Notes: generated from the letters alone by a model not told the origin. Counted from the stretch's first letter, positions 1 to 56,760 are shown. The stretch is 56,760 nt of DNA from a virus (IMGVR_UViG_3300044691_000555:1-56760); one strand, 5' to 3'. Numbers and translations: made by a program.

Positions 1-159
1 CCCATTTATGGCCGCGGCGAAAAGCGGCCGGGAAGGACCCGTTCGAAGGGCCATCGGTTCCCCGAACCGCCCACCGTTCAGGCGCCGAGCACGCGGTAGA
101 GTTCGTGTGCGATGCGCCCGGGCAGGTCGCGGTCGACCGTGCCGAAGAACGCGGCCTCC
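1..159 (+). repeat. Terminal overlap, copy 1
   Basis: 61-159 is identical to 56662-56760 (99 nt); 1-60 differs from 56602-56661 at 7 positions. Confidence 0.95.
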
Positions 160-638
160 GATTGACCCGTGACCATCTCTTCCGGGATGAACAGGCCGGA
201 CTTGATCGTGGTCAGCGGCTTGCGGCTCGACCCGACGCGCTTCAGCACGGCGCCGCCGAGGTTGAGCGCCTTGCGATTGGGGAAGCGACCGCCCTTCATA
301 AAAGTCCCGGCATATATCCGGCGGCTGTTCCACGGCGCGGCGGACACACCCTTGCGGGTCTCACGCGCCGCAAAGAACTTCAGGCGGATGTTGCCGCCCT
401 TGCTGCGGATGGTGTAGGCGCCGGCCCCGAAGGCCTTGGTCGCCTTCACCGCACGAACGATGGTCTTGCGCTTCAGCCCGGTCTGCCCGACCAGCACGCG
501 GCGCATCTGGGTTAGCGCCTTGTCGCCGGTGTGGTTGATCGCGCGATTGAGGATCAGCGGTACTTGCGAGCCTGCGGCATGCAGCGCGTTCGATATCCGC
601 AGCAGTGGCGTCAGATCATATTTGATCGAGATCGTCAT
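78..638 (-). CDS. Phage minor tail protein, gpZ-like
   Basis: Start MTISIKYD overlaps upstream stop (ATGA); basic protein with 'LNRAINHTG..TQMRR' pattern; lies next to cos/terminase. Confidence 0.6.
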   Translation of the reverse strand: MTISIKYDLTPLLRISNALHAAGSQVPLILNRAINHTGDKALTQMRRVLVGQTGLKRKTIVRAVKATKAFGAGAYTIRSKGGNIRLKFFAARETRKGVSAAPWNSRRIYAGTFMKGGRFPNRKALNLGGAVLKRVGSSRKPLTTIKSGLFIPEEMVTGQSEAAFFGTVDRDLPGRIAHELYRVLGA

Positions 639-820
639 CGCCGCGTCAAACGCATCCGCGCTGCGGACGCCCGTAACCGCAACAGCGCAGCAGCATCCTG
701 TGCCGCCGATTTGATGACGAAGCGGGCTTGATCGGCCGCAATCTTGACGTCGCCTCGCGCGACGGCAACCGCCGCCGTGGCGATCGCCGTTCTCCGTTCG
801 TTGCAGCCACAGCCCATCAT
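635..820 (-). CDS. Small hypothetical protein (MMGCGCNERR...)
   Basis: Stop overlaps next start (ATGA); N-terminal CGC motif. Confidence 0.5.
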   Translation of the reverse strand: MMGCGCNERRTAIATAAVAVARGDVKIAADQARFVIKSAAQDAAALLRLRASAARMRLTRR

Positions 821-935
821 CGTCTTCATAAAAGGAAAGAGGGCCGCTTGAGTGAACAAGCAGCCCAAGTCCAGGGAGGAAACGCCCAAGGAGGGCAGCG
901 ATAGCGCGAGGCGCTACCGCACACCCTATGCAACG

Positions 936-968
936 AAAAACGCCGCCAGCATCGGGGCTGACGGCGTT
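936..968 (-). terminator. Intrinsic terminator at the start of the late operon
   Basis: Stem AACGCCG.CAGC/GCTG.CGGCGTT followed by a T run on the minus strand. Confidence 0.65.
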
Positions 969-1040
969 CGGAAATTCCGTTTCCATTGCAGCGGCAGACC
1001 CCGTGGTTTTGGGGTGGCTGAGGGGTGGCTACCCCTATGG

Positions 1041-1724
1041 CTATATCTTTTCGATCTGATCCAGCGACAACTCAACCGGGGTCTGACGACCGAAGATGTC
1101 GACAAGTAGGTGTACGCGGTCTGATTCGTCAATGTCTTCGATCGAAACAATCCCCGCTTTCGTCCCATCCATCCATTTCGGCACTTCAATGACCGTCCCG
1201 CCGAAGGAAGCGAACGGCCCGTCCGACACCCTGACCTGCTCACCAACGAGATATGCAAATTGCGTGATCTTGGTGACCCCCGGCACGGCGCCGTCGACCT
1301 CAAGGCCCTGAATTTCAGCGATCATTTTCCACGGCACCTCGACCGGCAGATTGTTGGCGCAGACCAGCCCACGAATGTGCGCCATCTTGAAAATCTCCCG
1401 CCATCGGTCGCCTGCATCGAGATAGTCGATGAACGCATAACCAGGGAAAAACGGCTCGACCTTTTCGCGCATCGGTTTGAACGCCGATCGGCGCTGCGAG
1501 TGCGATAGCTTGCTGCGCGGCACTGGCGTGAAGATGCGCATCAGCGGACGATAGAGTTTGATGCTCTGGCGATCGAGAAAATCGACCGTTAGGCTGTCGA
1601 TCCGGTCGCTAATCTGCACCAAATTCCAGATGTGCTCCGCAGGCTTTGACGCATCGACCTTCAGTGTCGGTTCGACGTAGCCGACAACATCGTTTTTCTG
1701 AGCATTCACATAGGATTTTTTCAT
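1041..1724 (-). CDS. NusG-family antiterminator (probable late-gene regulator)
   Basis: NGN-like 'PFFPGYAFI', KOW 'GEQVRVSDGPFASFGGTV', C-terminal 'VDIFGRQTPVEL'; last early gene (lambda Q position). Confidence 0.85.
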   Translation of the reverse strand: MKKSYVNAQKNDVVGYVEPTLKVDASKPAEHIWNLVQISDRIDSLTVDFLDRQSIKLYRPLMRIFTPVPRSKLSHSQRRSAFKPMREKVEPFFPGYAFIDYLDAGDRWREIFKMAHIRGLVCANNLPVEVPWKMIAEIQGLEVDGAVPGVTKITQFAYLVGEQVRVSDGPFASFGGTVIEVPKWMDGTKAGIVSIEDIDESDRVHLLVDIFGRQTPVELSLDQIEKI

Positions 1725-3076
1725 TCCGTCCCTCCAGTCGTCGGCGATATCGTTCCATCCTTCCGTGGCGGCCATGGAATCGGCACTGGCAAGCCCTGCT
1801 CTGAGCGCCGCATCCGGAAATCCGCATGCGATGGCGACAATCCGTGCACGGCCGGATCGAACGGCTCCAGCCAGCGCTTGCGTGGTTCGGCCCATAGCCC
1901 GGTCCATGCGTGCAATCTTGCGCGCCAGGCGTTGAACGCGTTGCTATCCGTTGGCGCCGTCGGCCAATTGCCGATGTCATCAGTGGCAAAGCGCGCCATC
2001 GCCGCAAGATCAGCATCGATCGGAATCGCGCGCCACAGACCACGCCCTCGCTGCGGATCGTCGATCAGCCTCGGTGGCGGCAGATCGAGAATGCGATAGA
2101 CCACCGTCAGCGCCGCGGTTTCCGCTTCGGTAATCCAGACCGGCTCGCGTGCCTTTTCCGGCAGCCTGGCCTGCGGGAAATTGTCGAAGATGCGGTCTTT
2201 CAGGAAGCGCTCCGGCCGAACCGGTGCCGGTTTTGGTTTCGTGGCGGCCAGCTTTTTGGCGTATTCCGGCGACGCCGCCGCGGCCAGCGCTTGTTCCCGC
2301 GGCGGCATCGCAGCGAAAACCGGCAACACCTTGAGCCATGCCCACCGCTCGCGGTCCGGATAGTTCGATTTGAAATAGGCGAAGTGCTCCGGTTCCTGCT
2401 GGCCTTCCGTTTCCTGATCATCGTGATGATCCAAACGCTCCCCGGAGGGGAGTTGAGGGGAGAATTCAGGTTCAGGTTCAGAGATTAGACCCTTCCCGCA
2501 GTGGGAGGGCTGCGGTACCGCTGCGGTAGGGCTGGCCGAATTCAGCCCTTGCTGGTGGCCAGGGCTAATCGGCTGGCTGGCGGGATTTAGCCCTATCTGG
2601 CTGGCAGGGCTAAACGAGGTTTCCGCATCGTCGGCGCCGGCGCGGTCCGGATTTAGCCCTTGCTGGTGGCCAGGGCTATCGTCGTCGGCCGCGACACTCC
2701 GACCGAGCGTGCGCGCCTCGATATCGTCTTCGTCCGCCTCGATCTGCAGCTTGATCAGGTCGCTGGTGCGTTTGCCCTTGCCGTCGCCGTTGCGGCGGCC
2801 CTTCTCGTCGATCCATTGCGGGAACCGGACGATGACGCCGACCTCCTCGAGCCAGACCAGCCGCCGCCGCACGGTTTGCTCCGACAGTTCGGTGTCCTGC
2901 GCCAGCTGCGGAATGCCGACGAAGCAATAGCCGTCGCCGTCGACATAGAGCGTCAGCATGCTCAGAATCAATTTGGCCTGTGCGTTGTGAAGCCGCAGAT
3001 TGCGCGCCCAGGCATGCGCTTCGTCGGCGGCGACCCGCCGTTTCCGGCGCCGGTCGCTTGCAGCGGTGGTCGTCAT
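1721..3076 (-). CDS. Replication initiator with N-terminal HTH
   Basis: 'CFVGIPQLAQDTELSEQTVRRRLVWLEEVG' wHTH; internal iteron-like repeats; start MTTTAAS. Confidence 0.8.
   Translation of the reverse strand: MTTTAASDRRRKRRVAADEAHAWARNLRLHNAQAKLILSMLTLYVDGDGYCFVGIPQLAQDTELSEQTVRRRLVWLEEVGVIVRFPQWIDEKGRRNGDGKGKRTSDLIKLQIEADEDDIEARTLGRSVAADDDSPGHQQGLNPDRAGADDAETSFSPASQIGLNPASQPISPGHQQGLNSASPTAAVPQPSHCGKGLISEPEPEFSPQLPSGERLDHHDDQETEGQQEPEHFAYFKSNYPDRERWAWLKVLPVFAAMPPREQALAAAASPEYAKKLAATKPKPAPVRPERFLKDRIFDNFPQARLPEKAREPVWITEAETAALTVVYRILDLPPPRLIDDPQRGRGLWRAIPIDADLAAMARFATDDIGNWPTAPTDSNAFNAWRARLHAWTGLWAEPRKRWLEPFDPAVHGLSPSHADFRMRRSEQGLPVPIPWPPRKDGTISPTTGGTE
2488..2678. repeat. Iteron cluster, putative replication origin
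   Basis: AGCCCT-N11-AGGGCT at 2544-2566, 2589-2611 and 2655-2677, plus a degenerate copy at 2488-2511. Confidence 0.75.
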
Positions 3077-3138
3077 TTCCAATGGTCTCGTGATGCTCGG
3101 GGAAAACTGGACGCGGAACGCAACGGGCACAAAAGGTT

Positions 3139-3492
3139 CTATTCGGCGGCCTCGCTCGCCTTTGGCAGCGCCCGACAGCGGGCGATCTGTTCGAGTTTGT
3201 GCCGGCCACGCGTCACGCGCTCGGCGTCGCCGCTGCCGATATCGAGCTTGGCCATGTGCTCGACAGGGCCGTATTTGTCGGTCAGCACCGCGCCGTATTT
3301 GCGCGCCAGATGCTTCTTGCCGAGGCCGATATCGAAATGCACCCACGACGCCTTGGGCGGCTGCTGCAGCCATTTCTGCTGCAGCCCGATGCGCCGGGCC
3401 ATCGCCAGCAGTTCGTCGAGCGTATCGGCCCACATGTGGCGCATCGTCATGTGACGGAACTTGTGCCTGACGTCGTCGACATAGACCGTCAT
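3139..3492 (-). CDS. DUF4031-like protein
   Basis: 'MTVYVDD...HMWADTLDELLAMARRIGL...HFDI' pattern. Confidence 0.75.
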   Translation of the reverse strand: MTVYVDDVRHKFRHMTMRHMWADTLDELLAMARRIGLQQKWLQQPPKASWVHFDIGLGKKHLARKYGAVLTDKYGPVEHMAKLDIGSGDAERVTRGRHKLEQIARCRALPKASEAAE

Positions 3493-4367
3493 TCAGCGGC
3501 CCCTTCCATCAGCGTGTGGAAGTTGCGCTTGTCGCGATCGAGAGCTGCTGCAGCCGCCGGATTGATCCACAGCACTTCGGTGCGCGGCCGCGCGCCATCG
3601 GCCAGCGCCGCGAATTCGATGCGCCGCCAGTCGTGCAAGGCGTCGTCGTAGAGCGGGTGGGCGTAGCCGGACAGCACCACCATGCCGATCAGACCCCGGA
3701 GCGTCTCCAACAGCCTGACGTGCCCCCCCCCGTCGAGTTCGTGCTTATAGGCGGACTTGCCGCCCTTGAACATCGAACGGGTGTCGTGGACGTAGGGCGG
3801 GTCGACATAATGCAGCGACGTCGGCGCATCGTGGCGGGTCAGCACGATCAGCGCGTCGCGATGCTCGATCACGACGCCGCGCATGCGCTCGATGATCGCG
3901 CCATAGGCGTCCGGCAGATTCTGCCAGTCCTGCGCCGGCGTGGTGCCGCTGCGGTTCGAGTTCGAGCGGAAGCCCGTCGATTGATGCCCGCGTTGCGTCG
4001 CCGAATGGGCGTTGCTGCCAAACCCCATGAACGAGCGGATCACCAGCCGCCGCGCGCGCTCGACCGGATCGTCGGCGGGCTCATAGGCGATCTCGAATTC
4101 GCGCCTGGCGAACGGCGTCAGCCGCAGCAGTTCGATCAATCGGCAGGCCTGCGCCGGATCCTGCATCACCCGGAACAGCCCGACGATGTCGTCGTCAAGA
4201 TCGTTGTAGATCTCGGCATGGCTGCGCGGCTTGTGCAGCAGCACGCCGGCGCCACCGCCGAACGCCTCGGTGTAGAGCCGATGTGCCGGCAGGTATGGAA
4301 TGATCTGGCGCGACATCAGGAATTTGCCGCCGTGCCAGCGGACTGGTGGGCGTGTGATCGCGTTCAT
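3489..4367 (-). CDS. dam: DNA adenine methyltransferase, Dam/D12 class
   Basis: 'WHGGK', 'EAFGGGAGV', 'YNDLD', catalytic 'YVDPPY'. Confidence 0.9.
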   Translation of the reverse strand: MNAITRPPVRWHGGKFLMSRQIIPYLPAHRLYTEAFGGGAGVLLHKPRSHAEIYNDLDDDIVGLFRVMQDPAQACRLIELLRLTPFARREFEIAYEPADDPVERARRLVIRSFMGFGSNAHSATQRGHQSTGFRSNSNRSGTTPAQDWQNLPDAYGAIIERMRGVVIEHRDALIVLTRHDAPTSLHYVDPPYVHDTRSMFKGGKSAYKHELDGGGHVRLLETLRGLIGMVVLSGYAHPLYDDALHDWRRIEFAALADGARPRTEVLWINPAAAAALDRDKRNFHTLMEGAAE

Positions 4368-5368
4368 GCCGAAGTCCCTTTCTTCGGCACGCTGATTCCG
4401 AGGCTCCGGATCAGGTTGGTGCTATCGGCCCAGCGCGCGTGACCGAGCCATGCTGCCAGGAATTTTCGCAACCGCTCGTAATCGCCGGCGGCCCGGTACG
4501 CCGCGATTTTGCGCCGCGCCCGCGTCACGCTGTCCTTGCGCAGCAGCTTGTGGCTGGCCCAGATCCGGTAGCCGAGGAAATTGACGCCGCGCGAGACCGG
4601 CGCGATCTGCCATTTCGAGACCCGCAGCCCGAGTTGCTGGCGCGAGAATGCCTCGATCGCTTCCTTGACCCGCCGCAGATGCTCGGAACTGCGGCCGAGC
4701 ACCACGATGTCGTCCATGTAGCGGTACCAGACCCGCTCGCCGAGGGTCTGTTGCAGATAGCGGTCGAGCGTGGCGCCAGCATAGAGATTGGCGAAAATCT
4801 GCGACGTCAGGCTGCCGATCGGCAGGCCGATGCCGGCGCGCGGCACCATCGCTTCGATCAGTTTTAGCGTGGCGCGGCAGGAAATCTTGGCCTCGATCAG
4901 CCGCCACAGCACCTTGCGCTCGATCGAGGCGAAATAGGCCGAGAAATCCGTCTTGAGGAAGTAGAGCGGGCCATCGCGGGACTCGCGCCGCAACTCGCTC
5001 TGCAGCAGCACCACGCCGGCATGCGTCCCCTTGCCCGGACGGCAGGCGAATGCCCGCGGCAGCAGCGCGCGGTCGAAGATCGGCGCGATCACCAGGCACA
5101 GCGCCTGCTGCGCGATGCGGTCGCGGAACGGCAGCGCCGAGATCAGCCGCAGCTTTGGATCGAACACGTGGAACTGGTGCGGCGGACCGGCAACGTAGCG
5201 GCCGTCTGCGACGTCCCGGGCGAGATCGGCAAGGTTGAGCGCCGAAAATTCCTTGAATTCGAGATAGCCCGGCGTCAGCCGCTTGCCGGCGGCGGTCAGG
5301 CGCAGTGCCGCTTCCATGTTGCGCGGCGAGGTGATGTTGCCGATCAGATTGCGGTAGCGCTTTGTCAT
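4364..5368 (-). CDS. DGR reverse transcriptase
   Basis: YMDD catalytic motif; DGR-type 'GLPIGSLTSQIFAN' (GxxxSQ); 334 aa with no maturase or endonuclease domain; adjacent to TR and avd. Confidence 0.96.
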   Translation of the reverse strand: MTKRYRNLIGNITSPRNMEAALRLTAAGKRLTPGYLEFKEFSALNLADLARDVADGRYVAGPPHQFHVFDPKLRLISALPFRDRIAQQALCLVIAPIFDRALLPRAFACRPGKGTHAGVVLLQSELRRESRDGPLYFLKTDFSAYFASIERKVLWRLIEAKISCRATLKLIEAMVPRAGIGLPIGSLTSQIFANLYAGATLDRYLQQTLGERVWYRYMDDIVVLGRSSEHLRRVKEAIEAFSRQQLGLRVSKWQIAPVSRGVNFLGYRIWASHKLLRKDSVTRARRKIAAYRAAGDYERLRKFLAAWLGHARWADSTNLIRSLGISVPKKGTSA

Positions 5369-5691
5369 GACGCCCCCGCTGAAAAACCGGCCGCGGGTCT
5401 CGACAGCCGCAAATTGATGCGACCGCTACGCCCCGCTCTGCCGGACCGTGAAGTGTGTTCGCCGAAGCAGGACAGTCGGGCTGACCACCAGCCTTGGCTG
5501 AGTGTGATCCGCCGGCGCGACCGTGATCGTTGCCGAGCAGCAATCAGCATAAGGTCGTCACTGCGGCCGCGGGCGCCGAAGTTCTCGTTCGAATTGCCGG
5601 GGAAGTTGTACGCGACGTTCGCCTGGCGCGAGCCCGCGTCGTCGTCGTTCCACCAGTTCCCGCCGAACAAGGAAGCGCGCGGCTGCATCAT
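5365..5691 (-). other. Open reading frame spanning TR and spacer (108 codons)
   Basis: ATG overlaps avd stop, TGA overlaps RT start; same frame as the VR-encoded peptide; translation unproven. Confidence 0.45.
5557..5683 (-). repeat. DGR template repeat (TR)
   Basis: 127-nt repeat of both VRs; AAC-rich; differs from them only at its adenines. Confidence 0.96.
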
Positions 5692-6098
5692 TTCCCCGCC
5701 TGCCCCATCGGACGCGCGGACGCGTCAGATGCTTTCAGCTTCCTTTGCCATGCGCCGAGCATTTTTCCGGGCTCCGCCAGTAGCGCCAAGGCGGCGACAT
5801 GCTGTTTCGGGCCGAGGATTTTGATGTCGCCGCGACTGAGGAAGCGCAGGAATGACCGCAAGGTCGCGAACTCGGCATCGACGGCGTAGAGCCGCGACAC
5901 CTGCCTCGATTTTGCGGCATGGTAGAGGCCGCCGATCGGCCCGAACAGCGCCGCCAGCACGGCATCCCGGAGGACACCATGCCGGCGCGGCGCGTTCTGC
6001 AGGATCGGATAGAGATAGTTCACAAAGGCCTCGTATCGTTCCACGATCGCCAGGGCGTCGGTTGCTGAGTTTTCGTCCCTGACGATCTGAGTTTGCAT
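5688..6098 (-). CDS. avd: DGR accessory variability determinant Avd
   Basis: 136 aa helical protein with 'EPGKMLGAW' (Avd ExGxMxGGW-like motif); sits between target and TR. Confidence 0.92.
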   Translation of the reverse strand: MQTQIVRDENSATDALAIVERYEAFVNYLYPILQNAPRRHGVLRDAVLAALFGPIGGLYHAAKSRQVSRLYAVDAEFATLRSFLRFLSRGDIKILGPKQHVAALALLAEPGKMLGAWQRKLKASDASARPMGQAGK

Positions 6099-6107
6099 TG
6101 GCTAACC

Positions 6108-6127
6108 GCCGTCGCTGTCGCGCCGGC
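6108..6127 (-). promoter_or_regulatory. DGR target-recognition hairpin after VR1
   Basis: Minus strand GCCG-G-CGC[GACA]GCG-A-CGGC, a GRNA tetraloop. Confidence 0.75.
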
Positions 6128-7032
6128 TAGACAGGTTGCAGGTGGTCACTGCGGCCGCGGGCGCCGAAGTTCTCGTTCGAATTGCCGGGGAAGTTGTACG
6201 CGACGTCCGCCCGGCGCGAGCCCGCGTCGTCGCCGCCCCACCAGTACCCGCCGAACAAGGAAGCGCGCGGCGTGTCGGGGTCGCCGTCATGGCCCCACAC
6301 CCACAGATTGCCGGTTGCCTGCATCAGGCCGAACTTGCTGGTGCGCGGCGCGTCGAGCCCGGTCCTGACCGGATCATCGCCGATCGCCGTTTTTTCGGTG
6401 ACGCCGAACGCCGCGGCGAAAAACTCCTCGACGCTCAGCAGCCCCTTGCCATGCGCGGCCATCACGGCGGCCGCGGTGGCATAATCGAACCGCTTGTAGG
6501 TCTTGCCGGCGGGATCAAGCGGGCGGTCGTTGCCGTCGGCGATGGTGACGCCGAACTTGCTGGTGCCGTCCTCGGCGCAATTCGACCCGGTCAGATAGAT
6601 GTCGGCCCAGAATTTCCGGCCCAGCATCTCGACCAGCGCCATGCCGCGCGGATCCGGACACGCCGGGCGGAAATTCAGGTCCCACAGCGAGAACGGATTG
6701 ATTGCGGGAATCTCGTCGCCGCCGGCCCGCGCGGCCGCATTGCCGCCGGGCGCAAAGTGGAAGCCGCCGATATAGTCGGTTTCTTCCGGCGAACGCGTCG
6801 ACCGGAATGCGACGGGCGCGCCGCCGAGCGCCACGACATAGTCGGCGCCGGGCACCAGGCCCTGCTGCGGCAGCATCACCGGGGTATCTTCCGTCAGCGA
6901 CCGCTCGCCGAATGACGTTCCGGCCTTGACCAGCAGCGTATCGCGACCAGTCAGCTTCAGGACCGGCGAATGCACATCCATCTTGGTCAGGATCGATATC
7001 GGCCGATCTTCAAGTCTTGCTTGCTTGTTCAT
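6127..7032 (-). CDS. DGR target 1: Mtd-like C-type-lectin-fold protein lacking the N-terminal domain
   Basis: Mtd-like motifs 'GGFHFAPGGNA', 'SLWDLNFRP..DPRGM', 'FWADIYL', 'FGARGRSDHL'; C-terminal VR. Confidence 0.92.
   Translation of the reverse strand: MNKQARLEDRPISILTKMDVHSPVLKLTGRDTLLVKAGTSFGERSLTEDTPVMLPQQGLVPGADYVVALGGAPVAFRSTRSPEETDYIGGFHFAPGGNAAARAGGDEIPAINPFSLWDLNFRPACPDPRGMALVEMLGRKFWADIYLTGSNCAEDGTSKFGVTIADGNDRPLDPAGKTYKRFDYATAAAVMAAHGKGLLSVEEFFAAAFGVTEKTAIGDDPVRTGLDAPRTSKFGLMQATGNLWVWGHDGDPDTPRASLFGGYWWGGDDAGSRRADVAYNFPGNSNENFGARGRSDHLQPV
6145..6271 (-). repeat. DGR variable repeat VR1
   Basis: 6 mismatches to TR, all at TR adenines (5 A>G, 1 A>T). Confidence 0.95.
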
Positions 7033-7083
7033 GTCTCAGGCTCTCCAGGTTGCGCCGGCAGACCCTGCCGGCAGGGATTTGCT

Positions 7084-7827
7084 TCAGGCAGGCACCCACT
7101 GATCTCGGCCGACGCTGACGCCGGCGCCGAGCTGCAGCACCTGGCGTACCTTGGCGCGGGCGTTTTCCTTGCCGCGCGCCTTCGGGTGATCCTTGATCAG
7201 CTGCCAGATGTCGGCGACGCGGACCGGGCCCTCCATCGCGCGGATGGTTTCGCCGACCAGTTGCGCCCACGTCACATCGGCCAGGGCTTCGACCAGCACG
7301 AACCGCGGAAAAATCAGCGGCACGAACTGGCCGTTGAGCCCGCATGCGGCCAGCACGTCGGCATCGCCGTCGCCATAGGCGCACAGCACGGTCGGCGCGC
7401 CGCTATTGGCTGCGGCGCGATCGCCGCTCGGATAATGGAAATTTAGCCGGCCGCGCAGAAACAGCAGCGCATGCGCCCGTTCCCAGACGTGCCGGAAGAA
7501 CGCGTCGGTCTCGGTTCGCGCAAAGATGATGGTGGTGCCGCAACCATGCGACGCCAGCTTTTCCAGCCAGCGGCCGATGATGCCGTTGGTGTAGGGCGGA
7601 TTCAGCCAGACGCGCCCGAACCACGGCAACGCCAGCCCGTCATCGGCCTTGGTGTAGCGCGCCTTTGCCGTCGGCCAGGGCTGCACGTCCGGCGTCGCCG
7701 GGTCGAGATCGAAACTGGCGGCGCCGCCGAGTGCCGCCAGCACAGCCGGCGGCGTCAGCCATTCGACCGTCTGCGGCCGGTTGGAATGGTGACCGCCGAT
7801 GCCGGCGAAGCGTTGGGCCCGGTTCAT
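7084..7827 (-). CDS. Phage N6-adenine DNA methyltransferase
   Basis: 'EWLTPP', 'FDLDPA', 'VWLNPPY'. Confidence 0.85.
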   Translation of the reverse strand: MNRAQRFAGIGGHHSNRPQTVEWLTPPAVLAALGGAASFDLDPATPDVQPWPTAKARYTKADDGLALPWFGRVWLNPPYTNGIIGRWLEKLASHGCGTTIIFARTETDAFFRHVWERAHALLFLRGRLNFHYPSGDRAAANSGAPTVLCAYGDGDADVLAACGLNGQFVPLIFPRFVLVEALADVTWAQLVGETIRAMEGPVRVADIWQLIKDHPKARGKENARAKVRQVLQLGAGVSVGRDQWVPA

Positions 7828-8030
7828 GCGTCCACTCCCACCCGCTCACAGACCGGCGTACCCTCGCAATGAACCTGCTCGATGCCGCGCCAGTATTCGG
7901 TCCAGTGCCGGTCGCGACCGCCTTCGGTTTCATGGCGCGTGACCTTGACCAGGCCGCAATTGACACAATCGCGCTCGCTCTTGTGCGGAAACACGACCTT
8001 GTCGCCCCAACGATGGCGGGTTCCCGTCAT
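7824..8030 (-). CDS. Small Cys/His protein
   Basis: ATGA-coupled; HRW and CxxC motifs. Confidence 0.55.
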   Translation of the reverse strand: MTGTRHRWGDKVVFPHKSERDCVNCGLVKVTRHETEGGRDRHWTEYWRGIEQVHCEGTPVCERVGVDA

Positions 8031-8281
8031 CGGCCGAACCTCCGGAAGGTGTTCGAGACCAGAGCCACCGCGTCGAAACCGAGCAGGATCACGACAGCGA
8101 TGACGGCGCCGCCGAAAGCACCGATCACGGTGACGACGCGCACGGCGGCGAGGTTGAGCGCTTTTCCCGGCCCCATTCCGCCGCGACGATCGCACCAGCG
8201 CTGGCCGGTCATGATCGCCAGCACGGCGCCGATGATGCCGGCTGCGACGAACAGTGCGGCGATATCTGCCTTGGTCATCAT
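8027..8281 (-). CDS. Small membrane protein (2 TM)
   Basis: Two hydrophobic stretches; ATGA-coupled. Confidence 0.55.
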   Translation of the reverse strand: MMTKADIAALFVAAGIIGAVLAIMTGQRWCDRRGGMGPGKALNLAAVRVVTVIGAFGGAVIAVVILLGFDAVALVSNTFRRFGR

Positions 8282-10461
8282 TCGGCAGCCTCCAGCGTGA
8301 ATTCGAGATCGTCGGGGAGCTCGATCTCGCGCGGCGCGAAATTGGCGCGCACCAGCGCTTCCGCCAACGGCGGCGGCACGCTGTTGCCGCACTTCGAGAC
8401 CTGCTGGGTTTTGGTGATGGCGACGCGGTCGCCTTTCTTCCAGCCCATATCTTCGTCGTCGGCGATCGCGATGCCTTCGGCGATGATGTAGCTTTCAGGA
8501 AAGCCTTGGGCGCGGAACAATTCGCGCGGGATCAGCATCCGCATCCCGATATCGTTGATGACGTAGGGCTCGCCCTCGATCATCACGGTGACGATGGCCG
8601 CGCGATCTTTCGTGGTGACCGTATGCAGCGGATCGTCCGGCGTTTGACCGTCGCCAGTGCCGTAATATTTCTGCAGGAACGCCGCCGACAATTGCGTCTT
8701 GCCCTGCCCGTCCGCCATCACGGTCCGCGCCGGCTCGTCCAGCGACGACCCGACCCCGGTCCCGAACTGCCGCAGCAAATTCGCCGCGACCAGGCCCTGA
8801 TGCGAGCCCGTATGCAGGATGGTCGAGACCGGCGCATCGACCGGACGGCCGGGGTTGATCCCATCGCCGCGCGAGATGTTGTGCTGCGCCAGGAACGCCG
8901 CAACCAGGTGCATATGCGCGCCGCCGGCCGTGACCGTATGCGCCGGCTGATCGGCGCCCTGGAACGGCTTGCCTGCGTTGCGCATCGTCATCAGGTGCGG
9001 CGCGACGATGCCGATCGGCGCCGCCCCGCCCGGGCGCTTGAGGTAGGAATTCGAGGTCACCGTCGGTGCCGGGTGTTCGAGCGACGCGCCGACCTGGCCG
9101 CCGTGAAACTTGGTCAGATGCGGCGCGATCAGCGCATGCCGGTTTTCAGTCGTCTGCGTCCGCAACGGGTCTTCGACGCTGGCGCCGCGGCCGCTTTCGC
9201 CTTCACCTTCGCCGTAATAGGCGGACAGCACGGGCGCGATCAGCGCATGCTTGACCCCGCCGGCGACGGTCGTGCCGAGCGGCTTGTCGAGGCCGGGCAC
9301 ACGCGGTTCCTGCCCCTCGCGCTCGCCGTATCCGGTCTGGATCAGCGTCGGCACGATGATCTGGTTCTGATCCTTCGCCGATGCGGTAATGGTATGCATC
9401 GGACCGGCGGCCGCCCGGATGCTGCCACCTTGCTGCGCGGCGCTGACGAACGGCGTGACGACGACGCTATCGGCCTTCGCGGTCAACGTTTGCGCCGGCA
9501 GATCGATGCCGCGCGGTTCGGTCTGGCCCATTCGCCCGCCGACACCGGCCACGAACGGCACGGCCAGCGCCTTCTCGCCGCGATGTGCGCCGGTAATGGT
9601 CGCGATCGGATCGTCGATCGACTCGGTTCGATCGCCGCCCTGATGCGTCAGATTGACGATGAACGGCTTGGCCGCATCCAGCACGTAGCGCTTCACGCCC
9701 TTGGCGATCCGCGCCATCGTCGCCGGCTGCAGCGGCCGGACCGCCCGCAGTCCGAATCTTTCCATGATCTCCGCGGCAGTGTCGAAGATCGAGGGGCACG
9801 GCAGCGACCAGTCGATGATTTCGGCGGCCGTGCGCCATGGCAGTTTATTGCCGGCGGCAACGTCGGGATCCTTCGGGCCGCCATGCGTCGGTTTCGGCCA
9901 CACGATCGGCAGGCCATCTCTCCTCGCAATCAGGAACAGCCGCTTGCGGATGGTCGGCGCGCCATAGTCGCAGGCGCGCAATTCGCGATGCTCGACCCTG
10001 TAGCCGAGCCGCTTCAGTTCATTGACCCAGCGCTTGAAGGTCGCGCCCTTGCGCTCCGGGCACGGGCGGCCATCTATGGCCAGCGGTCCCCACGTCTGGA
10101 ATTCCTCGACGTTCTCCAGGATGATGACGCGCGGTTTGACCTGGCGCGCCCAGCGCACCACCACCCAGGCGAGGTCGCGAATGCTCTTCTCGACCGGCTT
10201 GCCGCCCTTGGCCTTGGAAAAGTGCTTGCAGTCCGGCGAGGCCCACAGCAGCCCGACCGGACGGCCATCACAGACCTGCAGCGGATCCACCTTCCAGATT
10301 GAATGCGGCAGATGCAGCGTGTCCGGATGGTTGGCCGCATGCATCGCCAGCGCAACCGCATCATGGTTGATCGCGATGTCGGGCGAGATGCCGAGCGCCC
10401 GTTCGATGCCCGTCGAGGCGCCGCCGCCGCCCGCAAAGCTGTCGACGATCAATTCCCTCAT
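8278..10461 (-). CDS. C5-cytosine DNA methyltransferase with long repetitive variable region
   Basis: 'DSFAGGGG', catalytic 'SPDC', 'ENV', 'RKRLF', C-terminal 'GNSVPP'. Confidence 0.92.
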   Translation of the reverse strand: MRELIVDSFAGGGGASTGIERALGISPDIAINHDAVALAMHAANHPDTLHLPHSIWKVDPLQVCDGRPVGLLWASPDCKHFSKAKGGKPVEKSIRDLAWVVVRWARQVKPRVIILENVEEFQTWGPLAIDGRPCPERKGATFKRWVNELKRLGYRVEHRELRACDYGAPTIRKRLFLIARRDGLPIVWPKPTHGGPKDPDVAAGNKLPWRTAAEIIDWSLPCPSIFDTAAEIMERFGLRAVRPLQPATMARIAKGVKRYVLDAAKPFIVNLTHQGGDRTESIDDPIATITGAHRGEKALAVPFVAGVGGRMGQTEPRGIDLPAQTLTAKADSVVVTPFVSAAQQGGSIRAAAGPMHTITASAKDQNQIIVPTLIQTGYGEREGQEPRVPGLDKPLGTTVAGGVKHALIAPVLSAYYGEGEGESGRGASVEDPLRTQTTENRHALIAPHLTKFHGGQVGASLEHPAPTVTSNSYLKRPGGAAPIGIVAPHLMTMRNAGKPFQGADQPAHTVTAGGAHMHLVAAFLAQHNISRGDGINPGRPVDAPVSTILHTGSHQGLVAANLLRQFGTGVGSSLDEPARTVMADGQGKTQLSAAFLQKYYGTGDGQTPDDPLHTVTTKDRAAIVTVMIEGEPYVINDIGMRMLIPRELFRAQGFPESYIIAEGIAIADDEDMGWKKGDRVAITKTQQVSKCGNSVPPPLAEALVRANFAPREIELPDDLEFTLEAAE

Positions 10462-10757
10462 CGCTGCGCCCCTTCATCGGCATTCGGTTCCGGCGTGGTC
10501 AGGATCGTCTCGACGATCTGCTGCACCGATTTCCGCTTGAACGCGCCGGCATCGGCGGCGCGTGCCAGCCGCCGCGCCCATGCTGCCGGGAAGCGCTTGA
10601 CGCTGCGCGGCCCGCCGTCGATCCCGATCACGGTGACCCGTTCCAGTTCGTGCGGGCTTTCGCGCTGTGTCGTCTCGTGCACCAGCAGCACGACGGCGTC
10701 AGCGACGCGGGCGGCGGTCGCGCCAGGCTGGCCGAGGATGGTGAGGAGGTCCGTCAT
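10458..10757 (-). CDS. Hypothetical protein
   Basis: ATGA-coupled member of the early operon. Confidence 0.55.
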   Translation of the reverse strand: MTDLLTILGQPGATAARVADAVVLLVHETTQRESPHELERVTVIGIDGGPRSVKRFPAAWARRLARAADAGAFKRKSVQQIVETILTTPEPNADEGAQR

Positions 10758-11233
10758 GCCGGCACCCGCTGCATCATCTCGCCAGCCACATCGATCGGAA
10801 TCGAGAAGAACCCCTGCGCGCCCTTGAACGGAATCGGACGGTCCAGCTTGATGACCCGGCGCCTGCGCCAGGCAAAACGTTCATCGGACCAATTCCCGCA
10901 GACGCGATCCTCATCATGGGCCGGCGACGTTCGATCCATGCGATCGCAGCTGACCAGCTCAACCGCGCCGAGGATCGCGCCCGTCGGCAGGTCCATCGCC
11001 CAATGGCCGCCGAACTCGTTCTCTAAAATCTCGCGCAGCGGATGGCCGACAGGGAAATCGCGCTCGAAACGTTTTGCGGCGTGAACGGCCAGCCAGCCGC
11101 GGTAGCCGGTTTTCCAGTGCCGCGTCTCCGTCGGCTTGCTCTCGGTCAGCCATAGTGATGCCCACGGCTGCCAGAGCGAAAACCCCTTCATGGTTGGCGC
11201 CGGATCTTCGATTTTGAAGAGATCGCCGGTCAT
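10754..11233 (-). CDS. ASCH-domain protein
   Basis: 'SLWQPWASL...K..ETRHW.T.YRG.LAVHAAK', 'GAQGFF'. Confidence 0.8.
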   Translation of the reverse strand: MTGDLFKIEDPAPTMKGFSLWQPWASLWLTESKPTETRHWKTGYRGWLAVHAAKRFERDFPVGHPLREILENEFGGHWAMDLPTGAILGAVELVSCDRMDRTSPAHDEDRVCGNWSDERFAWRRRRVIKLDRPIPFKGAQGFFSIPIDVAGEMMQRVPA

Positions 11234-11601
11234 GCCACTGCCTCGCAGGTCTGCCGGTTCAACAGTTCAAGCAGTGGATCGCCGTGGCAGGCCGCGTCGG
11301 CGGCGCACCAGCAGGCGACGTTGCGATGACGCAGCGCCTTCAAATTCTCGGCGATGTGGCTGATCACCAGCCGCTGGCTTTCGAGGCTGGCCTTGCGCGA
11401 GACCGCCAGCCGGCCGCCCAGCATCATCCGGAACAGGTGCACGCATTCCGTCCGGTCACCGTCCTCGCCGACCACGAAGGGATTGCCGAGCGGACCCGGC
11501 CTGGCGATGTTGACCGCCGGCAAGCCGTTGAGCGCCAATGAGGCCGCCTGCAGGTTAAAGCCCTTGGCGCGGGAAAGCCGGAGGCGGACGGGCTTGATCA
11601 T
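11230..11601 (-). CDS. DUF4326-like protein
   Basis: 'RPGPLGNPF', 'NVACWC....CHGD.L'. Confidence 0.75.
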   Translation of the reverse strand: MIKPVRLRLSRAKGFNLQAASLALNGLPAVNIARPGPLGNPFVVGEDGDRTECVHLFRMMLGGRLAVSRKASLESQRLVISHIAENLKALRHRNVACWCAADAACHGDPLLELLNRQTCEAVA

Positions 11602-11795
11602 GCGCAGCCCTCCGCCGGCATCGCGGCCGCCGCTTCGGCAGGGACCTTCCGGCTGGCGTTGTTGGCGTCGGCCTCGATCGCGAGATTCCGCAGATCAGGT
11701 GCCAACCATTCGAGCCCGGTTTCCCTGCCCTCCAGCCCGGCCTCGATCGCCCATGTCAGCTTGGTCGAATGAATTCGCTTGATTGGTCTCGTCAT
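11598..11795 (-). CDS. Hypothetical protein
   Basis: ATGA-coupled on both sides. Confidence 0.45.
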   Translation of the reverse strand: MTRPIKRIHSTKLTWAIEAGLEGRETGLEWLAPDLRNLAIEADANNASRKVPAEAAAAMPAEGCA

Positions 11796-12019
11796 GTCAG
11801 ACCCACTTCCTTCTCCGCGCGCATCTGCACCAGGTCGACCGCATTGAAGCCGGGGCAGCGCTCATCGAACGCCGCCTCGCATTTGTCGCCGTAGCTTGCG
11901 AACGTCGCGCCGCATCGCGGGCAGATGATGCCGGTCCCGATCCGCGCGCGAACCAGCTCCTGCACGCGCTGGCGCAGTTCGCGGATACGGTTCGGGACCT
12001 TGCGATGCGACGCGTCCAT
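11792..12019 (-). CDS. Small Cys-rich protein
   Basis: CPRC...C...C; coupled to the next gene. Confidence 0.5.
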   Translation of the reverse strand: MDASHRKVPNRIRELRQRVQELVRARIGTGIICPRCGATFASYGDKCEAAFDERCPGFNAVDLVQMRAEKEVGLT

Positions 12020-12026
12020 GTTGCGC

Positions 12027-12854
12027 TCAGCCGATCTTGCCGTAGATCGCCAGCAGCGAGGTCTTCTCCATCGCATCGGTGACGATCAGCTTGAACGCGG
12101 CCTGGCGGATGTGTTCGGCGCGGTGCAGCTTGATGCCGAGCAGCAATTTTCCTTCCTCAAGCTTCCAGCGCAGGAACGCCTGCACCTCGACATCGGGATC
12201 GCCAAAATAGACGGGGATGCCGAGCACGAACTTGGTCGGCAGTTCGATGTCGCCCTTGCTGCGGGCCTCGGTATTGTCGTTGAACTCGAAACTCTCGTTG
12301 TCGCTGTTGGTGCGGACCGCGGCGATGAAGTTGACGCTGCGGCGGGCCTGCAGATCGCGCACCGCTTCGAGTAGCGATCCGGCATCGGGCGCCTTGATGT
12401 CGGGCGCGTTCTCCTCGATGAAGCGCGCGAATTCGAGCTGCGGCTTCAATTGCCCGCTAATGCCGGTCCAGGTCTTCCACTCCTCGGACGGCGGCAGATC
12501 GAGCGTGGCCTTGTGCGAGACATGCGCGGGCTTGGCGGCGCCGTGATAATCGATCGCGCCGACGATCCGGCTAGAGACGACGTCGGCAAACATCATCGAC
12601 GTTTCGGCCTTGAACCGGTTCAGGTACTCGATCAGCGCGTCGGCGTTCTGCAGCGTGACGTCCTGCCGGATGATCTTCGGCATCAGCACTTCGAGCGCAT
12701 TGGGCGGCGTCACCTCCTTTTCGGTGAAGCCATGCGGGACGACCAGAAATTCCTTGCCGCTGTCGGATTTGACGATCGAGGCTACCCCGGCCGCTTTGAC
12801 GGCGAGCGCGGCGATGGTACCGGCTTCATTGGTGGTATCGTGCTTGTCAGCCAT
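12027..12854 (-). CDS. DUF2303 (YfdQ-like) phage protein
   Basis: 'IDYH', 'SEEWKTW', 'QLEFARFIEEN', 'IPVYFG'. Confidence 0.8.
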   Translation of the reverse strand: MADKHDTTNEAGTIAALAVKAAGVASIVKSDSGKEFLVVPHGFTEKEVTPPNALEVLMPKIIRQDVTLQNADALIEYLNRFKAETSMMFADVVSSRIVGAIDYHGAAKPAHVSHKATLDLPPSEEWKTWTGISGQLKPQLEFARFIEENAPDIKAPDAGSLLEAVRDLQARRSVNFIAAVRTNSDNESFEFNDNTEARSKGDIELPTKFVLGIPVYFGDPDVEVQAFLRWKLEEGKLLLGIKLHRAEHIRQAAFKLIVTDAMEKTSLLAIYGKIG

Positions 12855-12910
12855 GTCTAAAACTCCTCAAATGTTGGATGAAACGAGGGGGAATGCGATG
12901 CAGATCGATT

Positions 12911-13243
12911 TCAGGCGGTGCCGGCCGGACGCGCGCCGCCTTCGCTGCCGGCTTCCTTGAACATCTCGCGCTGCGCCGGGTCGGTGCGGTGCAAATCGCC
13001 GGCCTGGTCGGCGAAGAACACGGCCGACGGGAGTTCCGGCCGCGGGATTTTCGAGGTGATCGAGATCTGCAGGTCGCGCTCGGCGCCGCCGCCTTTGGCA
13101 ACCGCGACCTTGATCTTGATGGTGATCTCGCCCTTGAGGCCGGTCTCGTTGACGGCCTCGTTGAGCAGTGAGAATTCGCGGCTGGCGAGGTCGACGGCGC
13201 GGCCGTTGCGGTATTCACGAAGCACGTCAGTAATGGGACGCAT
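12911..13243 (-). CDS. YfdP-like partner of DUF2303
   Basis: 'AVNETGLKGEITIKIKV', 'FFAD..GDL.R.DP.Q'; synteny. Confidence 0.7.
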   Translation of the reverse strand: MRPITDVLREYRNGRAVDLASREFSLLNEAVNETGLKGEITIKIKVAVAKGGGAERDLQISITSKIPRPELPSAVFFADQAGDLHRTDPAQREMFKEAGSEGGARPAGTA

Positions 13244-13631
13244 GCTGGTCTCCTTTGCTGGAGGTGGAAGGGGAATGCAGGGAACGCCGATCGAGCGCCG
13301 AGCGGCCCGGCAGGGGATCGCCGAAGAAGGCCGCGGTCAGCGTCCTGTGTTCGGGCAGCGGCGGGGGCAGCGGCAAACGGTCGGCGGGCATGATGCGCAT
13401 TGCACGATTGCGCTTGCGCGGCCGGTCCAGTCGAACACGCTTCACGCCCTTGGCTATGTTGCGCAGCGTCAGCCAGCGCTGCCGGCACGACACATAGCTG
13501 CGGCCCGGGAATTCCTCGCCGAGCACCATCCAGGCATCGTCGCCGCGGATGGTCTTGCCCTCGCAAAGGTCGCGCAGCCGCGCGTCTTCGGCCGGCGTCC
13601 ACAGCACATACGCGCCCGCGGAGTCTCGCAT
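13227..13631 (-). CDS. Hypothetical protein with Myb-like 'WTPAED' N-terminus
   Basis: 'WTPAEDARL...RS..SCRQRW' resembles a SANT/Myb repeat. Confidence 0.5.
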   Translation of the reverse strand: MRDSAGAYVLWTPAEDARLRDLCEGKTIRGDDAWMVLGEEFPGRSYVSCRQRWLTLRNIAKGVKRVRLDRPRKRNRAMRIMPADRLPLPPPLPEHRTLTAAFFGDPLPGRSALDRRSLHSPSTSSKGDQHASHY

Positions 13632-14176
13632 CAGGCGACCCTCCGTGCGGACTTGCGGTTACGATCGAACCGCTCGCCTTCGGCGATCAGCAGCGCGACC
13701 GCCTTGACCAGGTTACGGCGATAATCAGCGGGCTTCCACCAATCGTGGTCCCACCCCCATATCAGGCGCCCGGTGACCTCGACGGTTTTGCTGTCCTGCC
13801 ATCGCTCGCAATAAATGACCCGCTCGCCCAAGGCGTAAGCCGCCGCAGCGCGCGCCAATTCACCTTGGGCATGGGCGTCATCGTGTGACTCGTCCCAGCC
13901 TTCGACATCTTTCTGCCGAACCCGCTCCGCGAGCCCGGCGTAGGCAAACGGCGACAGCTTCATCCGCATGCCGAAGAATTCGAACACACGCTCCAGCAGA
14001 TAGCCGCGCGCGATCGAAATCACGGTCATGATGATCGCAAAGCTGATGTTCTGGTGCAGCGAGATCGTTACGCCGAGCAGCGGCAGAATGGCCCACTGCG
14101 CAAACAACGAGATGCCGAACCCGGCGCCGGTCGAGATCACGCTTTTAAGAAAGGAAGTCGAGCGCGATTGCTTCAT
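13631..14176 (-). CDS. Two-TM protein fused to a conserved phage domain
   Basis: N-terminal TM pair; 'ERVRQ..EGW...HDD.H..GELARAAAAY...RRNLVKA.AL'. Confidence 0.65.
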   Translation of the reverse strand: MKQSRSTSFLKSVISTGAGFGISLFAQWAILPLLGVTISLHQNISFAIIMTVISIARGYLLERVFEFFGMRMKLSPFAYAGLAERVRQKDVEGWDESHDDAHAQGELARAAAAYALGERVIYCERWQDSKTVEVTGRLIWGWDHDWWKPADYRRNLVKAVALLIAEGERFDRNRKSARRVA

Positions 14177-14601
14177 GCGACCTTGTCCTTCGCCGTGAAG
14201 CGGTCACACCATCCGAGCGGGTGAACCGGCTTGCCGTTGAATTCGGAATCCGGGTTGCCGCAGACGGTCGCGACCACGCCAGGCGTCAGGCCATGCGCGC
14301 AGCTGCTGCAGGACTCTTTCGGCTGGATCGAGAAATCGGTCTGGCGCTCGTCGAGATAGGCCTGACCGCTGGCCGCCATCGCGTCCTGCACCACCTTCAT
14401 CGCCGCGTCGTGATCGGCGGCGCCGTACATCATCAGCTTCAGCGGAATCCCGACCGAGGTGAGATCGAAGTGATGCGTCTTGCCGTCCTTCATGTAGACC
14501 CACGCCGCACGCGGTACGCCGACCAGCAGCAGCGGCACGCCATCGCCTTGGCCTTCCGGCGAGATCGCGAACACGATCTTCTGTTCGATGTTCTGCACCA
14601 T
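14173..14601 (-). CDS. Hypothetical protein with C-terminal Cys cluster
   Basis: Start MVQNIEQ; CxxC...C...WC. Confidence 0.55.
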   Translation of the reverse strand: MVQNIEQKIVFAISPEGQGDGVPLLLVGVPRAAWVYMKDGKTHHFDLTSVGIPLKLMMYGAADHDAAMKVVQDAMAASGQAYLDERQTDFSIQPKESCSSCAHGLTPGVVATVCGNPDSEFNGKPVHPLGWCDRFTAKDKVA

Positions 14602-14978
14602 CAGGTCCCCACTTTCGTGCCGTCGTCCCAGATGAACTCGCCATCCGCGCCGACCGGGAAATGCGAACCGCAGCCGCAGCAGAACGTGCCGGAATAGAAT
14701 TTCGGGTCGCGGGCATAGGTTTCGGCGAGCGATTGCCCCATCGTGGTCGCGACGCCGCATTTTTGGTGGACGTAGGTCCGCTGCACCGGCCGCACGAAAC
14801 CACGCGCCCTCTCGGCATCGCTGAGCACGACATAACCCTTCTGCTGGCCATCGGGCCGCAGCTCGTCATGGCCAGGCGTCACCGGCGAGCCGTCGGTCAG
14901 CGTGCGCTGGGTCCGATCGACCGCAGGGGTGGCGCCGACCGCGCGGGCGATGCCGTCGATGATGGTTTTGACGGTCAT
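14601..14978 (-). CDS. Putative Zn-binding phage protein
   Basis: 'H.KCG..TTM', 'TFCCGC..HFPVG'. Confidence 0.65.
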   Translation of the reverse strand: MTVKTIIDGIARAVGATPAVDRTQRTLTDGSPVTPGHDELRPDGQQKGYVVLSDAERARGFVRPVQRTYVHQKCGVATTMGQSLAETYARDPKFYSGTFCCGCGSHFPVGADGEFIWDDGTKVGT

Positions 14979-16663
14979 GCCGGCACCTGTGCGTCAGACG
15001 CCGGACGTTCCGTGCGCCTCAAGAACTCTGGAATATCGAGCGGGTGCGGAGGCGCGGCAGCGTCAGCGACGCCGTTCGCTGACGGCCGACGCTTCGCGTC
15101 GCCCTGCTCGGGCATGGTTCCTACGTGCCGACCGTCGTCAGCCGTTCCGCAACCGGTGCTGGGGGCCTCGCGAGCCGTACCAGACGCCTCCCTGGGTATT
15201 TCGAAATGATCGCAGCAGACGCATTCGATCGCCGCGATGAAAAGAGGTGCCGGCGCAGGGAGCAAACCAACTGCGCCGGCGTCCGATGTCCGGCCATCGG
15301 CAACCCTACCGGCAGGCGGTTCTATACCTGGCGGCTCCTTTGGAACCGCACGCGCGCCTGCTTTCGCTTGGGAATGGTCTTTTCTTTGAACGGGATGCTG
15401 GGTGAACCGCTCGACGTCGTCTGCCTTCGTCAGCGCATCGCGGCAGCCTGGCGGAATCCAGCACGGCGCCTGCGGTTCGAGGTACTTGTCCCATACCAGC
15501 CAGACATAGGCGGTCGCGGTGTCACCTTGCGGATTCCAGCGACCCTTGCACAGCGGCACGCGCTCGACGAAAAACGCGATCTTGGTCGGCGGCCTGTCGC
15601 GGTAGATGTTTTCGTAGCGGCCGAGGGTTTCCAGGCAGCGCATTTGCACGAACATCGCGACGCCATATTGGGCGCGCGCCAAGGCCTTGATCATAAAGCT
15701 TTCGATTTTTTCGCCGAACGGCGGGTTGGTGATGATCCAGTCGGCATAGATGTCGCCGCTGTCCGGCCTGAGAAAATCGACCGGTTCGCGGCGGCTATAG
15801 CCATAGTCGTGGATATCGGTCGCGATCACCTTGCCGAAATATTCCGCCAGCACCTCGGCAATGTGGCCCTCGCCGCAGGCCGGTTCCCACACCGAATATT
15901 TTTCGATGTCGTTTTCCATCAGGTGCGGCAGCAGCACATGCTCGACCAGCGCCCGCGTCGCCCATGGCGGCGTCGGAAAGAAGTCGAGACTGTCGTCAGG
16001 CTCCAGCCTTGACGCCATGGTGGCGCGGTTACCGGACGGCAGCGCCTTTTCCAGTGCCGCCGGCTGCTCGGCTTCCGGCAGCCTGGCGATCTTTTCCGCG
16101 GCAGAGAGCGATAGGTCGCGTCGTTCGACTGCAGCGTTCAGCGGCTCGATACCTGCCTGTGCCACCAATTTGCCGGACGCCGCGGTGCGCTCACTGACAC
16201 TCAATGCTTGTGCGGCTTCCGCAGTCGAAACCTTCTGCAAATTTGCAGAAGGTTCGAGATCAGTCCGCTCCCCTTGACGCATATTGGCAAGTCGACCTGC
16301 GACCAATCCCCGCTGGCTGGTGGTCAGGTGCCGCCGCTTTAGGTTCTTCGACAACACCCACGCGAGCGGCTCGCCATCCATCGCCGGATTGAACGCGCAG
16401 AACCAGAGCTGCGGCGGATCGAGCAGTTCAGGTGAAAGAGCGTCGCCGGCCCGATGGCCCCAACCCGGGCCCAAGACTTCGCCTGACTCGGCAAGGTGTT
16501 GAAGTGCCTTGTACCGGTTGCGACCATCGAGGATCTGTCGGTCGATGAGAACGATTCGATCGCGAATGCCATTTTCGCGGATGTCATCGACAAATGCCGT
16601 AAAATCCTCGCCGTCCAGCAACGGAAACAGTTCGGCGTAAGGGTGGGCCGGAAGGTGCGTCAC
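14975..16663 (-). CDS. ParB-like N-terminal domain + HTH fused to amino-methyltransferase
   Basis: GTG start; 'HPYAELFP...ILDGRNRY'; HTH; 'DFFPTPPW', 'WEPACGEGH', 'ITNPPF'. Confidence 0.8.
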   Translation of the reverse strand: MTHLPAHPYAELFPLLDGEDFTAFVDDIRENGIRDRIVLIDRQILDGRNRYKALQHLAESGEVLGPGWGHRAGDALSPELLDPPQLWFCAFNPAMDGEPLAWVLSKNLKRRHLTTSQRGLVAGRLANMRQGERTDLEPSANLQKVSTAEAAQALSVSERTAASGKLVAQAGIEPLNAAVERRDLSLSAAEKIARLPEAEQPAALEKALPSGNRATMASRLEPDDSLDFFPTPPWATRALVEHVLLPHLMENDIEKYSVWEPACGEGHIAEVLAEYFGKVIATDIHDYGYSRREPVDFLRPDSGDIYADWIITNPPFGEKIESFMIKALARAQYGVAMFVQMRCLETLGRYENIYRDRPPTKIAFFVERVPLCKGRWNPQGDTATAYVWLVWDKYLEPQAPCWIPPGCRDALTKADDVERFTQHPVQRKDHSQAKAGARAVPKEPPGIEPPAGRVADGRTSDAGAVGLLPAPAPLFIAAIECVCCDHFEIPREASGTAREAPSTGCGTADDGRHVGTMPEQGDAKRRPSANGVADAAAPPHPLDIPEFLRRTERPASDAQVPA

Positions 16664-17091
16664 GCCACGCCCTCCCCGGCCAGCTGCGCAATTTCGCCGC
16701 GGCAGGCCTCGATCCCGACGATGATGCGGTCGAACCGCTTGCCGCGCACAAGCGCCGCGAACGGCGTCGGATCCTGTGACACGCCGCAGGGATCGAACAC
16801 GCGCGCCGAAGGTGACGCGGCATAGAGATGGCGCCAGGTGCTGCGGTTGCCGTCGACCACCACAAAGAACCGGCTCTTCGGCATATCGAGTGCGAGCATC
16901 ACGGCGTCGAGCGTGACGTCGGCGGGCCAGCACAGCAGGCCCAGCGGCGGCGCCGAGGTCGCGGTATTGGCCACGGCGTTGCGCAGGGCGGCGATCTGGC
17001 CGTCGTGATCACGGGCCGGACGCCTCAGGTTCTGCATCAGCGCGGAGCGGCCGCGACCGACCTGGCGATGCTGATGGTTCCAATTGTCCAT
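16660..17091 (-). CDS. Hypothetical protein
   Basis: Overlap-coupled in the early operon. Confidence 0.5.
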   Translation of the reverse strand: MDNWNHQHRQVGRGRSALMQNLRRPARDHDGQIAALRNAVANTATSAPPLGLLCWPADVTLDAVMLALDMPKSRFFVVVDGNRSTWRHLYAASPSARVFDPCGVSQDPTPFAALVRGKRFDRIIVGIEACRGEIAQLAGEGVA

Positions 17092-17339
17092 CAGACGAAC
17101 CCCCGGTCGATCGCCAGCCATTCCGGAATCGTCAGGTTGGCGAGCGGCAGCGTGACGCGGCCGCCCTGCCGGTCGGTGCCCTGCGTGGTCTTGCCGGTCA
17201 GGTGCTTTGAGCCGATCAGCGATTTTGCGATCCAGACCGCGCGCGTGTTGTCGCCGTCGATCGAGACCAGCACCGCGCGGCCCTTCGGCGGGTCGTAATG
17301 CATCGCCACCAGCACTTCGGTCGGGTCCTGCTTGCTCAT
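17091..17339 (-). CDS. Hypothetical protein
   Basis: 'AVWIAKS...TIPEWLA..RGF' pattern of small phage proteins. Confidence 0.6.
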   Translation of the reverse strand: MSKQDPTEVLVAMHYDPPKGRAVLVSIDGDNTRAVWIAKSLIGSKHLTGKTTQGTDRQGGRVTLPLANLTIPEWLAIDRGFV

Positions 17340-17659
17340 GACTGCGGCCCGTCGCCGGTCAGCAACCGCAGGTCAGCGGCCGCGGCCTCGCCTGCGGTCT
17401 CCGCCACCATCTCCGCGCGCAGCGACGGCTTGATCGCGAGGCCAGCGCGGATGAAGGCGGCGCCGATCCGCAGCGCCCGCTCCGGCGAAAACCCGACGCG
17501 CACGGCATTGCCGGCCTTGTCCGAGCCGAAGATGCGCACGATCGCCATATCGGGATCGGCGGTCAGCAGCATCTCGCGGGTCAGCAGTTCGCAGGCTTCG
17601 CGGCCGAATTCGGTTTCGGCTGCACCTGGCGTGGCAGATGGGGTGGCGAGGTCGTCCAT
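17336..17659 (-). CDS. Hypothetical protein
   Basis: Start abuts the stop of target 2; ATGA-coupled downstream. Confidence 0.5.
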   Translation of the reverse strand: MDDLATPSATPGAAETEFGREACELLTREMLLTADPDMAIVRIFGSDKAGNAVRVGFSPERALRIGAAFIRAGLAIKPSLRAEMVAETAGEAAAADLRLLTGDGPQS

Positions 17660-18610
17660 CTACAGCGCCCGCGCCCGGACGAGACCGCCGTCGCTGCCGC
17701 GCCGGCGACCAGGTTGCAGGTGGTCACTGCGGCCGCGGGCGCCGAAGTCCTCGTGCGAATCGCCGGGGAAGACGCACGCGACGTACGCCCGGCGCGAGCC
17801 CGCGTCGTCGCCGTACCACCAGTACCCGCCGAACAAGGAAGCGCGCGGCGTGTCGGGGTCGCCGTCATGGCCCCACACCCACAGATTGCCGGTCGCCTGC
17901 ATCAGGCCGAATTTGCTGGTGCGCGGCGCGTCGAGCCCGGTCAGCTTGGGATCGCGTTTGGCAGAACTCTTTTCCGTGACGCCGAAAGCGGCGGCCGGAA
18001 ACTCGTCGAGGCCGAGCAGCCCCTTGCCATGCTGCGCCATCACCGCGGCCGCGGTCGCATAGTCGAACCGCGCGTAAGGCTGACCGGTCGAAGGGTCGAG
18101 CGGACGGTCGTTGCCGTCGGCTATGGTCACGCCGAATTTGCTGGTGCCGTCGAGATGGCAGGTCGCGCCGGTCAGATAGACATCGCACCAGAACTGTCCG
18201 CCGGGCTTTTGCACCAGCGCCATGCCGCGCGGATCGGGGCACGCGGGGCGAAAATTCAGATCCCACAGCGAACACGGATTGATCGCCGGAATGTCATCGC
18301 CGCCGGCGCGCGCGGTGGCGTTGCCGCCAGATGCGAAGTGAAAGCCGCCAATGACGTCGTCGCTCGACGGAACAGCAAAAGCGCGCAACGCCCGCGCCAC
18401 GCCGCCGGATACGACGACGCCATAATCCGCGCCGACAACCAGCGGACTGGCGAACTCGACCGGTGTCTGCTTTGCGAAACGCTGTCCAGCAAAAACGATC
18501 CCGGCCCGGATCGCGATGGTTTCCGCGCCGGTCGCGATCAGCGCCGGCAGATCGGGGTCTTTCTTGATCAAGATCGCGATCGACCCATCCATCTTGGCAT
18601 GCGCGTTCAT
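17660..18610 (-). CDS. DGR target 2 (remote): Mtd-like C-type-lectin-fold protein
   Basis: Paralogue of 6127-7032 with the same motifs; contains VR2 and the hairpin. Confidence 0.92.
   Translation of the reverse strand: MNAHAKMDGSIAILIKKDPDLPALIATGAETIAIRAGIVFAGQRFAKQTPVEFASPLVVGADYGVVVSGGVARALRAFAVPSSDDVIGGFHFASGGNATARAGGDDIPAINPCSLWDLNFRPACPDPRGMALVQKPGGQFWCDVYLTGATCHLDGTSKFGVTIADGNDRPLDPSTGQPYARFDYATAAAVMAQHGKGLLGLDEFPAAAFGVTEKSSAKRDPKLTGLDAPRTSKFGLMQATGNLWVWGHDGDPDTPRASLFGGYWWYGDDAGSRRAYVACVFPGDSHEDFGARGRSDHLQPGRRRGSDGGLVRARAL
17687..17706 (-). promoter_or_regulatory. DGR target-recognition hairpin after VR2
   Basis: Same stem as at VR1 with loop GGCA (GRNA). Confidence 0.75.
17723..17849 (-). 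repeat. DGR variable repeat VR2
   Basis: 11 mismatches to TR, all at TR adenines (6 A>G, 4 A>T, 1 A>C). Confidence 0.95.
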
Positions 18611-18630
18611 AGGTCAGTCCTCCAGGTTGC

Positions 18631-19026
18631 TCATCGGATGTTGCCCTCGAGCGCTTCCAGCCGCCGCGAGGTGTCGGCCTGCTGCTGACGCAGTTTTGCG
18701 ATCTCGCGAACGGCACGGATGTTGTCGGCCCATGGCGATTTGACGGATGCGATCAGCGCTTCATGGACGAGGTCGCCGATATCGCTGCGCAGCAGGGTCG
18801 CCAGCGCCTTGCCGTCGGGCGCGCCCTTGCCGGACAGCCATCGCTCCACCACGCTGACCGAACGGCCCGACCTGTGGGCAACTTCAGCGGCGCAATTTTG
18901 GGAAAAAATCTGCTTCAATTGCAGCGCGGTAGAAGAAAACCACCCGCATGGATGCGGGAATCGACCCTCATCGCTGCGGGTCGCGGTTTTTGACGGGTTC
19001 CGCTGGTGACGTAGGTTCCCGCTCAT
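18631..19026 (-). CDS. CII-position HTH regulator
   Basis: 'AAEVAHRSGRSVSVVERWLSG..APDG'; directly after cro. Confidence 0.6.
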   Translation of the reverse strand: MSGNLRHQRNPSKTATRSDEGRFPHPCGWFSSTALQLKQIFSQNCAAEVAHRSGRSVSVVERWLSGKGAPDGKALATLLRSDIGDLVHEALIASVKSPWADNIRAVREIAKLRQQQADTSRRLEALEGNIR

Positions 19027-19280
19027 GTGGGCACCTGTTCCGTTTTGCGTTCTTCCATCGCCTTGTCGGCAGCCAACCTCGCGATCAGATCGGCGGTCAC
19101 GCCGCGAATGCCGCGCTTCGTCGCACCCGCGACCGCGTCCGCGACGTATTCCAGCCCGATCCGGTCACGCCTCCGCATCGCCTTCGCCGCGCCGTAGGTT
19201 GCGCCAACGTCGTCAGCGAATTCCTGCAGCCCAGGCCATGCGTCGATGATGTCGCGATGAGAGGAGAAACTGTCGGTCAT
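19023..19280 (-). CDS. cro: Cro-like repressor
   Basis: 85 aa HTH 'IIDAWPGLQEFADDVGATYGAAKAMRRRDRI'; divergent from cI. Confidence 0.75.
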   Translation of the reverse strand: MTDSFSSHRDIIDAWPGLQEFADDVGATYGAAKAMRRRDRIGLEYVADAVAGATKRGIRGVTADLIARLAADKAMEERKTEQVPT

Positions 19281-19361
19281 GAATCATCGGTACTTTTTGT
19301 ACCGATGATTCGTCAAGCGAAAGGTCCAACTTGTACCCGGGATATAGGTACAAAACGGACC
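19281..19361. promoter_or_regulatory. OR-like operator region with three sites
   Basis: GGTACtttttGTACC (19289), GGTCCaacttGTACC (19323), GGTACaaaacGGACC (19347). Confidence 0.85.
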
Positions 19362-19997
19362 ATGAGCGAGGTTTCGGAGCGAATCGCCTTTCTTGGCAAG
19401 CGGATGGGTTGGACAACCCTCTCGCAGGCGGCGGAGGCCTATGGCATCAAATACGAGTCTTTCAAGAAGATCGCGTCCCACAATGCCAGCGATCCGCGCG
19501 GACTGACGGTCGACAACGCCCTAAAGATCGCCCGCTTTCACAAGATTTCGCCCGGCTGGCTGATGTTCAATGAGGGAAGGCCGGGAGGCATCAAGGGGAT
19601 TCCGCTGGAGGGCAAAATCGGCGCCGGCCAGGAGATGATGATCTTCGAAAATCCCGGCAACGAAGAGCCGATCCCCTTTGAAATAGTGGGTGTCGAGGCG
19701 ACGGCGCTGGAGGTCGACGGCGATTCGATGCTTCCGCTCGCCCGCGACGGAGATATCGTGTTCGTCGGACCGTCTCGCAAGGATATCCGGACTTTGGTTG
19801 GCCAGGAATGCGCGGTTCTTTTGGAGGACGGTCGCCGTTTCTTCAAGGTGATCGAAAACGGCTCGGAGAAGGGTCGTTTCGATCTGCGGTCCTACAATGC
19901 AGCACGGATCGAAAACGTTGAGATCCATTCCGCAGGCCCTCTGCTGGCGATCAGGCGAATGTATAAGGACCGAATCGCGAAGCGAAAACGAGGGTAA
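19362..19997 (+). CDS. cI: CI-like repressor (HTH + S24 autopeptidase)
   Basis: N-terminal HTH; 'GAG' cleavage-site motif, 'VDGDSMLP', 'FFKVI'. Confidence 0.9.
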   Translation: MSEVSERIAFLGKRMGWTTLSQAAEAYGIKYESFKKIASHNASDPRGLTVDNALKIARFHKISPGWLMFNEGRPGGIKGIPLEGKIGAGQEMMIFENPGNEEPIPFEIVGVEATALEVDGDSMLPLARDGDIVFVGPSRKDIRTLVGQECAVLLEDGRRFFKVIENGSEKGRFDLRSYNAARIENVEIHSAGPLLAIRRMYKDRIAKRKRG

Positions 19998-20010
19998 GTT
20001 GAGGCCTCCC

Positions 20011-20082
20011 GGTACATAAAAAACCGCCGGATTTCCACAAGGGTACAAATTGTACTTGAGTTGTTAAGGTACTCATTGTACC
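20011..20082. promoter_or_regulatory. OL-like operator region
   Basis: GGTACaaattGTACT (20042), GGTACtcattGTACC (20068), degenerate site at 20011. Confidence 0.8.
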
Positions 20083-20122
20083 TGTTTCCCGTGAAACAAT
20101 TCCGGGAGACTCGCTCGTGGTT

Positions 20123-20467
20123 CTATTCGATCGTTTGCAACCAAATCCGATCTCGGGATGTCGTCATCCATTCCAGGCTAAAGCGCACCGCGCGTTTTCC
20201 GCCGTTCGTGAACAGCATTGCCGTGCAAACACGACGCTCTTCGCTGGAGTCGGAGGCGGATGCAACATCAGCAACATCGAACACCTTGATCGCAGTGCGC
20301 TGTGCGCTGGGAGATTCTTCTATGGCCTGACGAAGTTGAGCGGCGACAGACTTGGCGGTGCAGTCAGGCATTTTTCCCGCCTGTTGTATCCCGCTCTGCT
20401 CCACCCCGGCCCACGCCCAGAGCGACGCGATAAACACCACCGGAATCAGCGCCCAATATCTGCTCAC
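20123..20467 (-). CDS. Exported or membrane-anchored protein, antisense to the rightward operon
   Basis: GTG start with GGAG RBS; N-terminal hydrophobic segment; two Cys. Confidence 0.6.
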   Translation of the reverse strand: MSRYWALIPVVFIASLWAWAGVEQSGIQQAGKMPDCTAKSVAAQLRQAIEESPSAQRTAIKVFDVADVASASDSSEERRVCTAMLFTNGGKRAVRFSLEWMTTSRDRIWLQTIE

Positions 20468-20535
20468 GTGAGGTCTCCCCTCCTGTTAGTCGGGCCGCAT
20501 CTTATCAGCGTCGCAACCGCAACGGGAGGTCTGAT

Positions 20536-21015
20536 TTGATGCCCCGCGCCTCTGATCTCAGCCCGAAACAATTCCGCGACGCCGTGATCGACAACGGTTT
20601 TGCCTATCTCGGCCGGTCGATCGATGCCTACATCGACATCCGACATCCAAAGCGCGGCACCATCAAGCCGGTCACGGCCGGCAAGCAGACGCTGCGGCGG
20701 GAAACTTTTGCGGCGCTGCTCGCCGCCCGCACCACAGCCGAGATCGAAAAGACGCTGGCGGCGGCCGAACGCGCCCGGACCGAGGCCGTTGCCGCCGCCA
20801 TCGCGCCATCGGCATTGCCGCCGTGCCGTGCCGACCTCACCGAGGCTGCTGCGATCGCGCAGCTGGCAGATGATTATCTGACGCGCATGGCGAGCGCTGG
20901 CTGTGTCGGGTTCGGAGACCTTCTGCAGATGGGCTGGAACGCCGACCAATTGAAGCAGCTTGGCGACGCCGCACGCGCCGTTGCTGACCGCAAGCAGATC
21001 GCGGTGCTGGCATGA
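20536..21015 (+). CDS. Hypothetical early protein
   Basis: Strong RBS GGAGG; first gene of the rightward operon. Confidence 0.65.
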   Translation: MMPRASDLSPKQFRDAVIDNGFAYLGRSIDAYIDIRHPKRGTIKPVTAGKQTLRRETFAALLAARTTAEIEKTLAAAERARTEAVAAAIAPSALPPCRADLTEAAAIAQLADDYLTRMASAGCVGFGDLLQMGWNADQLKQLGDAARAVADRKQIAVLA

Positions 21016-21248
21016 TGACAGCCCAACCGGAACTGTTCGACACGCTCGGCGCCGCCGAAGATGTCCTGAAAGCCAGGGGCTTCAGACTCGTTCCGGGCAG
21101 CTGCGACTGGATCGACGATCGCGGTGTCGATGCCGGCATCTACACGGTAGATGGCGCTTACGGCGTTTCAAAGTACCGGATCGAGATTGAGCCGCCACAT
21201 CCCCTGATCGACGGCCCGCTCGCGCCGCTTGCGAGGCGCGTCAGATGA
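21012..21248 (+). CDS. Hypothetical protein
   Basis: ATGA-coupled. Confidence 0.55.
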   Translation: MMTAQPELFDTLGAAEDVLKARGFRLVPGSCDWIDDRGVDAGIYTVDGAYGVSKYRIEIEPPHPLIDGPLAPLARRVR

Positions 21249-21445
21249 CGGCGCACGGATCCGACCGCGCGCATCTGATCGACGACATGGCGGGATTTTT
21301 GCTCCGACGCGGCATCGTCGGCAGCGAGGCGGACGCCGTTCGCGCCCTGTCGTTCGGCCCCTACCGCTTGGGTGACGTCGCCGCCCTCGCCGAGGATGCG
21401 CTGCTGGCGGCGCAACAATCTCCGGCCGTGTCGCGGGGGCGATAA
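21245..21445 (+). CDS. Hypothetical protein
   Basis: ATGA-coupled. Confidence 0.5.
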   Translation: MTAHGSDRAHLIDDMAGFLLRRGIVGSEADAVRALSFGPYRLGDVAALAEDALLAAQQSPAVSRGR

Positions 21446-21657
21446 TGGCAGCCTACCACCCCGCCACGATCGACATGGTGGCCGCGGCGCTGACCCACGT
21501 CCTGCTGACGCCGCGCGAGATCGAGCCACTGCTGCCGATCGACCTGCACCGCACCACGATCCGCAGCGTGCTGCATCTTCTGGTGCGCGACGGCCGCGCC
21601 CTGGCCGAGGGCGATATCTATCAGAGGCGTTACCGCATGGCGGGAGCCGCGATATGA
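21445..21657 (+). CDS. Small wHTH-like protein
   Basis: 'LTPREI...HRTTIRSVLHLLVRDGR...Y' pattern. Confidence 0.55.
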   Translation: MAAYHPATIDMVAAALTHVLLTPREIEPLLPIDLHRTTIRSVLHLLVRDGRALAEGDIYQRRYRMAGAAI

Positions 21658-22478
21658 GTGAGCATTTTCCGGATCAGCCGATCGTGAAGGGCGCCGACGT
21701 CATCTACCGGCCGGCCGGCAACGCCGGCGAATATGCGCCGCTCGCCACCAATCCGTGGCGCGGCTGTGGCCACGGCTGCAAATATTGCTACGTCCCCAAC
21801 GCGACGCACATCGACCGCGCGCTGTTCAACGAAGCCGCCGTCCTGCGCGAGGGTTACATCGAACGGCTCCGCAAGGACGTCGTCCGCCACCGCGAACTGT
21901 CCGGCGGTCCGAACGAGCAGATCTTCATTACCTTCTCCAGCGACCCGTTCCATCGCGGCGATCTTTGCCCGACCGGCCAGGTGATCGACATTTTGCAGGC
22001 GGGCGGTTTGGCGTTCTGCACCTTATCGAAGGGTGGCGAGCGCGCGCTGCCGTTCCTGCCGATATACCGGCCCGATCGCGATGCCTACGCCTGCACGCTG
22101 ACGACACTCGATGACGATTTCTCGCGAAAGTGGGAGCCAAATGCGGCCCTGCCGCGCGACCGAATCGCCACCCTGAGCCGATTCCACGCGGCCGGGATCT
22201 TCACCTGGGTGTCGCTGGAACCGACGCTCGACGTGCAAGCATCGCTCGACATCGTCGCCGAGACCCGCCCTTTCGTCGATCTCTACAAGATCGGCCGCGC
22301 CAATTACCTGAAAGAGATCACGCGGACGACCGACTGGCGCGACTACACGCTGCGGATGATCGACCTCTGCATGGCGCTCGGTATCCGCCACTACATCAAA
22401 AAAGACCTGCAGGAATGGTTGCCGGCCGGCTATCCGAATCCGCTTCGTGTTCCGCAGCACCATGGAGTGCGCCCATGA
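21654..22478 (+). CDS. Radical SAM protein (SPL-like)
   Basis: CxxxCxxC in 'NPWRGCGHGCKYCY'; 'SSDPF'; 'WVSLEP'. Confidence 0.85.
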   Translation: MSEHFPDQPIVKGADVIYRPAGNAGEYAPLATNPWRGCGHGCKYCYVPNATHIDRALFNEAAVLREGYIERLRKDVVRHRELSGGPNEQIFITFSSDPFHRGDLCPTGQVIDILQAGGLAFCTLSKGGERALPFLPIYRPDRDAYACTLTTLDDDFSRKWEPNAALPRDRIATLSRFHAAGIFTWVSLEPTLDVQASLDIVAETRPFVDLYKIGRANYLKEITRTTDWRDYTLRMIDLCMALGIRHYIKKDLQEWLPAGYPNPLRVPQHHGVRP

Positions 22479-22684
22479 TCCGCCACCATTGCCTGAGCTG
22501 CCGCAGCGTCACCCGGCATCGTCACCTGCACGATTGCGCCCACGGCATCCCGGAAACCCACATGGCCGGCAGCGAGCGCTTCGAATGCGCCGCCTGCGGC
22601 CGCACCACCTTCGCCCACAGCCCCGACGCCGACACCTTTGCCTTTGTGCTGGACGGTCAGGCCGCCCGGAGGATCGTCGCATGA
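22475..22684 (+). CDS. Small zinc-finger-like protein
   Basis: CxxC...CxxC; ATGA-coupled. Confidence 0.5.
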   Translation: MIRHHCLSCRSVTRHRHLHDCAHGIPETHMAGSERFECAACGRTTFAHSPDADTFAFVLDGQAARRIVA

Positions 22685-22793
22685 GCCTCTGGTGGATCGT
22701 GCTGTTGGCCGCGCTGATCGCGGCGATCGGCGGCGGCTGGCTGATCATGCGCGCCGTGGCGGCGCCCGATCACACCGATCGCGAGCACGACGC

Positions 22794-22976
22794 ATGACAG
22801 TAGCGGCCGTTCATCCCCAGCAAACGGCAAAACCGCCCGGCGAGGACGTCCTCGCCGTGGCCCGCGCCCTTGCCAAGCTGCACGCCAGGCTGGATCATGA
22901 GGCCGAATTGGCGCGCAGCAAGGACCCGATATGGCCGACTCAGAAAAGCTCCCCGACCCGCGCTATGCCGCTGTGA
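22794..22976 (+). CDS. Small protein upstream of integrase (possible directionality factor)
   Basis: 'VLAVARALAKLHARLDH' amphipathic helix; position only. Confidence 0.4.
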   Translation: MTVAAVHPQQTAKPPGEDVLAVARALAKLHARLDHEAELARSKDPIWPTQKSSPTRAMPL

Positions 22977-23154
22977 CCGAAGCGTTGCTTCGTAAGGCGT
23001 CGGAACAGTTAGACGTGCCCTATGAGCAGCTGACCGCCGAATTACCGCTTTCCGACCCGGAGATCACGGCCCGACATCGCAATCTGATGTTCCCGGCCCG
23101 CCGGCTTTTTGGTTTGGATCGACCCTGGATCAATCCCGTCAAGGATCCGTCCGA

Positions 23155-24816
23155 GTGATCCGCGTCGCCCTCTACACCCGGTTTTCCTCCGACCTGCAGA
23201 ACGACAAGTCGATCGACGACCAGATCGCGTTCTGCCGCGAGATCTGCGCGCGCGAACAATTCGCGGTGACGATGATGTTCGAGGACCGCGAACTGTCCGG
23301 ATCCTCGGCGATCAACCGGCCTGGCTTCCAGGCGATGATGCAGGCCGCCAACGCAAGATTGTTCGAAGTCATCGTCGCCGAGGACATGGACCGCATCTTT
23401 CGCGACCAGGCCGATTACCACGCCGCGCGCAAAGTGCTCGATTTCATCGGCATCGGCATTCATACCGCGACCGGCAGGGTCGGCCGCTTCGATGGCGCGA
23501 TGCGCGCCTTCTTCGGTGAGTACCAGCTGGAGAATCTGGCGCTGCATGTCCGTCGCAGCCTGGAAGGCGTGATCCGCGACGGCCGCCACGCCGGCGGCCG
23601 CGCCTATGGCTACGCCGCGATACCGGGCAAGCCGGGTGAACTGATCATCGCCGAGAACGAAGCCGCGGTCGTGCGGCGGATCTTCGCCGACTTCATCGCC
23701 GGCCGCACCCCGCGCGCGATTGCCGCCGTGCTGAACGCCGATCGGATCCAGGCGCCGCGCGGGGCGCGCTGGAATGCGTCGACCATCAACGGCAACAACG
23801 CCCGCGGCCACGGCATGCTGCTCAACGAACTCTATGCCGGCCGCATCGTCTGGAACAAGGTGCGGATGGTGAAGGATCCCGCCACCGGCAAACGGGTGTC
23901 GCGGCCGAACGATGCGGCGCTGTATCGCCATGCCGACGCGCCGCAGCTGCGCATCGTCGATGACGCGACCTGGTCGGCCGCGCAAGCGGTCAAGGCGCGG
24001 CGCAGCCATATCGGTGCCGCCAAATCGCGCCAGCCGAAGCGGCCGCTGTCAGGCCTGCTGCGCTGCGGATCCTGTGGCGGCGGCATGACGTCGATCGGCA
24101 ACACCCGCGGCACGCCGCGGCTGCAATGCTCGACCTTCAAGGAGAGTGGCGCCTGCAGCAACAGCCGCAAGGTCAGCCGCGACGCGATCGAGCGAAGCGT
24201 GTTCGCCGGCCTGCGCGAGGAGCTAAAGCAGCCGGCCGCGATCGCCGAATACGTCAAGACCTATAACGCCGAGCGCCGCCGGCTGGCGAAGGGCAGCGGC
24301 GAACGAATGGCAAAACTCGGCCGTCGCGATGCCGAGATCGGCCGCGAGCTGGAGCGCCTGGTCGACGCCATCGCCAAAGGCCGCGGCGAGGTCGACGCCC
24401 TGCTGGCGCGGATCGACGGACTCGAGAAGGAACGCCGCGAGATCAAGGCGCAGCTGGCGCTGGCGACCGCCGAGGCCGAGGTGATCACGCTGCACCCGGC
24501 CTCGATCGAACGCTACGCCGCCGATGTCGCCAAACTGGCCGATCTCGCTGCGGCGCCCGGCGGCCTGGTCGAATCGGCCGAACTGCTGGCGGTGCTGCGT
24601 GCCTTGGTCGCGCAGGTGATCGTGCACGCCGAGCCGAATGCGCGCGGATTTGCCGTCGAAGTGAAAGGACGCTTGTCCGAACTGACCGGAACGGCCCTGT
24701 TCCCCTCGCGTTCCAAAGGGGGGGTGATTGATGGTAGCGAGAGAGGGACTCACGCGCTGCCCCCCTCCCGGCCGGAACTACTGTTCAGCTTCCGCTGGAC
24801 GGCCAGGGCAGCCTAG
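23155..24816 (+). CDS. Large serine recombinase (integrase)
   Basis: 'YTRFSS', 'DRIFR', recombinase domain, Zn ribbon 'LLRCGSCG', coiled coil. Confidence 0.95.
   Translation: MIRVALYTRFSSDLQNDKSIDDQIAFCREICAREQFAVTMMFEDRELSGSSAINRPGFQAMMQAANARLFEVIVAEDMDRIFRDQADYHAARKVLDFIGIGIHTATGRVGRFDGAMRAFFGEYQLENLALHVRRSLEGVIRDGRHAGGRAYGYAAIPGKPGELIIAENEAAVVRRIFADFIAGRTPRAIAAVLNADRIQAPRGARWNASTINGNNARGHGMLLNELYAGRIVWNKVRMVKDPATGKRVSRPNDAALYRHADAPQLRIVDDATWSAAQAVKARRSHIGAAKSRQPKRPLSGLLRCGSCGGGMTSIGNTRGTPRLQCSTFKESGACSNSRKVSRDAIERSVFAGLREELKQPAAIAEYVKTYNAERRRLAKGSGERMAKLGRRDAEIGRELERLVDAIAKGRGEVDALLARIDGLEKERREIKAQLALATAEAEVITLHPASIERYAADVAKLADLAAAPGGLVESAELLAVLRALVAQVIVHAEPNARGFAVEVKGRLSELTGTALFPSRSKGGVIDGSERGTHALPPSRPELLFSFRWTARAA
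24732..24751 (-). other. Putative attP core resembling a tRNA 3' end
   Basis: Minus strand GAGTCCCTCTCTCGCTACCA resembles T-arm/acceptor stem plus CCA. Confidence 0.6.
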
Positions 24817-24893
24817 CCATAGCGTCAAACCCGCGCTCCGTCCCAATCCATAGCGTTATTTGCGCAGGCCCCGGCGGCCTCTAGAATGAGGCC

Positions 24894-25169
24894 ATGCCAC
24901 GGGAGCAAAAGATCACCCTCGGCGAAATGCGCGCCAGCGGCCTGCGCCGGCTGCTGGTCTTTTGCGCGGACTACCGCTGCGCCCATTCGGTCACGATCGA
25001 CGCCGATCGATGGACGGACGACGTCAGGCTGTCGGATCTGGAGCCGCGCTTCGTCTGCCAGGCTTGCGGCCACCGCGGCGGCGACGTCCGGCCGAACTTT
25101 GCCGACGCGCCGCCGCCGGGCCGGGCGGAACACGAAAAAGCCCGCGGCGCTCTCGCACCGCGGGCTTGA
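24894..25169 (+). CDS. Small Zn-ribbon protein
   Basis: 'CADYRCAHS...FVCQACG'. Confidence 0.65.
   Translation: MPREQKITLGEMRASGLRRLLVFCADYRCAHSVTIDADRWTDDVRLSDLEPRFVCQACGHRGGDVRPNFADAPPPGRAEHEKARGALAPRA
25135..25167 (-). terminator. Terminator at end of late operon (possibly bidirectional)
   Basis: AAGCCCGCGG-loop-CCGCGGGCTT with flanking A/T run; lies between convergent genes. Confidence 0.7.
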
Positions 25170-25275
25170 TGCCGCGACCGGGGGACATCCGGCCGCGGCG
25201 CACCGTCTGGCAACCTGGAGGGAAATCAGACGGCGAACACGCCGGCCCCTTTGGAGGCACCGGGCGTGGGACGGT

Positions 25276-25971
25276 TCAACCCTTGGTCTGGTCGATCAGG
25301 TCCTGCAGTCCGACGGCCGTGAAGGCGCCGAACGCCTCGCGCAGCCAGGCGCGGACATAGCCGACCAGGATCCGCGAATCGGACTGCTCGATGAAGGCGC
25401 CGAAGGCTTTGGCATGCCGCTGCACCTCGGTGCAGGCACGCGCTTCGAGATGCGGAATGGTGACGACGCGGCTCTGGCTGTTGAGAAAACCGGCAAAGCG
25501 CGGGTCGGATTCCCATTCCTTGTAGCCGCTTTCATTGATGTAGTTTTTCACCAGCAGATGGTGAGCGCCGGCGCCGAGTTTTTGCGAAATCGCCGCCACC
25601 TCGGACAGGCTCGCAGCGCTCGGGCCCAGCACGTGCAGCAGCGCCAGATTGAAGCGGCCGGCGCGCACGTCATCGAGCAGGCCGGTCTTGCCCAGCGACT
25701 CCAGTACGTCCGTGAACAGGCCGGCCTTGATGTCGATCAGCGTGACGCCTGCCAGGCGGTCGAACACCCGCATCTGGTCGTCGACCGACTGCATGTCGAC
25801 GATCTCGCTGGTGTCGGTGAACTGCCGGAGATCGCCGGCCGGCCACTCACCGTCAAAAATCTTGCAGCCGACCTGCCGGTAGCGCATGTAGTCGTCGAGC
25901 GCGCGGCTCACCGTCGTCTTGCCGACGCCGCCCTTGTCGGCGCCGACCATGATCACCAGTGGTTTTGCCAT
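25276..25971 (-). CDS. ParA/MinD-like P-loop NTPase
   Basis: Deviant Walker A 'DKGGVGKTT'; Walker B-like 'TLIDI'. Confidence 0.75.
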   Translation of the reverse strand: MAKPLVIMVGADKGGVGKTTVSRALDDYMRYRQVGCKIFDGEWPAGDLRQFTDTSEIVDMQSVDDQMRVFDRLAGVTLIDIKAGLFTDVLESLGKTGLLDDVRAGRFNLALLHVLGPSAASLSEVAAISQKLGAGAHHLLVKNYINESGYKEWESDPRFAGFLNSQSRVVTIPHLEARACTEVQRHAKAFGAFIEQSDSRILVGYVRAWLREAFGAFTAVGLQDLIDQTKG

Positions 25972-26000
25972 TTTGGTTCGTCCCTTGTTTTGCTGTGGCT

Positions 26001-26198
26001 TCAGGCGTCGCCGCGCTGCAGGCGATCCTGCACCTCGCCGAGCGTCATGGTTTCATCGAGCGGCCCGACACAATCGCCGCACGGCGTTTGCTGACGCCGG
26101 TATTTGTTGCGCGCGCAGCCCTTGCCCTCGCCGCGGCAGGCCCACAGGCAGAACTTGCCATCGGCATCCTTGGCCAGAATGGTGTTGAGGGCCGCCAT
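26001..26198 (-). CDS. Small Cys-rich protein
   Basis: MAALNTIL...; five Cys; coupled to the upstream stop. Confidence 0.45.
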   Translation of the reverse strand: MAALNTILAKDADGKFCLWACRGEGKGCARNKYRRQQTPCGDCVGPLDETMTLGEVQDRLQRGDA

Positions 26199-26443
26199 CA
26201 GTGCGCGCCAAATATAAAAATGATCGCCGCAACGGCCATCATGACCAGGCCGGGACCGAAACAGATCGAGCAGACGATGACGATCGGCGACCACGGCCAG
26301 TGCCAGCCGCGGTTGCTGCCGTAGTCGTCGACCAGCGCGCCGGCGTCACGCCGGCCGGCCGCGACGTCGAGCCTGGTGCAGCGGCTCTCCGCGTAGAACA
26401 GCAGCCAAAGGCCGGGCACCGAGACGATGAGATAGAGGACCAT
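26198..26443 (-). CDS. Small membrane protein
   Basis: Hydrophobic N- and C-terminal segments. Confidence 0.45.
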   Translation of the reverse strand: MVLYLIVSVPGLWLLFYAESRCTRLDVAAGRRDAGALVDDYGSNRGWHWPWSPIVIVCSICFGPGLVMMAVAAIIFIFGAH

Positions 26444-26573
26444 CAGCGGGCCAGGTGTACGATTATTTCAAAGATCACCCAGACGATGCCGGCACCGAGA
26501 GACAAGCAGCCGGCAAAACACGCAAGGCCGGTGAGCCAAAAGCGCGCGACTTCGAATCCGACGGATCGCATGA

Positions 26574-26996
26574 TCACACTCCGCCCGGTTGCACGTAACA
26601 GAACACGTATTGATTGCGGCTCAGGAACACGACGCCATGGCCGGTCGGGTTGCTGCGGTCCCATTTCAGCTTGTGGTTCGGGATTTCGATCTCGGTGCCG
26701 ACATCGACATGCGGCCGGTTGCGCGGTTCGTCCGGCCTGTCGTCGGTGACGGTCGCATAGGTCTTGCCGTCGCGGACGTGGATCTCGTCCGCCCAATAGG
26801 CATCGGCCTCGCCGCAGCACGATGCCGTCGGTACGTCCGGCTGCATCAGGCCCTGGTACCAGTCGCGAATGGCGCGATCGCCGTTTTCCCATTGCCCGGA
26901 ATCATGGGCATGGGCGAAGTGAATCGTCAGGAGCCCGACCAGCGCGATCAGGCCCAAGCCGATGGCCCACAGGCCGGCCTGCGCGCCCTTGCTCAT
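26574..26996 (-). CDS. Secreted protein with 'SCCGEAD' motif
   Basis: Signal peptide ending AHA; ATGA-coupled. Confidence 0.65.
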
Positions 26997-27391
26997 TCGA
27001 CCCGCACCCGCGCCGTGCCGCCCATCCCGATCGCGTCCGCCGCGGCCCGCGACAGATCGATGCAGCGCCCTCTGACGAACGGTCCCCTGTCGTTGATGCG
27101 GACGCTCACGGCGCGGCCGTTGGCAAGGTTGGTCACCACCACGCGCGATCCAAACCGCCGCGTGCGGTGCGCCGCCGTCAGCGCGAAAGTATTGAATTGT
27201 TCGCCGGAGGCGGTTCGGCGGCCGTGATAGCCGTCGCCGACACCGTATTGCGAGGCGACGCAGGTTTCATCTTTCGTCATCGTCACGTCGATCGAGACGA
27301 TGCCGGCCAGAAAATTATTCGGCGAGCCGGCGAACGCGGGGGCAATGGCGCTGGCGAAGATCAGCGCCGCCAAAAGCAGGCGGTGGGTCAT
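26993..27391 (-). CDS. rlpA: RlpA-like DPBB lytic transglycosylase
   Basis: 'TASGEQF...TAAHRT...[16 protein letters not shown]'; signal peptide. Confidence 0.88.
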
Positions 27392-27436
27392 TGGATACTT
27401 TCTAAAGAGAGTGAGACTTGCTGCGGCCCTGGAATG

Positions 27437-27814
27437 TCAGTGCAGCGGCGGCTTCGGCGTAATGGTGATCCAGTTGGCGATCATCCATCCGATGCCGCCG
27501 CCGGCCACGGTCAATGCCGCCCAGATCCATTTGCCGAGCTTCTGGGCCCCGATCGCCTGGGCCTTGGCACTCTCGAAGGCCTCGACCGATGGCCTGATCT
27601 CGGTAATGTCCTTGATCGCGGTATCGACCTTGGCCGCCATCGCGCCGACCTTTTCAGCCAGGGCCTCGAATTTCTGATGCAGGTCGCGGCGGCCTTGCGA
27701 TGCGGTGGCCTCCTGGGATTGCCACGTCGACACCAGCGTCTTGACGGTGGACTCGAGCCCGCCGATCGACCGGCTCATCTCGCGCAACGCCGCTTCGGTC
27801 GCCGGATCGCTCAT
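27437..27814 (-). CDS. Coiled-coil protein with C-terminal TM (holin-position candidate)
   Basis: Topology and location in the lysis cassette. Confidence 0.5.
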   Translation of the reverse strand: MSDPATEAALREMSRSIGGLESTVKTLVSTWQSQEATASQGRRDLHQKFEALAEKVGAMAAKVDTAIKDITEIRPSVEAFESAKAQAIGAQKLGKWIWAALTVAGGGIGWMIANWITITPKPPLH

Positions 27815-28197
27815 GTCGAGCTCGCGGGCTTCTTGCGCAACAAGCTGCGCACCGCGCCGGTTTTCGCGGCAACGGGCCTTTCACAGGTGGCGCCCTCGGT
27901 CTTGCCGATGCCCTGCCGCACGTCCTGCGACTGGCAAATCAGGCGATGCAGGCAGGAATTGACCTTGGCCAATGCCGCGCGATCGGTCTTCCACAGCCGC
28001 TCGACCTCGCCGGCGTCCAGTTCGCGGTCCGGCGGGGTGACCGGACGCTTGACGCAGGCCAGCACGTCCGCCGGCACCGCCGGCAGGATCGGCGCTTCCG
28101 GCGGCGGCGCCAGCGGCGGCTGGTGGTTAGCGAACGTCCCGCATCCGGCGAGACATATCGCGAGTAAAGCACTTGGCAGCATTCGAAGGTGTCGCAT
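27811..28197 (-). CDS. o-spanin (Rz1-like lipoprotein)
   Basis: Lipobox 'LAGC'; Pro-rich; overlaps i-spanin. Confidence 0.75.
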   Translation of the reverse strand: MRHLRMLPSALLAICLAGCGTFANHQPPLAPPPEAPILPAVPADVLACVKRPVTPPDRELDAGEVERLWKTDRAALAKVNSCLHRLICQSQDVRQGIGKTEGATCERPVAAKTGAVRSLLRKKPASST

Positions 28198-28516
28198 CGA
28201 TCGCCTCTTGGTTTTTGCGGAGTTGTCCTTCGGCCTTGTCGGCCCGCTCGGCGTCGCGCGCCTGCATGCCGTTGATCAGCGCCAGCTGGCGCTGGTTCTC
28301 GGCGAGCCGGCTCAGCAGCTGGGCGTTGCGGTCGCTCAGCTGTTGCGCCTCGCATTTGCCCTCGGCCCAGTCGTAGCCGCGGTGAACCAGGTAGCCGGAA
28401 TAGCCGGCGAAGGCCGCCGCCAGCAGCGCGGCCACGATCGCGCCGCCCAGGAACGGCGACAGCGAGACGCCGAACAGCCCGAGCAGGCGAATGACGATGC
28501 CGACCGCGATGCTCAT
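28127..28516 (-). CDS. i-spanin (Rz-like)
   Basis: N-terminal TM, coiled coil, C-terminal Cys. Confidence 0.7.
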   Translation of the reverse strand: MSIAVGIVIRLLGLFGVSLSPFLGGAIVAALLAAAFAGYSGYLVHRGYDWAEGKCEAQQLSDRNAQLLSRLAENQRQLALINGMQARDAERADKAEGQLRKNQEAIDATPSNAAKCFTRDMSRRMRDVR

Positions 28517-29730
28517 GGGTTTTTCCCGGTGCGGTAGTCGGCGACGCGCTTCTTCTCGATGCTGTCGGCAACGTGCCAGACCAGCAGGCCGAGACCCGCG
28601 CAGATCGCCAGCACCAGCACGATCGCGATGATGATCACGATCGACTGGGTTGTGAGGCCGAGCCCGCCGACCGCTTCCCTGGCGCTTGAAACCGCGGTCG
28701 CATGGTCGGTGATGACAGCGAGCGCGCCGGCACCGGCCGTGCCTGACGCGCCGCCGAATATCTTGCCGCCCCATCCCTTGACCTTGTCGGTAAACGACAC
28801 GGTCTCCGACCCCTGGTCACGCAGATCGTCCGCGGTTGCGTTGGCGCGCTCTTCCGCCACTTCCGGCGGCTGCGCTTTCGCCAGCGCGGTTAGAAATTCG
28901 TCGTCGATCACGGGCGTCAGCGGCAGGCCGTTCTTGTTGCGGAAGGCGAGGATGGCATCCTCGGTCTTGCCCTTCGGCGTCAGGCTGCCGTCGATCGCGC
29001 CGACCTGGTAATAGCCGACATCGCGCAGCTGCTGCTGCACGCGCGCCACCATCTCGGGATCCGGCACCGGTGCCACGTCGGCGAGGGCCGCGAAGTGCTC
29101 GGGATGATGCTGCGCCAGGCCCTGCTCGAACAGCGCGGCCTCATGGTCGCGGCGGTTGCGCAGGCCCGACGTATTCGGCCACAGCCGTTTCATCGAACGG
29201 ATCAGCGCCGGGATCCGGGCGAGATCGCCGGATTTCACGCAGGCCTTGATGTCGCGCATTTCGGCATAGCGCGGCCCGGCATTGCCATAGGACGCGCCGC
29301 GGTTGAAGGTGATCGACAGCAGCACGCCCAGGCAATGCGGCGACAACTGGTCGACGCCGGGCACCGCATGGCGCAGCATCGCCAAATAGCGCGGGACGTC
29401 ATGGTTCGAGAACACGTCGAGCGCCGTTTCCCAGGGGATATCGACCACGGCCCGCAGCTGCTGCGCCGGTGCGCGCGCCGCCACGCCCGTGACGCCGCAG
29501 GTTTTCGCCAGCGCGCTGACCATAGCGTCCGGGATCTTGCCCTTCCAGTCGGCAACGAACTGCGCGCGGCTGTTCTGTCCGACGTCGTAGCCGATCGCGA
29601 TGGTGACGCCGGAACTCTCGCCCGGCCACTCCGGATGCCGGTAGCGCTTGTTGTACGCCGCCTGGCCGGAGACCTCTTCGTTGACGATAAGGTCGAACGA
29701 TTCCTTGGAAATACCGTGAAGCTCGATCAT
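28513..29730 (-). CDS. Endolysin: muramidase + peptidoglycan-binding domain + C-terminal TM segments
   Basis: 'SGVTIAIGYDVG', 'GLRNRRDHEA'; PG-binding 'VQQQLRDVGY..GAIDG'. Confidence 0.85.
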   Translation of the reverse strand: MIELHGISKESFDLIVNEEVSGQAAYNKRYRHPEWPGESSGVTIAIGYDVGQNSRAQFVADWKGKIPDAMVSALAKTCGVTGVAARAPAQQLRAVVDIPWETALDVFSNHDVPRYLAMLRHAVPGVDQLSPHCLGVLLSITFNRGASYGNAGPRYAEMRDIKACVKSGDLARIPALIRSMKRLWPNTSGLRNRRDHEAALFEQGLAQHHPEHFAALADVAPVPDPEMVARVQQQLRDVGYYQVGAIDGSLTPKGKTEDAILAFRNKNGLPLTPVIDDEFLTALAKAQPPEVAEERANATADDLRDQGSETVSFTDKVKGWGGKIFGGASGTAGAGALAVITDHATAVSSAREAVGGLGLTTQSIVIIIAIVLVLAICAGLGLLVWHVADSIEKKRVADYRTGKNP

Positions 29731-29764
29731 CGCGAAATCCTCGGCGAACGATGTGAGGCGTGAC

Positions 29765-29792
29765 AAAAGGCCCGCCCGGTATGGGCGAGCCT
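29765..29792 (-). terminator. Terminator between tail and lysis genes
   Basis: Minus strand AGGCTCGCCC-ATACC-GGGCGGGCCTTTT. Confidence 0.6.
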
Positions 29793-29818
29793 CGAAACCG
29801 TTAAACGCTTCGGAGAAA

Positions 29819-30349
29819 TCAGATCGCCGCGAAGGCGGCGTCGATCTGGGCAATCGTGGTGATGACGCCGGCGTCGATCTGCGACTTCACGCCGGCATAG
29901 ACTGAGAAGCAGCCATTGACATGCGCCAGCACCGCGTCGCTGATCCCGATCATGTCGGCCGCCGTCAGGGCGTGCACCGACCCGTCGGCGGCGACCCAGT
30001 CGGCGGTGAATCCGGCCGTGGCTTCCGCGGCGATGCGCGCGCCCAGGACCATGATCTTGGCGCGGTCGTCGGTGGCCACGGCGATGCCGGCGACACTCAC
30101 GCCGCCGACTTCCGTCGCGTGTCGCTTCTCGGCGGCATAGGTCCACAGCGAGCCGGCCGGATAGCGTTCGGCGAAGATCGCCAGCAGGCTTTCCTGGGTG
30201 TCGATATTGGTCGGGGCGTTGCCGCCTTCGATGAAGTCGAGGTACGCGCTTTCGTTGGTCGGGATGAACCCGGCCATCGCGCTCGACCAGACAATACTGG
30301 TGTCCTCGCCGACCTTCCAGAACCAGTCCGTGATATCGAATGGCCGCAT
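29819..30349 (-). CDS. Tail fibre assembly protein (DUF4376-like)
   Basis: 'YAAEKRHATEVGG', 'WVAADG', 'HVNGCF'; follows the fibre gene. Confidence 0.75.
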   Translation of the reverse strand: MRPFDITDWFWKVGEDTSIVWSSAMAGFIPTNESAYLDFIEGGNAPTNIDTQESLLAIFAERYPAGSLWTYAAEKRHATEVGGVSVAGIAVATDDRAKIMVLGARIAAEATAGFTADWVAADGSVHALTAADMIGISDAVLAHVNGCFSVYAGVKSQIDAGVITTIAQIDAAFAAI

Positions 30350-31704
30350 CAGAGATATTGACCTCCGCTTGCCGCCGAACCGGCGGAGCTCCCCGGAAAA
30401 TAGTTCGCGCCACCGCCGCTGGTATCGATGACGCCGTTCTGGATCACCGTGTACCGCGATCCGGTCGCGCTGCCGGAAATCGATGAGTACATCGAACCGG
30501 AACCGGAGCTGATCGATGAATTACGGCCGCAATTCGCAAACGCGGTGCTGAAGTTTGGCGTGCCGGAGAAGGTCAGGACCTGTGGATATAAATCGATGAT
30601 GCCGCCACTGAGCGCCAGCAAATGCGACGGGCAATTGCCGCTGATGGTGTAGCCGGGCGACGCGACGCCATGCGCGGCACCCTTGAACAACACCACCGCG
30701 CCGCGCTGCGCCACGACATGGGCGGGGCCGGCGCAGGCGTTGAAGTCCATGTTCGACAGGTAGATCAGGGTGCCGCCGAGATCGGCGGAGATCGCATCGC
30801 CGACGCTGGCAACCCGGAAGCCCGAGATGTCGTAGGTGCCGGAGACGCCGGCGGCGACGAAGCCGCTGCCGCTGTTCACAAAGCAGCTCGACGGCGAGCC
30901 GATGTTGCCGATGATGAACACCGTGCCGGAGCCGGTCAGGCGCGGCAGCGAGACGCCCGCATAGTTGCCGTTGGCGACGTGGATCAGGACATTGAACCCG
31001 TTGTTGTCGAAATTCGACATGACGTCGACGGCGTGCTGGATTGTCGCGAAGGCGCGGCCGGCGCCTGCCGCGAGGCCGTCGTTCGCGTCGTTGCCGAGCG
31101 CGGAATTGACGTAATAATCGCGCGCTGCATAGAGCCGCGGACGGCCGATGTTGTAGAGGCTGAGGGTTTGAAAGTTGGTACCGTCGAAGCCGAGCTCGGC
31201 CAGCATCCCCACCGTGAAGTCGTTCTTCAGGATGGCGCTGCCGTCGAGGTGGACGATGTTCTTGACGCCAAGACCGCTGACATTGATGGTGCTGCCGCCG
31301 GTCGATGCGGCGTTGATCTTGACCAGCAGCTTGAGCCCGGCCTTGTATTCCGCGACCGCCGGCGAGGGTGCTACCACCAGCGCGTTCGCCGCCCCGCTGT
31401 CGACGCAATAGAGCGGCTGACCGCGCTGGATCATCTGCTTGATCGAGTTCAGCAGCATGTCGTCCGAATTGTCCTCGGCGACGACGACCGCAGAGGCAAC
31501 CGTCAGTCCGTTGCCGCGGATCGCGTTGCGAAACTGGCCGACGACGGCATTGAGCCAGCCGGCCTGGATCTTGGTGCCGTCGTTGTTGATCGCCGAGGTG
31601 CAATCCTTGAAGAAGGTGTCGTTGACGCCGAACGTCCGGGTGTCGGCGGGGCGCGCGGTAACGCTGTTCGTCGCATTAGCCGGGCCGACGATATCAACTG
31701 CCAT
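30349..31704 (-). CDS. Tail fibre/spike with beta-helix-like C-terminus
   Basis: After baseplate genes; 'YYVNSALGNDANDG...AFATIQHAVD'. Confidence 0.8.
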   Translation of the reverse strand: MAVDIVGPANATNSVTARPADTRTFGVNDTFFKDCTSAINNDGTKIQAGWLNAVVGQFRNAIRGNGLTVASAVVVAEDNSDDMLLNSIKQMIQRGQPLYCVDSGAANALVVAPSPAVAEYKAGLKLLVKINAASTGGSTINVSGLGVKNIVHLDGSAILKNDFTVGMLAELGFDGTNFQTLSLYNIGRPRLYAARDYYVNSALGNDANDGLAAGAGRAFATIQHAVDVMSNFDNNGFNVLIHVANGNYAGVSLPRLTGSGTVFIIGNIGSPSSCFVNSGSGFVAAGVSGTYDISGFRVASVGDAISADLGGTLIYLSNMDFNACAGPAHVVAQRGAVVLFKGAAHGVASPGYTISGNCPSHLLALSGGIIDLYPQVLTFSGTPNFSTAFANCGRNSSISSGSGSMYSSISGSATGSRYTVIQNGVIDTSGGGANYFPGSSAGSAASGGQYL

Positions 31705-31709
31705 GGCGC

Positions 31710-32417
31710 TTAAGCTCCTGTGGTGACGTACTGGATGACGATGTGGGCGTGGACGACGCGGTCGAGCAGGCACTGCAGCGCGTTGATGTCGGGCTCGCAG
31801 CCGAGCGAAAACCCGCTCTCGAAATTGCCGGCATAGGGCAGATCACCGACCGCGACGACATGGGCCGGGCTTTGATTGAGGTCGACGACGATGCGCAGGA
31901 TGGCGCTGCCGGAAAGCCCGCCGGCGATATCGCAGCCGGCCTGCGCACAGCCGGCATTGGCGCCGCAGTCATTGGCGATGGCGTCGCAATAGATCGACCA
32001 GCCGGCGCGCGCCGCCACCTCGGCATAGTATTCGCAGCGGGTGCCGCCGATCGCCGCCACCTTGGTGCAGAGATCGGGGAACGGATCGCAATTATCCGGC
32101 AATCCGTATTCGATCATCCATTGATCGTGGGTCTCCGAATGGGTCGCGCACCAGAACTCCAGCCGCAGCGCGCAGAGCCGCTGCTCGAGGTAATTGCGGA
32201 CCGAGGCGAAGGCGGCATAGTAGCCCGCCTGCACATAGCCAACCGGCCACTGGTCCGCCGCAGGTACCCCGACCAGCGAAACGAGCCAGGCGAGAAACCC
32301 GGACACCACCGACGGATCGTTGGCGGGCCAGGCGCGGCCGCGCGGCAGCACGTCGAGGGTGGCGGCATAACTTTCCGGAAACGTCGGGCAGTGAAACGGC
32401 GGAGGTTCGCGCACCAT
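31710..32417 (-). CDS. Baseplate protein (Mu gp48/YmfQ-like)
   Basis: 'LPRGRAW', 'W..EYGLPD.C', 'LQC.LDR..HAH'. Confidence 0.8.
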   Translation of the reverse strand: MVREPPPFHCPTFPESYAATLDVLPRGRAWPANDPSVVSGFLAWLVSLVGVPAADQWPVGYVQAGYYAAFASVRNYLEQRLCALRLEFWCATHSETHDQWMIEYGLPDNCDPFPDLCTKVAAIGGTRCEYYAEVAARAGWSIYCDAIANDCGANAGCAQAGCDIAGGLSGSAILRIVVDLNQSPAHVVAVGDLPYAGNFESGFSLGCEPDINALQCLLDRVVHAHIVIQYVTTGA

Positions 32418-32430
32418 CGCAAATCTCCCT

Positions 32431-33549
32431 TCAGATGAAAGTGATGTCGCCGAGCGTCGCCATCTGGCCTGGCGTGATCACCACGTCGGCGTTCGGCGAG
32501 ATCAGGATGTGGCTGTCCTCGCCGGTGGCGTTGGCGATGGTCTGCCAGATCCACGACCGCGAGAACGTCGCCGGCACCGCCAGGAACGGCATGCCGCCGT
32601 GCTGGGTATCGTTGCCCGAGGCACGGCCGAGGCGCCGGAAGGCGGCGCGCAGCTCGTTGCGCACCTCTTCCTGCACCGCCGTCGTGTTCGGCGTCAGATT
32701 CTGGATCACGACGTCGATCGGATGGGGGACCGCCGCCGCCGTGGTGAGAATGACGCCGGCGGGGCAGACGCCGAGGATATGCTGATGAACCCGGTCGATC
32801 GCCGCCGCATCGGGGATGCCGCTGGCGAACAGATCGTCCATGATCGGGAACACGCGGACGGTGCCGGCCCCGTTCCACAATCGCTCGACAAAGACCCGGG
32901 TGACGCCGGAAACCTGCGAGGCCCAGATCACATAGTCGGCCGCCGATCCGCCATGCGGCGGGTTGCGTTTCCGGAACAGGATCCGGGCCCGATAGGTCTC
33001 GATGTCCTCGACGTCGTCGCCGGCGGTCATGTCGCCGCCGCCGATCGCCGCCGTGGTGAGGCTGGTCGAGCCGACCGACAGGCCGGACGTGATGATCAGC
33101 TGGGTGCCCTCGATCGCGTTGGACGCCTTGCCGTCGAGCAGCGCGGTCGCGGGCACCTGCAGCGTGCCGGGTGCCGTGATCGCGCCGCCGACCTGCACGA
33201 TGTACTGGATGCCGTCGGCGCGGGTCAGGATCGCGCCGGTGTCGACGGTGAGCGCGGTAGCCGTGGTGGTGAAGGTGATATTGCCGAAGGCCGGCGACGC
33301 CGGGCGCTGCGGGATGCCGTATTCGTTGCCGTGCAGCCGCAGCGTCTCGATGTCGGGCGCGGTCGACGCAAAGATCATCCGCGAGATGTAGGAGGCGAAT
33401 CCGAACACCTCGAACGTCTGGCCTGCGACCACCTTGGCCGAGGCATAGACGTTGTTCGGCCAGATCCACGCGTCCGATCCCGGCAGATAGGTCCGGAACG
33501 CCTGGCGCGCTCGCTCGGCCAGGTCTTTCAGCGACGGAATCGCGTACAT
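32431..33549 (-). CDS. Baseplate J-like protein (Mu gp47)
   Basis: 'GDDVEDIETYRARI...PPHGGSAADYVIWA', 'GAGTVRV'. Confidence 0.9.
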   Translation of the reverse strand: MYAIPSLKDLAERARQAFRTYLPGSDAWIWPNNVYASAKVVAGQTFEVFGFASYISRMIFASTAPDIETLRLHGNEYGIPQRPASPAFGNITFTTTATALTVDTGAILTRADGIQYIVQVGGAITAPGTLQVPATALLDGKASNAIEGTQLIITSGLSVGSTSLTTAAIGGGDMTAGDDVEDIETYRARILFRKRNPPHGGSAADYVIWASQVSGVTRVFVERLWNGAGTVRVFPIMDDLFASGIPDAAAIDRVHQHILGVCPAGVILTTAAAVPHPIDVVIQNLTPNTTAVQEEVRNELRAAFRRLGRASGNDTQHGGMPFLAVPATFSRSWIWQTIANATGEDSHILISPNADVVITPGQMATLGDITFI

Positions 33550-33587
33550 CAAAAAATTCCTGTGGCGAGAGCGTGAATCGTTTGGGT

Positions 33588-33763
33588 CACCTCGCCCCGC
33601 TTGCGGGGAGAGCATAGGCCGCCTTAGGCGGCCGTCCTTGAAGAACGCCGAAGCGAAGCTTCGGCTATCGCGCAGCGCCGGGTGAGGGGGACTCTCCGCG
33701 AGTCCGGTGGTTGAAAGAGCCCCTCACCCCGACCCTCTCCCCGTGAAGCACGGGGAGAGGGAG
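33588..33763. repeat. REP-like composite palindromic element of Rhizobiales type
   Basis: CTCGCCCCGCTTGCGGGGAGAG ... GGGTGAGGGG / CCCCTCACCC ... CCCTCTCCCCGTGAAGCACGGGGAGAGGG. Confidence 0.75.
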
Positions 33764-33772
33764 AAGAACGTC

Positions 33773-34357
33773 TTAAGGTTCGAGTTGCGGAAACGGCAGC
33801 GGCTTCGGCGACGTCGCCGTCTGCCGCCAGATGTCGTCAAAGCGGATATCGTAGGATTTCGAGCCGTCGCGGCCGTAGACCTGGATCGACAAATCGAGCC
33901 GGTCCATCGCGAATTCGGCTGTGGCCTGCGCCTCGATCCGCACCGCGGCGCCCTGCGTGATCAACGGCGCCAGCGCGTCCAGCGCGATGGCCTCGACCCA
34001 GCGGCGGATCGCCTCGGTCAGCGGCGCGCGCTCGAAGACCCACAATAGCGATCCCATCTCGGTCTCGGCCAATTCAGTGCGGACGTCGACGCCGTCGCCC
34101 CACCAGCCGCGCGGGTCGCCGCCCTCGACCAGATAGCGCAGCGGGTGATCCGCAGGGATCCGCCTGTCGGTGAACAGCGCCAGCACGATTGCGGTGTGCA
34201 GCGCCGCCTTCGCCCGAAGGCCGCCGCGGTTCTGCGGTTCGTCAGCGACCGCCAGCGCGAAGTCGGCGACGCCGTAGGGCGGATGCCACTGGCTGTCCCA
34301 CAGCAGATTGGCCTGCGGGGTTTCGCCCTCGCTGATGCGGACCCGGAGCATGGTCAT
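33773..34357 (-). CDS. Mu gp46-like baseplate protein
   Basis: 'LFTDRR', 'RGWWGD', 'GSLLW'. Confidence 0.88.
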   Translation of the reverse strand: MTMLRVRISEGETPQANLLWDSQWHPPYGVADFALAVADEPQNRGGLRAKAALHTAIVLALFTDRRIPADHPLRYLVEGGDPRGWWGDGVDVRTELAETEMGSLLWVFERAPLTEAIRRWVEAIALDALAPLITQGAAVRIEAQATAEFAMDRLDLSIQVYGRDGSKSYDIRFDDIWRQTATSPKPLPFPQLEP

Positions 34358-35082
34358 ACCGCGAAAACTTTTGTGGCGCAGCTGTCGTCGCAGCGCTTCA
34401 CCAGCACGCCGCCCTCGCCGCCGAGATCGACATGATCGCTCTTGATGATGACGTGCGGCGAGGTGTGCGTCAGCTTGCCGCTCTCCAGTCTGACCGACGT
34501 ATCGTCGAACTCTGCGGTCAGGCTGTCCTCGGCCCAGGTGACCTTGGCTTTTTGGTAGGTCACCACGATGGTATCGCCGTCCATGACGATCGAGATGGTT
34601 TTTTCGTCCTTGTCCTTTTCGTCGTCCTCGCCCTGCTCGCCCTGCGCCTCGGCGCCGCCGGCGGCGGCCGCGGTGCCCTCGCCGTCATCGCCGCCGCCGG
34701 TCTTGTAGCCGTGGCCGATCCTGACGTTGATCTTTTTCGCATGGACGTGGTCCATATGATCCTTGAACACGCGAATGATATCGCCGCTGTGGTTGAACAG
34801 CACCGAGCCGCCTTCCGGCGTGTTCTTCGGCCGGTAATCCTTGTGGCCGGCGTCGCGGTACAGCGTGCGGTCGGAGCGCGACCCCATCTGCTGGATGATG
34901 CCGTCTGAGTCCTTCGGCGGGTTCGAGGAGAAACCAAAATCCTGCGGCCGCCAGATCTTCTTCGGCTTCTCCTTCGCCAGGCCGGAGATGTCGACGCGCT
35001 GCTGGCTCTTGCTGTCGTCCACCTTGATGATCTGGGCGCGGCGCGTCGTGGGGCGCATGCCGTCGTCGTGTTCGTACTGCAT
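34354..35082 (-). CDS. Baseplate spike (Mu gp45-like)
   Basis: 'QDFGFSSNPP', 'YRPK..PEG'; synteny. Confidence 0.75.
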   Translation of the reverse strand: MQYEHDDGMRPTTRRAQIIKVDDSKSQQRVDISGLAKEKPKKIWRPQDFGFSSNPPKDSDGIIQQMGSRSDRTLYRDAGHKDYRPKNTPEGGSVLFNHSGDIIRVFKDHMDHVHAKKINVRIGHGYKTGGGDDGEGTAAAAGGAEAQGEQGEDDEKDKDEKTISIVMDGDTIVVTYQKAKVTWAEDSLTAEFDDTSVRLESGKLTHTSPHVIIKSDHVDLGGEGGVLVKRCDDSCATKVFAV

Positions 35083-36128
35083 TATTCCCACGTGCTCCCT
35101 GAGCCGTTGCCCTTGCCGCCGCCGCCGCCTTCGCCGTCGTAGGCGGCGGGATCGACCAGCGACAGCGTCGCGATCGAGCCTGACTCGCTCTGGCGGTAAT
35201 TGACGCTCTCGATCAGCATGTCCTGCGAGATATCGAGGAACGGGCTCTCGGTCCAAACCAGCGCGCCTGGCTTCCAGAGCTGGCCGCCATCGTCGCGAAA
35301 GCCTTGCGTCGAGATCGTCGCCTTCAGCGCGTTGCCCTTGGCCCGGTTCTTGCGGTTCTTGGCGCGCTTCTTCGCGCGCTTCTTGTCGGTGTCTTCGTCC
35401 TGGATCAGGATGATGGTGCGATGGCGCTTGACGCTGCCGTCCTCTTCCTGTTCCTCGATTTCGAGATTGTCCTTGCCGTGACCGAACGGCCGCTGGCCGC
35501 GCACAATAATCTTGGAGTGGCGGTTCGAACCATTGTGATGCGCGGTGCCGGAAAGAATGTTTTGGCCTTCAATCAGGCCGCCGCTCATGCGCTCGGAGCC
35601 CGCCTTGGTGATCTTGGCGTTGCCTTCCGGCGTGCCCGTGATGGTCATGCCCTGCTGCCGCGCCAGCTTTTCGACGCAGCGGTAGCAGCTCTCGCCGGGC
35701 TGCAGCTGGTACTGGTCGATCTTCTCCAGCTGCTGGTCGCTCTCCCACTTCGCTTCATATTCGCTGGAGATTTCCTGCCCGATCTCCAGCGGGTCCTTCT
35801 TTTCGAACTGGCCGGTTTCGTGCTCGCCGCTGCCGTCGACCAGGTCGCCGGACTTCGAGCGGCCACAGACCACGATCTCCGCCTTTTTCGCCGAGAAAGA
35901 AGGTTCGCGGCTGTCGACATAGCCGGTCAGCAGCAGGTCGCCGTTGGCGCTGATGCTCACCTCGGTGCCGACGGTAAAAATCGCGTTGGTGGCCGAGGCG
36001 CCGAGCTCGGCCGCCACCGTGAACTCGAACGAACGGGCCGCCTCGTTGAAGGCGGCCTTGACATTGACGTCCTCGAACGCCGAGTAGCTGCCGCCGCCGG
36101 CTGAGATGGTGATGACCTCGATGCCCAT
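35082..36128 (-). CDS. Baseplate hub (Mu gpP/gp44-like)
   Basis: 'GRSKSGDLVD.S', 'QPGES', 'LWKPG'. Confidence 0.85.
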   Translation of the reverse strand: MGIEVITISAGGGSYSAFEDVNVKAAFNEAARSFEFTVAAELGASATNAIFTVGTEVSISANGDLLLTGYVDSREPSFSAKKAEIVVCGRSKSGDLVDGSGEHETGQFEKKDPLEIGQEISSEYEAKWESDQQLEKIDQYQLQPGESCYRCVEKLARQQGMTITGTPEGNAKITKAGSERMSGGLIEGQNILSGTAHHNGSNRHSKIIVRGQRPFGHGKDNLEIEEQEEDGSVKRHRTIILIQDEDTDKKRAKKRAKNRKNRAKGNALKATISTQGFRDDGGQLWKPGALVWTESPFLDISQDMLIESVNYRQSESGSIATLSLVDPAAYDGEGGGGGKGNGSGSTWE

Positions 36129-36133
36129 AGGCG

Positions 36134-37399
36134 CTACTTCGCCAGCGCTTCGAATTCGAGCGGAAAGAACGACGGATGCTGCAGGCGGTTGCGCGCCACC
36201 AGCCCCGTCGCGCGCGCCGGGTCGGCATAGAGCCGCCATGCCCAATAGAGCGAGGTCTTGACGATGTTGGCGCTGACCTGGATCACCGGCGCCAGATCCA
36301 GCACGGCGCGCGACAGATATTCGATCACCGCATTGCGAAGCGCGATCAGCTGGTGCGCCAGGTCGATGTCGGAGGCCGACAGCCGCTCCAGTTCGCTCTC
36401 GAAATGCTCGGCGACGTTGGCGCGCAAGGTCAGCGCCGCCGGGCGGTCCGGCAGGTCGATCCGCGCCACCGCCTCGGCATAGGCGGTGAACGCGGCCATC
36501 CGCAGCAGCCGGCTGGTGGCCTCCTGGTTCTGAACCTCCGCCAGATTGTTGCGGGTCGGAAACACCGGCGGCGGAATCACCACGTCCTGCGCGGTCAGCA
36601 CCGCGTCGAATTGCTGCACGGCGGCTGCCGCCGGCATCGCATCGCCGAGCGCACGGGCGACCGCGACCAGACGCAACGCCAGATCCTGCGCCGGCGCCAC
36701 CGGCTGGAGCACCGGCGCCGTGACGCCGTCGAAGATGGTCAGCGGCGGCGCGTCGATAATCGTTGGCGCGGCGTCGAAGATGGCCTGGATTTCCTGCCGC
36801 TGGGTGGCGCTCGCCGCCAGGTCGACCGGCGCCGAGATGCGGATGGTTTCCAGCACCGCGGCGTTGTCCTCCAGGCCGGTGACGGCGGCGGCCGACACGA
36901 AGTCGGGCTGGCTCGAGGCCTTCGCCAGCGACTGCAGGAACGTGGTTGCGGCTGTGATCGCCATGTTGTCGGCCGCCACGAACACCAGATTGGCGAGCCC
37001 TGCGACGCTTGCCAGTGCGCCGCTAAAACCCTCGCGGGAGAATTTCAGGCTGTGGCCGATATAGCCGTGCCGGTCCTTGGACCGGTCGCGCTCGAACTCC
37101 AGGCAGCGCACCAGAATCGGCCCGTGGGTCGGCAGCACCAGGATGCCGGGCCCGCGGGTGGCGCAGATCGCCATCACCGCCGAGGCTTCGCCATCGGCGC
37201 TATCGGACGCCACATAGGCGGTGACGGTGTAATGGCGGACGCCCTCGCCGAGATCCTCCAGGTAAGGATCGTCGCGCATCGGGAATTCATGCTCGACGAT
37301 GCGGCGGCTGCCGTTCTCGTCGTCCTTCTCGACCAGGAATGGCACGCCCTTGTAGGACGCGTTCCACAGCGTGTGCAGCCAGTCGCGTGCGGTGGTCAT
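36134..37399 (-). CDS. DNA circularisation protein (Mu gpN-like)
   Basis: 'ASYKGVPF', 'HEFPMRDDPYLEDLG', C-terminal 'RNRLQHPSF'. Confidence 0.88.
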   Translation of the reverse strand: MTTARDWLHTLWNASYKGVPFLVEKDDENGSRRIVEHEFPMRDDPYLEDLGEGVRHYTVTAYVASDSADGEASAVMAICATRGPGILVLPTHGPILVRCLEFERDRSKDRHGYIGHSLKFSREGFSGALASVAGLANLVFVAADNMAITAATTFLQSLAKASSQPDFVSAAAVTGLEDNAAVLETIRISAPVDLAASATQRQEIQAIFDAAPTIIDAPPLTIFDGVTAPVLQPVAPAQDLALRLVAVARALGDAMPAAAAVQQFDAVLTAQDVVIPPPVFPTRNNLAEVQNQEATSRLLRMAAFTAYAEAVARIDLPDRPAALTLRANVAEHFESELERLSASDIDLAHQLIALRNAVIEYLSRAVLDLAPVIQVSANIVKTSLYWAWRLYADPARATGLVARNRLQHPSFFPLEFEALAK

Positions 37400-37400
37400 G

Positions 37401-39941
37401 TCACCAGGCTCCCGTCGAGCCGCCGGTATTGCCGCGCGGCGACGGCGCCGCGGCGTCCGGCGACGATTTGCCGGTCGAGCCCGGGCCGTTCGACTGAATG
37501 CTGCCGGCCAGCGCGATCGCCGCCTCGGCACGTTTGACGACGTCGATCAGCGACGATCCGGCGTTGATATCGATCGCCAGCTTGCCCTCGCCCGTCATCT
37601 GCCCGGAAACGCTGACGCTGGTGGTTTTGTCGCCACCGGTGCCGGTGCCGTAAGTCATGGTCGGCGTCACTTCCGGACCGCCGCCGATCGGATAGCCCCA
37701 ATTCTTGGCGTACATCTCGCGCATCGAGCCGCCGCGCTGCTTTTTCATCCGCTCGCCGCTGGTCATGCCGCTGTAACCGGCATCTTCAACCGACTTGTGC
37801 ATGGCGTAGAGGCCGCCGGCGATGCCGGCCCCGCCGGCGAGCCAGGGCAGTGCCGCAGCGCCGGCAGCCCACAGCCCGCTGCCGCCCGCACCGGCCGCCG
37901 CGCTCGCGGCCGCGCTGGTCGCAGCACCGACAGCCTTGCTGCCACCCAGGGTCGCCGCGGCCGCGGTGAGCGCGGCCGCGGAGGCATCGAGCGCCACCGC
38001 GGAACCGGTCAGCGCGCCGCCGGCCGTGATCAGCTGCATGAACTTGTAGGCGCCGTAGGCTGTGGCACCGATGCCGGCAGCGCCCGCACCGATCGCCCCG
38101 GCGCCCACGGTACGACCGTCGCGCTCCGCCAACCATTGCGTAACGCGGGCACCCAAATCCGTTGCAGACGTAAGCGGCCCACCCTTACCGTCAGTGTCGA
38201 AAGAGCGACCGACCGCAGTTTCGAGGTTCTTGATCGCGCCCTCGAACCGGCTCACCGCGCCGTCGAACCCTGCCATGCGCTCGGTGGCGATCTTGCCGGC
38301 AAAACCTTCGGAACTGCCTTCGATTTCGCCGATGATCTTCTTCAGCGTATCGCTGTCGCCGAGCGCGGTCGCGATCCGGCCGCCCTGCTTGGCGCCGAAC
38401 AGCTTGTTGGCCAGCGGCAGATTATTGGCGAGTTTTGGCAGCAGGTCCTTGATCATGGCATTGGCATCGACCGAATTGACCGAGCTGTCGCGGTAGCGGC
38501 CGGCAGCGCCGGCGATGCTCTTCAGGCTCTTGGCATCGCTGCCGCCGAGCGTCTCGCGCAGCATCGCGGTCACCGCCGGGTTGAATTTAGCCGGATCGGA
38601 AATCATCGCCTTGTCGCCGAAGATCTTGCCGAGCCCGCCGCGGCTCTTCTTGTCGAGATTGACGCCGTAGCGGGCGGCGACGTCGGCGGCGAACGGATCG
38701 ACGTCGAGACTGTCGCGGGTGGTCTGGTAGTTCTTGTAATTGAGTCCGTTGGCGAGCATCGCGGTCTTGCCGCCGGCGGTCGGCGACTGGATCGTCGACA
38801 TCAGCGCACGGAACGCGACGCCGGCTTCGTCGCCGCCGATATTGGCCTTCTTCAGCACGCCGCCGAATCCCAATAGCGACGCCTCGCTGACGCCGCCCAT
38901 CCGCGCCGGGGTGGCGCCGAACTTGTATAGCTGGGTGATGTCTTCCGGGGTCATGCCCGACAATTTGGCGGCCTTGACCTGGTAGTCGGCGGTCTGCTTG
39001 GCCGACGCCATCGACGACGCCAGATCGGAGATGTTCTTCTTGAAGCCGAACATCGCGCCTTCCATCTGCTTGACCGCATCCGGAAGCTTCAGGTCCATCG
39101 CCATGCCGAGATCGCCGGCCGGCTTCATCATGCCGATGATCTGATCTTTCTTCAGTCCACGGGCGGCGAGCTCGCGCTGCGCCTCCAGCACCTGGATGTC
39201 GTTGAATTTGGTGGTCGCCCCCATATGAATCGCCTGATCCACCAGCGGCCGCTGCTCTTCGTCGGACAGGCCCATCACCGCCTTGCCGAAACGCCGCTCC
39301 TTGTCGAATTCGCGGTAGGTGCGCAACGTCGCTCTGGCGGCGTGTGCAACTGCATGGCCGGCAAAACCGCCTACCGCCACCGCTGCGGTGCCCAAGGCAA
39401 TCCGTCGGTTCTCCCGCCGCACTTGCGAGCGTTCGTGGATCTGCTGCGCCTTCTCATGTTTGTCCAGCGCCGTGCTGGTCTGCTCGATCGCTGAGCGCAG
39501 CCGGGTCTGGTGCGCGGCCGCCTGCTTGACGTTGACGCCCATGCCCTCGATCGCGCGCTTGTTCGAGAGCGCGGCATCCTTCTGCATCTCATAGGCGCGC
39601 GCGGTGCGGCGGACGGCGTCCTGCGCCCGCTTCATGTCCTGTTCCATCTGCCGGGTCGGGGCCGACGTCGCCGCCATCGCCCGCGCCATGCCCTGGACGG
39701 CGGTTTGGGCCTCGCGAAAGCGCTGCCGCGACTTCGCCAGTTCGCCGCGCGACATGTCGAACTTGTCGATCGCCGCCATCTGGGTGCGGGCGCGATCAAG
39801 CGACTTTGCCAGGGCGTCGACCGCCTTCGACGTCTTCGCCGACTTCGCCAGGCCGTCGATCTTCTTGGCGATCTTGTCGAAGACGCCGCCGGTGCGGTCT
39901 TCGGCACTGATGACCGCTTTGGCTTCGATGATTTTGGCCAT
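37401..39941 (-). CDS. Tape measure protein
   Basis: 846 aa, Ala-rich helical; TP901-like core; follows chaperone. Confidence 0.9.
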   Translation of the reverse strand: MAKIIEAKAVISAEDRTGGVFDKIAKKIDGLAKSAKTSKAVDALAKSLDRARTQMAAIDKFDMSRGELAKSRQRFREAQTAVQGMARAMAATSAPTRQMEQDMKRAQDAVRRTARAYEMQKDAALSNKRAIEGMGVNVKQAAAHQTRLRSAIEQTSTALDKHEKAQQIHERSQVRRENRRIALGTAAVAVGGFAGHAVAHAARATLRTYREFDKERRFGKAVMGLSDEEQRPLVDQAIHMGATTKFNDIQVLEAQRELAARGLKKDQIIGMMKPAGDLGMAMDLKLPDAVKQMEGAMFGFKKNISDLASSMASAKQTADYQVKAAKLSGMTPEDITQLYKFGATPARMGGVSEASLLGFGGVLKKANIGGDEAGVAFRALMSTIQSPTAGGKTAMLANGLNYKNYQTTRDSLDVDPFAADVAARYGVNLDKKSRGGLGKIFGDKAMISDPAKFNPAVTAMLRETLGGSDAKSLKSIAGAAGRYRDSSVNSVDANAMIKDLLPKLANNLPLANKLFGAKQGGRIATALGDSDTLKKIIGEIEGSSEGFAGKIATERMAGFDGAVSRFEGAIKNLETAVGRSFDTDGKGGPLTSATDLGARVTQWLAERDGRTVGAGAIGAGAAGIGATAYGAYKFMQLITAGGALTGSAVALDASAAALTAAAATLGGSKAVGAATSAAASAAAGAGGSGLWAAGAAALPWLAGGAGIAGGLYAMHKSVEDAGYSGMTSGERMKKQRGGSMREMYAKNWGYPIGGGPEVTPTMTYGTGTGGDKTTSVSVSGQMTGEGKLAIDINAGSSLIDVVKRAEAAIALAGSIQSNGPGSTGKSSPDAAAPSPRGNTGGSTGAW

Positions 39942-39997
39942 CGGCTATTTTTTCCACATCTTCATGCGCCAGTGCCAGTACAACACCTCGGACAGTG

Positions 39998-40387
39998 TCA
40001 GCTTGCCGATGTCGTGGAAGCTGTTGGAGCCGTATCCGCCGAAGGCGAGGTCGTCTCCGAGATCGCGGAGAGTTTCTTGTCTTCTTCCTCTTCGGCGGAC
40101 TGGAAAAAACCCAGCATCCGGTTCTTGACCTCCCGCGCCACCGCAGCACCCGCCTGCAGCAGCGTCGCCGGATCCTTCGGCTCGACCAGGCACAGGTTGA
40201 TGTAGCGCTTGATGACCTCGGCGTTTTCGACGCTGAACAGCGCGCCGCCCTCGGTGCTGGCGATGGTGTAGGGATCGCCGTGGTCGAGGTATTCGGTATA
40301 GGTCGGCTCGCGCAGCACGATCTGGAACACCTTGCCGTGCGGCGATTCCAGCGGCTTCTTCAGCTTGATGGTTTCGATTTCCGGCAT
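39998..40387 (-). CDS. Tail assembly chaperone with probable -1 frameshift extension to 39945
   Basis: Between tube and tape measure; slippery G GGT TTT TTC. Confidence 0.75.
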   Translation of the reverse strand: MPEIETIKLKKPLESPHGKVFQIVLREPTYTEYLDHGDPYTIASTEGGALFSVENAEVIKRYINLCLVEPKDPATLLQAGAAVAREVKNRMLGFFQSAEEEEDKKLSAISETTSPSADTAPTASTTSAS

Positions 40388-40390
40388 GGT

Positions 40391-40777
40391 TTACCCCGTG
40401 ATGGTCTTGTAGCTGTCGGCGGCGAGGCCAAGCCCGGAGATCTCGCCGGTGGACGTGTCCATCTGCGGCTTGCCGGTGAAAAAGCCGCCGGACATGATGT
40501 GGGTCAGGTTGGTGTCCTGCTCGATGAAGGTGATGCCGAGATTGACCTGCAGCATGATGTTCTCCGCCCATTTCAGCGGCTCGCCGTTGTTGTCGACGAA
40601 GCGGTCGAAGGTGATTTCGGCCGTGCGTGCCTTGGGCGCGACGGTGCGGTACAGGCTGGCGTCCTGGTTGACGCCGGCATTGACCTCGATGTTGGACGGA
40701 TCGAGCGTGATGATGCCGCGGGCGGAATAGGCCACGCCGCCGATGACCGTCGAAACACGGCCGCCTGAAGTGTGCAT
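40391..40777 (-). CDS. Tail tube protein (Mu gpM-like)
   Basis: 128 aa, immediately after sheath. Confidence 0.75.
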   Translation of the reverse strand: MHTSGGRVSTVIGGVAYSARGIITLDPSNIEVNAGVNQDASLYRTVAPKARTAEITFDRFVDNNGEPLKWAENIMLQVNLGITFIEQDTNLTHIMSGGFFTGKPQMDTSTGEISGLGLAADSYKTITG

Positions 40778-40890
40778 GGGAAAGACCTTTCGGTTAAGTC
40801 AGGGAAGGAAACGGGGACCGGTGCTTGCGGCCGCACGCGCTGGCGACGACGAAGGCGTCGCGCCAGTCGCGCTGGCCATAAAGCTTCGCT

Positions 40891-42399
40891 TTAGGCCGGG
40901 AACTGCAGGAACGTGGTGGCGTTGGCGGCGAAGACGCGGAACTGGTTGACGACGTCGACCGGCAGATAGGCGTTGACCCGGTTCGGATCGCTGGAGCGTT
41001 CGACCACCAGCGAGCGCGCGAACAGGTCGGAGTTTTCCACCAGCCCGCCGGTTTCCAGTTCGGTGTAGATGTGGATGCACTCGGCTTTGAGGATTTTCGC
41101 GGTGACGATCGCCGGCTGGCCGGTCGGATTGTCGTCGGCGAGCGCGCAGCGGCCGTACTTCTGGGTGATGCGCTGGCGGTTGTAGCGCACGAAATAGACC
41201 ATCTGCAGCCGGGTTTCGATGTCGAGCCATGTGATGTCCGGCTGCGAATACGAGTTGAGCTGGTAGGTGGTGACGACGCGGTCCAGCATCACGGTGCCGT
41301 CGGTCTGCACCTTGAAGCCGGCGATGCCGTCCTGGTACAGCGTGTTGCGCTGCGTGATGTTGAACCAGTTCACCCGGGACTGCGGCGGCTTGATGCCGAC
41401 CAGATCGAGCGTCTGCACCGGAACGCTGATGCGATAGGCCTGGTCGACCTCGCCGCCGAGGTTCTTGTCGCCGGCGATCCGCGCGCCGTAGGACGCGGCC
41501 CAGCGCCACGGCGACGACGGACTGTCGACCACGCCGAGGATCGAGACGTTGGGATCGTTGCGGCCGGTGCCGAACGCGGCGAGGTTGGCGAAACTGTCGA
41601 ACATCACGGTCAGGTAATGACCATAGATCTGCTGGATCGGCGACCAGCGTCCCGAGGTGCCCCCCAAAAAGTCCTTGATGACGTCGAGCGAGGTGGTGTC
41701 GGCATAGGGCGAGCAGATGTAGTCGAACTCCTGGTCGCCGAGCGCCGCAAGTCCCGCGCCGAGCGTCGGGGCGCCGGTGCCGGCGGTGCCGGCCGCGATG
41801 GTGAGGTAGGTCTGCAGCGGGCCTTCGTCGCCGACCAGGTCCTTGAGGATCGACTGCTTGGCGGCCAGCGCGCCGGCATTGCGCGCGGTCAGCGTCACGA
41901 CGTTGGTCGCGACCGAGGCGATCACCGGGAAGGACAGCGTGCGGCCGAACTTGACATAGCCGAGGTTGATCGCGGCCGACAGGTTGGTGGCGACGTTGGC
42001 ATTGGTGTCGGCCGGCGCGACGCCGATCGAGACTTTCTCGCCGCCGATATAGGCCGACAGCGTGCCGTTCGAGCCGAGAATGCCGGAGGCGATGGTCAAA
42101 GTGTGGGTCTGGATGGCGCCGCCGCCATCGGCCAGCGGCAACATCCAGATCTCGCCGAACGGATTGTTTTGTCTTGCCCAGATCGCCATTTCCGACAGCA
42201 TCGAGCCCGACCCCATCTGCGGCTGCGGATCGCCGGAGAGGATCACCGGCACGTTGGCGGCGGCGCTGCCGGCGGCGGTCTTCTGACCGATCAGCAGCGT
42301 CCGCGACGGGCCGGAGAACGGCGACTGGCCGGCATTGACTTCGGCATAGAACAAGGGAACGCGAAGGTTGGCAGGAATATTCTGGAAGGCCACGGGCAT
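40891..42399 (-). CDS. Tail sheath protein (Mu gpL-like)
   Basis: 'IPANLRVPLFYAE', 'VTTYQ.N', 'DPNRVN'. Confidence 0.93.
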   Translation of the reverse strand: MPVAFQNIPANLRVPLFYAEVNAGQSPFSGPSRTLLIGQKTAAGSAAANVPVILSGDPQPQMGSGSMLSEMAIWARQNNPFGEIWMLPLADGGGAIQTHTLTIASGILGSNGTLSAYIGGEKVSIGVAPADTNANVATNLSAAINLGYVKFGRTLSFPVIASVATNVVTLTARNAGALAAKQSILKDLVGDEGPLQTYLTIAAGTAGTGAPTLGAGLAALGDQEFDYICSPYADTTSLDVIKDFLGGTSGRWSPIQQIYGHYLTVMFDSFANLAAFGTGRNDPNVSILGVVDSPSSPWRWAASYGARIAGDKNLGGEVDQAYRISVPVQTLDLVGIKPPQSRVNWFNITQRNTLYQDGIAGFKVQTDGTVMLDRVVTTYQLNSYSQPDITWLDIETRLQMVYFVRYNRQRITQKYGRCALADDNPTGQPAIVTAKILKAECIHIYTELETGGLVENSDLFARSLVVERSSDPNRVNAYLPVDVVNQFRVFAANATTFLQFPA

Positions 42400-42402
42400 C
42401 GG

Positions 42403-42693
42403 TTATTTCTCCTTCGGGGATCGCGGCGACTTGTCCGCAGCGGGCGTTTCGGGCGAGACGGGTGAGACTTCGACGGCGGAATCTTCGGCAGCGGATTGCG
42501 CGCGGGCTTGCCCCGCCGAAGCCTCTTCGGCGGAGGCGGGCGGCTCGCATTCGATGACGTCGCCGCCAATCAAAAGCCGCTCGTAATAGTCGATGCGAGG
42601 CACCCAGGCGCCGGCGGCGTCCATCGGAATGAAATTGCGCTCGGGCATGCGGACCCGGCCGCCAGGCGACGGCTTGACGTAAATGTGCGGCAT
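42403..42693 (-). CDS. DUF2635-like (Mu gp38-like) protein
   Basis: 'VKP..G.RVRMPE...YYERLL..GDV'; directly before sheath. Confidence 0.7.
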   Translation of the reverse strand: MPHIYVKPSPGGRVRMPERNFIPMDAAGAWVPRIDYYERLLIGGDVIECEPPASAEEASAGQARAQSAAEDSAVEVSPVSPETPAADKSPRSPKEK

Positions 42694-42703
42694 GGATTTT
42701 CCT

Positions 42704-44059
42704 TCAGATGAACAAGGCGCCGGGCTCAACGCGTGGCGGCGGCGCGACCGTTTGGAAACTGGCACTCGCGACAAGCGAGCCGAGAACAACATTTGCGACT
42801 GCAGCGACCGAAACCGTCGCCGTGGCAGCTGCGGTCAGCGATCCCAGAAGCGAATTTCCGGAACCGGCGATCTGGTTTTGCGCCTGCGATGCAGACGTCA
42901 GGCCTCCCAGTATCGCTGACAGCGACGCCTGAACCTTGACAGTCGTTGTCGATAGCGACGTCAGCGCGCCAAGCGTGGCCGTCAGGGACACCTGAACCTT
43001 TACGGCAGCCGTCGCCGTCGACGTCAGCGCGCCCAGCGTCCCGGCGCCGGTTGCCTGTACTCCAACCGCTGCCGCGGCGTTGCTTGTGAGGGCGCCCAGC
43101 GTCGCAGCAAGCGACGCCTGCACCGTCACGGCGCCCGCGGCCGACGAAGTGAGCGCCCCCAGCGTGACCGCGCTGGCGGCCGCGACAGGGTCGCTGACGG
43201 CCGCGCTCGCGGTCAGGGCGCCAAGGGTTGCCGATACGACCGCCGCGACCTTCACCGAGGCGGCCGCGGTCGCCGTGAGCGCGCCCAGCGTAATCGATGC
43301 CGTCGCGCTGATCGGCAGCAACAACGGCGTATAGGTGATGACGATCAGGCCGTCGGCGCCAAACGCGCCGACCTTGCCAAGTCGCGGCCCGCCGACACCA
43401 CCGCCGTACTTACCGGCTGCGGGTGTCCCCGCGGCATTTCCGGCCCCGCCACCGCCGCCCCATCCGTGCGTAGCGTCGTATTCGGTCCCGTTGCCGCCAG
43501 CCACGGCGAGGGCGCCGCCCGCGCCCCCGAAACCTGCATCACCAGAACCGCCAGTGGTGCCGGCGGCGTTGTTACCGTTGCCGTGGGCTCCCGCCGCGCC
43601 GCCGCCGGCGCCGGCCGAAGCGCCAGAAGTATTGCTGCCGTTGCCGCCCGAGAATTTTACGGTGCCGATGCCGGCCGCCGCGGCACCGCCGGCCTTGCCA
43701 GCTGTAATAGCCGTGACGCCGTCATTGCCAAGGCCGCCCTTGGCGGCGACGGTCGAAGCGCCGAACGTGGCCGCGCCGAACCACGTATCGCCGCCATCAA
43801 ACGGGGCCGCGGCATGTCCGCCGCCGACGCCGACCACGAAAGAAACCGAAGCGCCCGGCGTCAGCGTGACGTTGCTGACGGATGAGTAAGCGCACCCGCC
43901 CGCTCCACCAAGCGGGCCGACAAAGGCGACAGTGTCGTCCGCCGTGCCGCCGCCGGCGCTACCGACTTCGATCGTATTCGCGCTGCTGTCCCAATCCGCC
44001 GGGACCGTCCAAGGCGACGACGAATTCTTGTCGAGAAAAATTACAACGGGCGTCGGCAT
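42704..44059 (-). CDS. Gly-rich virion fibre-like protein with 21-aa repeats
   Basis: Gly-rich N-domain; about 9 'TLGALT' repeats. Confidence 0.7.
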   Translation of the reverse strand: MPTPVVIFLDKNSSSPWTVPADWDSSANTIEVGSAGGGTADDTVAFVGPLGGAGGCAYSSVSNVTLTPGASVSFVVGVGGGHAAAPFDGGDTWFGAATFGASTVAAKGGLGNDGVTAITAGKAGGAAAAGIGTVKFSGGNGSNTSGASAGAGGGAAGAHGNGNNAAGTTGGSGDAGFGGAGGALAVAGGNGTEYDATHGWGGGGGAGNAAGTPAAGKYGGGVGGPRLGKVGAFGADGLIVITYTPLLLPISATASITLGALTATAAASVKVAAVVSATLGALTASAAVSDPVAAASAVTLGALTSSAAGAVTVQASLAATLGALTSNAAAAVGVQATGAGTLGALTSTATAAVKVQVSLTATLGALTSLSTTTVKVQASLSAILGGLTSASQAQNQIAGSGNSLLGSLTAAATATVSVAAVANVVLGSLVASASFQTVAPPPRVEPGALFI

Positions 44060-44099
44060 GGATGGTCAGCCTTTCGCGCGCCCGTTGCCGGCGGCGTCG

Positions 44100-44669
44100 T
44101 TAAGCGTTGGCGGCGGTCAGGGTGAAGCTCGACACCGTGACGGTTTGTCCGACAGCGATCGACGGATTGTCGACCGTCATGTCGCCAATCGCCGACACAT
44201 AATTCCACACCGCCGTGCCGTCGGTGATGCCGCTGCCGGTACCGGTCGGGCCGCCCGACGACGCCGTCGTGCCGGCGGTCGTCGCGATGTAGACGTTGCC
44301 GCCGTTCAGGGCGCGCTGCCCGAGAACAACCGCTGTGCTCGCCACCCATGCCGCGGCGGAATAGCTGATCGTTCCCTGCTTGTGGCAGGTCGTTCCGGCG
44401 TTATCGACGATCCTGAAATGTCCGGCCGTTCCTCCGGCGAGGCCTGTCCCGGTGATCGGCGTGTTGTTGAAGGACTTTGATCCGCCGGAAGCGTTCGCAG
44501 CCCAGTCGCTCGCCAGCGTGTCCTCGACCAGCTTGGTGCCGGTCGCAGCGGCGGCACACGACGCGGGAGGCGCGCCGGACCACATCTGAAGCTTGGGCGA
44601 CACCCCGATCGCGGTTTCGATGGCGTCAAGCTCCGCATTGCGAACAGTGACCGAAAGTTGAACAGCCAT
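44100..44669 (-). CDS. Virion structural protein with carbohydrate-binding-like insert
   Basis: 'GTAGHFRIVD' core; insert 'WVASTAV..G.....GNVYIATTAGT...DGTAVW'. Confidence 0.65.
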   Translation of the reverse strand: MAVQLSVTVRNAELDAIETAIGVSPKLQMWSGAPPASCAAAATGTKLVEDTLASDWAANASGGSKSFNNTPITGTGLAGGTAGHFRIVDNAGTTCHKQGTISYSAAAWVASTAVVLGQRALNGGNVYIATTAGTTASSGGPTGTGSGITDGTAVWNYVSAIGDMTVDNPSIAVGQTVTVSSFTLTAANA

Positions 44670-44688
44670 AGTGAAGGTCTCCTTGAAA

Positions 44689-45780
44689 TTAAGCTGGTGG
44701 CTTGTAGTTCTGACCGGCGATATTGCCGAAGATTTCCGCACCGGCACTGCCGGAGACGAGAACGAGAAGATCGATGCTGCCTGCACCGACCGTGATCGTC
44801 GGCGCAGACCCGCCGACCCACTCGGTGCCGGCGGGCCATGCGGCGGCCGCGATGAAGTAGCTTCCGGTATTCGTCACCTTGAGGATCACGCGTCCGGTCT
44901 TTGAGTTTCGCGGCCAGTTGATGATCGACAGCGCCGTGACGTTCGCGGCCAGGATCAGGTTCTGGAACGTGCCCTTGGCATAGTCGATGACGACAGAACC
45001 GCCGCCGGCGACAATCTGCGGCGTATCCATCGCGCTTCGAATTTCGGTGCTGACGTCAAACATGTCGTTCGGATCCTCGGTGATGCTTGCGATCGTGAAA
45101 TCGATGCCCTCCAGCGGCGGCAGCTCCAGGGTGACGATCGCGCCGGCCAGCGCGGTGCAGATGTCCAGCTCCGACGATCCCGCCGGCATCGCCTTCGCCA
45201 CCCGCTTCAGCGGCTCCGGGAACAGATCGAAGCCGGATGGGGCATCATTCGCGGTGTTGTAGACGATCACCTGGTCGTCATTGACTTCGCAGGTCAGGGT
45301 CAGGATCCGGCAGGCGATCTTGACCCCGGTATCGTCGAGCACCTGGCGGTGGCAATCATGCTTGCGGATCCGCACAAAGGTCCGGAACAGCACCGGCAGC
45401 GGATCGGGATCGTAGGACAGCCGCCGAATCACCTGGAATTCGAGCAGATCGAGCGACGCCTCCAGCCGCTTGTCGGTGTCGGGATAGCCGACCACGTAGT
45501 CGTCGCCGTCCTGGATCGCCGCCACCATGCCGAGTTCGATCACGAGCTCGATCAGCCGGTGAAACGGCGCCCCGCCATTCTGCTGCGACAGCGCCTCGCC
45601 TTCATCGCCATCGGTCAGGATGATGCCGGTCGCCTTGGCGTCGTCGCCATAGGTTTCCGGCGCGAGGTCGGCAATCCGTGAGTCATAAAAACGGCCCTGC
45701 GCGATCGTCGGCCGCGCCTCCGCCGAGCCTTTCAGGGCGGCCGAGACACAAAGGCGCAGCGCGGTGCGAGCAAGGGTCAT
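44689..45780 (-). CDS. Neck/tail-completion protein with extra C-terminal beta domain
   Basis: Position between head and tail genes; two-part composition. Confidence 0.55.
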   Translation of the reverse strand: MTLARTALRLCVSAALKGSAEARPTIAQGRFYDSRIADLAPETYGDDAKATGIILTDGDEGEALSQQNGGAPFHRLIELVIELGMVAAIQDGDDYVVGYPDTDKRLEASLDLLEFQVIRRLSYDPDPLPVLFRTFVRIRKHDCHRQVLDDTGVKIACRILTLTCEVNDDQVIVYNTANDAPSGFDLFPEPLKRVAKAMPAGSSELDICTALAGAIVTLELPPLEGIDFTIASITEDPNDMFDVSTEIRSAMDTPQIVAGGGSVVIDYAKGTFQNLILAANVTALSIINWPRNSKTGRVILKVTNTGSYFIAAAAWPAGTEWVGGSAPTITVGAGSIDLLVLVSGSAGAEIFGNIAGQNYKPPA

Positions 45781-45864
45781 CGGTTTGGGTCAAGGCCTTT
45801 GGAGTACCCTCTCCTGCTTACGGAGAGACGGTGGTGGGGGAAGTGAACGATCACCCAGCGAAGG

Positions 45865-47853
45865 TCAGAGCCCCTGCGCCACGCTGTTGAAACAATTCAT
45901 GTCGTATTTGAGATTGCCGATCTGCCCGGCCGACAGGCCGGCGCCGACCGTCATGTAGGAGAACGTCTTGTTGGTGAACGCGGCGCCGAGGCCGCCCAGT
46001 TCTTCGGTGGCGCTGACGACGGCGATTGAGGCGCTGGCGCTGGTTACCAGTGAAGTCCCGTTGCGGTAGATGTTCGTTGTCGTGGCGGCGGTGCGGGTGA
46101 ACGCCCAATCGCCGGTCGAGTCGGTGACGGTCGCGGCAGTCGCCTGGTTACCGGCGCAATTGGCGCGGCCCTGTGCCACGTTCGCGTTGTTGCGGCTGGT
46201 GAAGAACGTGCCGGCGGCGCTCCACAGCGCATAGTCCGCAGCGCCGTTGCTGATCGCCTCGTTGGTGGCGATGCCCAGCGCCGCATGCAGCGAATTTTGC
46301 GTCAGCAGACCGTCCGCGGCAGTCGTCGGATTGTAGGTCGAGGTGAGCTTGCCGGTGCCAAGCGTGCTAAATCCTGTCTTCGCCGCCCAGCCGACCGTGC
46401 CGCTTTCGCTCTGATGGTCGCCGTCGCGCTTGATGTTGCGCCTGGCGACGCCGCGGTCGTAGCCGTTGTAGAGGTGGATTTTGGACGCTTGCGACCACCA
46501 GCCGTTCTGCTTCGCCATGAAGATCAGGCTGTTGTAATCGTCCAGCCACGTCGCGATCGGTGCCGGATTGCCCGCCGCGGTCGATGCGCTGAAGAACGCG
46601 GTGGTTTCGGCCTCGGCGAGATAGACGCCGCCCAGCGCCGGTCGCGCCTGGTTGGCGATCCAATTATGGGCGTAGCTGTTCGGGTGGGTGCCGTCCGCCG
46701 TCATGACGTAGGGCGCGCGCCACTTGCAATTGTCGATTACCGGCACCGCGAAGGCGCCGTAGTCGACGACGAAGCCGCCATTGAGATACGCGGGGATCGC
46801 CCGCACCGCAGGATTGAACGTCGGCACCTGGGCGAGCTGCGTTGCGTTGGCGGTCTGGTTCCCCGCCGTCTTGAAGCCGTCCGAGGAGGTCGAGTTTCCT
46901 CCGACCGTCCCCTGGTATTTCGTCACGCCGGTATTCGAGAACATCCCCATGATGGTCCCGCAATCGGTCGAGCATTGCGCGGCGGTGCGGTTGTAGCGCG
47001 CATTGAAATCGTTGGTGCCGAGAAAGGCGCCGACATGGCTATATCCGAGGGCGCCGATCAGCGTCGTCAGCTTGCTGCCGCCGGCCGCGATATCCTTGGC
47101 GCTGATCGACTGGCGGCCGATCCGGGTATAGGCGCAGACCGGATCGAGCGCGCGCGCCATCCAGCCGTTGCCGCCGTTCGGGCCTGTCGAGAGCGTGTCG
47201 CCCTGGCCGATCGCCGTGATGCTGTCGCCGACAATGGCGTGAGCCCGCGCGCCGGCTTTCGCCACGGTGCCCATGATCGCCGCAGGCCCGAATCTGTCCG
47301 CGCCCGACGCGCTGACCGGGACCGTGCCGCTGTTGCCGAAGCTGCCGGCCTGCGATCCCTCGAAGAGGCCGAGGACGCTCGGCGCCGCGGGAATCGCGTG
47401 CAGGGGCACAACGCCGGCGCCGGTGACCGCGGTGATCACCGTGCGGACGCCGAACGCCGCGCCCTTCAAAATGGTGGGGCCGATCGACGCGGTGCTCTTG
47501 AGCTGGCCGCCGTCCGCGACGACCGCGCCGGACTGGACCTGCGTGAAGACGCCCGAGTTGATCGGGTACTCGACGAACCGGTCGAACGTGTAGGTCCCGC
47601 CGATGTTGGTGGGCACGATGATCGTGCCGTTGTCGAACCAGTACCAGCCGAGGTCGATGAACTGCAGGCTCGAAATGTCGCCTTCCGGCGAGGCGCAGTG
47701 CTGGCTGTAATACGTGAAAGGTACGGTGATCGCGGCCGAGACGCTGCCCGGCGTGACGGTGCGGTTGGCGGCAACGATGTTGTTGGTGATTTTCGGGCCA
47801 CTCGCTCCCCCAAGGGAAGCGCCGGCCTGAAGACCCAGCCCGAGACCGATCAT
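45865..47853 (-). CDS. Head-spike fibre with SGNH hydrolase domain
   Basis: N-terminal 'MIGLGLGL'; SGNH blocks 'VGDSIT', 'GTND', 'DGTHP'. Confidence 0.75.
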   Translation of the reverse strand: MIGLGLGLQAGASLGGASGPKITNNIVAANRTVTPGSVSAAITVPFTYYSQHCASPEGDISSLQFIDLGWYWFDNGTIIVPTNIGGTYTFDRFVEYPINSGVFTQVQSGAVVADGGQLKSTASIGPTILKGAAFGVRTVITAVTGAGVVPLHAIPAAPSVLGLFEGSQAGSFGNSGTVPVSASGADRFGPAAIMGTVAKAGARAHAIVGDSITAIGQGDTLSTGPNGGNGWMARALDPVCAYTRIGRQSISAKDIAAGGSKLTTLIGALGYSHVGAFLGTNDFNARYNRTAAQCSTDCGTIMGMFSNTGVTKYQGTVGGNSTSSDGFKTAGNQTANATQLAQVPTFNPAVRAIPAYLNGGFVVDYGAFAVPVIDNCKWRAPYVMTADGTHPNSYAHNWIANQARPALGGVYLAEAETTAFFSASTAAGNPAPIATWLDDYNSLIFMAKQNGWWSQASKIHLYNGYDRGVARRNIKRDGDHQSESGTVGWAAKTGFSTLGTGKLTSTYNPTTAADGLLTQNSLHAALGIATNEAISNGAADYALWSAAGTFFTSRNNANVAQGRANCAGNQATAATVTDSTGDWAFTRTAATTTNIYRNGTSLVTSASASIAVVSATEELGGLGAAFTNKTFSYMTVGAGLSAGQIGNLKYDMNCFNSVAQGL

Positions 47854-48122
47854 CAGGTCAGCGCGCCCATGTTGGTCGCGGTGGTGCCGGTCCTGTAGAC
47901 CTTCTTCACCTGCAGCGAATGTTCGACGCCGGCGGCGAGACTCTTGTAGGTGAAGGTGGTGCCGTCGGCCATGTCGACCTTGACGTCGCCGGAAACCCCG
48001 ACATAGAAGCCGCGCGACGCGCTGACCAGCACGTGATCGGTCACGGAAATGTCGATCGTGATCACGCCCTGCGCCGACGACAGGGCCGCGATCGAGTTCT
48101 CTACACCGGCGCTCATGGGCAT
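47853..48122 (-). CDS. Head-spike base protein (RcGTA Rcc01079-like)
   Basis: 'RGFYVGVSGDVKV...VKKVYRTGTTATN'. Confidence 0.8.
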   Translation of the reverse strand: MPMSAGVENSIAALSSAQGVITIDISVTDHVLVSASRGFYVGVSGDVKVDMADGTTFTYKSLAAGVEHSLQVKKVYRTGTTATNMGALT

Positions 48123-48136
48123 CGATCTCCGTTGGT

Positions 48137-48538
48137 TCAGGCGCGCTTGCGCGCGGTCAGATGCAGCACGGTCCGCCGCACCCCATCGGGCAGCGGCCTT
48201 GCGACTTCAAACAGCTCGCCGGTCTTCAGCCGCAGGACGCGATCACCGGTCGTGACCGGCCATCGCAACAGCGTGTTGTCGAACGACACCAGCGGCTGCG
48301 ACGCCACCAGCTTTTGCGCGTGATCGTCGGCGATCGCGCCGCGGGCATGCGGAAACACGGCCTGCGACGGCGCCACATAGGCGCCGATCGCGGTGAACGC
48401 CGGCCGCGCCGGATCCGGAATCCGCAAGGCATCGACGTCCAGATTGGGCTTCATCGCGATCAGCTGAAAGCTCTCGCCGTAGACCCGGTCCACGGCGGCC
48501 GACGTCAGGGAAGCTGCGGTTTCGAACGGCGTCGGCAT
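48137..48538 (-). CDS. Head-tail joining protein
   Basis: After capsid; 'GDRV......FEV..P.PDG'. Confidence 0.6.
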   Translation of the reverse strand: MPTPFETAASLTSAAVDRVYGESFQLIAMKPNLDVDALRIPDPARPAFTAIGAYVAPSQAVFPHARGAIADDHAQKLVASQPLVSFDNTLLRWPVTTGDRVLRLKTGELFEVARPLPDGVRRTVLHLTARKRA

Positions 48539-48622
48539 GATCGAGGCTCGCCCCTTCCAGGTCCGCGCTGGCGCCAAATTGGCGCCAGTCGCGCTGTCGA
48601 CATCGCCAAGGCGATGCGACGA

Positions 48623-49663
48623 TCAGTTCGAGGTGCGAACTTCGACCAGCGTTTCCGGCCTTTTGCACAGCGCAAGCGGATTCGACTGCGACTTCAGTTC
48701 AACGCCCTCGCCGTGATCGAGGATCTTCGGAGAAATCCAGAGTTCCTGTCCGGGCTGGTTGACGACGCGGATATCGTCCGCCGGCGCGAACCATGTCTCG
48801 AACGTGTTCATGGTGCCGGCCGGATAGGCGTAGCCATAGTCGACCGGCACGAAGGCGGTCGAAACCGGCGGCTTGCCGACCGGGGCGACGCCGTAATATT
48901 CCCGGAACAGGATCTGCTGGAATTCGAACACCCGGCCAAGCTGGCCGCCCATCGGATCGAATTTGGCGCGCGCCAATTCGCTCGCCGCCTGCCAGTTGAT
49001 CCAGAACTTCTCGACCTTGGGATGCTGCACGAACTTGTTGAACCACGAGGTCGAGACCAGAACCTCGGGGCGGGTCATCACTTCGCCCTTCAAATTCGTG
49101 GCGATCGATTGCCGCAGCTGGGTGCACTTGTCGATGATATCGGTGCCGGCCGTGCCGAGGAGGAAATCGATGGTGTTCTTGGTGATGCCGAAGAACGCGT
49201 AGAGATCGAGCAGGGTATCGCCGTTGCCGTCGGTGATCAGGCCCTTCAGCGCCCCCATGCGCACCCACTCCAGGGTGATGGCATGCTTGTTGCGGATCGA
49301 GAACAGCCGCTTGGCCAGTTCGTCTTCCATCGTGCGCGGCGTCTTCGACTGCGCGACGATGGTCAGCATGTTCTGCAGGTCCCGCGGCGTGATCAGGTCT
49401 TCCATCGGGAAATGCGGCACCTCGACCCAATAGGATTTGCGGGTGCCGCGATCGCCCGAGGTGCCAGGCGCGCCGCGCTCCTTGGCCGGTAGCACGCGGA
49501 TGGTGCCATCCTCGATCGTGATCTCGACGATGGTCGAGATCGAGCCCTGACCGGGAAACAGGCCGAGCGCGTTAAGCAGCCCGTAGTTGTTGGGAATCCG
49601 GTTGACAGCTGTCGAAAGCTGGATCGCGGTAAACGGAAAATTGACGACGTCGAGTTCGGACAT
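48623..49663 (-). CDS. Major capsid protein (lambda gpE family)
   Basis: 'TLEWVRMGALKG', 'SQSNPLALCKRP'. Confidence 0.9.
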   Translation of the reverse strand: MSELDVVNFPFTAIQLSTAVNRIPNNYGLLNALGLFPGQGSISTIVEITIEDGTIRVLPAKERGAPGTSGDRGTRKSYWVEVPHFPMEDLITPRDLQNMLTIVAQSKTPRTMEDELAKRLFSIRNKHAITLEWVRMGALKGLITDGNGDTLLDLYAFFGITKNTIDFLLGTAGTDIIDKCTQLRQSIATNLKGEVMTRPEVLVSTSWFNKFVQHPKVEKFWINWQAASELARAKFDPMGGQLGRVFEFQQILFREYYGVAPVGKPPVSTAFVPVDYGYAYPAGTMNTFETWFAPADDIRVVNQPGQELWISPKILDHGEGVELKSQSNPLALCKRPETLVEVRTSN

Positions 49664-49776
49664 GGCCGATGGTTCCTTGCGATGAAGGCCCGGCCGGCGA
49701 TGCCGGGAGCCTGTTGCGGGAGAGAGATGAAGATTTCTTGCCTCCCCCGTTTGTCCGGGGAAGGGTCAGTCGGGGA

Positions 49777-50463
49777 TCAGCTCGGACGCTGCACGATCAT
49801 GGTGGTCAGGGCCTGCGCCAGCGCGGCGGCCTTCTGAGGGTCGGTCGCGCCGGCCGGCCAGATCAGGTAATTCGGATCGATGCAGGCGAGCCGCCGCAAC
49901 GTCAGGATGGTCTGGTCGGCGCCGCCGTTGGTGGCGATCTTCTTGGCCAGGGCAATGGCGTAGAAATTCTGGCTGCCATCGGTCGCCGCAAAATTGATCG
50001 GGACAACTTTCGTGGTCGCGACCGCGGCCGCCGTCACCGTCACGTCAGCCGCATCGCCGACGGCGGCAGGGGTGCCGCCGGCCGTGATGGTGAACTTCAG
50101 CTGGTTGGTGAAGGCGACGCCCGTGGTGCCTTCGCCGAGTTCGATGCCATCGGGATCCTCGACCCGGAACCTGGTCGCCGCGATAAAGGTGATGGCATAG
50201 ACGCCGAGCTTCGAGCCCGGCGCCACCTTCGGGTTGGCGAAGGCATTGGTGAAGTTCCCAGTATTAGCGGCGCGCGCGGCATAAGCGGCATCGAGCGCAC
50301 CGACAGAGATCGCGCCGAGCACGGTGCCGACGTCGGCAACGTTGTCGGAGCCGGAGCCGGCGGCGAGGGTTTCCTGCGCCTTCGAAATGAAGTCATCGAC
50401 GGCGTATTTCAGCACGTCGCTTTCGATGCGCGGCTGGCTGAGAGAGAGGGTCTTGAGGGTCAT
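49777..50463 (-). CDS. Head decoration protein (gpD-like, with insertion)
   Basis: 'GTVLG', 'ATDGSQ', 'LIWPAG'; precedes capsid. Confidence 0.75.
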   Translation of the reverse strand: MTLKTLSLSQPRIESDVLKYAVDDFISKAQETLAAGSGSDNVADVGTVLGAISVGALDAAYAARAANTGNFTNAFANPKVAPGSKLGVYAITFIAATRFRVEDPDGIELGEGTTGVAFTNQLKFTITAGGTPAAVGDAADVTVTAAAVATTKVVPINFAATDGSQNFYAIALAKKIATNGGADQTILTLRRLACIDPNYLIWPAGATDPQKAAALAQALTTMIVQRPS

Positions 50464-50525
50464 GGTCGAGAATCCTGTTTCTGGAGTGAAGGGCTAAGGA
50501 TGGACTGGGCCCGCCGTTGGCGCGC

Positions 50526-50990
50526 TCAGACGATGCGCTTGGCCTGGGCGGCCACAAGACGGTCGACAGCGGCGGAGAGACCTTCGCCGGCTGCCGGCGG
50601 TTCGACCTCGCTGCCTACCTTCGGGTCCGGCACGTTGCCGTCGAGACGCGACGTCTTCGGCTCGGCACCCTTCGGCGCCTTGCCGAGCATCGCGACCGCA
50701 GCGTCCGCGCTCATCTCGGTTTCGAACGCGAGATGGCGCGCCAGGTCCTCGCGGCCTTTGGCGTCGGAATGATCGAGGATCGCCTTGGTGCGAGTGTTCG
50801 CAGTCTTGACCGCATCTGCAGTCAGCTTGGCGGCGTCGTTGCCGGCTTCGATCACGCCCAGTTTCTTACCTTCGTCCAGCGCCGCAGTGATGGCGCTGTT
50901 GAAAGCATCGCGAGGAACCGCATCCTTCGAATCGGCACTCAATCCAACAGCCGCGAGTACGGCTGCAATTCCGGACAATTTCCCGGTCAT
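50526..50990 (-). CDS. Scaffold-like protein
   Basis: 'AKGREDLARHLAFETEMSAD.A..ML'; follows protease. Confidence 0.6.
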   Translation of the reverse strand: MTGKLSGIAAVLAAVGLSADSKDAVPRDAFNSAITAALDEGKKLGVIEAGNDAAKLTADAVKTANTRTKAILDHSDAKGREDLARHLAFETEMSADAAVAMLGKAPKGAEPKTSRLDGNVPDPKVGSEVEPPAAGEGLSAAVDRLVAAQAKRIV

Positions 50991-51050
50991 CGCATTCTCC
51001 TTTGGGATAATGGGCGGCGCATTGCGAAGCCCGGTTGGGTGGAAGGGTCG

Positions 51051-51974
51051 CTAGCGGATCAGTGAAACGAACTGTGCGAAGGCCTCCGTCGGCCGCGCGA
51101 CTTCATCGGCGAGACCGGCCCTGACCGCATCCTCGCCGGTAAAGGCATCGGCTTCGGTCGCCAGCGCCGCAGCCTTCGAGAACCGCGGACCGCGAAACTC
51201 GCCGACCGCGGCGGCAAAATGGTCGCGCATCTTGTCGATGCGCGCCTGCATCTTGGCGCGGACATCTTCCGGCAGCGGCCCGAAAGAATGCCCGTCGCCC
51301 TTGTGCTTGCCGCTGGAGACGATCGTCACCTTGGTACCGGCCTTCTCCAGCCGCGCCGAATGGTCGAGATGCATGGTGATGACGCCGATCGAGCCCGCCG
51401 CGCCCATGCTCGGAATGATGATCTGCCGCGCCGTCGACGCCAGTAAATAGGCCGCCGAGAACGCAAAATCGTTGAGGATCGCGATCGTCGGCTTTTCCTT
51501 CGACAATTCCGCCATCATCTGCGCGGTGTCGAATACGCCGGCGCCCTCGCCGCCAAACGAATCCGTCTCATAGACGACGCCACGCACCGTGTTGTCGCGC
51601 CGGATCGCCTGAATCTTGGTCTGCAGGCCCTGGTACGACATCTCGCCGGACGATTGCCCGAGGAACGCGCCCTTGTGGATCAACGTGCCCTCGATCGGCA
51701 CCAGCGCGACCGGACCGATCCGGTCGAAGATGCGCCCGCCTTCGCCAGCGCGCTCATAGGCGCGGCCGAGCCGATCGCCGAGCGTGCCCATGCTCTCGGA
51801 CGGACGGCCCCCGGCAAACGCCACATGATCGACCGGCATGGCGCCGTCAAAATGAATGCCACCCTCGACCACCCGGCCACCAAGGCCGGTCAGGATCGCG
51901 ACGGCCTTGCCGGCGTCGATCAACAGCGGCGTGTTGAACATGCGCGCGGCGATATGCGGCATCAGCAGCGTCAT
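51051..51974 (-). CDS. S49 prohead protease (gpC-like)
   Basis: 'DSFGG', 'SAAYLLAS', 'GSIGV'. Confidence 0.9.
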   Translation of the reverse strand: MTLLMPHIAARMFNTPLLIDAGKAVAILTGLGGRVVEGGIHFDGAMPVDHVAFAGGRPSESMGTLGDRLGRAYERAGEGGRIFDRIGPVALVPIEGTLIHKGAFLGQSSGEMSYQGLQTKIQAIRRDNTVRGVVYETDSFGGEGAGVFDTAQMMAELSKEKPTIAILNDFAFSAAYLLASTARQIIIPSMGAAGSIGVITMHLDHSARLEKAGTKVTIVSSGKHKGDGHSFGPLPEDVRAKMQARIDKMRDHFAAAVGEFRGPRFSKAAALATEADAFTGEDAVRAGLADEVARPTEAFAQFVSLIR

Positions 51975-53617
51975 TTGTTCGGCCTCGATTTGTCGTTCTG
52001 CGAAGGCGACTCCGGCGCGGCATCGTTGCCGGCGTCAGACGGATCCGGCAGCAGCCCGGAACCCGCCGACAGCACGCGGGTGATGCCCCGCTCTTTCAGC
52101 ATCTCTTCTTCGTCGGCGACCTGGTCGAGCGTATCGGTCAGGTCGCGGCCGAGATCCGCGTTCTCGTCTTCCAGTGTCGAAATCATTGAGCCCATTCGCA
52201 GGCTGGCTCCCTGCGCTTCCTTCACGGGATCGACATAGCCGCGGCCGGGACCGATCCAGCGCGCCCGCAAATAGGCGCCGGGACGATCCCAGAAGTCCGG
52301 CGCACCCGGCGGCGGCTTGATGTAACCGCGGTCGAAGGCCTCCTCGAGCTGCGCATAATGGATCGGCAGCACCACCTGGTCGACAAAGGCGGCGAGCAGC
52401 ATCTGGGTGTGACGCCAGACTTCGTTGAGCGCAGCGCGGGCCGACGAATAATTGACCTTCGACCAGTCCATCGAGAGCTGCTCGTAGGAGATGCCCAGTG
52501 CTGCCGCGATTGACTGCAGGAATGCGGCCTGAAAATCCGGAAACGCGGTGGTCTGCCGCGGCGAGGAATTGATCTGGATCTCGTCGCCGATCGGCATCAC
52601 CGGGATACGCACGCCGCCGAGATGCGGCGGAAACTTCTCCCAATGCCCGAGCCGCTTGTCTTCCAGCGTCAGGACGCTTTGCGGCGTGAACGCCGCGGTC
52701 GCCTCGCCGATCGGCAGCGACGACTTGACGAACGCCGCAAACAGCGCGTTGACGGTCGCCGAGGCCAGCTCGGTATCCGAGAACTTGCCTATCATCCTTA
52801 AGCGCTTGATCAGCGCCGCAAACGGCGTCATCGCCCGCGCCTGGTCTTCGCGATCGGGCTCGAACCCGTGAATGAAAACCGGCCGGCCGCTCGGCGTGCA
52901 GCGCGGAATCCGGGTCCAGGTCATCGGCTGCGGCACGATGTACCAGTCGGCCGGGTGGCCGTTGCGGACGTGATAGGCCATCGGCACGCCGTCGTCGTCG
53001 AACTCGACGCCGCCGCGCAGCTTCTGCGACACCGGCTGGCCGTACGGATTGGAGAGCCGGTCCGGATCAATGGCGCGCACGCAAGTGGAGTAGCGGCCAC
53101 CCGATTTCCATTTCAGGAAGGCGGTTGCCTCGTTCATGGTAACGAAAGTCCGCGCCAACAGCCGGAACATGCCGTTGCCAGTCAGGCGGCGTTGCGCATC
53201 GAAGCGCTTGCAGGGCTCGTTGGCGAACTCGTACCACTCGCCTTCGATGTCGGCCGCGAGTTCGCGGATGATCTCGCGGTGTTTCTTGTTCTTGCGATCG
53301 AGGCCGAGCGCGCGCGCATTGGGCTTCGATGACAGGATCAGTTTGGCACCGACCAGCATCTCGACCAGGCGTGACACGCCGCTTTGCGCAGTCGGATCGT
53401 TGCGAACAATGTCGCGGGTGCGCGCCACCGAGATGTCGCGGTTCGGCAGCACGGCGGAATCCGCCGACGTCGGCATCGGATTCCACGCCGCAAATTCCTG
53501 ATTGCGGAATCCGCCGGAGCGATACGCCGGCTCCGGCACGCCTTGACCGGAGCGGATCATGGCGATGCGCTCTGGCGACACGCGATCACCGCTATCGTCG
53601 TAAATGGCGAGTGACAT
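51971..53617 (-). CDS. Portal protein (lambda family)
   Basis: 'GVEFD..G.P.AY', 'DWSKVNYSSAR', 'VDPVKE'. Confidence 0.93.
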   Translation of the reverse strand: MSLAIYDDSGDRVSPERIAMIRSGQGVPEPAYRSGGFRNQEFAAWNPMPTSADSAVLPNRDISVARTRDIVRNDPTAQSGVSRLVEMLVGAKLILSSKPNARALGLDRKNKKHREIIRELAADIEGEWYEFANEPCKRFDAQRRLTGNGMFRLLARTFVTMNEATAFLKWKSGGRYSTCVRAIDPDRLSNPYGQPVSQKLRGGVEFDDDGVPMAYHVRNGHPADWYIVPQPMTWTRIPRCTPSGRPVFIHGFEPDREDQARAMTPFAALIKRLRMIGKFSDTELASATVNALFAAFVKSSLPIGEATAAFTPQSVLTLEDKRLGHWEKFPPHLGGVRIPVMPIGDEIQINSSPRQTTAFPDFQAAFLQSIAAALGISYEQLSMDWSKVNYSSARAALNEVWRHTQMLLAAFVDQVVLPIHYAQLEEAFDRGYIKPPPGAPDFWDRPGAYLRARWIGPGRGYVDPVKEAQGASLRMGSMISTLEDENADLGRDLTDTLDQVADEEEMLKERGITRVLSAGSGLLPDPSDAGNDAAPESPSQNDKSRPNK

Positions 53618-53625
53618 TCAGATCC

Positions 53626-53829
53626 TCAAAACACAAAGCCGATCGCGCCGCGGCGCGGCAAGCCGGCGATCCTGGCCTCGAGCTCGGCGATATAGGCATC
53701 GAGCCGGTCGGCACTGGCGACCGTGAACTTGGTTCGCTGACCGCCGAAATCGCATTCGACGACGCCCTGCCCCATCATCAGCTCGTGACGGGCGAGGCGG
53801 GCGGCATCGAGCATTTCCTGATCGGTCAT
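53626..53829 (-). CDS. gpW-like head completion protein
   Basis: 67 aa 'ARHELMMG..VV...LDAYIAELE'; between terminase and portal. Confidence 0.8.
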   Translation of the reverse strand: MTDQEMLDAARLARHELMMGQGVVECDFGGQRTKFTVASADRLDAYIAELEARIAGLPRRGAIGFVF

Positions 53830-55847
53830 CAGATTCCCTTGTTCATTTCCGCGAGCCGCGCCCACGGATCGTTCGGCGGCGTTTCCGGCGCGATCTCGCC
53901 GGTCACCATGTCGGCGCCGCGCTGGAACGCGCGCGGCGTGAACAGATCGGCCTTGCGCAGATCTTCCGGAATGCCGCGCTCGGCGGCGAGCCGGGCCCAG
54001 TCGTCGGCGGTGAAGCTCGCGAAATACGCATCGAGCGAGGCCATGTTGTAGATCCGGCAATCGAGCCAGTGGTTGTCGGCGCCGGCGCGAACCGTCCACA
54101 CCTGGCGCTTCCGGCCGCGGTACTTTTCCTCGGCAAGAAACTCGGATGTGATCTGCTTGAAGTAGGCTTCGTCCTGGAACAGGCCGAAGTGGCAGTAGCC
54201 CATCGGGTAGACCAGGCTCGACCCCTCGGCTTTCGCGACCTGCCCGACATACTGGTAGAACGTGCTCTTCAACGGCCAAGTGCCGACGAAGCGGACGGTG
54301 GCGCCGCCCTTGATCACCTTGCCGCGGTAGTCGATGTCCTGCGGCGTCGCCGCCGAGAGCGGCGGCCGGCCCCATCCGTCGCGGCCGATGATCGCCTGCG
54401 TGCCTGGATGCATCCGGGTCCAGGTCTTGACCGCGCCGGTGTTGTAGTTGGCGTCGATCGAGAACGTGTCGGGGCGGCGCAGATTGTCGTAAGCGTCCGG
54501 CCAGGAGCGGTGGTAGAGCTTAGTCAACTCGACGAACGCGCCGCCGTCATGGTCGGTGGTGGCGCCGTCGATATAGCCGGCGTCGATCACCCAGCTTTCG
54601 CGGTTCGGCGCCACCGCCAGCGCCTCCCAGTAGATCCCGCGCTTCTGTACGTCGGCCGCGATCGCCACCAGCAGCGCGCCGGGCGGGACGTGGCCGCGGC
54701 GGTAATCCTCGCGGCGCTCGAACAGCCGCATATGGTCCGGCGCATCGCCGCGAAACCGGAACGCGAGACCCATTTTCAGGGTCGAGAAGTCCTTTTTCGC
54801 GGTCTCGCTCTTGCGCGAGCCCAACCAGTCTTCCGCGATCGCCTCATACGACATCATCAGCGAGATGAAGGCGTCGATGTGGAAGCCGGGTTGCCGGCTC
54901 AGTTCGTCGAGAACGCTCGCTATCCACTTTCCGGCGCGGACCGCATCGACACGCTCGGTTTCGGTGACGCCGTGACCGCAATCGCACCGATAGACCGACC
55001 GGTGCGGGTGTTTTTCGTCGATCAGGAAGTTGTCGAAGCGGTGGACGAAAAATTTTCGGCACTCGGGACAAAAACAATTCCAGAAACGCTGATCCGAACG
55101 CTCGAACTTCAGTGTGATCCGGCAATGGCCGTCGGTATCGCCGCTCGGATCGCCGGTGTCGACTTCCGGCGTCGAAATATTCAGAATCTTGAAGTTCTTG
55201 CGGCGCCGAAACGCCGTAAAGCGACCCTTGAACAGTGTATCGGGATCGCCGAACCCCGGGATGTTCTGCCACTTCGAGAATTCGTCGCGAATTCCCTTCT
55301 TGGCGGTCTTGCCGCTCATATCCATCACGGAATGAGCGTTCGCGAGCCACATCCGGCCGCCGGCAAACACCTTTTCGTTGGTGGTCGAGCCGGCCATGGT
55401 CCGCGCCTGCGGGTAGATGACTGGCGGTCTGTTGCCGCCGATGCCGTCGCGTCTGGTGTGCTTCTGCCAGGCATCGATCATCGGCTGCAGTTTGGCGTTG
55501 TTGATGTCCTTCAGGAACTCGATGCCAGGACATGCGTACAACGTATTCGCCGGCTCGCAGTCGGCGATGAACAATCCCCATGCCAAGGCGAGAATGGAAG
55601 CGCCCGACTGTTCCGATTTTCGGATTGTCACCTCGGTGCAGGGATGATCATCACCAAGGCACTCGGCAATTCCCGGCAGGTAGGGCGCGCCGGCGGCGTT
55701 CCAGAGCTGGCCGGCATTGTCGCCGTCGATCAGCCTGATGTTCTTCGGCAGCCAGTCGACGAAGCTGATCTCCTCCCGCGGCGATAGCGACGCGTCGAAG
55801 AGCTTCTCAACCCTGTCATACGCCGATTGTTCGAACTGGATCGTCAT
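53829..55847 (-). CDS. terL: Terminase large subunit (gpA family)
   Basis: 'KSEQSG', 'RDE', 'ISTP', 'CPEC', 'DVQ', 'NHWLDC'. Confidence 0.93.
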   Translation of the reverse strand: MTIQFEQSAYDRVEKLFDASLSPREEISFVDWLPKNIRLIDGDNAGQLWNAAGAPYLPGIAECLGDDHPCTEVTIRKSEQSGASILALAWGLFIADCEPANTLYACPGIEFLKDINNAKLQPMIDAWQKHTRRDGIGGNRPPVIYPQARTMAGSTTNEKVFAGGRMWLANAHSVMDMSGKTAKKGIRDEFSKWQNIPGFGDPDTLFKGRFTAFRRRKNFKILNISTPEVDTGDPSGDTDGHCRITLKFERSDQRFWNCFCPECRKFFVHRFDNFLIDEKHPHRSVYRCDCGHGVTETERVDAVRAGKWIASVLDELSRQPGFHIDAFISLMMSYEAIAEDWLGSRKSETAKKDFSTLKMGLAFRFRGDAPDHMRLFERREDYRRGHVPPGALLVAIAADVQKRGIYWEALAVAPNRESWVIDAGYIDGATTDHDGGAFVELTKLYHRSWPDAYDNLRRPDTFSIDANYNTGAVKTWTRMHPGTQAIIGRDGWGRPPLSAATPQDIDYRGKVIKGGATVRFVGTWPLKSTFYQYVGQVAKAEGSSLVYPMGYCHFGLFQDEAYFKQITSEFLAEEKYRGRKRQVWTVRAGADNHWLDCRIYNMASLDAYFASFTADDWARLAAERGIPEDLRKADLFTPRAFQRGADMVTGEIAPETPPNDPWARLAEMNKGI

Positions 55848-55883
55848 CTGACAGTCTTGCTGGAGGGCGAAAGCGCTCCGCGA

Positions 55884-56534
55884 TCACTCCGCAACGGGTT
55901 CGGCGAGCAGGTCTGCTTGCATCGGCACACCCGAGGCGGCAGAGGCGGCGCGGCCGCGAGCGGCGGCAGCCATATCTTTCATCGCGGCCACAATCGCGAT
56001 CCGCTGCGCCCTGGTGATACGCTTCAGGGCCGCGCGCATGCCGTTTTCGCCTTCCTTGATCGCGATAGCGGTCAATTCCGAATCGCGCGCCTGCAGGCCG
56101 TCGACGATATCGGCGATCCGGTTGGCGGCGTCTTCGGCCACCGCGTCGAAGTCGGCGACCGGAAGCAGATTGCCCCGCGCGCGTTCGAGCTCGATGAACT
56201 TCAGATCCGCCGAATAGGCCCGGTCGCGGGTCTGTTCGTCGCGGAGCCGGCCGTCCGCCGGCAACCTCGGCGCCGATGTCGCGGCGGCCGCGTCGGCGGC
56301 CCTGGTGGCGGCGCCCTGCTCTCTCGCCCCGTCGCCGACCTCGCCGATCGCGATGTCGTACTGGGCGACGTTGATCAGCTTCTGCTTGCCCTTGCCCGGC
56401 TTCGTCGTCAGCCGGCCATCCGCGACCAGGCGCGTGACCTTTTCCGAGATCGTCGACTTCCGAACACCCTTCCGCGTCGCCAAATCGGTGACCGAAAGCC
56501 AAAGCCCAACGTCAAGTTCGGTGTGTTCGGGCAT
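55884..56534 (-). CDS. terS: Terminase small subunit (Nu1-like)
   Basis: N-terminal HTH; coiled coil 'ELERARGNLLP'; precedes terL. Confidence 0.8.
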   Translation of the reverse strand: MPEHTELDVGLWLSVTDLATRKGVRKSTISEKVTRLVADGRLTTKPGKGKQKLINVAQYDIAIGEVGDGAREQGAATRAADAAAATSAPRLPADGRLRDEQTRDRAYSADLKFIELERARGNLLPVADFDAVAEDAANRIADIVDGLQARDSELTAIAIKEGENGMRAALKRITRAQRIAIVAAMKDMAAAARGRAASAASGVPMQADLLAEPVAE

Positions 56535-56594
56535 GAGTGTTCGGAGTGTTCGGTGTTCGTTCGGTCAGTTTCAAAACCCGTCCAACTGGAAAAC

Positions 56595-56641
56595 CCCCGG
56601 GCCCATTTATGGCCGCGGGGAAAATCGCCCGGGAAGGACCC
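56595..56641 (-). other. Putative cos site (cosQ + cosN)
   Basis: cosQ-identical GGGTCCT at 56635-56641; 10/12 dyad centred at 56607/56608. Confidence 0.7.
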
Positions 56642-56760
56642 GTTCGAAGGGCCGACGATTGCCCGAACCGCCCACCGTTCAGGCGCCGAGCACGCGGTAG
56701 AGTTCGTGTGCGATGCGCCCGGGCAGGTCGCGGTCGACCGTGCCGAAGAACGCGGCCTCC
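56602..56760 (+). repeat. Terminal overlap, copy 2
   Basis: Direct repeat of 1-159. Confidence 0.95.

Follow-up and report, generated by a model that had tools for sequence, protein, structure and literature searches.

A diversity-generating retroelement with two short Mtd-like targets in the Cro-side operon of a temperate soil myophage

The window, i.e. the whole 56,760-bp record analysed here, comes from soil and corresponds to a temperate myophage with a lambda-like organisation, whose host is probably a Bradyrhizobium-type alphaproteobacterium. It harbours an intact diversity-generating retroelement (DGR) of the BPP-1 type that has two targets and includes the following features:

4364..5368, minus strand: DGR reverse transcriptase (RT), 334 aa (Pfam RVT_1, E=4.8e-19)
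5557..5683, minus strand: template repeat (TR) of 127 nt, 22 of them adenines, located between avd and RT
5688..6098, minus strand: Avd accessory protein, 136 aa (Pfam bAvd, E=1.4e-26)
6108..6127, minus strand: GC-rich hairpin directly 3' of VR1, overlapping the stop codon of target 1 (GCCG-G-CGC, 4-nt loop, GCG-A-CGGC)
6127..7032, minus strand: target 1 (301 aa), short Mtd-like protein with beta-sandwich and C-type lectin fold and without beta-prism (PDB Mtd, E=2.4e-45)
6145..6271, minus strand: VR1, within target 1, 6 mismatches with TR
17660..18610, minus strand: target 2, short Mtd-like paralogue, 316 aa (PDB Mtd, E=3.8e-46)
17686..17707, minus strand: hairpin following VR2, with the same stem as after VR1 and a GGCA loop, within the C-terminal extension of target 2
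17723..17849, minus strand: VR2, within target 2, 11 mismatches with TR

DGR-type RTs are defined by an [I/L]GxxxSQ motif associated with a YxDD motif. The RT of the window carries IGSLTSQ at residue 184 and YMDD at residue 217 of the protein and shares 54.7% identity with Brt of BPP-1 (tblastn, E=4e-104). Avd reaches 106 bits with NCBIfam DivGenRetAVD (NF033474; cut-off 80). TR, VR1 and VR2 have in common an ungapped block of 127 nt. All the mismatches between TR and the VRs (6/6 for VR1 and 11/11 for VR2, i.e. 17/17, with a chance expectation of ~1e-13) are located at TR adenines, and 12 of the 22 adenine sites differ in at least one VR. The two VRs, whose starts are separated by 11,578 bp, encode residues 254-296 in both targets and align with the VR of Mtd. 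The original prediction, which had reported an RT, a TR, an avd gene and two VR-bearing paralogues about 11.6 kb apart, with all 17 mismatches at TR adenines, is thus confirmed. A blastn search of the whole window with TR retrieved three copies only (TR, VR1 and VR2), so that no structural gene carries a VR. The folding energy of the hairpin following VR1 is no better than that of shuffled sequence (z = -1.2), and that of the hairpin following VR2 is not significant alone (z = -0.15 versus shuffled sequence). The contigs assembled from one DNA run break at VR1, VR2 and TR, although repeats alone could give the same breaks.

The two targets share about 70% identity. Residues 16-298 of target 1 align with residues 58-378 of Mtd and residues 13-298 of target 2 with residues 56-378 (PDB Mtd chains). 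Both match phrog_11262 (E=5.5e-81 for target 1 and 8.8e-79 for target 2) in alignments that start at position 64 or 72 of the profile and end at position 391, and the Pfam family mtd_2nd (cut-off 24.6) is reached by target 2 (25.8 bits), with target 1 falling below (21.2 bits). The N-terminal beta-prism of Mtd, which we take to be residues ~1-48, has no counterpart in these alignments, and no match to Mtd residues 1-55 was found anywhere in the window or in eight related genomes or regions. On the basis of these alignments, both targets are Mtd homologues that miss the N-terminal beta-prism; they begin at the sandwich and lack the first ~50 aa, as had been proposed from the sequence alone. According to excerpts from one study (PMC10743442), the beta-prism "presumably" attaches Mtd to the fibre. 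Neither target has a signal-like N-terminus or a hydrophobic segment (maximal Kyte-Doolittle means over 19 residues of 1.31 and 1.55), in line with the earlier claim that they lack both signal peptide and transmembrane segment. A GGAG ribosome-binding site is found at the start codon of each target, and target 2 is immediately preceded by a stop codon of its upstream neighbour. The number of target homologues at E<=1e-10 is 1000, and most of the best 120 listed are ~300 aa long.

A Foldseek search (E<=0.001) made with a poor target model (pLDDT 61.8, TM 0.36) retrieved five Mtd entries only. The trimer model of target 1 has a score of 0.42 (best control 0.18), one of the three runs being at 0.00, with a contact agreement of at least 45% among runs and a partner pLDDT of at least 84. 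Of 30 proteins solved as same-chain pairs, 20 attain that mark, as does 1 of 23 proteins with a single-chain structure; as the Mtd trimer is already solved, the pass may reflect memory. The targets may well be trimeric.

Outside of the VR, the two paralogues show a dS of 0.80 and a dN/dS of 0.32, indicating that both targets are kept by selection, and VR1 and VR2 show zero synonymous differences. Within the short family, conservation is lowest in the N-terminal sandwich (mean entropy ~2 bits versus ~1 in the lectin domain), with a dN/dS of 0.52 versus 0.20 in the lectin domain.

The early part of the genome carries successively CI, a cro-position gene, an HTH-like gene and target 2, further on a ParB-methyltransferase gene, and then C5 methyltransferase, Dam, target 1, Avd, TR, RT, D12 methyltransferase, O-like and NusG-like antiterminator genes. 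The latter is followed by TerS, TerL, portal, head, sheath, tape measure and baseplate genes. The landmarks of this layout are:

1041..1907, minus strand: NusG-like antiterminator, last regulatory gene ahead of the late genes (phrog_6386, E=2.4e-15; Pfam NusG, E=5.3e-5)
1721..3433, minus strand: O-like replication initiator ORF, downstream of the DGR (phrog_1032, phrog_270 and phrog_345, E 2e-10 to 7e-7), with a true start probably further inside and three 42-nt repeats at 2530-2682
3489..4367, minus strand: D12-class N6-adenine methyltransferase, flanking the cassette downstream (Pfam PF02086, E=1.3e-9)
7084..7827, minus strand: Dam-like N6-adenine methyltransferase, flanking the cassette upstream (Pfam PF05869, E=4.6e-7)
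19023..19280, minus strand: cro-position gene, first in the operon and divergent from the repressor gene (named by position only)
19281-19361: operator-like GGTAC/GTACC palindromes, between the repressor and cro-position genes
19362..19997, plus strand: CI-like repressor with an S24 peptidase domain (phrog_4, E=2.4e-20; Pfam Peptidase_S24, E=1.1e-11)
29819-30349: fibre-associated gene, no VR
30349-31773: fibre gene of the phage itself, no VR

Both targets therefore belong to the Cro-side operon, upstream of the O-like gene, the NusG-like antiterminator gene and the terminase genes. Target 2, originally described as the third gene after cro, is third in the operon only if the cro-position gene itself is counted, and the latter matches no Pfam or PHROG family. 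Target 1 had been placed between two adenine methyltransferase genes; these flanks are real, but they enclose the whole cassette (target 1, Avd, TR and RT). As also predicted, the tail fibre is encoded by a separate gene devoid of VR, the fibre and fibre-associated pair being located elsewhere. A search for the BPP-1 fibre Bbp9 retrieved no homologue, either in the window or in the eight related genomes or regions. Promoter and terminator scans remained at chance level, and it is the gene order that suggests an early expression of the targets. An early operon can remain transcribed late, and the early position is compatible with later virion assembly.

The original prediction called for a survey of related phages for the same early-operon location. 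The related set includes eight members, i.e. G001 to G004 and four prophage regions from three bacterial genomes. The cassette or the targets lie outside the structural module in all eight, and identifiable neighbours in seven (methyltransferase, ParB-like, DUF7220, repressor or NusG-like genes) are of the early type; in the remaining one, G002, the ORFs nearest the cassette have no identification. In four relatives, NusG-like homologues have the DGR on one side and terminase or head genes on the other. In a fifth, G001, the NusG-like gene is downstream of the targets, and no head genes like those of the window were found; this genome has lost most of Avd, TR and RT and carries a repressor-proximal target 2.2 kb from CI. 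Many relatives have an RT-proximal target only, or tandem targets. The sheath family PF04984 has matches in the window and G004 and none in G001-G003, and G001 and G003 encode tape-measure, J-like or other tail proteins without any sheath match; the tails of the relatives differ, some having a sheath and others looking siphovirus-like. Across the related phages compared, no tail gene was found to co-occur with the target.

A tree built on 145 representatives of the family places the targets of the window in a clade of 24 rows, of which 20 are short, 3 long and 1 intermediate (SH-aLRT 100, stem 0.74). Mtd of BPP-1 falls in another group, with 102 rows, among which 87 carry an N-terminal extension of at least 80 aa. 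By this phylogeny, the short targets make up a clade of their own, well supported and distinct from the fibre-type Mtds.

The cassette of BPP-1 (mtd-avd-TR-brt) shows the same order as that of the window (target, Avd, TR, RT), a target with 38% identity across the sandwich and lectin fold, a TR of close length (134 nt versus 127 nt in the window) and a GC-rich VR end followed by a hairpin; the TR peptides align and have 10 adenine-bearing codon positions in common. However, BPP-1 has a single 381-aa target with a beta-prism, whereas the window encodes two targets of ~300 aa without it. Furthermore, mtd is located where the structural cassette ends and immediately follows the tail fibre gene bbp9 (mtd of Marinomonas P12026 likewise follows the tail fibre gene), whereas the targets of the window are Cro-side and 11.6 kb apart in a myophage without any Bbp9 homologue, and fall in a different major group of the tree from Mtd.

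Two other systems resemble the window by their layout. According to excerpts from Benler et al. 2021 (PMC8008677), the second DGR target of Quimbyvirus is located among four methyltransferase genes and a nuclease gene, outside of the structural module, and was interpreted as non-structural and conflict-related. The VR-bearing target thus has the same kind of surroundings as in the window, but Quimbyvirus, whose hosts are Bacteroides, also has a structural target beside its tail fibre genes, and the window has none. The cultured Burkholderia phage Magia (MT701587) is also a temperate myophage with targets in an early operon, here leftward and between repressor and integrase; its GenBank record lists genes 44 (RT) and 45 (Avd), with genes 47 and 57, ~5.6 kb apart, as the two targets with a 'lectin fold domain'. 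These targets, found in 'relatively short reading frames' (PMC7883833), differ by their size (120 and 126 aa, consisting of the lectin fold alone), and the cassette is on the repressor/integrase side instead of the Cro side. A tblastn search with target 1 does not retrieve them at E<=1e-5, the Magia RT is absent from the RT matches at E<=1e-30, and none of the 14 records matched by target 1 at E<=1e-5 is a Burkholderia or Bacteroides phage. The grouping with the second target of Quimbyvirus and with gp47 and gp57 of Magia is thus by layout, not by homology. As a non-structural DGR target among methyltransferase genes is already published for Quimbyvirus and an early-operon pair is present in the Magia record, the novelty is moderate; what is new is a clade of true Mtd homologues as early-operon targets, whose sources include named Bradyrhizobium and Afipia genomes.

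The following model can be drawn. The RT, together with Avd, would copy the TR RNA and make errors at adenines, and this cDNA would replace the last ~127 nt of the two paralogous genes; up to about 15 codons would be rewritten on the face with which the C-type lectin fold binds its ligand. The resulting stand-alone proteins of ~300 aa lack the beta-prism presumed to dock Mtd on the BPP-1 tail fibre. With target 2 directly after the cro- and cII-position genes and target 1 beside RT among DNA methyltransferase genes, the binders would be produced as early as the onset of infection or induction. The targets may be soluble, signal-less, early-made, non-virion hypervariable binders acting inside the cell, a reading that is consistent with the evidence but unproven and to which we give a probability of about 0.5. 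A more precise version, speculative and rather unlikely, would be an anticipatory counter-defence, in which the trimers would be among the first products of the incoming genome and the variant drawn by the DGR of each phage would bind and neutralise a polymorphic defence protein of the host, for instance a component of a restriction or abortive-infection system, in parallel with the four methyltransferases encoded in the same operon. If true, the DGR would switch an 'intracellular tropism' instead of adsorption, and the family would comprise free cytoplasmic members besides a branch docked to the fibre, that of the tail-tip Mtd of BPP-1.

The serious rival, which we hold to be possible, is that the targets are virion-associated accessory adhesins acting as BPP-1-like tropism switches, made early and later assembled on the fibre or baseplate via the apex of the beta-sandwich, the two paralogues widening the receptor repertoire. 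To our knowledge, every experimentally studied phage DGR target is a virion receptor-binding protein. So is Mtd, the only solved relative of the targets, which they resemble over both the sandwich and lectin domains (E about 1e-45), and the diversified codons coincide with its receptor-binding face at 10 positions. The trimer modelled for target 1 and the variability of the sandwich, which is expected if this domain adapts to differing docking sites on different tails, also argue for such a role. Moreover, weak Mtd variants work through the avidity of many trimers per particle (excerpts from PMC2408619), an avidity that a free cytoplasmic trimer would lack. Finally, receptor binding is assumed by the authors, in the excerpts consulted, for the two Mtd-like DGR targets of Faecalibacterium phage Lagaffe_CP (PMC11792537) and for tgt2 of the two-target DGRs of gut phages nd4/nd12, which is short and devoid of beta-prism (PMC10743442) but also of the sandwich domain present in the targets of the window; these excerpts do not discuss where the genes lie relative to early genes. 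Against this, the genes are Cro-side in the window and outside of the structural modules in 8/8 relatives with differing tails, the clade is separate from the fibre-type Mtds and spans sheathed and sheathless phages without any co-conserved tail gene, the beta-prism and a Bbp9-like fibre are missing, and the phage has its own fibre and fibre-associated genes. The intracellular, non-virion reading, proposed from the sequence alone, is consistent with these data, and the interpretation given for Quimbyvirus provides a precedent.

Alternatively, the targets could be soluble lectins working extracellularly once the cell is lysed, either by coating host surface polysaccharides or receptors or as decoys, and affecting the adsorption of progeny or competitors. 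The absence of linkage to tail genes would fit, as would the absence of a signal peptide, which makes release dependent on lysis, and a trimeric lectin fold suits the binding of surface glycans or proteins. Nevertheless, this is improbable, as the immediate-early site of target 2 is unnecessary for such a use. We know of no precedent, and none was found in the DGR literature examined.

Still less probable is a regulatory role, in which target 2 would sense a variable factor of the host and thereby contribute to the choice between lysis and lysogeny or to another regulatory step, target 1 being a back-up copy. Target 2 directly follows two small regulatory-looking genes beside the repressor/operator region, and the target of G001 is also repressor-proximal, but many relatives have an RT-proximal target only, or tandem targets, and nothing in the target protein points to the binding of DNA or of a regulator.

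Least probable of all is a mobile passenger cassette in a permissive accessory region, with targets that would be drifting, functionless remnants of a former tail adhesin: despite the losses in G001 and a region rich in accessory methyltransferase genes, the paralogues show constraint (dN/dS of 0.32 at a dS of 0.80), 1000 homologues are found at E<=1e-10, the reading frames are intact in the window and its relatives, and the adenine-only pattern is found in 18 of 22 TR-VR comparisons across the relatives.

The two Mtd-like DGR targets of the window can be viewed, at roughly even odds (a probability of about 0.5), as free binders that are not anchored to the tail and are made from the early operon, with the expression timing, location and ligand that we infer for them. 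Four independent features argue for this reading: operon position, a missing docking domain, unrelated tails and a separate clade. The genes that define the layout are:

78–986, minus: 302-aa protein matching phrog_27 ("tail completion or Neck1", E=1.4e-16), with a weak Minor_tail_Z match
3489–4367, minus: D12-class methyltransferase
4364–5368, minus: RT
5688–6098, minus: Avd
6127–7032, minus: target 1 (301 aa)
7084–7827, minus: Dam-like methyltransferase
8278–10461, minus: C5 methyltransferase (727 aa) with a long C-terminal extension
14975–16933, minus: ParB-like/methyltransferase fusion
17660–18610, minus: target 2 (316 aa)
19362–19997, plus: CI-like repressor with an S24 peptidase domain
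23155–24816, plus: serine integrase
29819–30349, minus: fibre-associated protein (176 aa)
30349–31773, minus: tail protein (474 aa)
45865–47853, minus: SGNH/lysophospholipase-like esterase-type protein (662 aa; phrog_8480, E=1.4e-32)

The window is an entire IMG/VR virus record of 56,760 bp, rated 100% complete by CheckV and with a G+C content of 65%, whose structural genes occupy the minus strand between 56.5 kb and 25.3 kb. The head part encodes the small and large terminase, portal, protease and major head protein, the tail part encodes the tail sheath, tape measure, and baseplate hub and wedge proteins, and an endolysin-like protein is encoded on the same strand of this region. The 662-aa protein from the head-to-tail region may be the "head spike" of the original prediction and could act as a surface-polysaccharide deacetylase. 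Divergent from the repressor, a long series of minus-strand genes extends from 19280 as far as the start of the window. It comprises, in order, the cro-position gene, an HTH-like gene, target 2 and small ORFs; the ParB-like/methyltransferase fusion and proteins with DUF7220, Myb-like, DUF2303 and DUF4326 domains; the C5 and Dam-like methyltransferases, target 1, Avd, TR and RT; and lastly the D12-class methyltransferase, a DUF4031 protein, an O-like replication initiator, a NusG-like antiterminator and the 302-aa protein, after which the terminase genes come next on the circular map. This order therefore corresponds to a lambda-like layout, with the DGR in the Cro-to-antiterminator segment. 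The position of target 2 is immediate-early, which counts for the free-binder reading. The 302-aa protein sits between the antiterminator and the small terminase, and its adjacency to the antiterminator is kept in the related virus record G004. Promoter-like sites (1 versus 2.8 expected) and terminator-like sites (18 versus 16.4 expected) in positions 1–20000 are uninformative on transcription units. Several GGTAC/GTACC half-site palindromes lie in the gap of about 80 nt between the cro-position gene and the repressor (19281–19361); they are likely the operators of the genetic switch.

All parts of the DGR lie where the original prediction had placed them. The RT carries the motifs IGSLTSQ and YMDD and is 54.7% identical to Brt, the RT of the BPP-1 DGR, and Avd scores above the NCBI curated threshold. 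An ungapped block of 127 nt is common to TR (5557–5683), VR1 in target 1 (6145–6271) and VR2 in target 2 (17723–17849). As had been claimed, all 17 TR/VR mismatches (6 in VR1 and 11 in VR2) are located at TR adenines, which, with 22 adenines per 127 nt of TR, would arise by chance with a probability of about 1e-13. Twelve of these 22 sites vary in at least one VR, and the TR read in frame contains many AAC and AAT codons. The search of the window likewise gave no VR outside the two targets and no further match to TR. At the 3' edge of the repeats, one G/C difference is followed by divergence. The same hairpin (4-nt loop) follows VR1 and VR2 and is not found after TR; as its folding energy is not better than that of shuffled sequence, only its conservation counts. 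The DGR parts and the adenine pattern support mutagenic homing, which would proceed as in the established BPP-1 model. Between VR1 and VR2 there are zero synonymous differences, whereas the paralogues outside the VRs have diverged (dS = 0.80, dN/dS = 0.32, with 0.52 in the sandwich and 0.20 in the lectin part). These values indicate that the duplication is old, that purifying selection acts on both copies and that a single TR keeps the two VRs matched. The assembled contigs of X1, the single matching DNA run, which may be the source sample, end (on window 4000–19500) at 6161/6286 and 17739/17864, in the two VRs, and at 5586/5589, in TR. These ends fit either repeat-induced graph breaks or VR heterogeneity and, since repeats alone would explain them, carry no word on DGR activity or expression. 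Whether orf17336, which lies downstream of target 2, is a degenerate Avd was also considered, and this was rejected (no similarity, E=17).

Both targets align with crystallised variants of Mtd, the tail-tip adhesin of BPP-1 (E of about 1e-45), from target residue 13 or 16 and over Mtd residues 56 or 58 to 378. They match phrog_11262, labelled "tail protein" in PHROGs, only from profile position 64 or 72 on. GGAG sites define their start codons well, as does an upstream stop in the case of target 2, and no sequence like Mtd residues 1–55 occurs anywhere in the window. The proposed lack of the first ~50 aa thus holds, the beta-prism being truly absent, and neither target has a signal or membrane segment, again as proposed. 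In 115 homologues of 280–335 aa, the first ~12 residues are variable and hydrophilic, and conservation starts at the sandwich motif L-x-K-x-D-P-x-S-P. The TR peptide of the window aligns with that of BPP-1 and has 10 adenine-bearing codon positions in common with it, so diversification falls on the same face of the lectin fold. The targets might instead be accessory adhesins of the virion, the main rival explanation, which is serious although less likely: homology to Mtd, the diversified face in common with it and the avidity logic of binders on particles speak for it, and the fast-evolving sandwich could be a changing docking surface. Against these points stand the four features that argue for free binders.

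A three-copy model of target 1 scores 0.42 versus 0.18 for the best control, one of three runs scoring 0.00; among proteins of solved structure, 20 of 30 that are pairs of one chain attain that mark, as does 1 of 23 that are single chains. Agreement between the runs covers at least 45% of contacts, which lie in the lectin domain, and the partner pLDDT is at least 84. A solved structure of the Mtd trimer exists, and the pass may therefore reflect prior exposure of the predictor to it. The AlphaFold2 monomer of target 1 (70-row alignment; mean pLDDT 61.8) is confident in the sandwich and below 50 for residues 207–301; Foldseek with this model, poor in its lectin half and otherwise of little use, matched only the five Mtd entries at E<=0.001. 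The C-terminus of target 2 (17660–17722) extends 18 codons beyond the stop point of target 1, through the conserved post-VR hairpin, and similar arginine-rich read-throughs occur in the homologues P0043, P0047, P0070 and P0091.

A search of 1.84 billion cluster representatives gave 569 matches at E<=0.001, of which 170 reach E<=1e-30. An N-terminal extension is absent from 20 of the first 50 listed and spans at least 80 aa in 27. A maximum-likelihood tree was built from 145 of 154 sequences, nine that cover fewer than 200 query residues (including gp20 of P12026) being left out; its root is arbitrary and implies no order of short and long forms. The window targets belong to a clade of 24 rows (20 short, 3 long and 1 intermediate; SH-aLRT 100, stem 0.74), BPP-1 Mtd to another group of 102 rows, 87 of them long. 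At least one of the three "long" rows of the clade (P0122) has the length and match offset of an upstream-ORF read-through. Two other homologues, P0080 and P0086, have an internal short-form start behind an in-frame upstream ORF, ProQ/FinO-like in one case. Ten long family members were compared with Pfam: eight have no domain besides mtd_2nd, one has collagen/CBM repeats and one a weak DUF6551 match.

Target 1 has at least 1000 homologues at E<=1e-10 in a set of 5.8 billion proteins. Most of the best 120 are 297–316 aa long, and several contigs among these carry two copies. Named sources include Bradyrhizobium, Rhodopseudomonas, Afipia, Pseudolabrys and Rhizomicrobium, some of them more precisely as Bradyrhizobium brasilense, B. 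elkanii, Bradyrhizobium sp. YR681 and Afipia felis; the Bradyrhizobium and Afipia names make the function of non-structural DGR targets approachable by experiment. A near-identity DNA search of window 1–25000 against phage records gave only methyltransferase fragments and one 100-nt match, and these records contain no close cultured relative. In 16 loci (13 viral and three from genomes, all that a scan of genome contigs gave), the order target-Avd-TR-RT is found in 13, and an Avd fragment alone lies beside the target in two more. Seven loci carry two targets, in tandem or 4–6 kb apart, L011 and L012 looking like one phage. When the window TR was used as a probe over 15 loci by an ungapped method, TR adenines accounted for at least 75% of the mismatches in 18 of 22 TR-VR comparisons. 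Two of the other four comparisons fail because the ungapped method set them in the wrong register, and no copies were recovered from one locus.

The related phages surveyed (the whole virus records G001–G004 and four 60-kb prophage regions from three bacterial genomes, drawn from a 301-genome family sample with nine matching genomes) carry the targets outside the structural module in all eight cases. Identifiable neighbours are early-type in seven (ParB-like/methyltransferase, C5, Dam or D12 methyltransferases, DUF7220, phrog_3193 or phrog_464 proteins, repressor), the nearest ORFs in G002 giving no identification. A homologue of the NusG-like antiterminator is present in five and lies between the cassette and the terminase/head genes in four (G004, G129C1, G059C16 and G235C3). 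Terminase, portal or protease homologues are found downstream on the same strand in six. In G002, the cassette is on the strand opposite the tail fibre genes. Most of Avd, TR and RT is gone from G001, but both its targets are intact, and one lies 2.2 kb from the repressor. Sheath family PF04984 has matches in the window and G004 and none in G001–G003; the tail proteins of G001 include tape-measure and tail-assembly proteins, and in G003 a tape-measure is accompanied by a J-like central fibre protein. Besides targets, Avd and RT, no window protein is common to all compared relatives, and none of the tail proteins is shared. The phages that carry this clade thus have unrelated tails, and no tail gene is conserved alongside the targets, which counts for free binders. 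A partner gene beside the targets was also considered and rejected: upstream neighbours vary (Dam, HTH-like gene, DUF7220, ParB-MTase, phrog_3193) and tandem targets have no gene between them. Within the free-binder reading, a bolder version, in which the targets would be counter-defence binders, seems unlikely.

Phage DGR targets are routinely annotated as tail proteins. In the parts of the literature consulted, Wu et al. 2018 list 12 of 372 targets as Mtd-domain proteins, all taken as tail proteins, and Roux et al. 2021 class viral targets mostly as tail structural proteins via machine-learning predictors. According to the Tentaclin paper, in the sections consulted, Mtd is "presumably" fixed to the fibre by its beta-prism; the same paper reports short second targets that lack a prism and are nevertheless assumed to be host-binding. 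Benler et al. 2021 interpret a Quimbyvirus DGR target encoded among four methyltransferases as non-structural. In BPP-1 and Marinomonas P12026, mtd directly follows the tail fibre genes, whereas the GenBank record of Burkholderia phage Magia has RT, Avd and two lectin-fold targets of 120–126 aa in an early leftward operon, of which the consulted part of the announcement paper mentions only "relatively short reading frames". The window layout therefore has precedents. The same partial literature yielded no description of the alphaproteobacterial short-Mtd clade or its early-operon position, although the supplements of Wu 2018 and Roux 2021 may list members. Nor did it yield a clade of true Mtd homologues with a Brt-like RT as stand-alone early-operon targets, lacking a structural target. 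The clade found here is made up of close kin of the classical Mtd and Brt; it is encoded outside tail modules, in phages whose tails are of different types, and the domain presumed to dock on the fibre is missing from it. Should these targets not be virion parts, phage hypermutation would serve something other than adsorption, and host-range predictions that equate a DGR with a tropism switch would be wrong for this clade.

Some further observations concern the cassettes and their surroundings. In G001 (L024, record positions 52742–52970), Avd residues 5–61 abut RT residues 308–325 and TR is gone; both Mtd-like targets are open frames, and the two VR copies differ at 15 positions. In G059C16 (31323–32246 of the 60-kb stretch), the second target is separated from the cassette by about 9 kb and is encoded on the other strand, beyond a homologue of the window's HTH-like gene; 13 of its 13 mismatches are at TR adenines. 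The window has four DNA methyltransferase genes in a single operon with the DGR, and in most relatives the DGR is also flanked by methyltransferases. Three direct repeats of about 42 nt (2530–2682; 79% identical), each with the inverted repeat AGCCCT...CAGGGCT, lie inside the O-like initiator ORF, with a weaker fourth copy (62%) at 7646–7687, and recall the iteron origin within the O gene of lambda.
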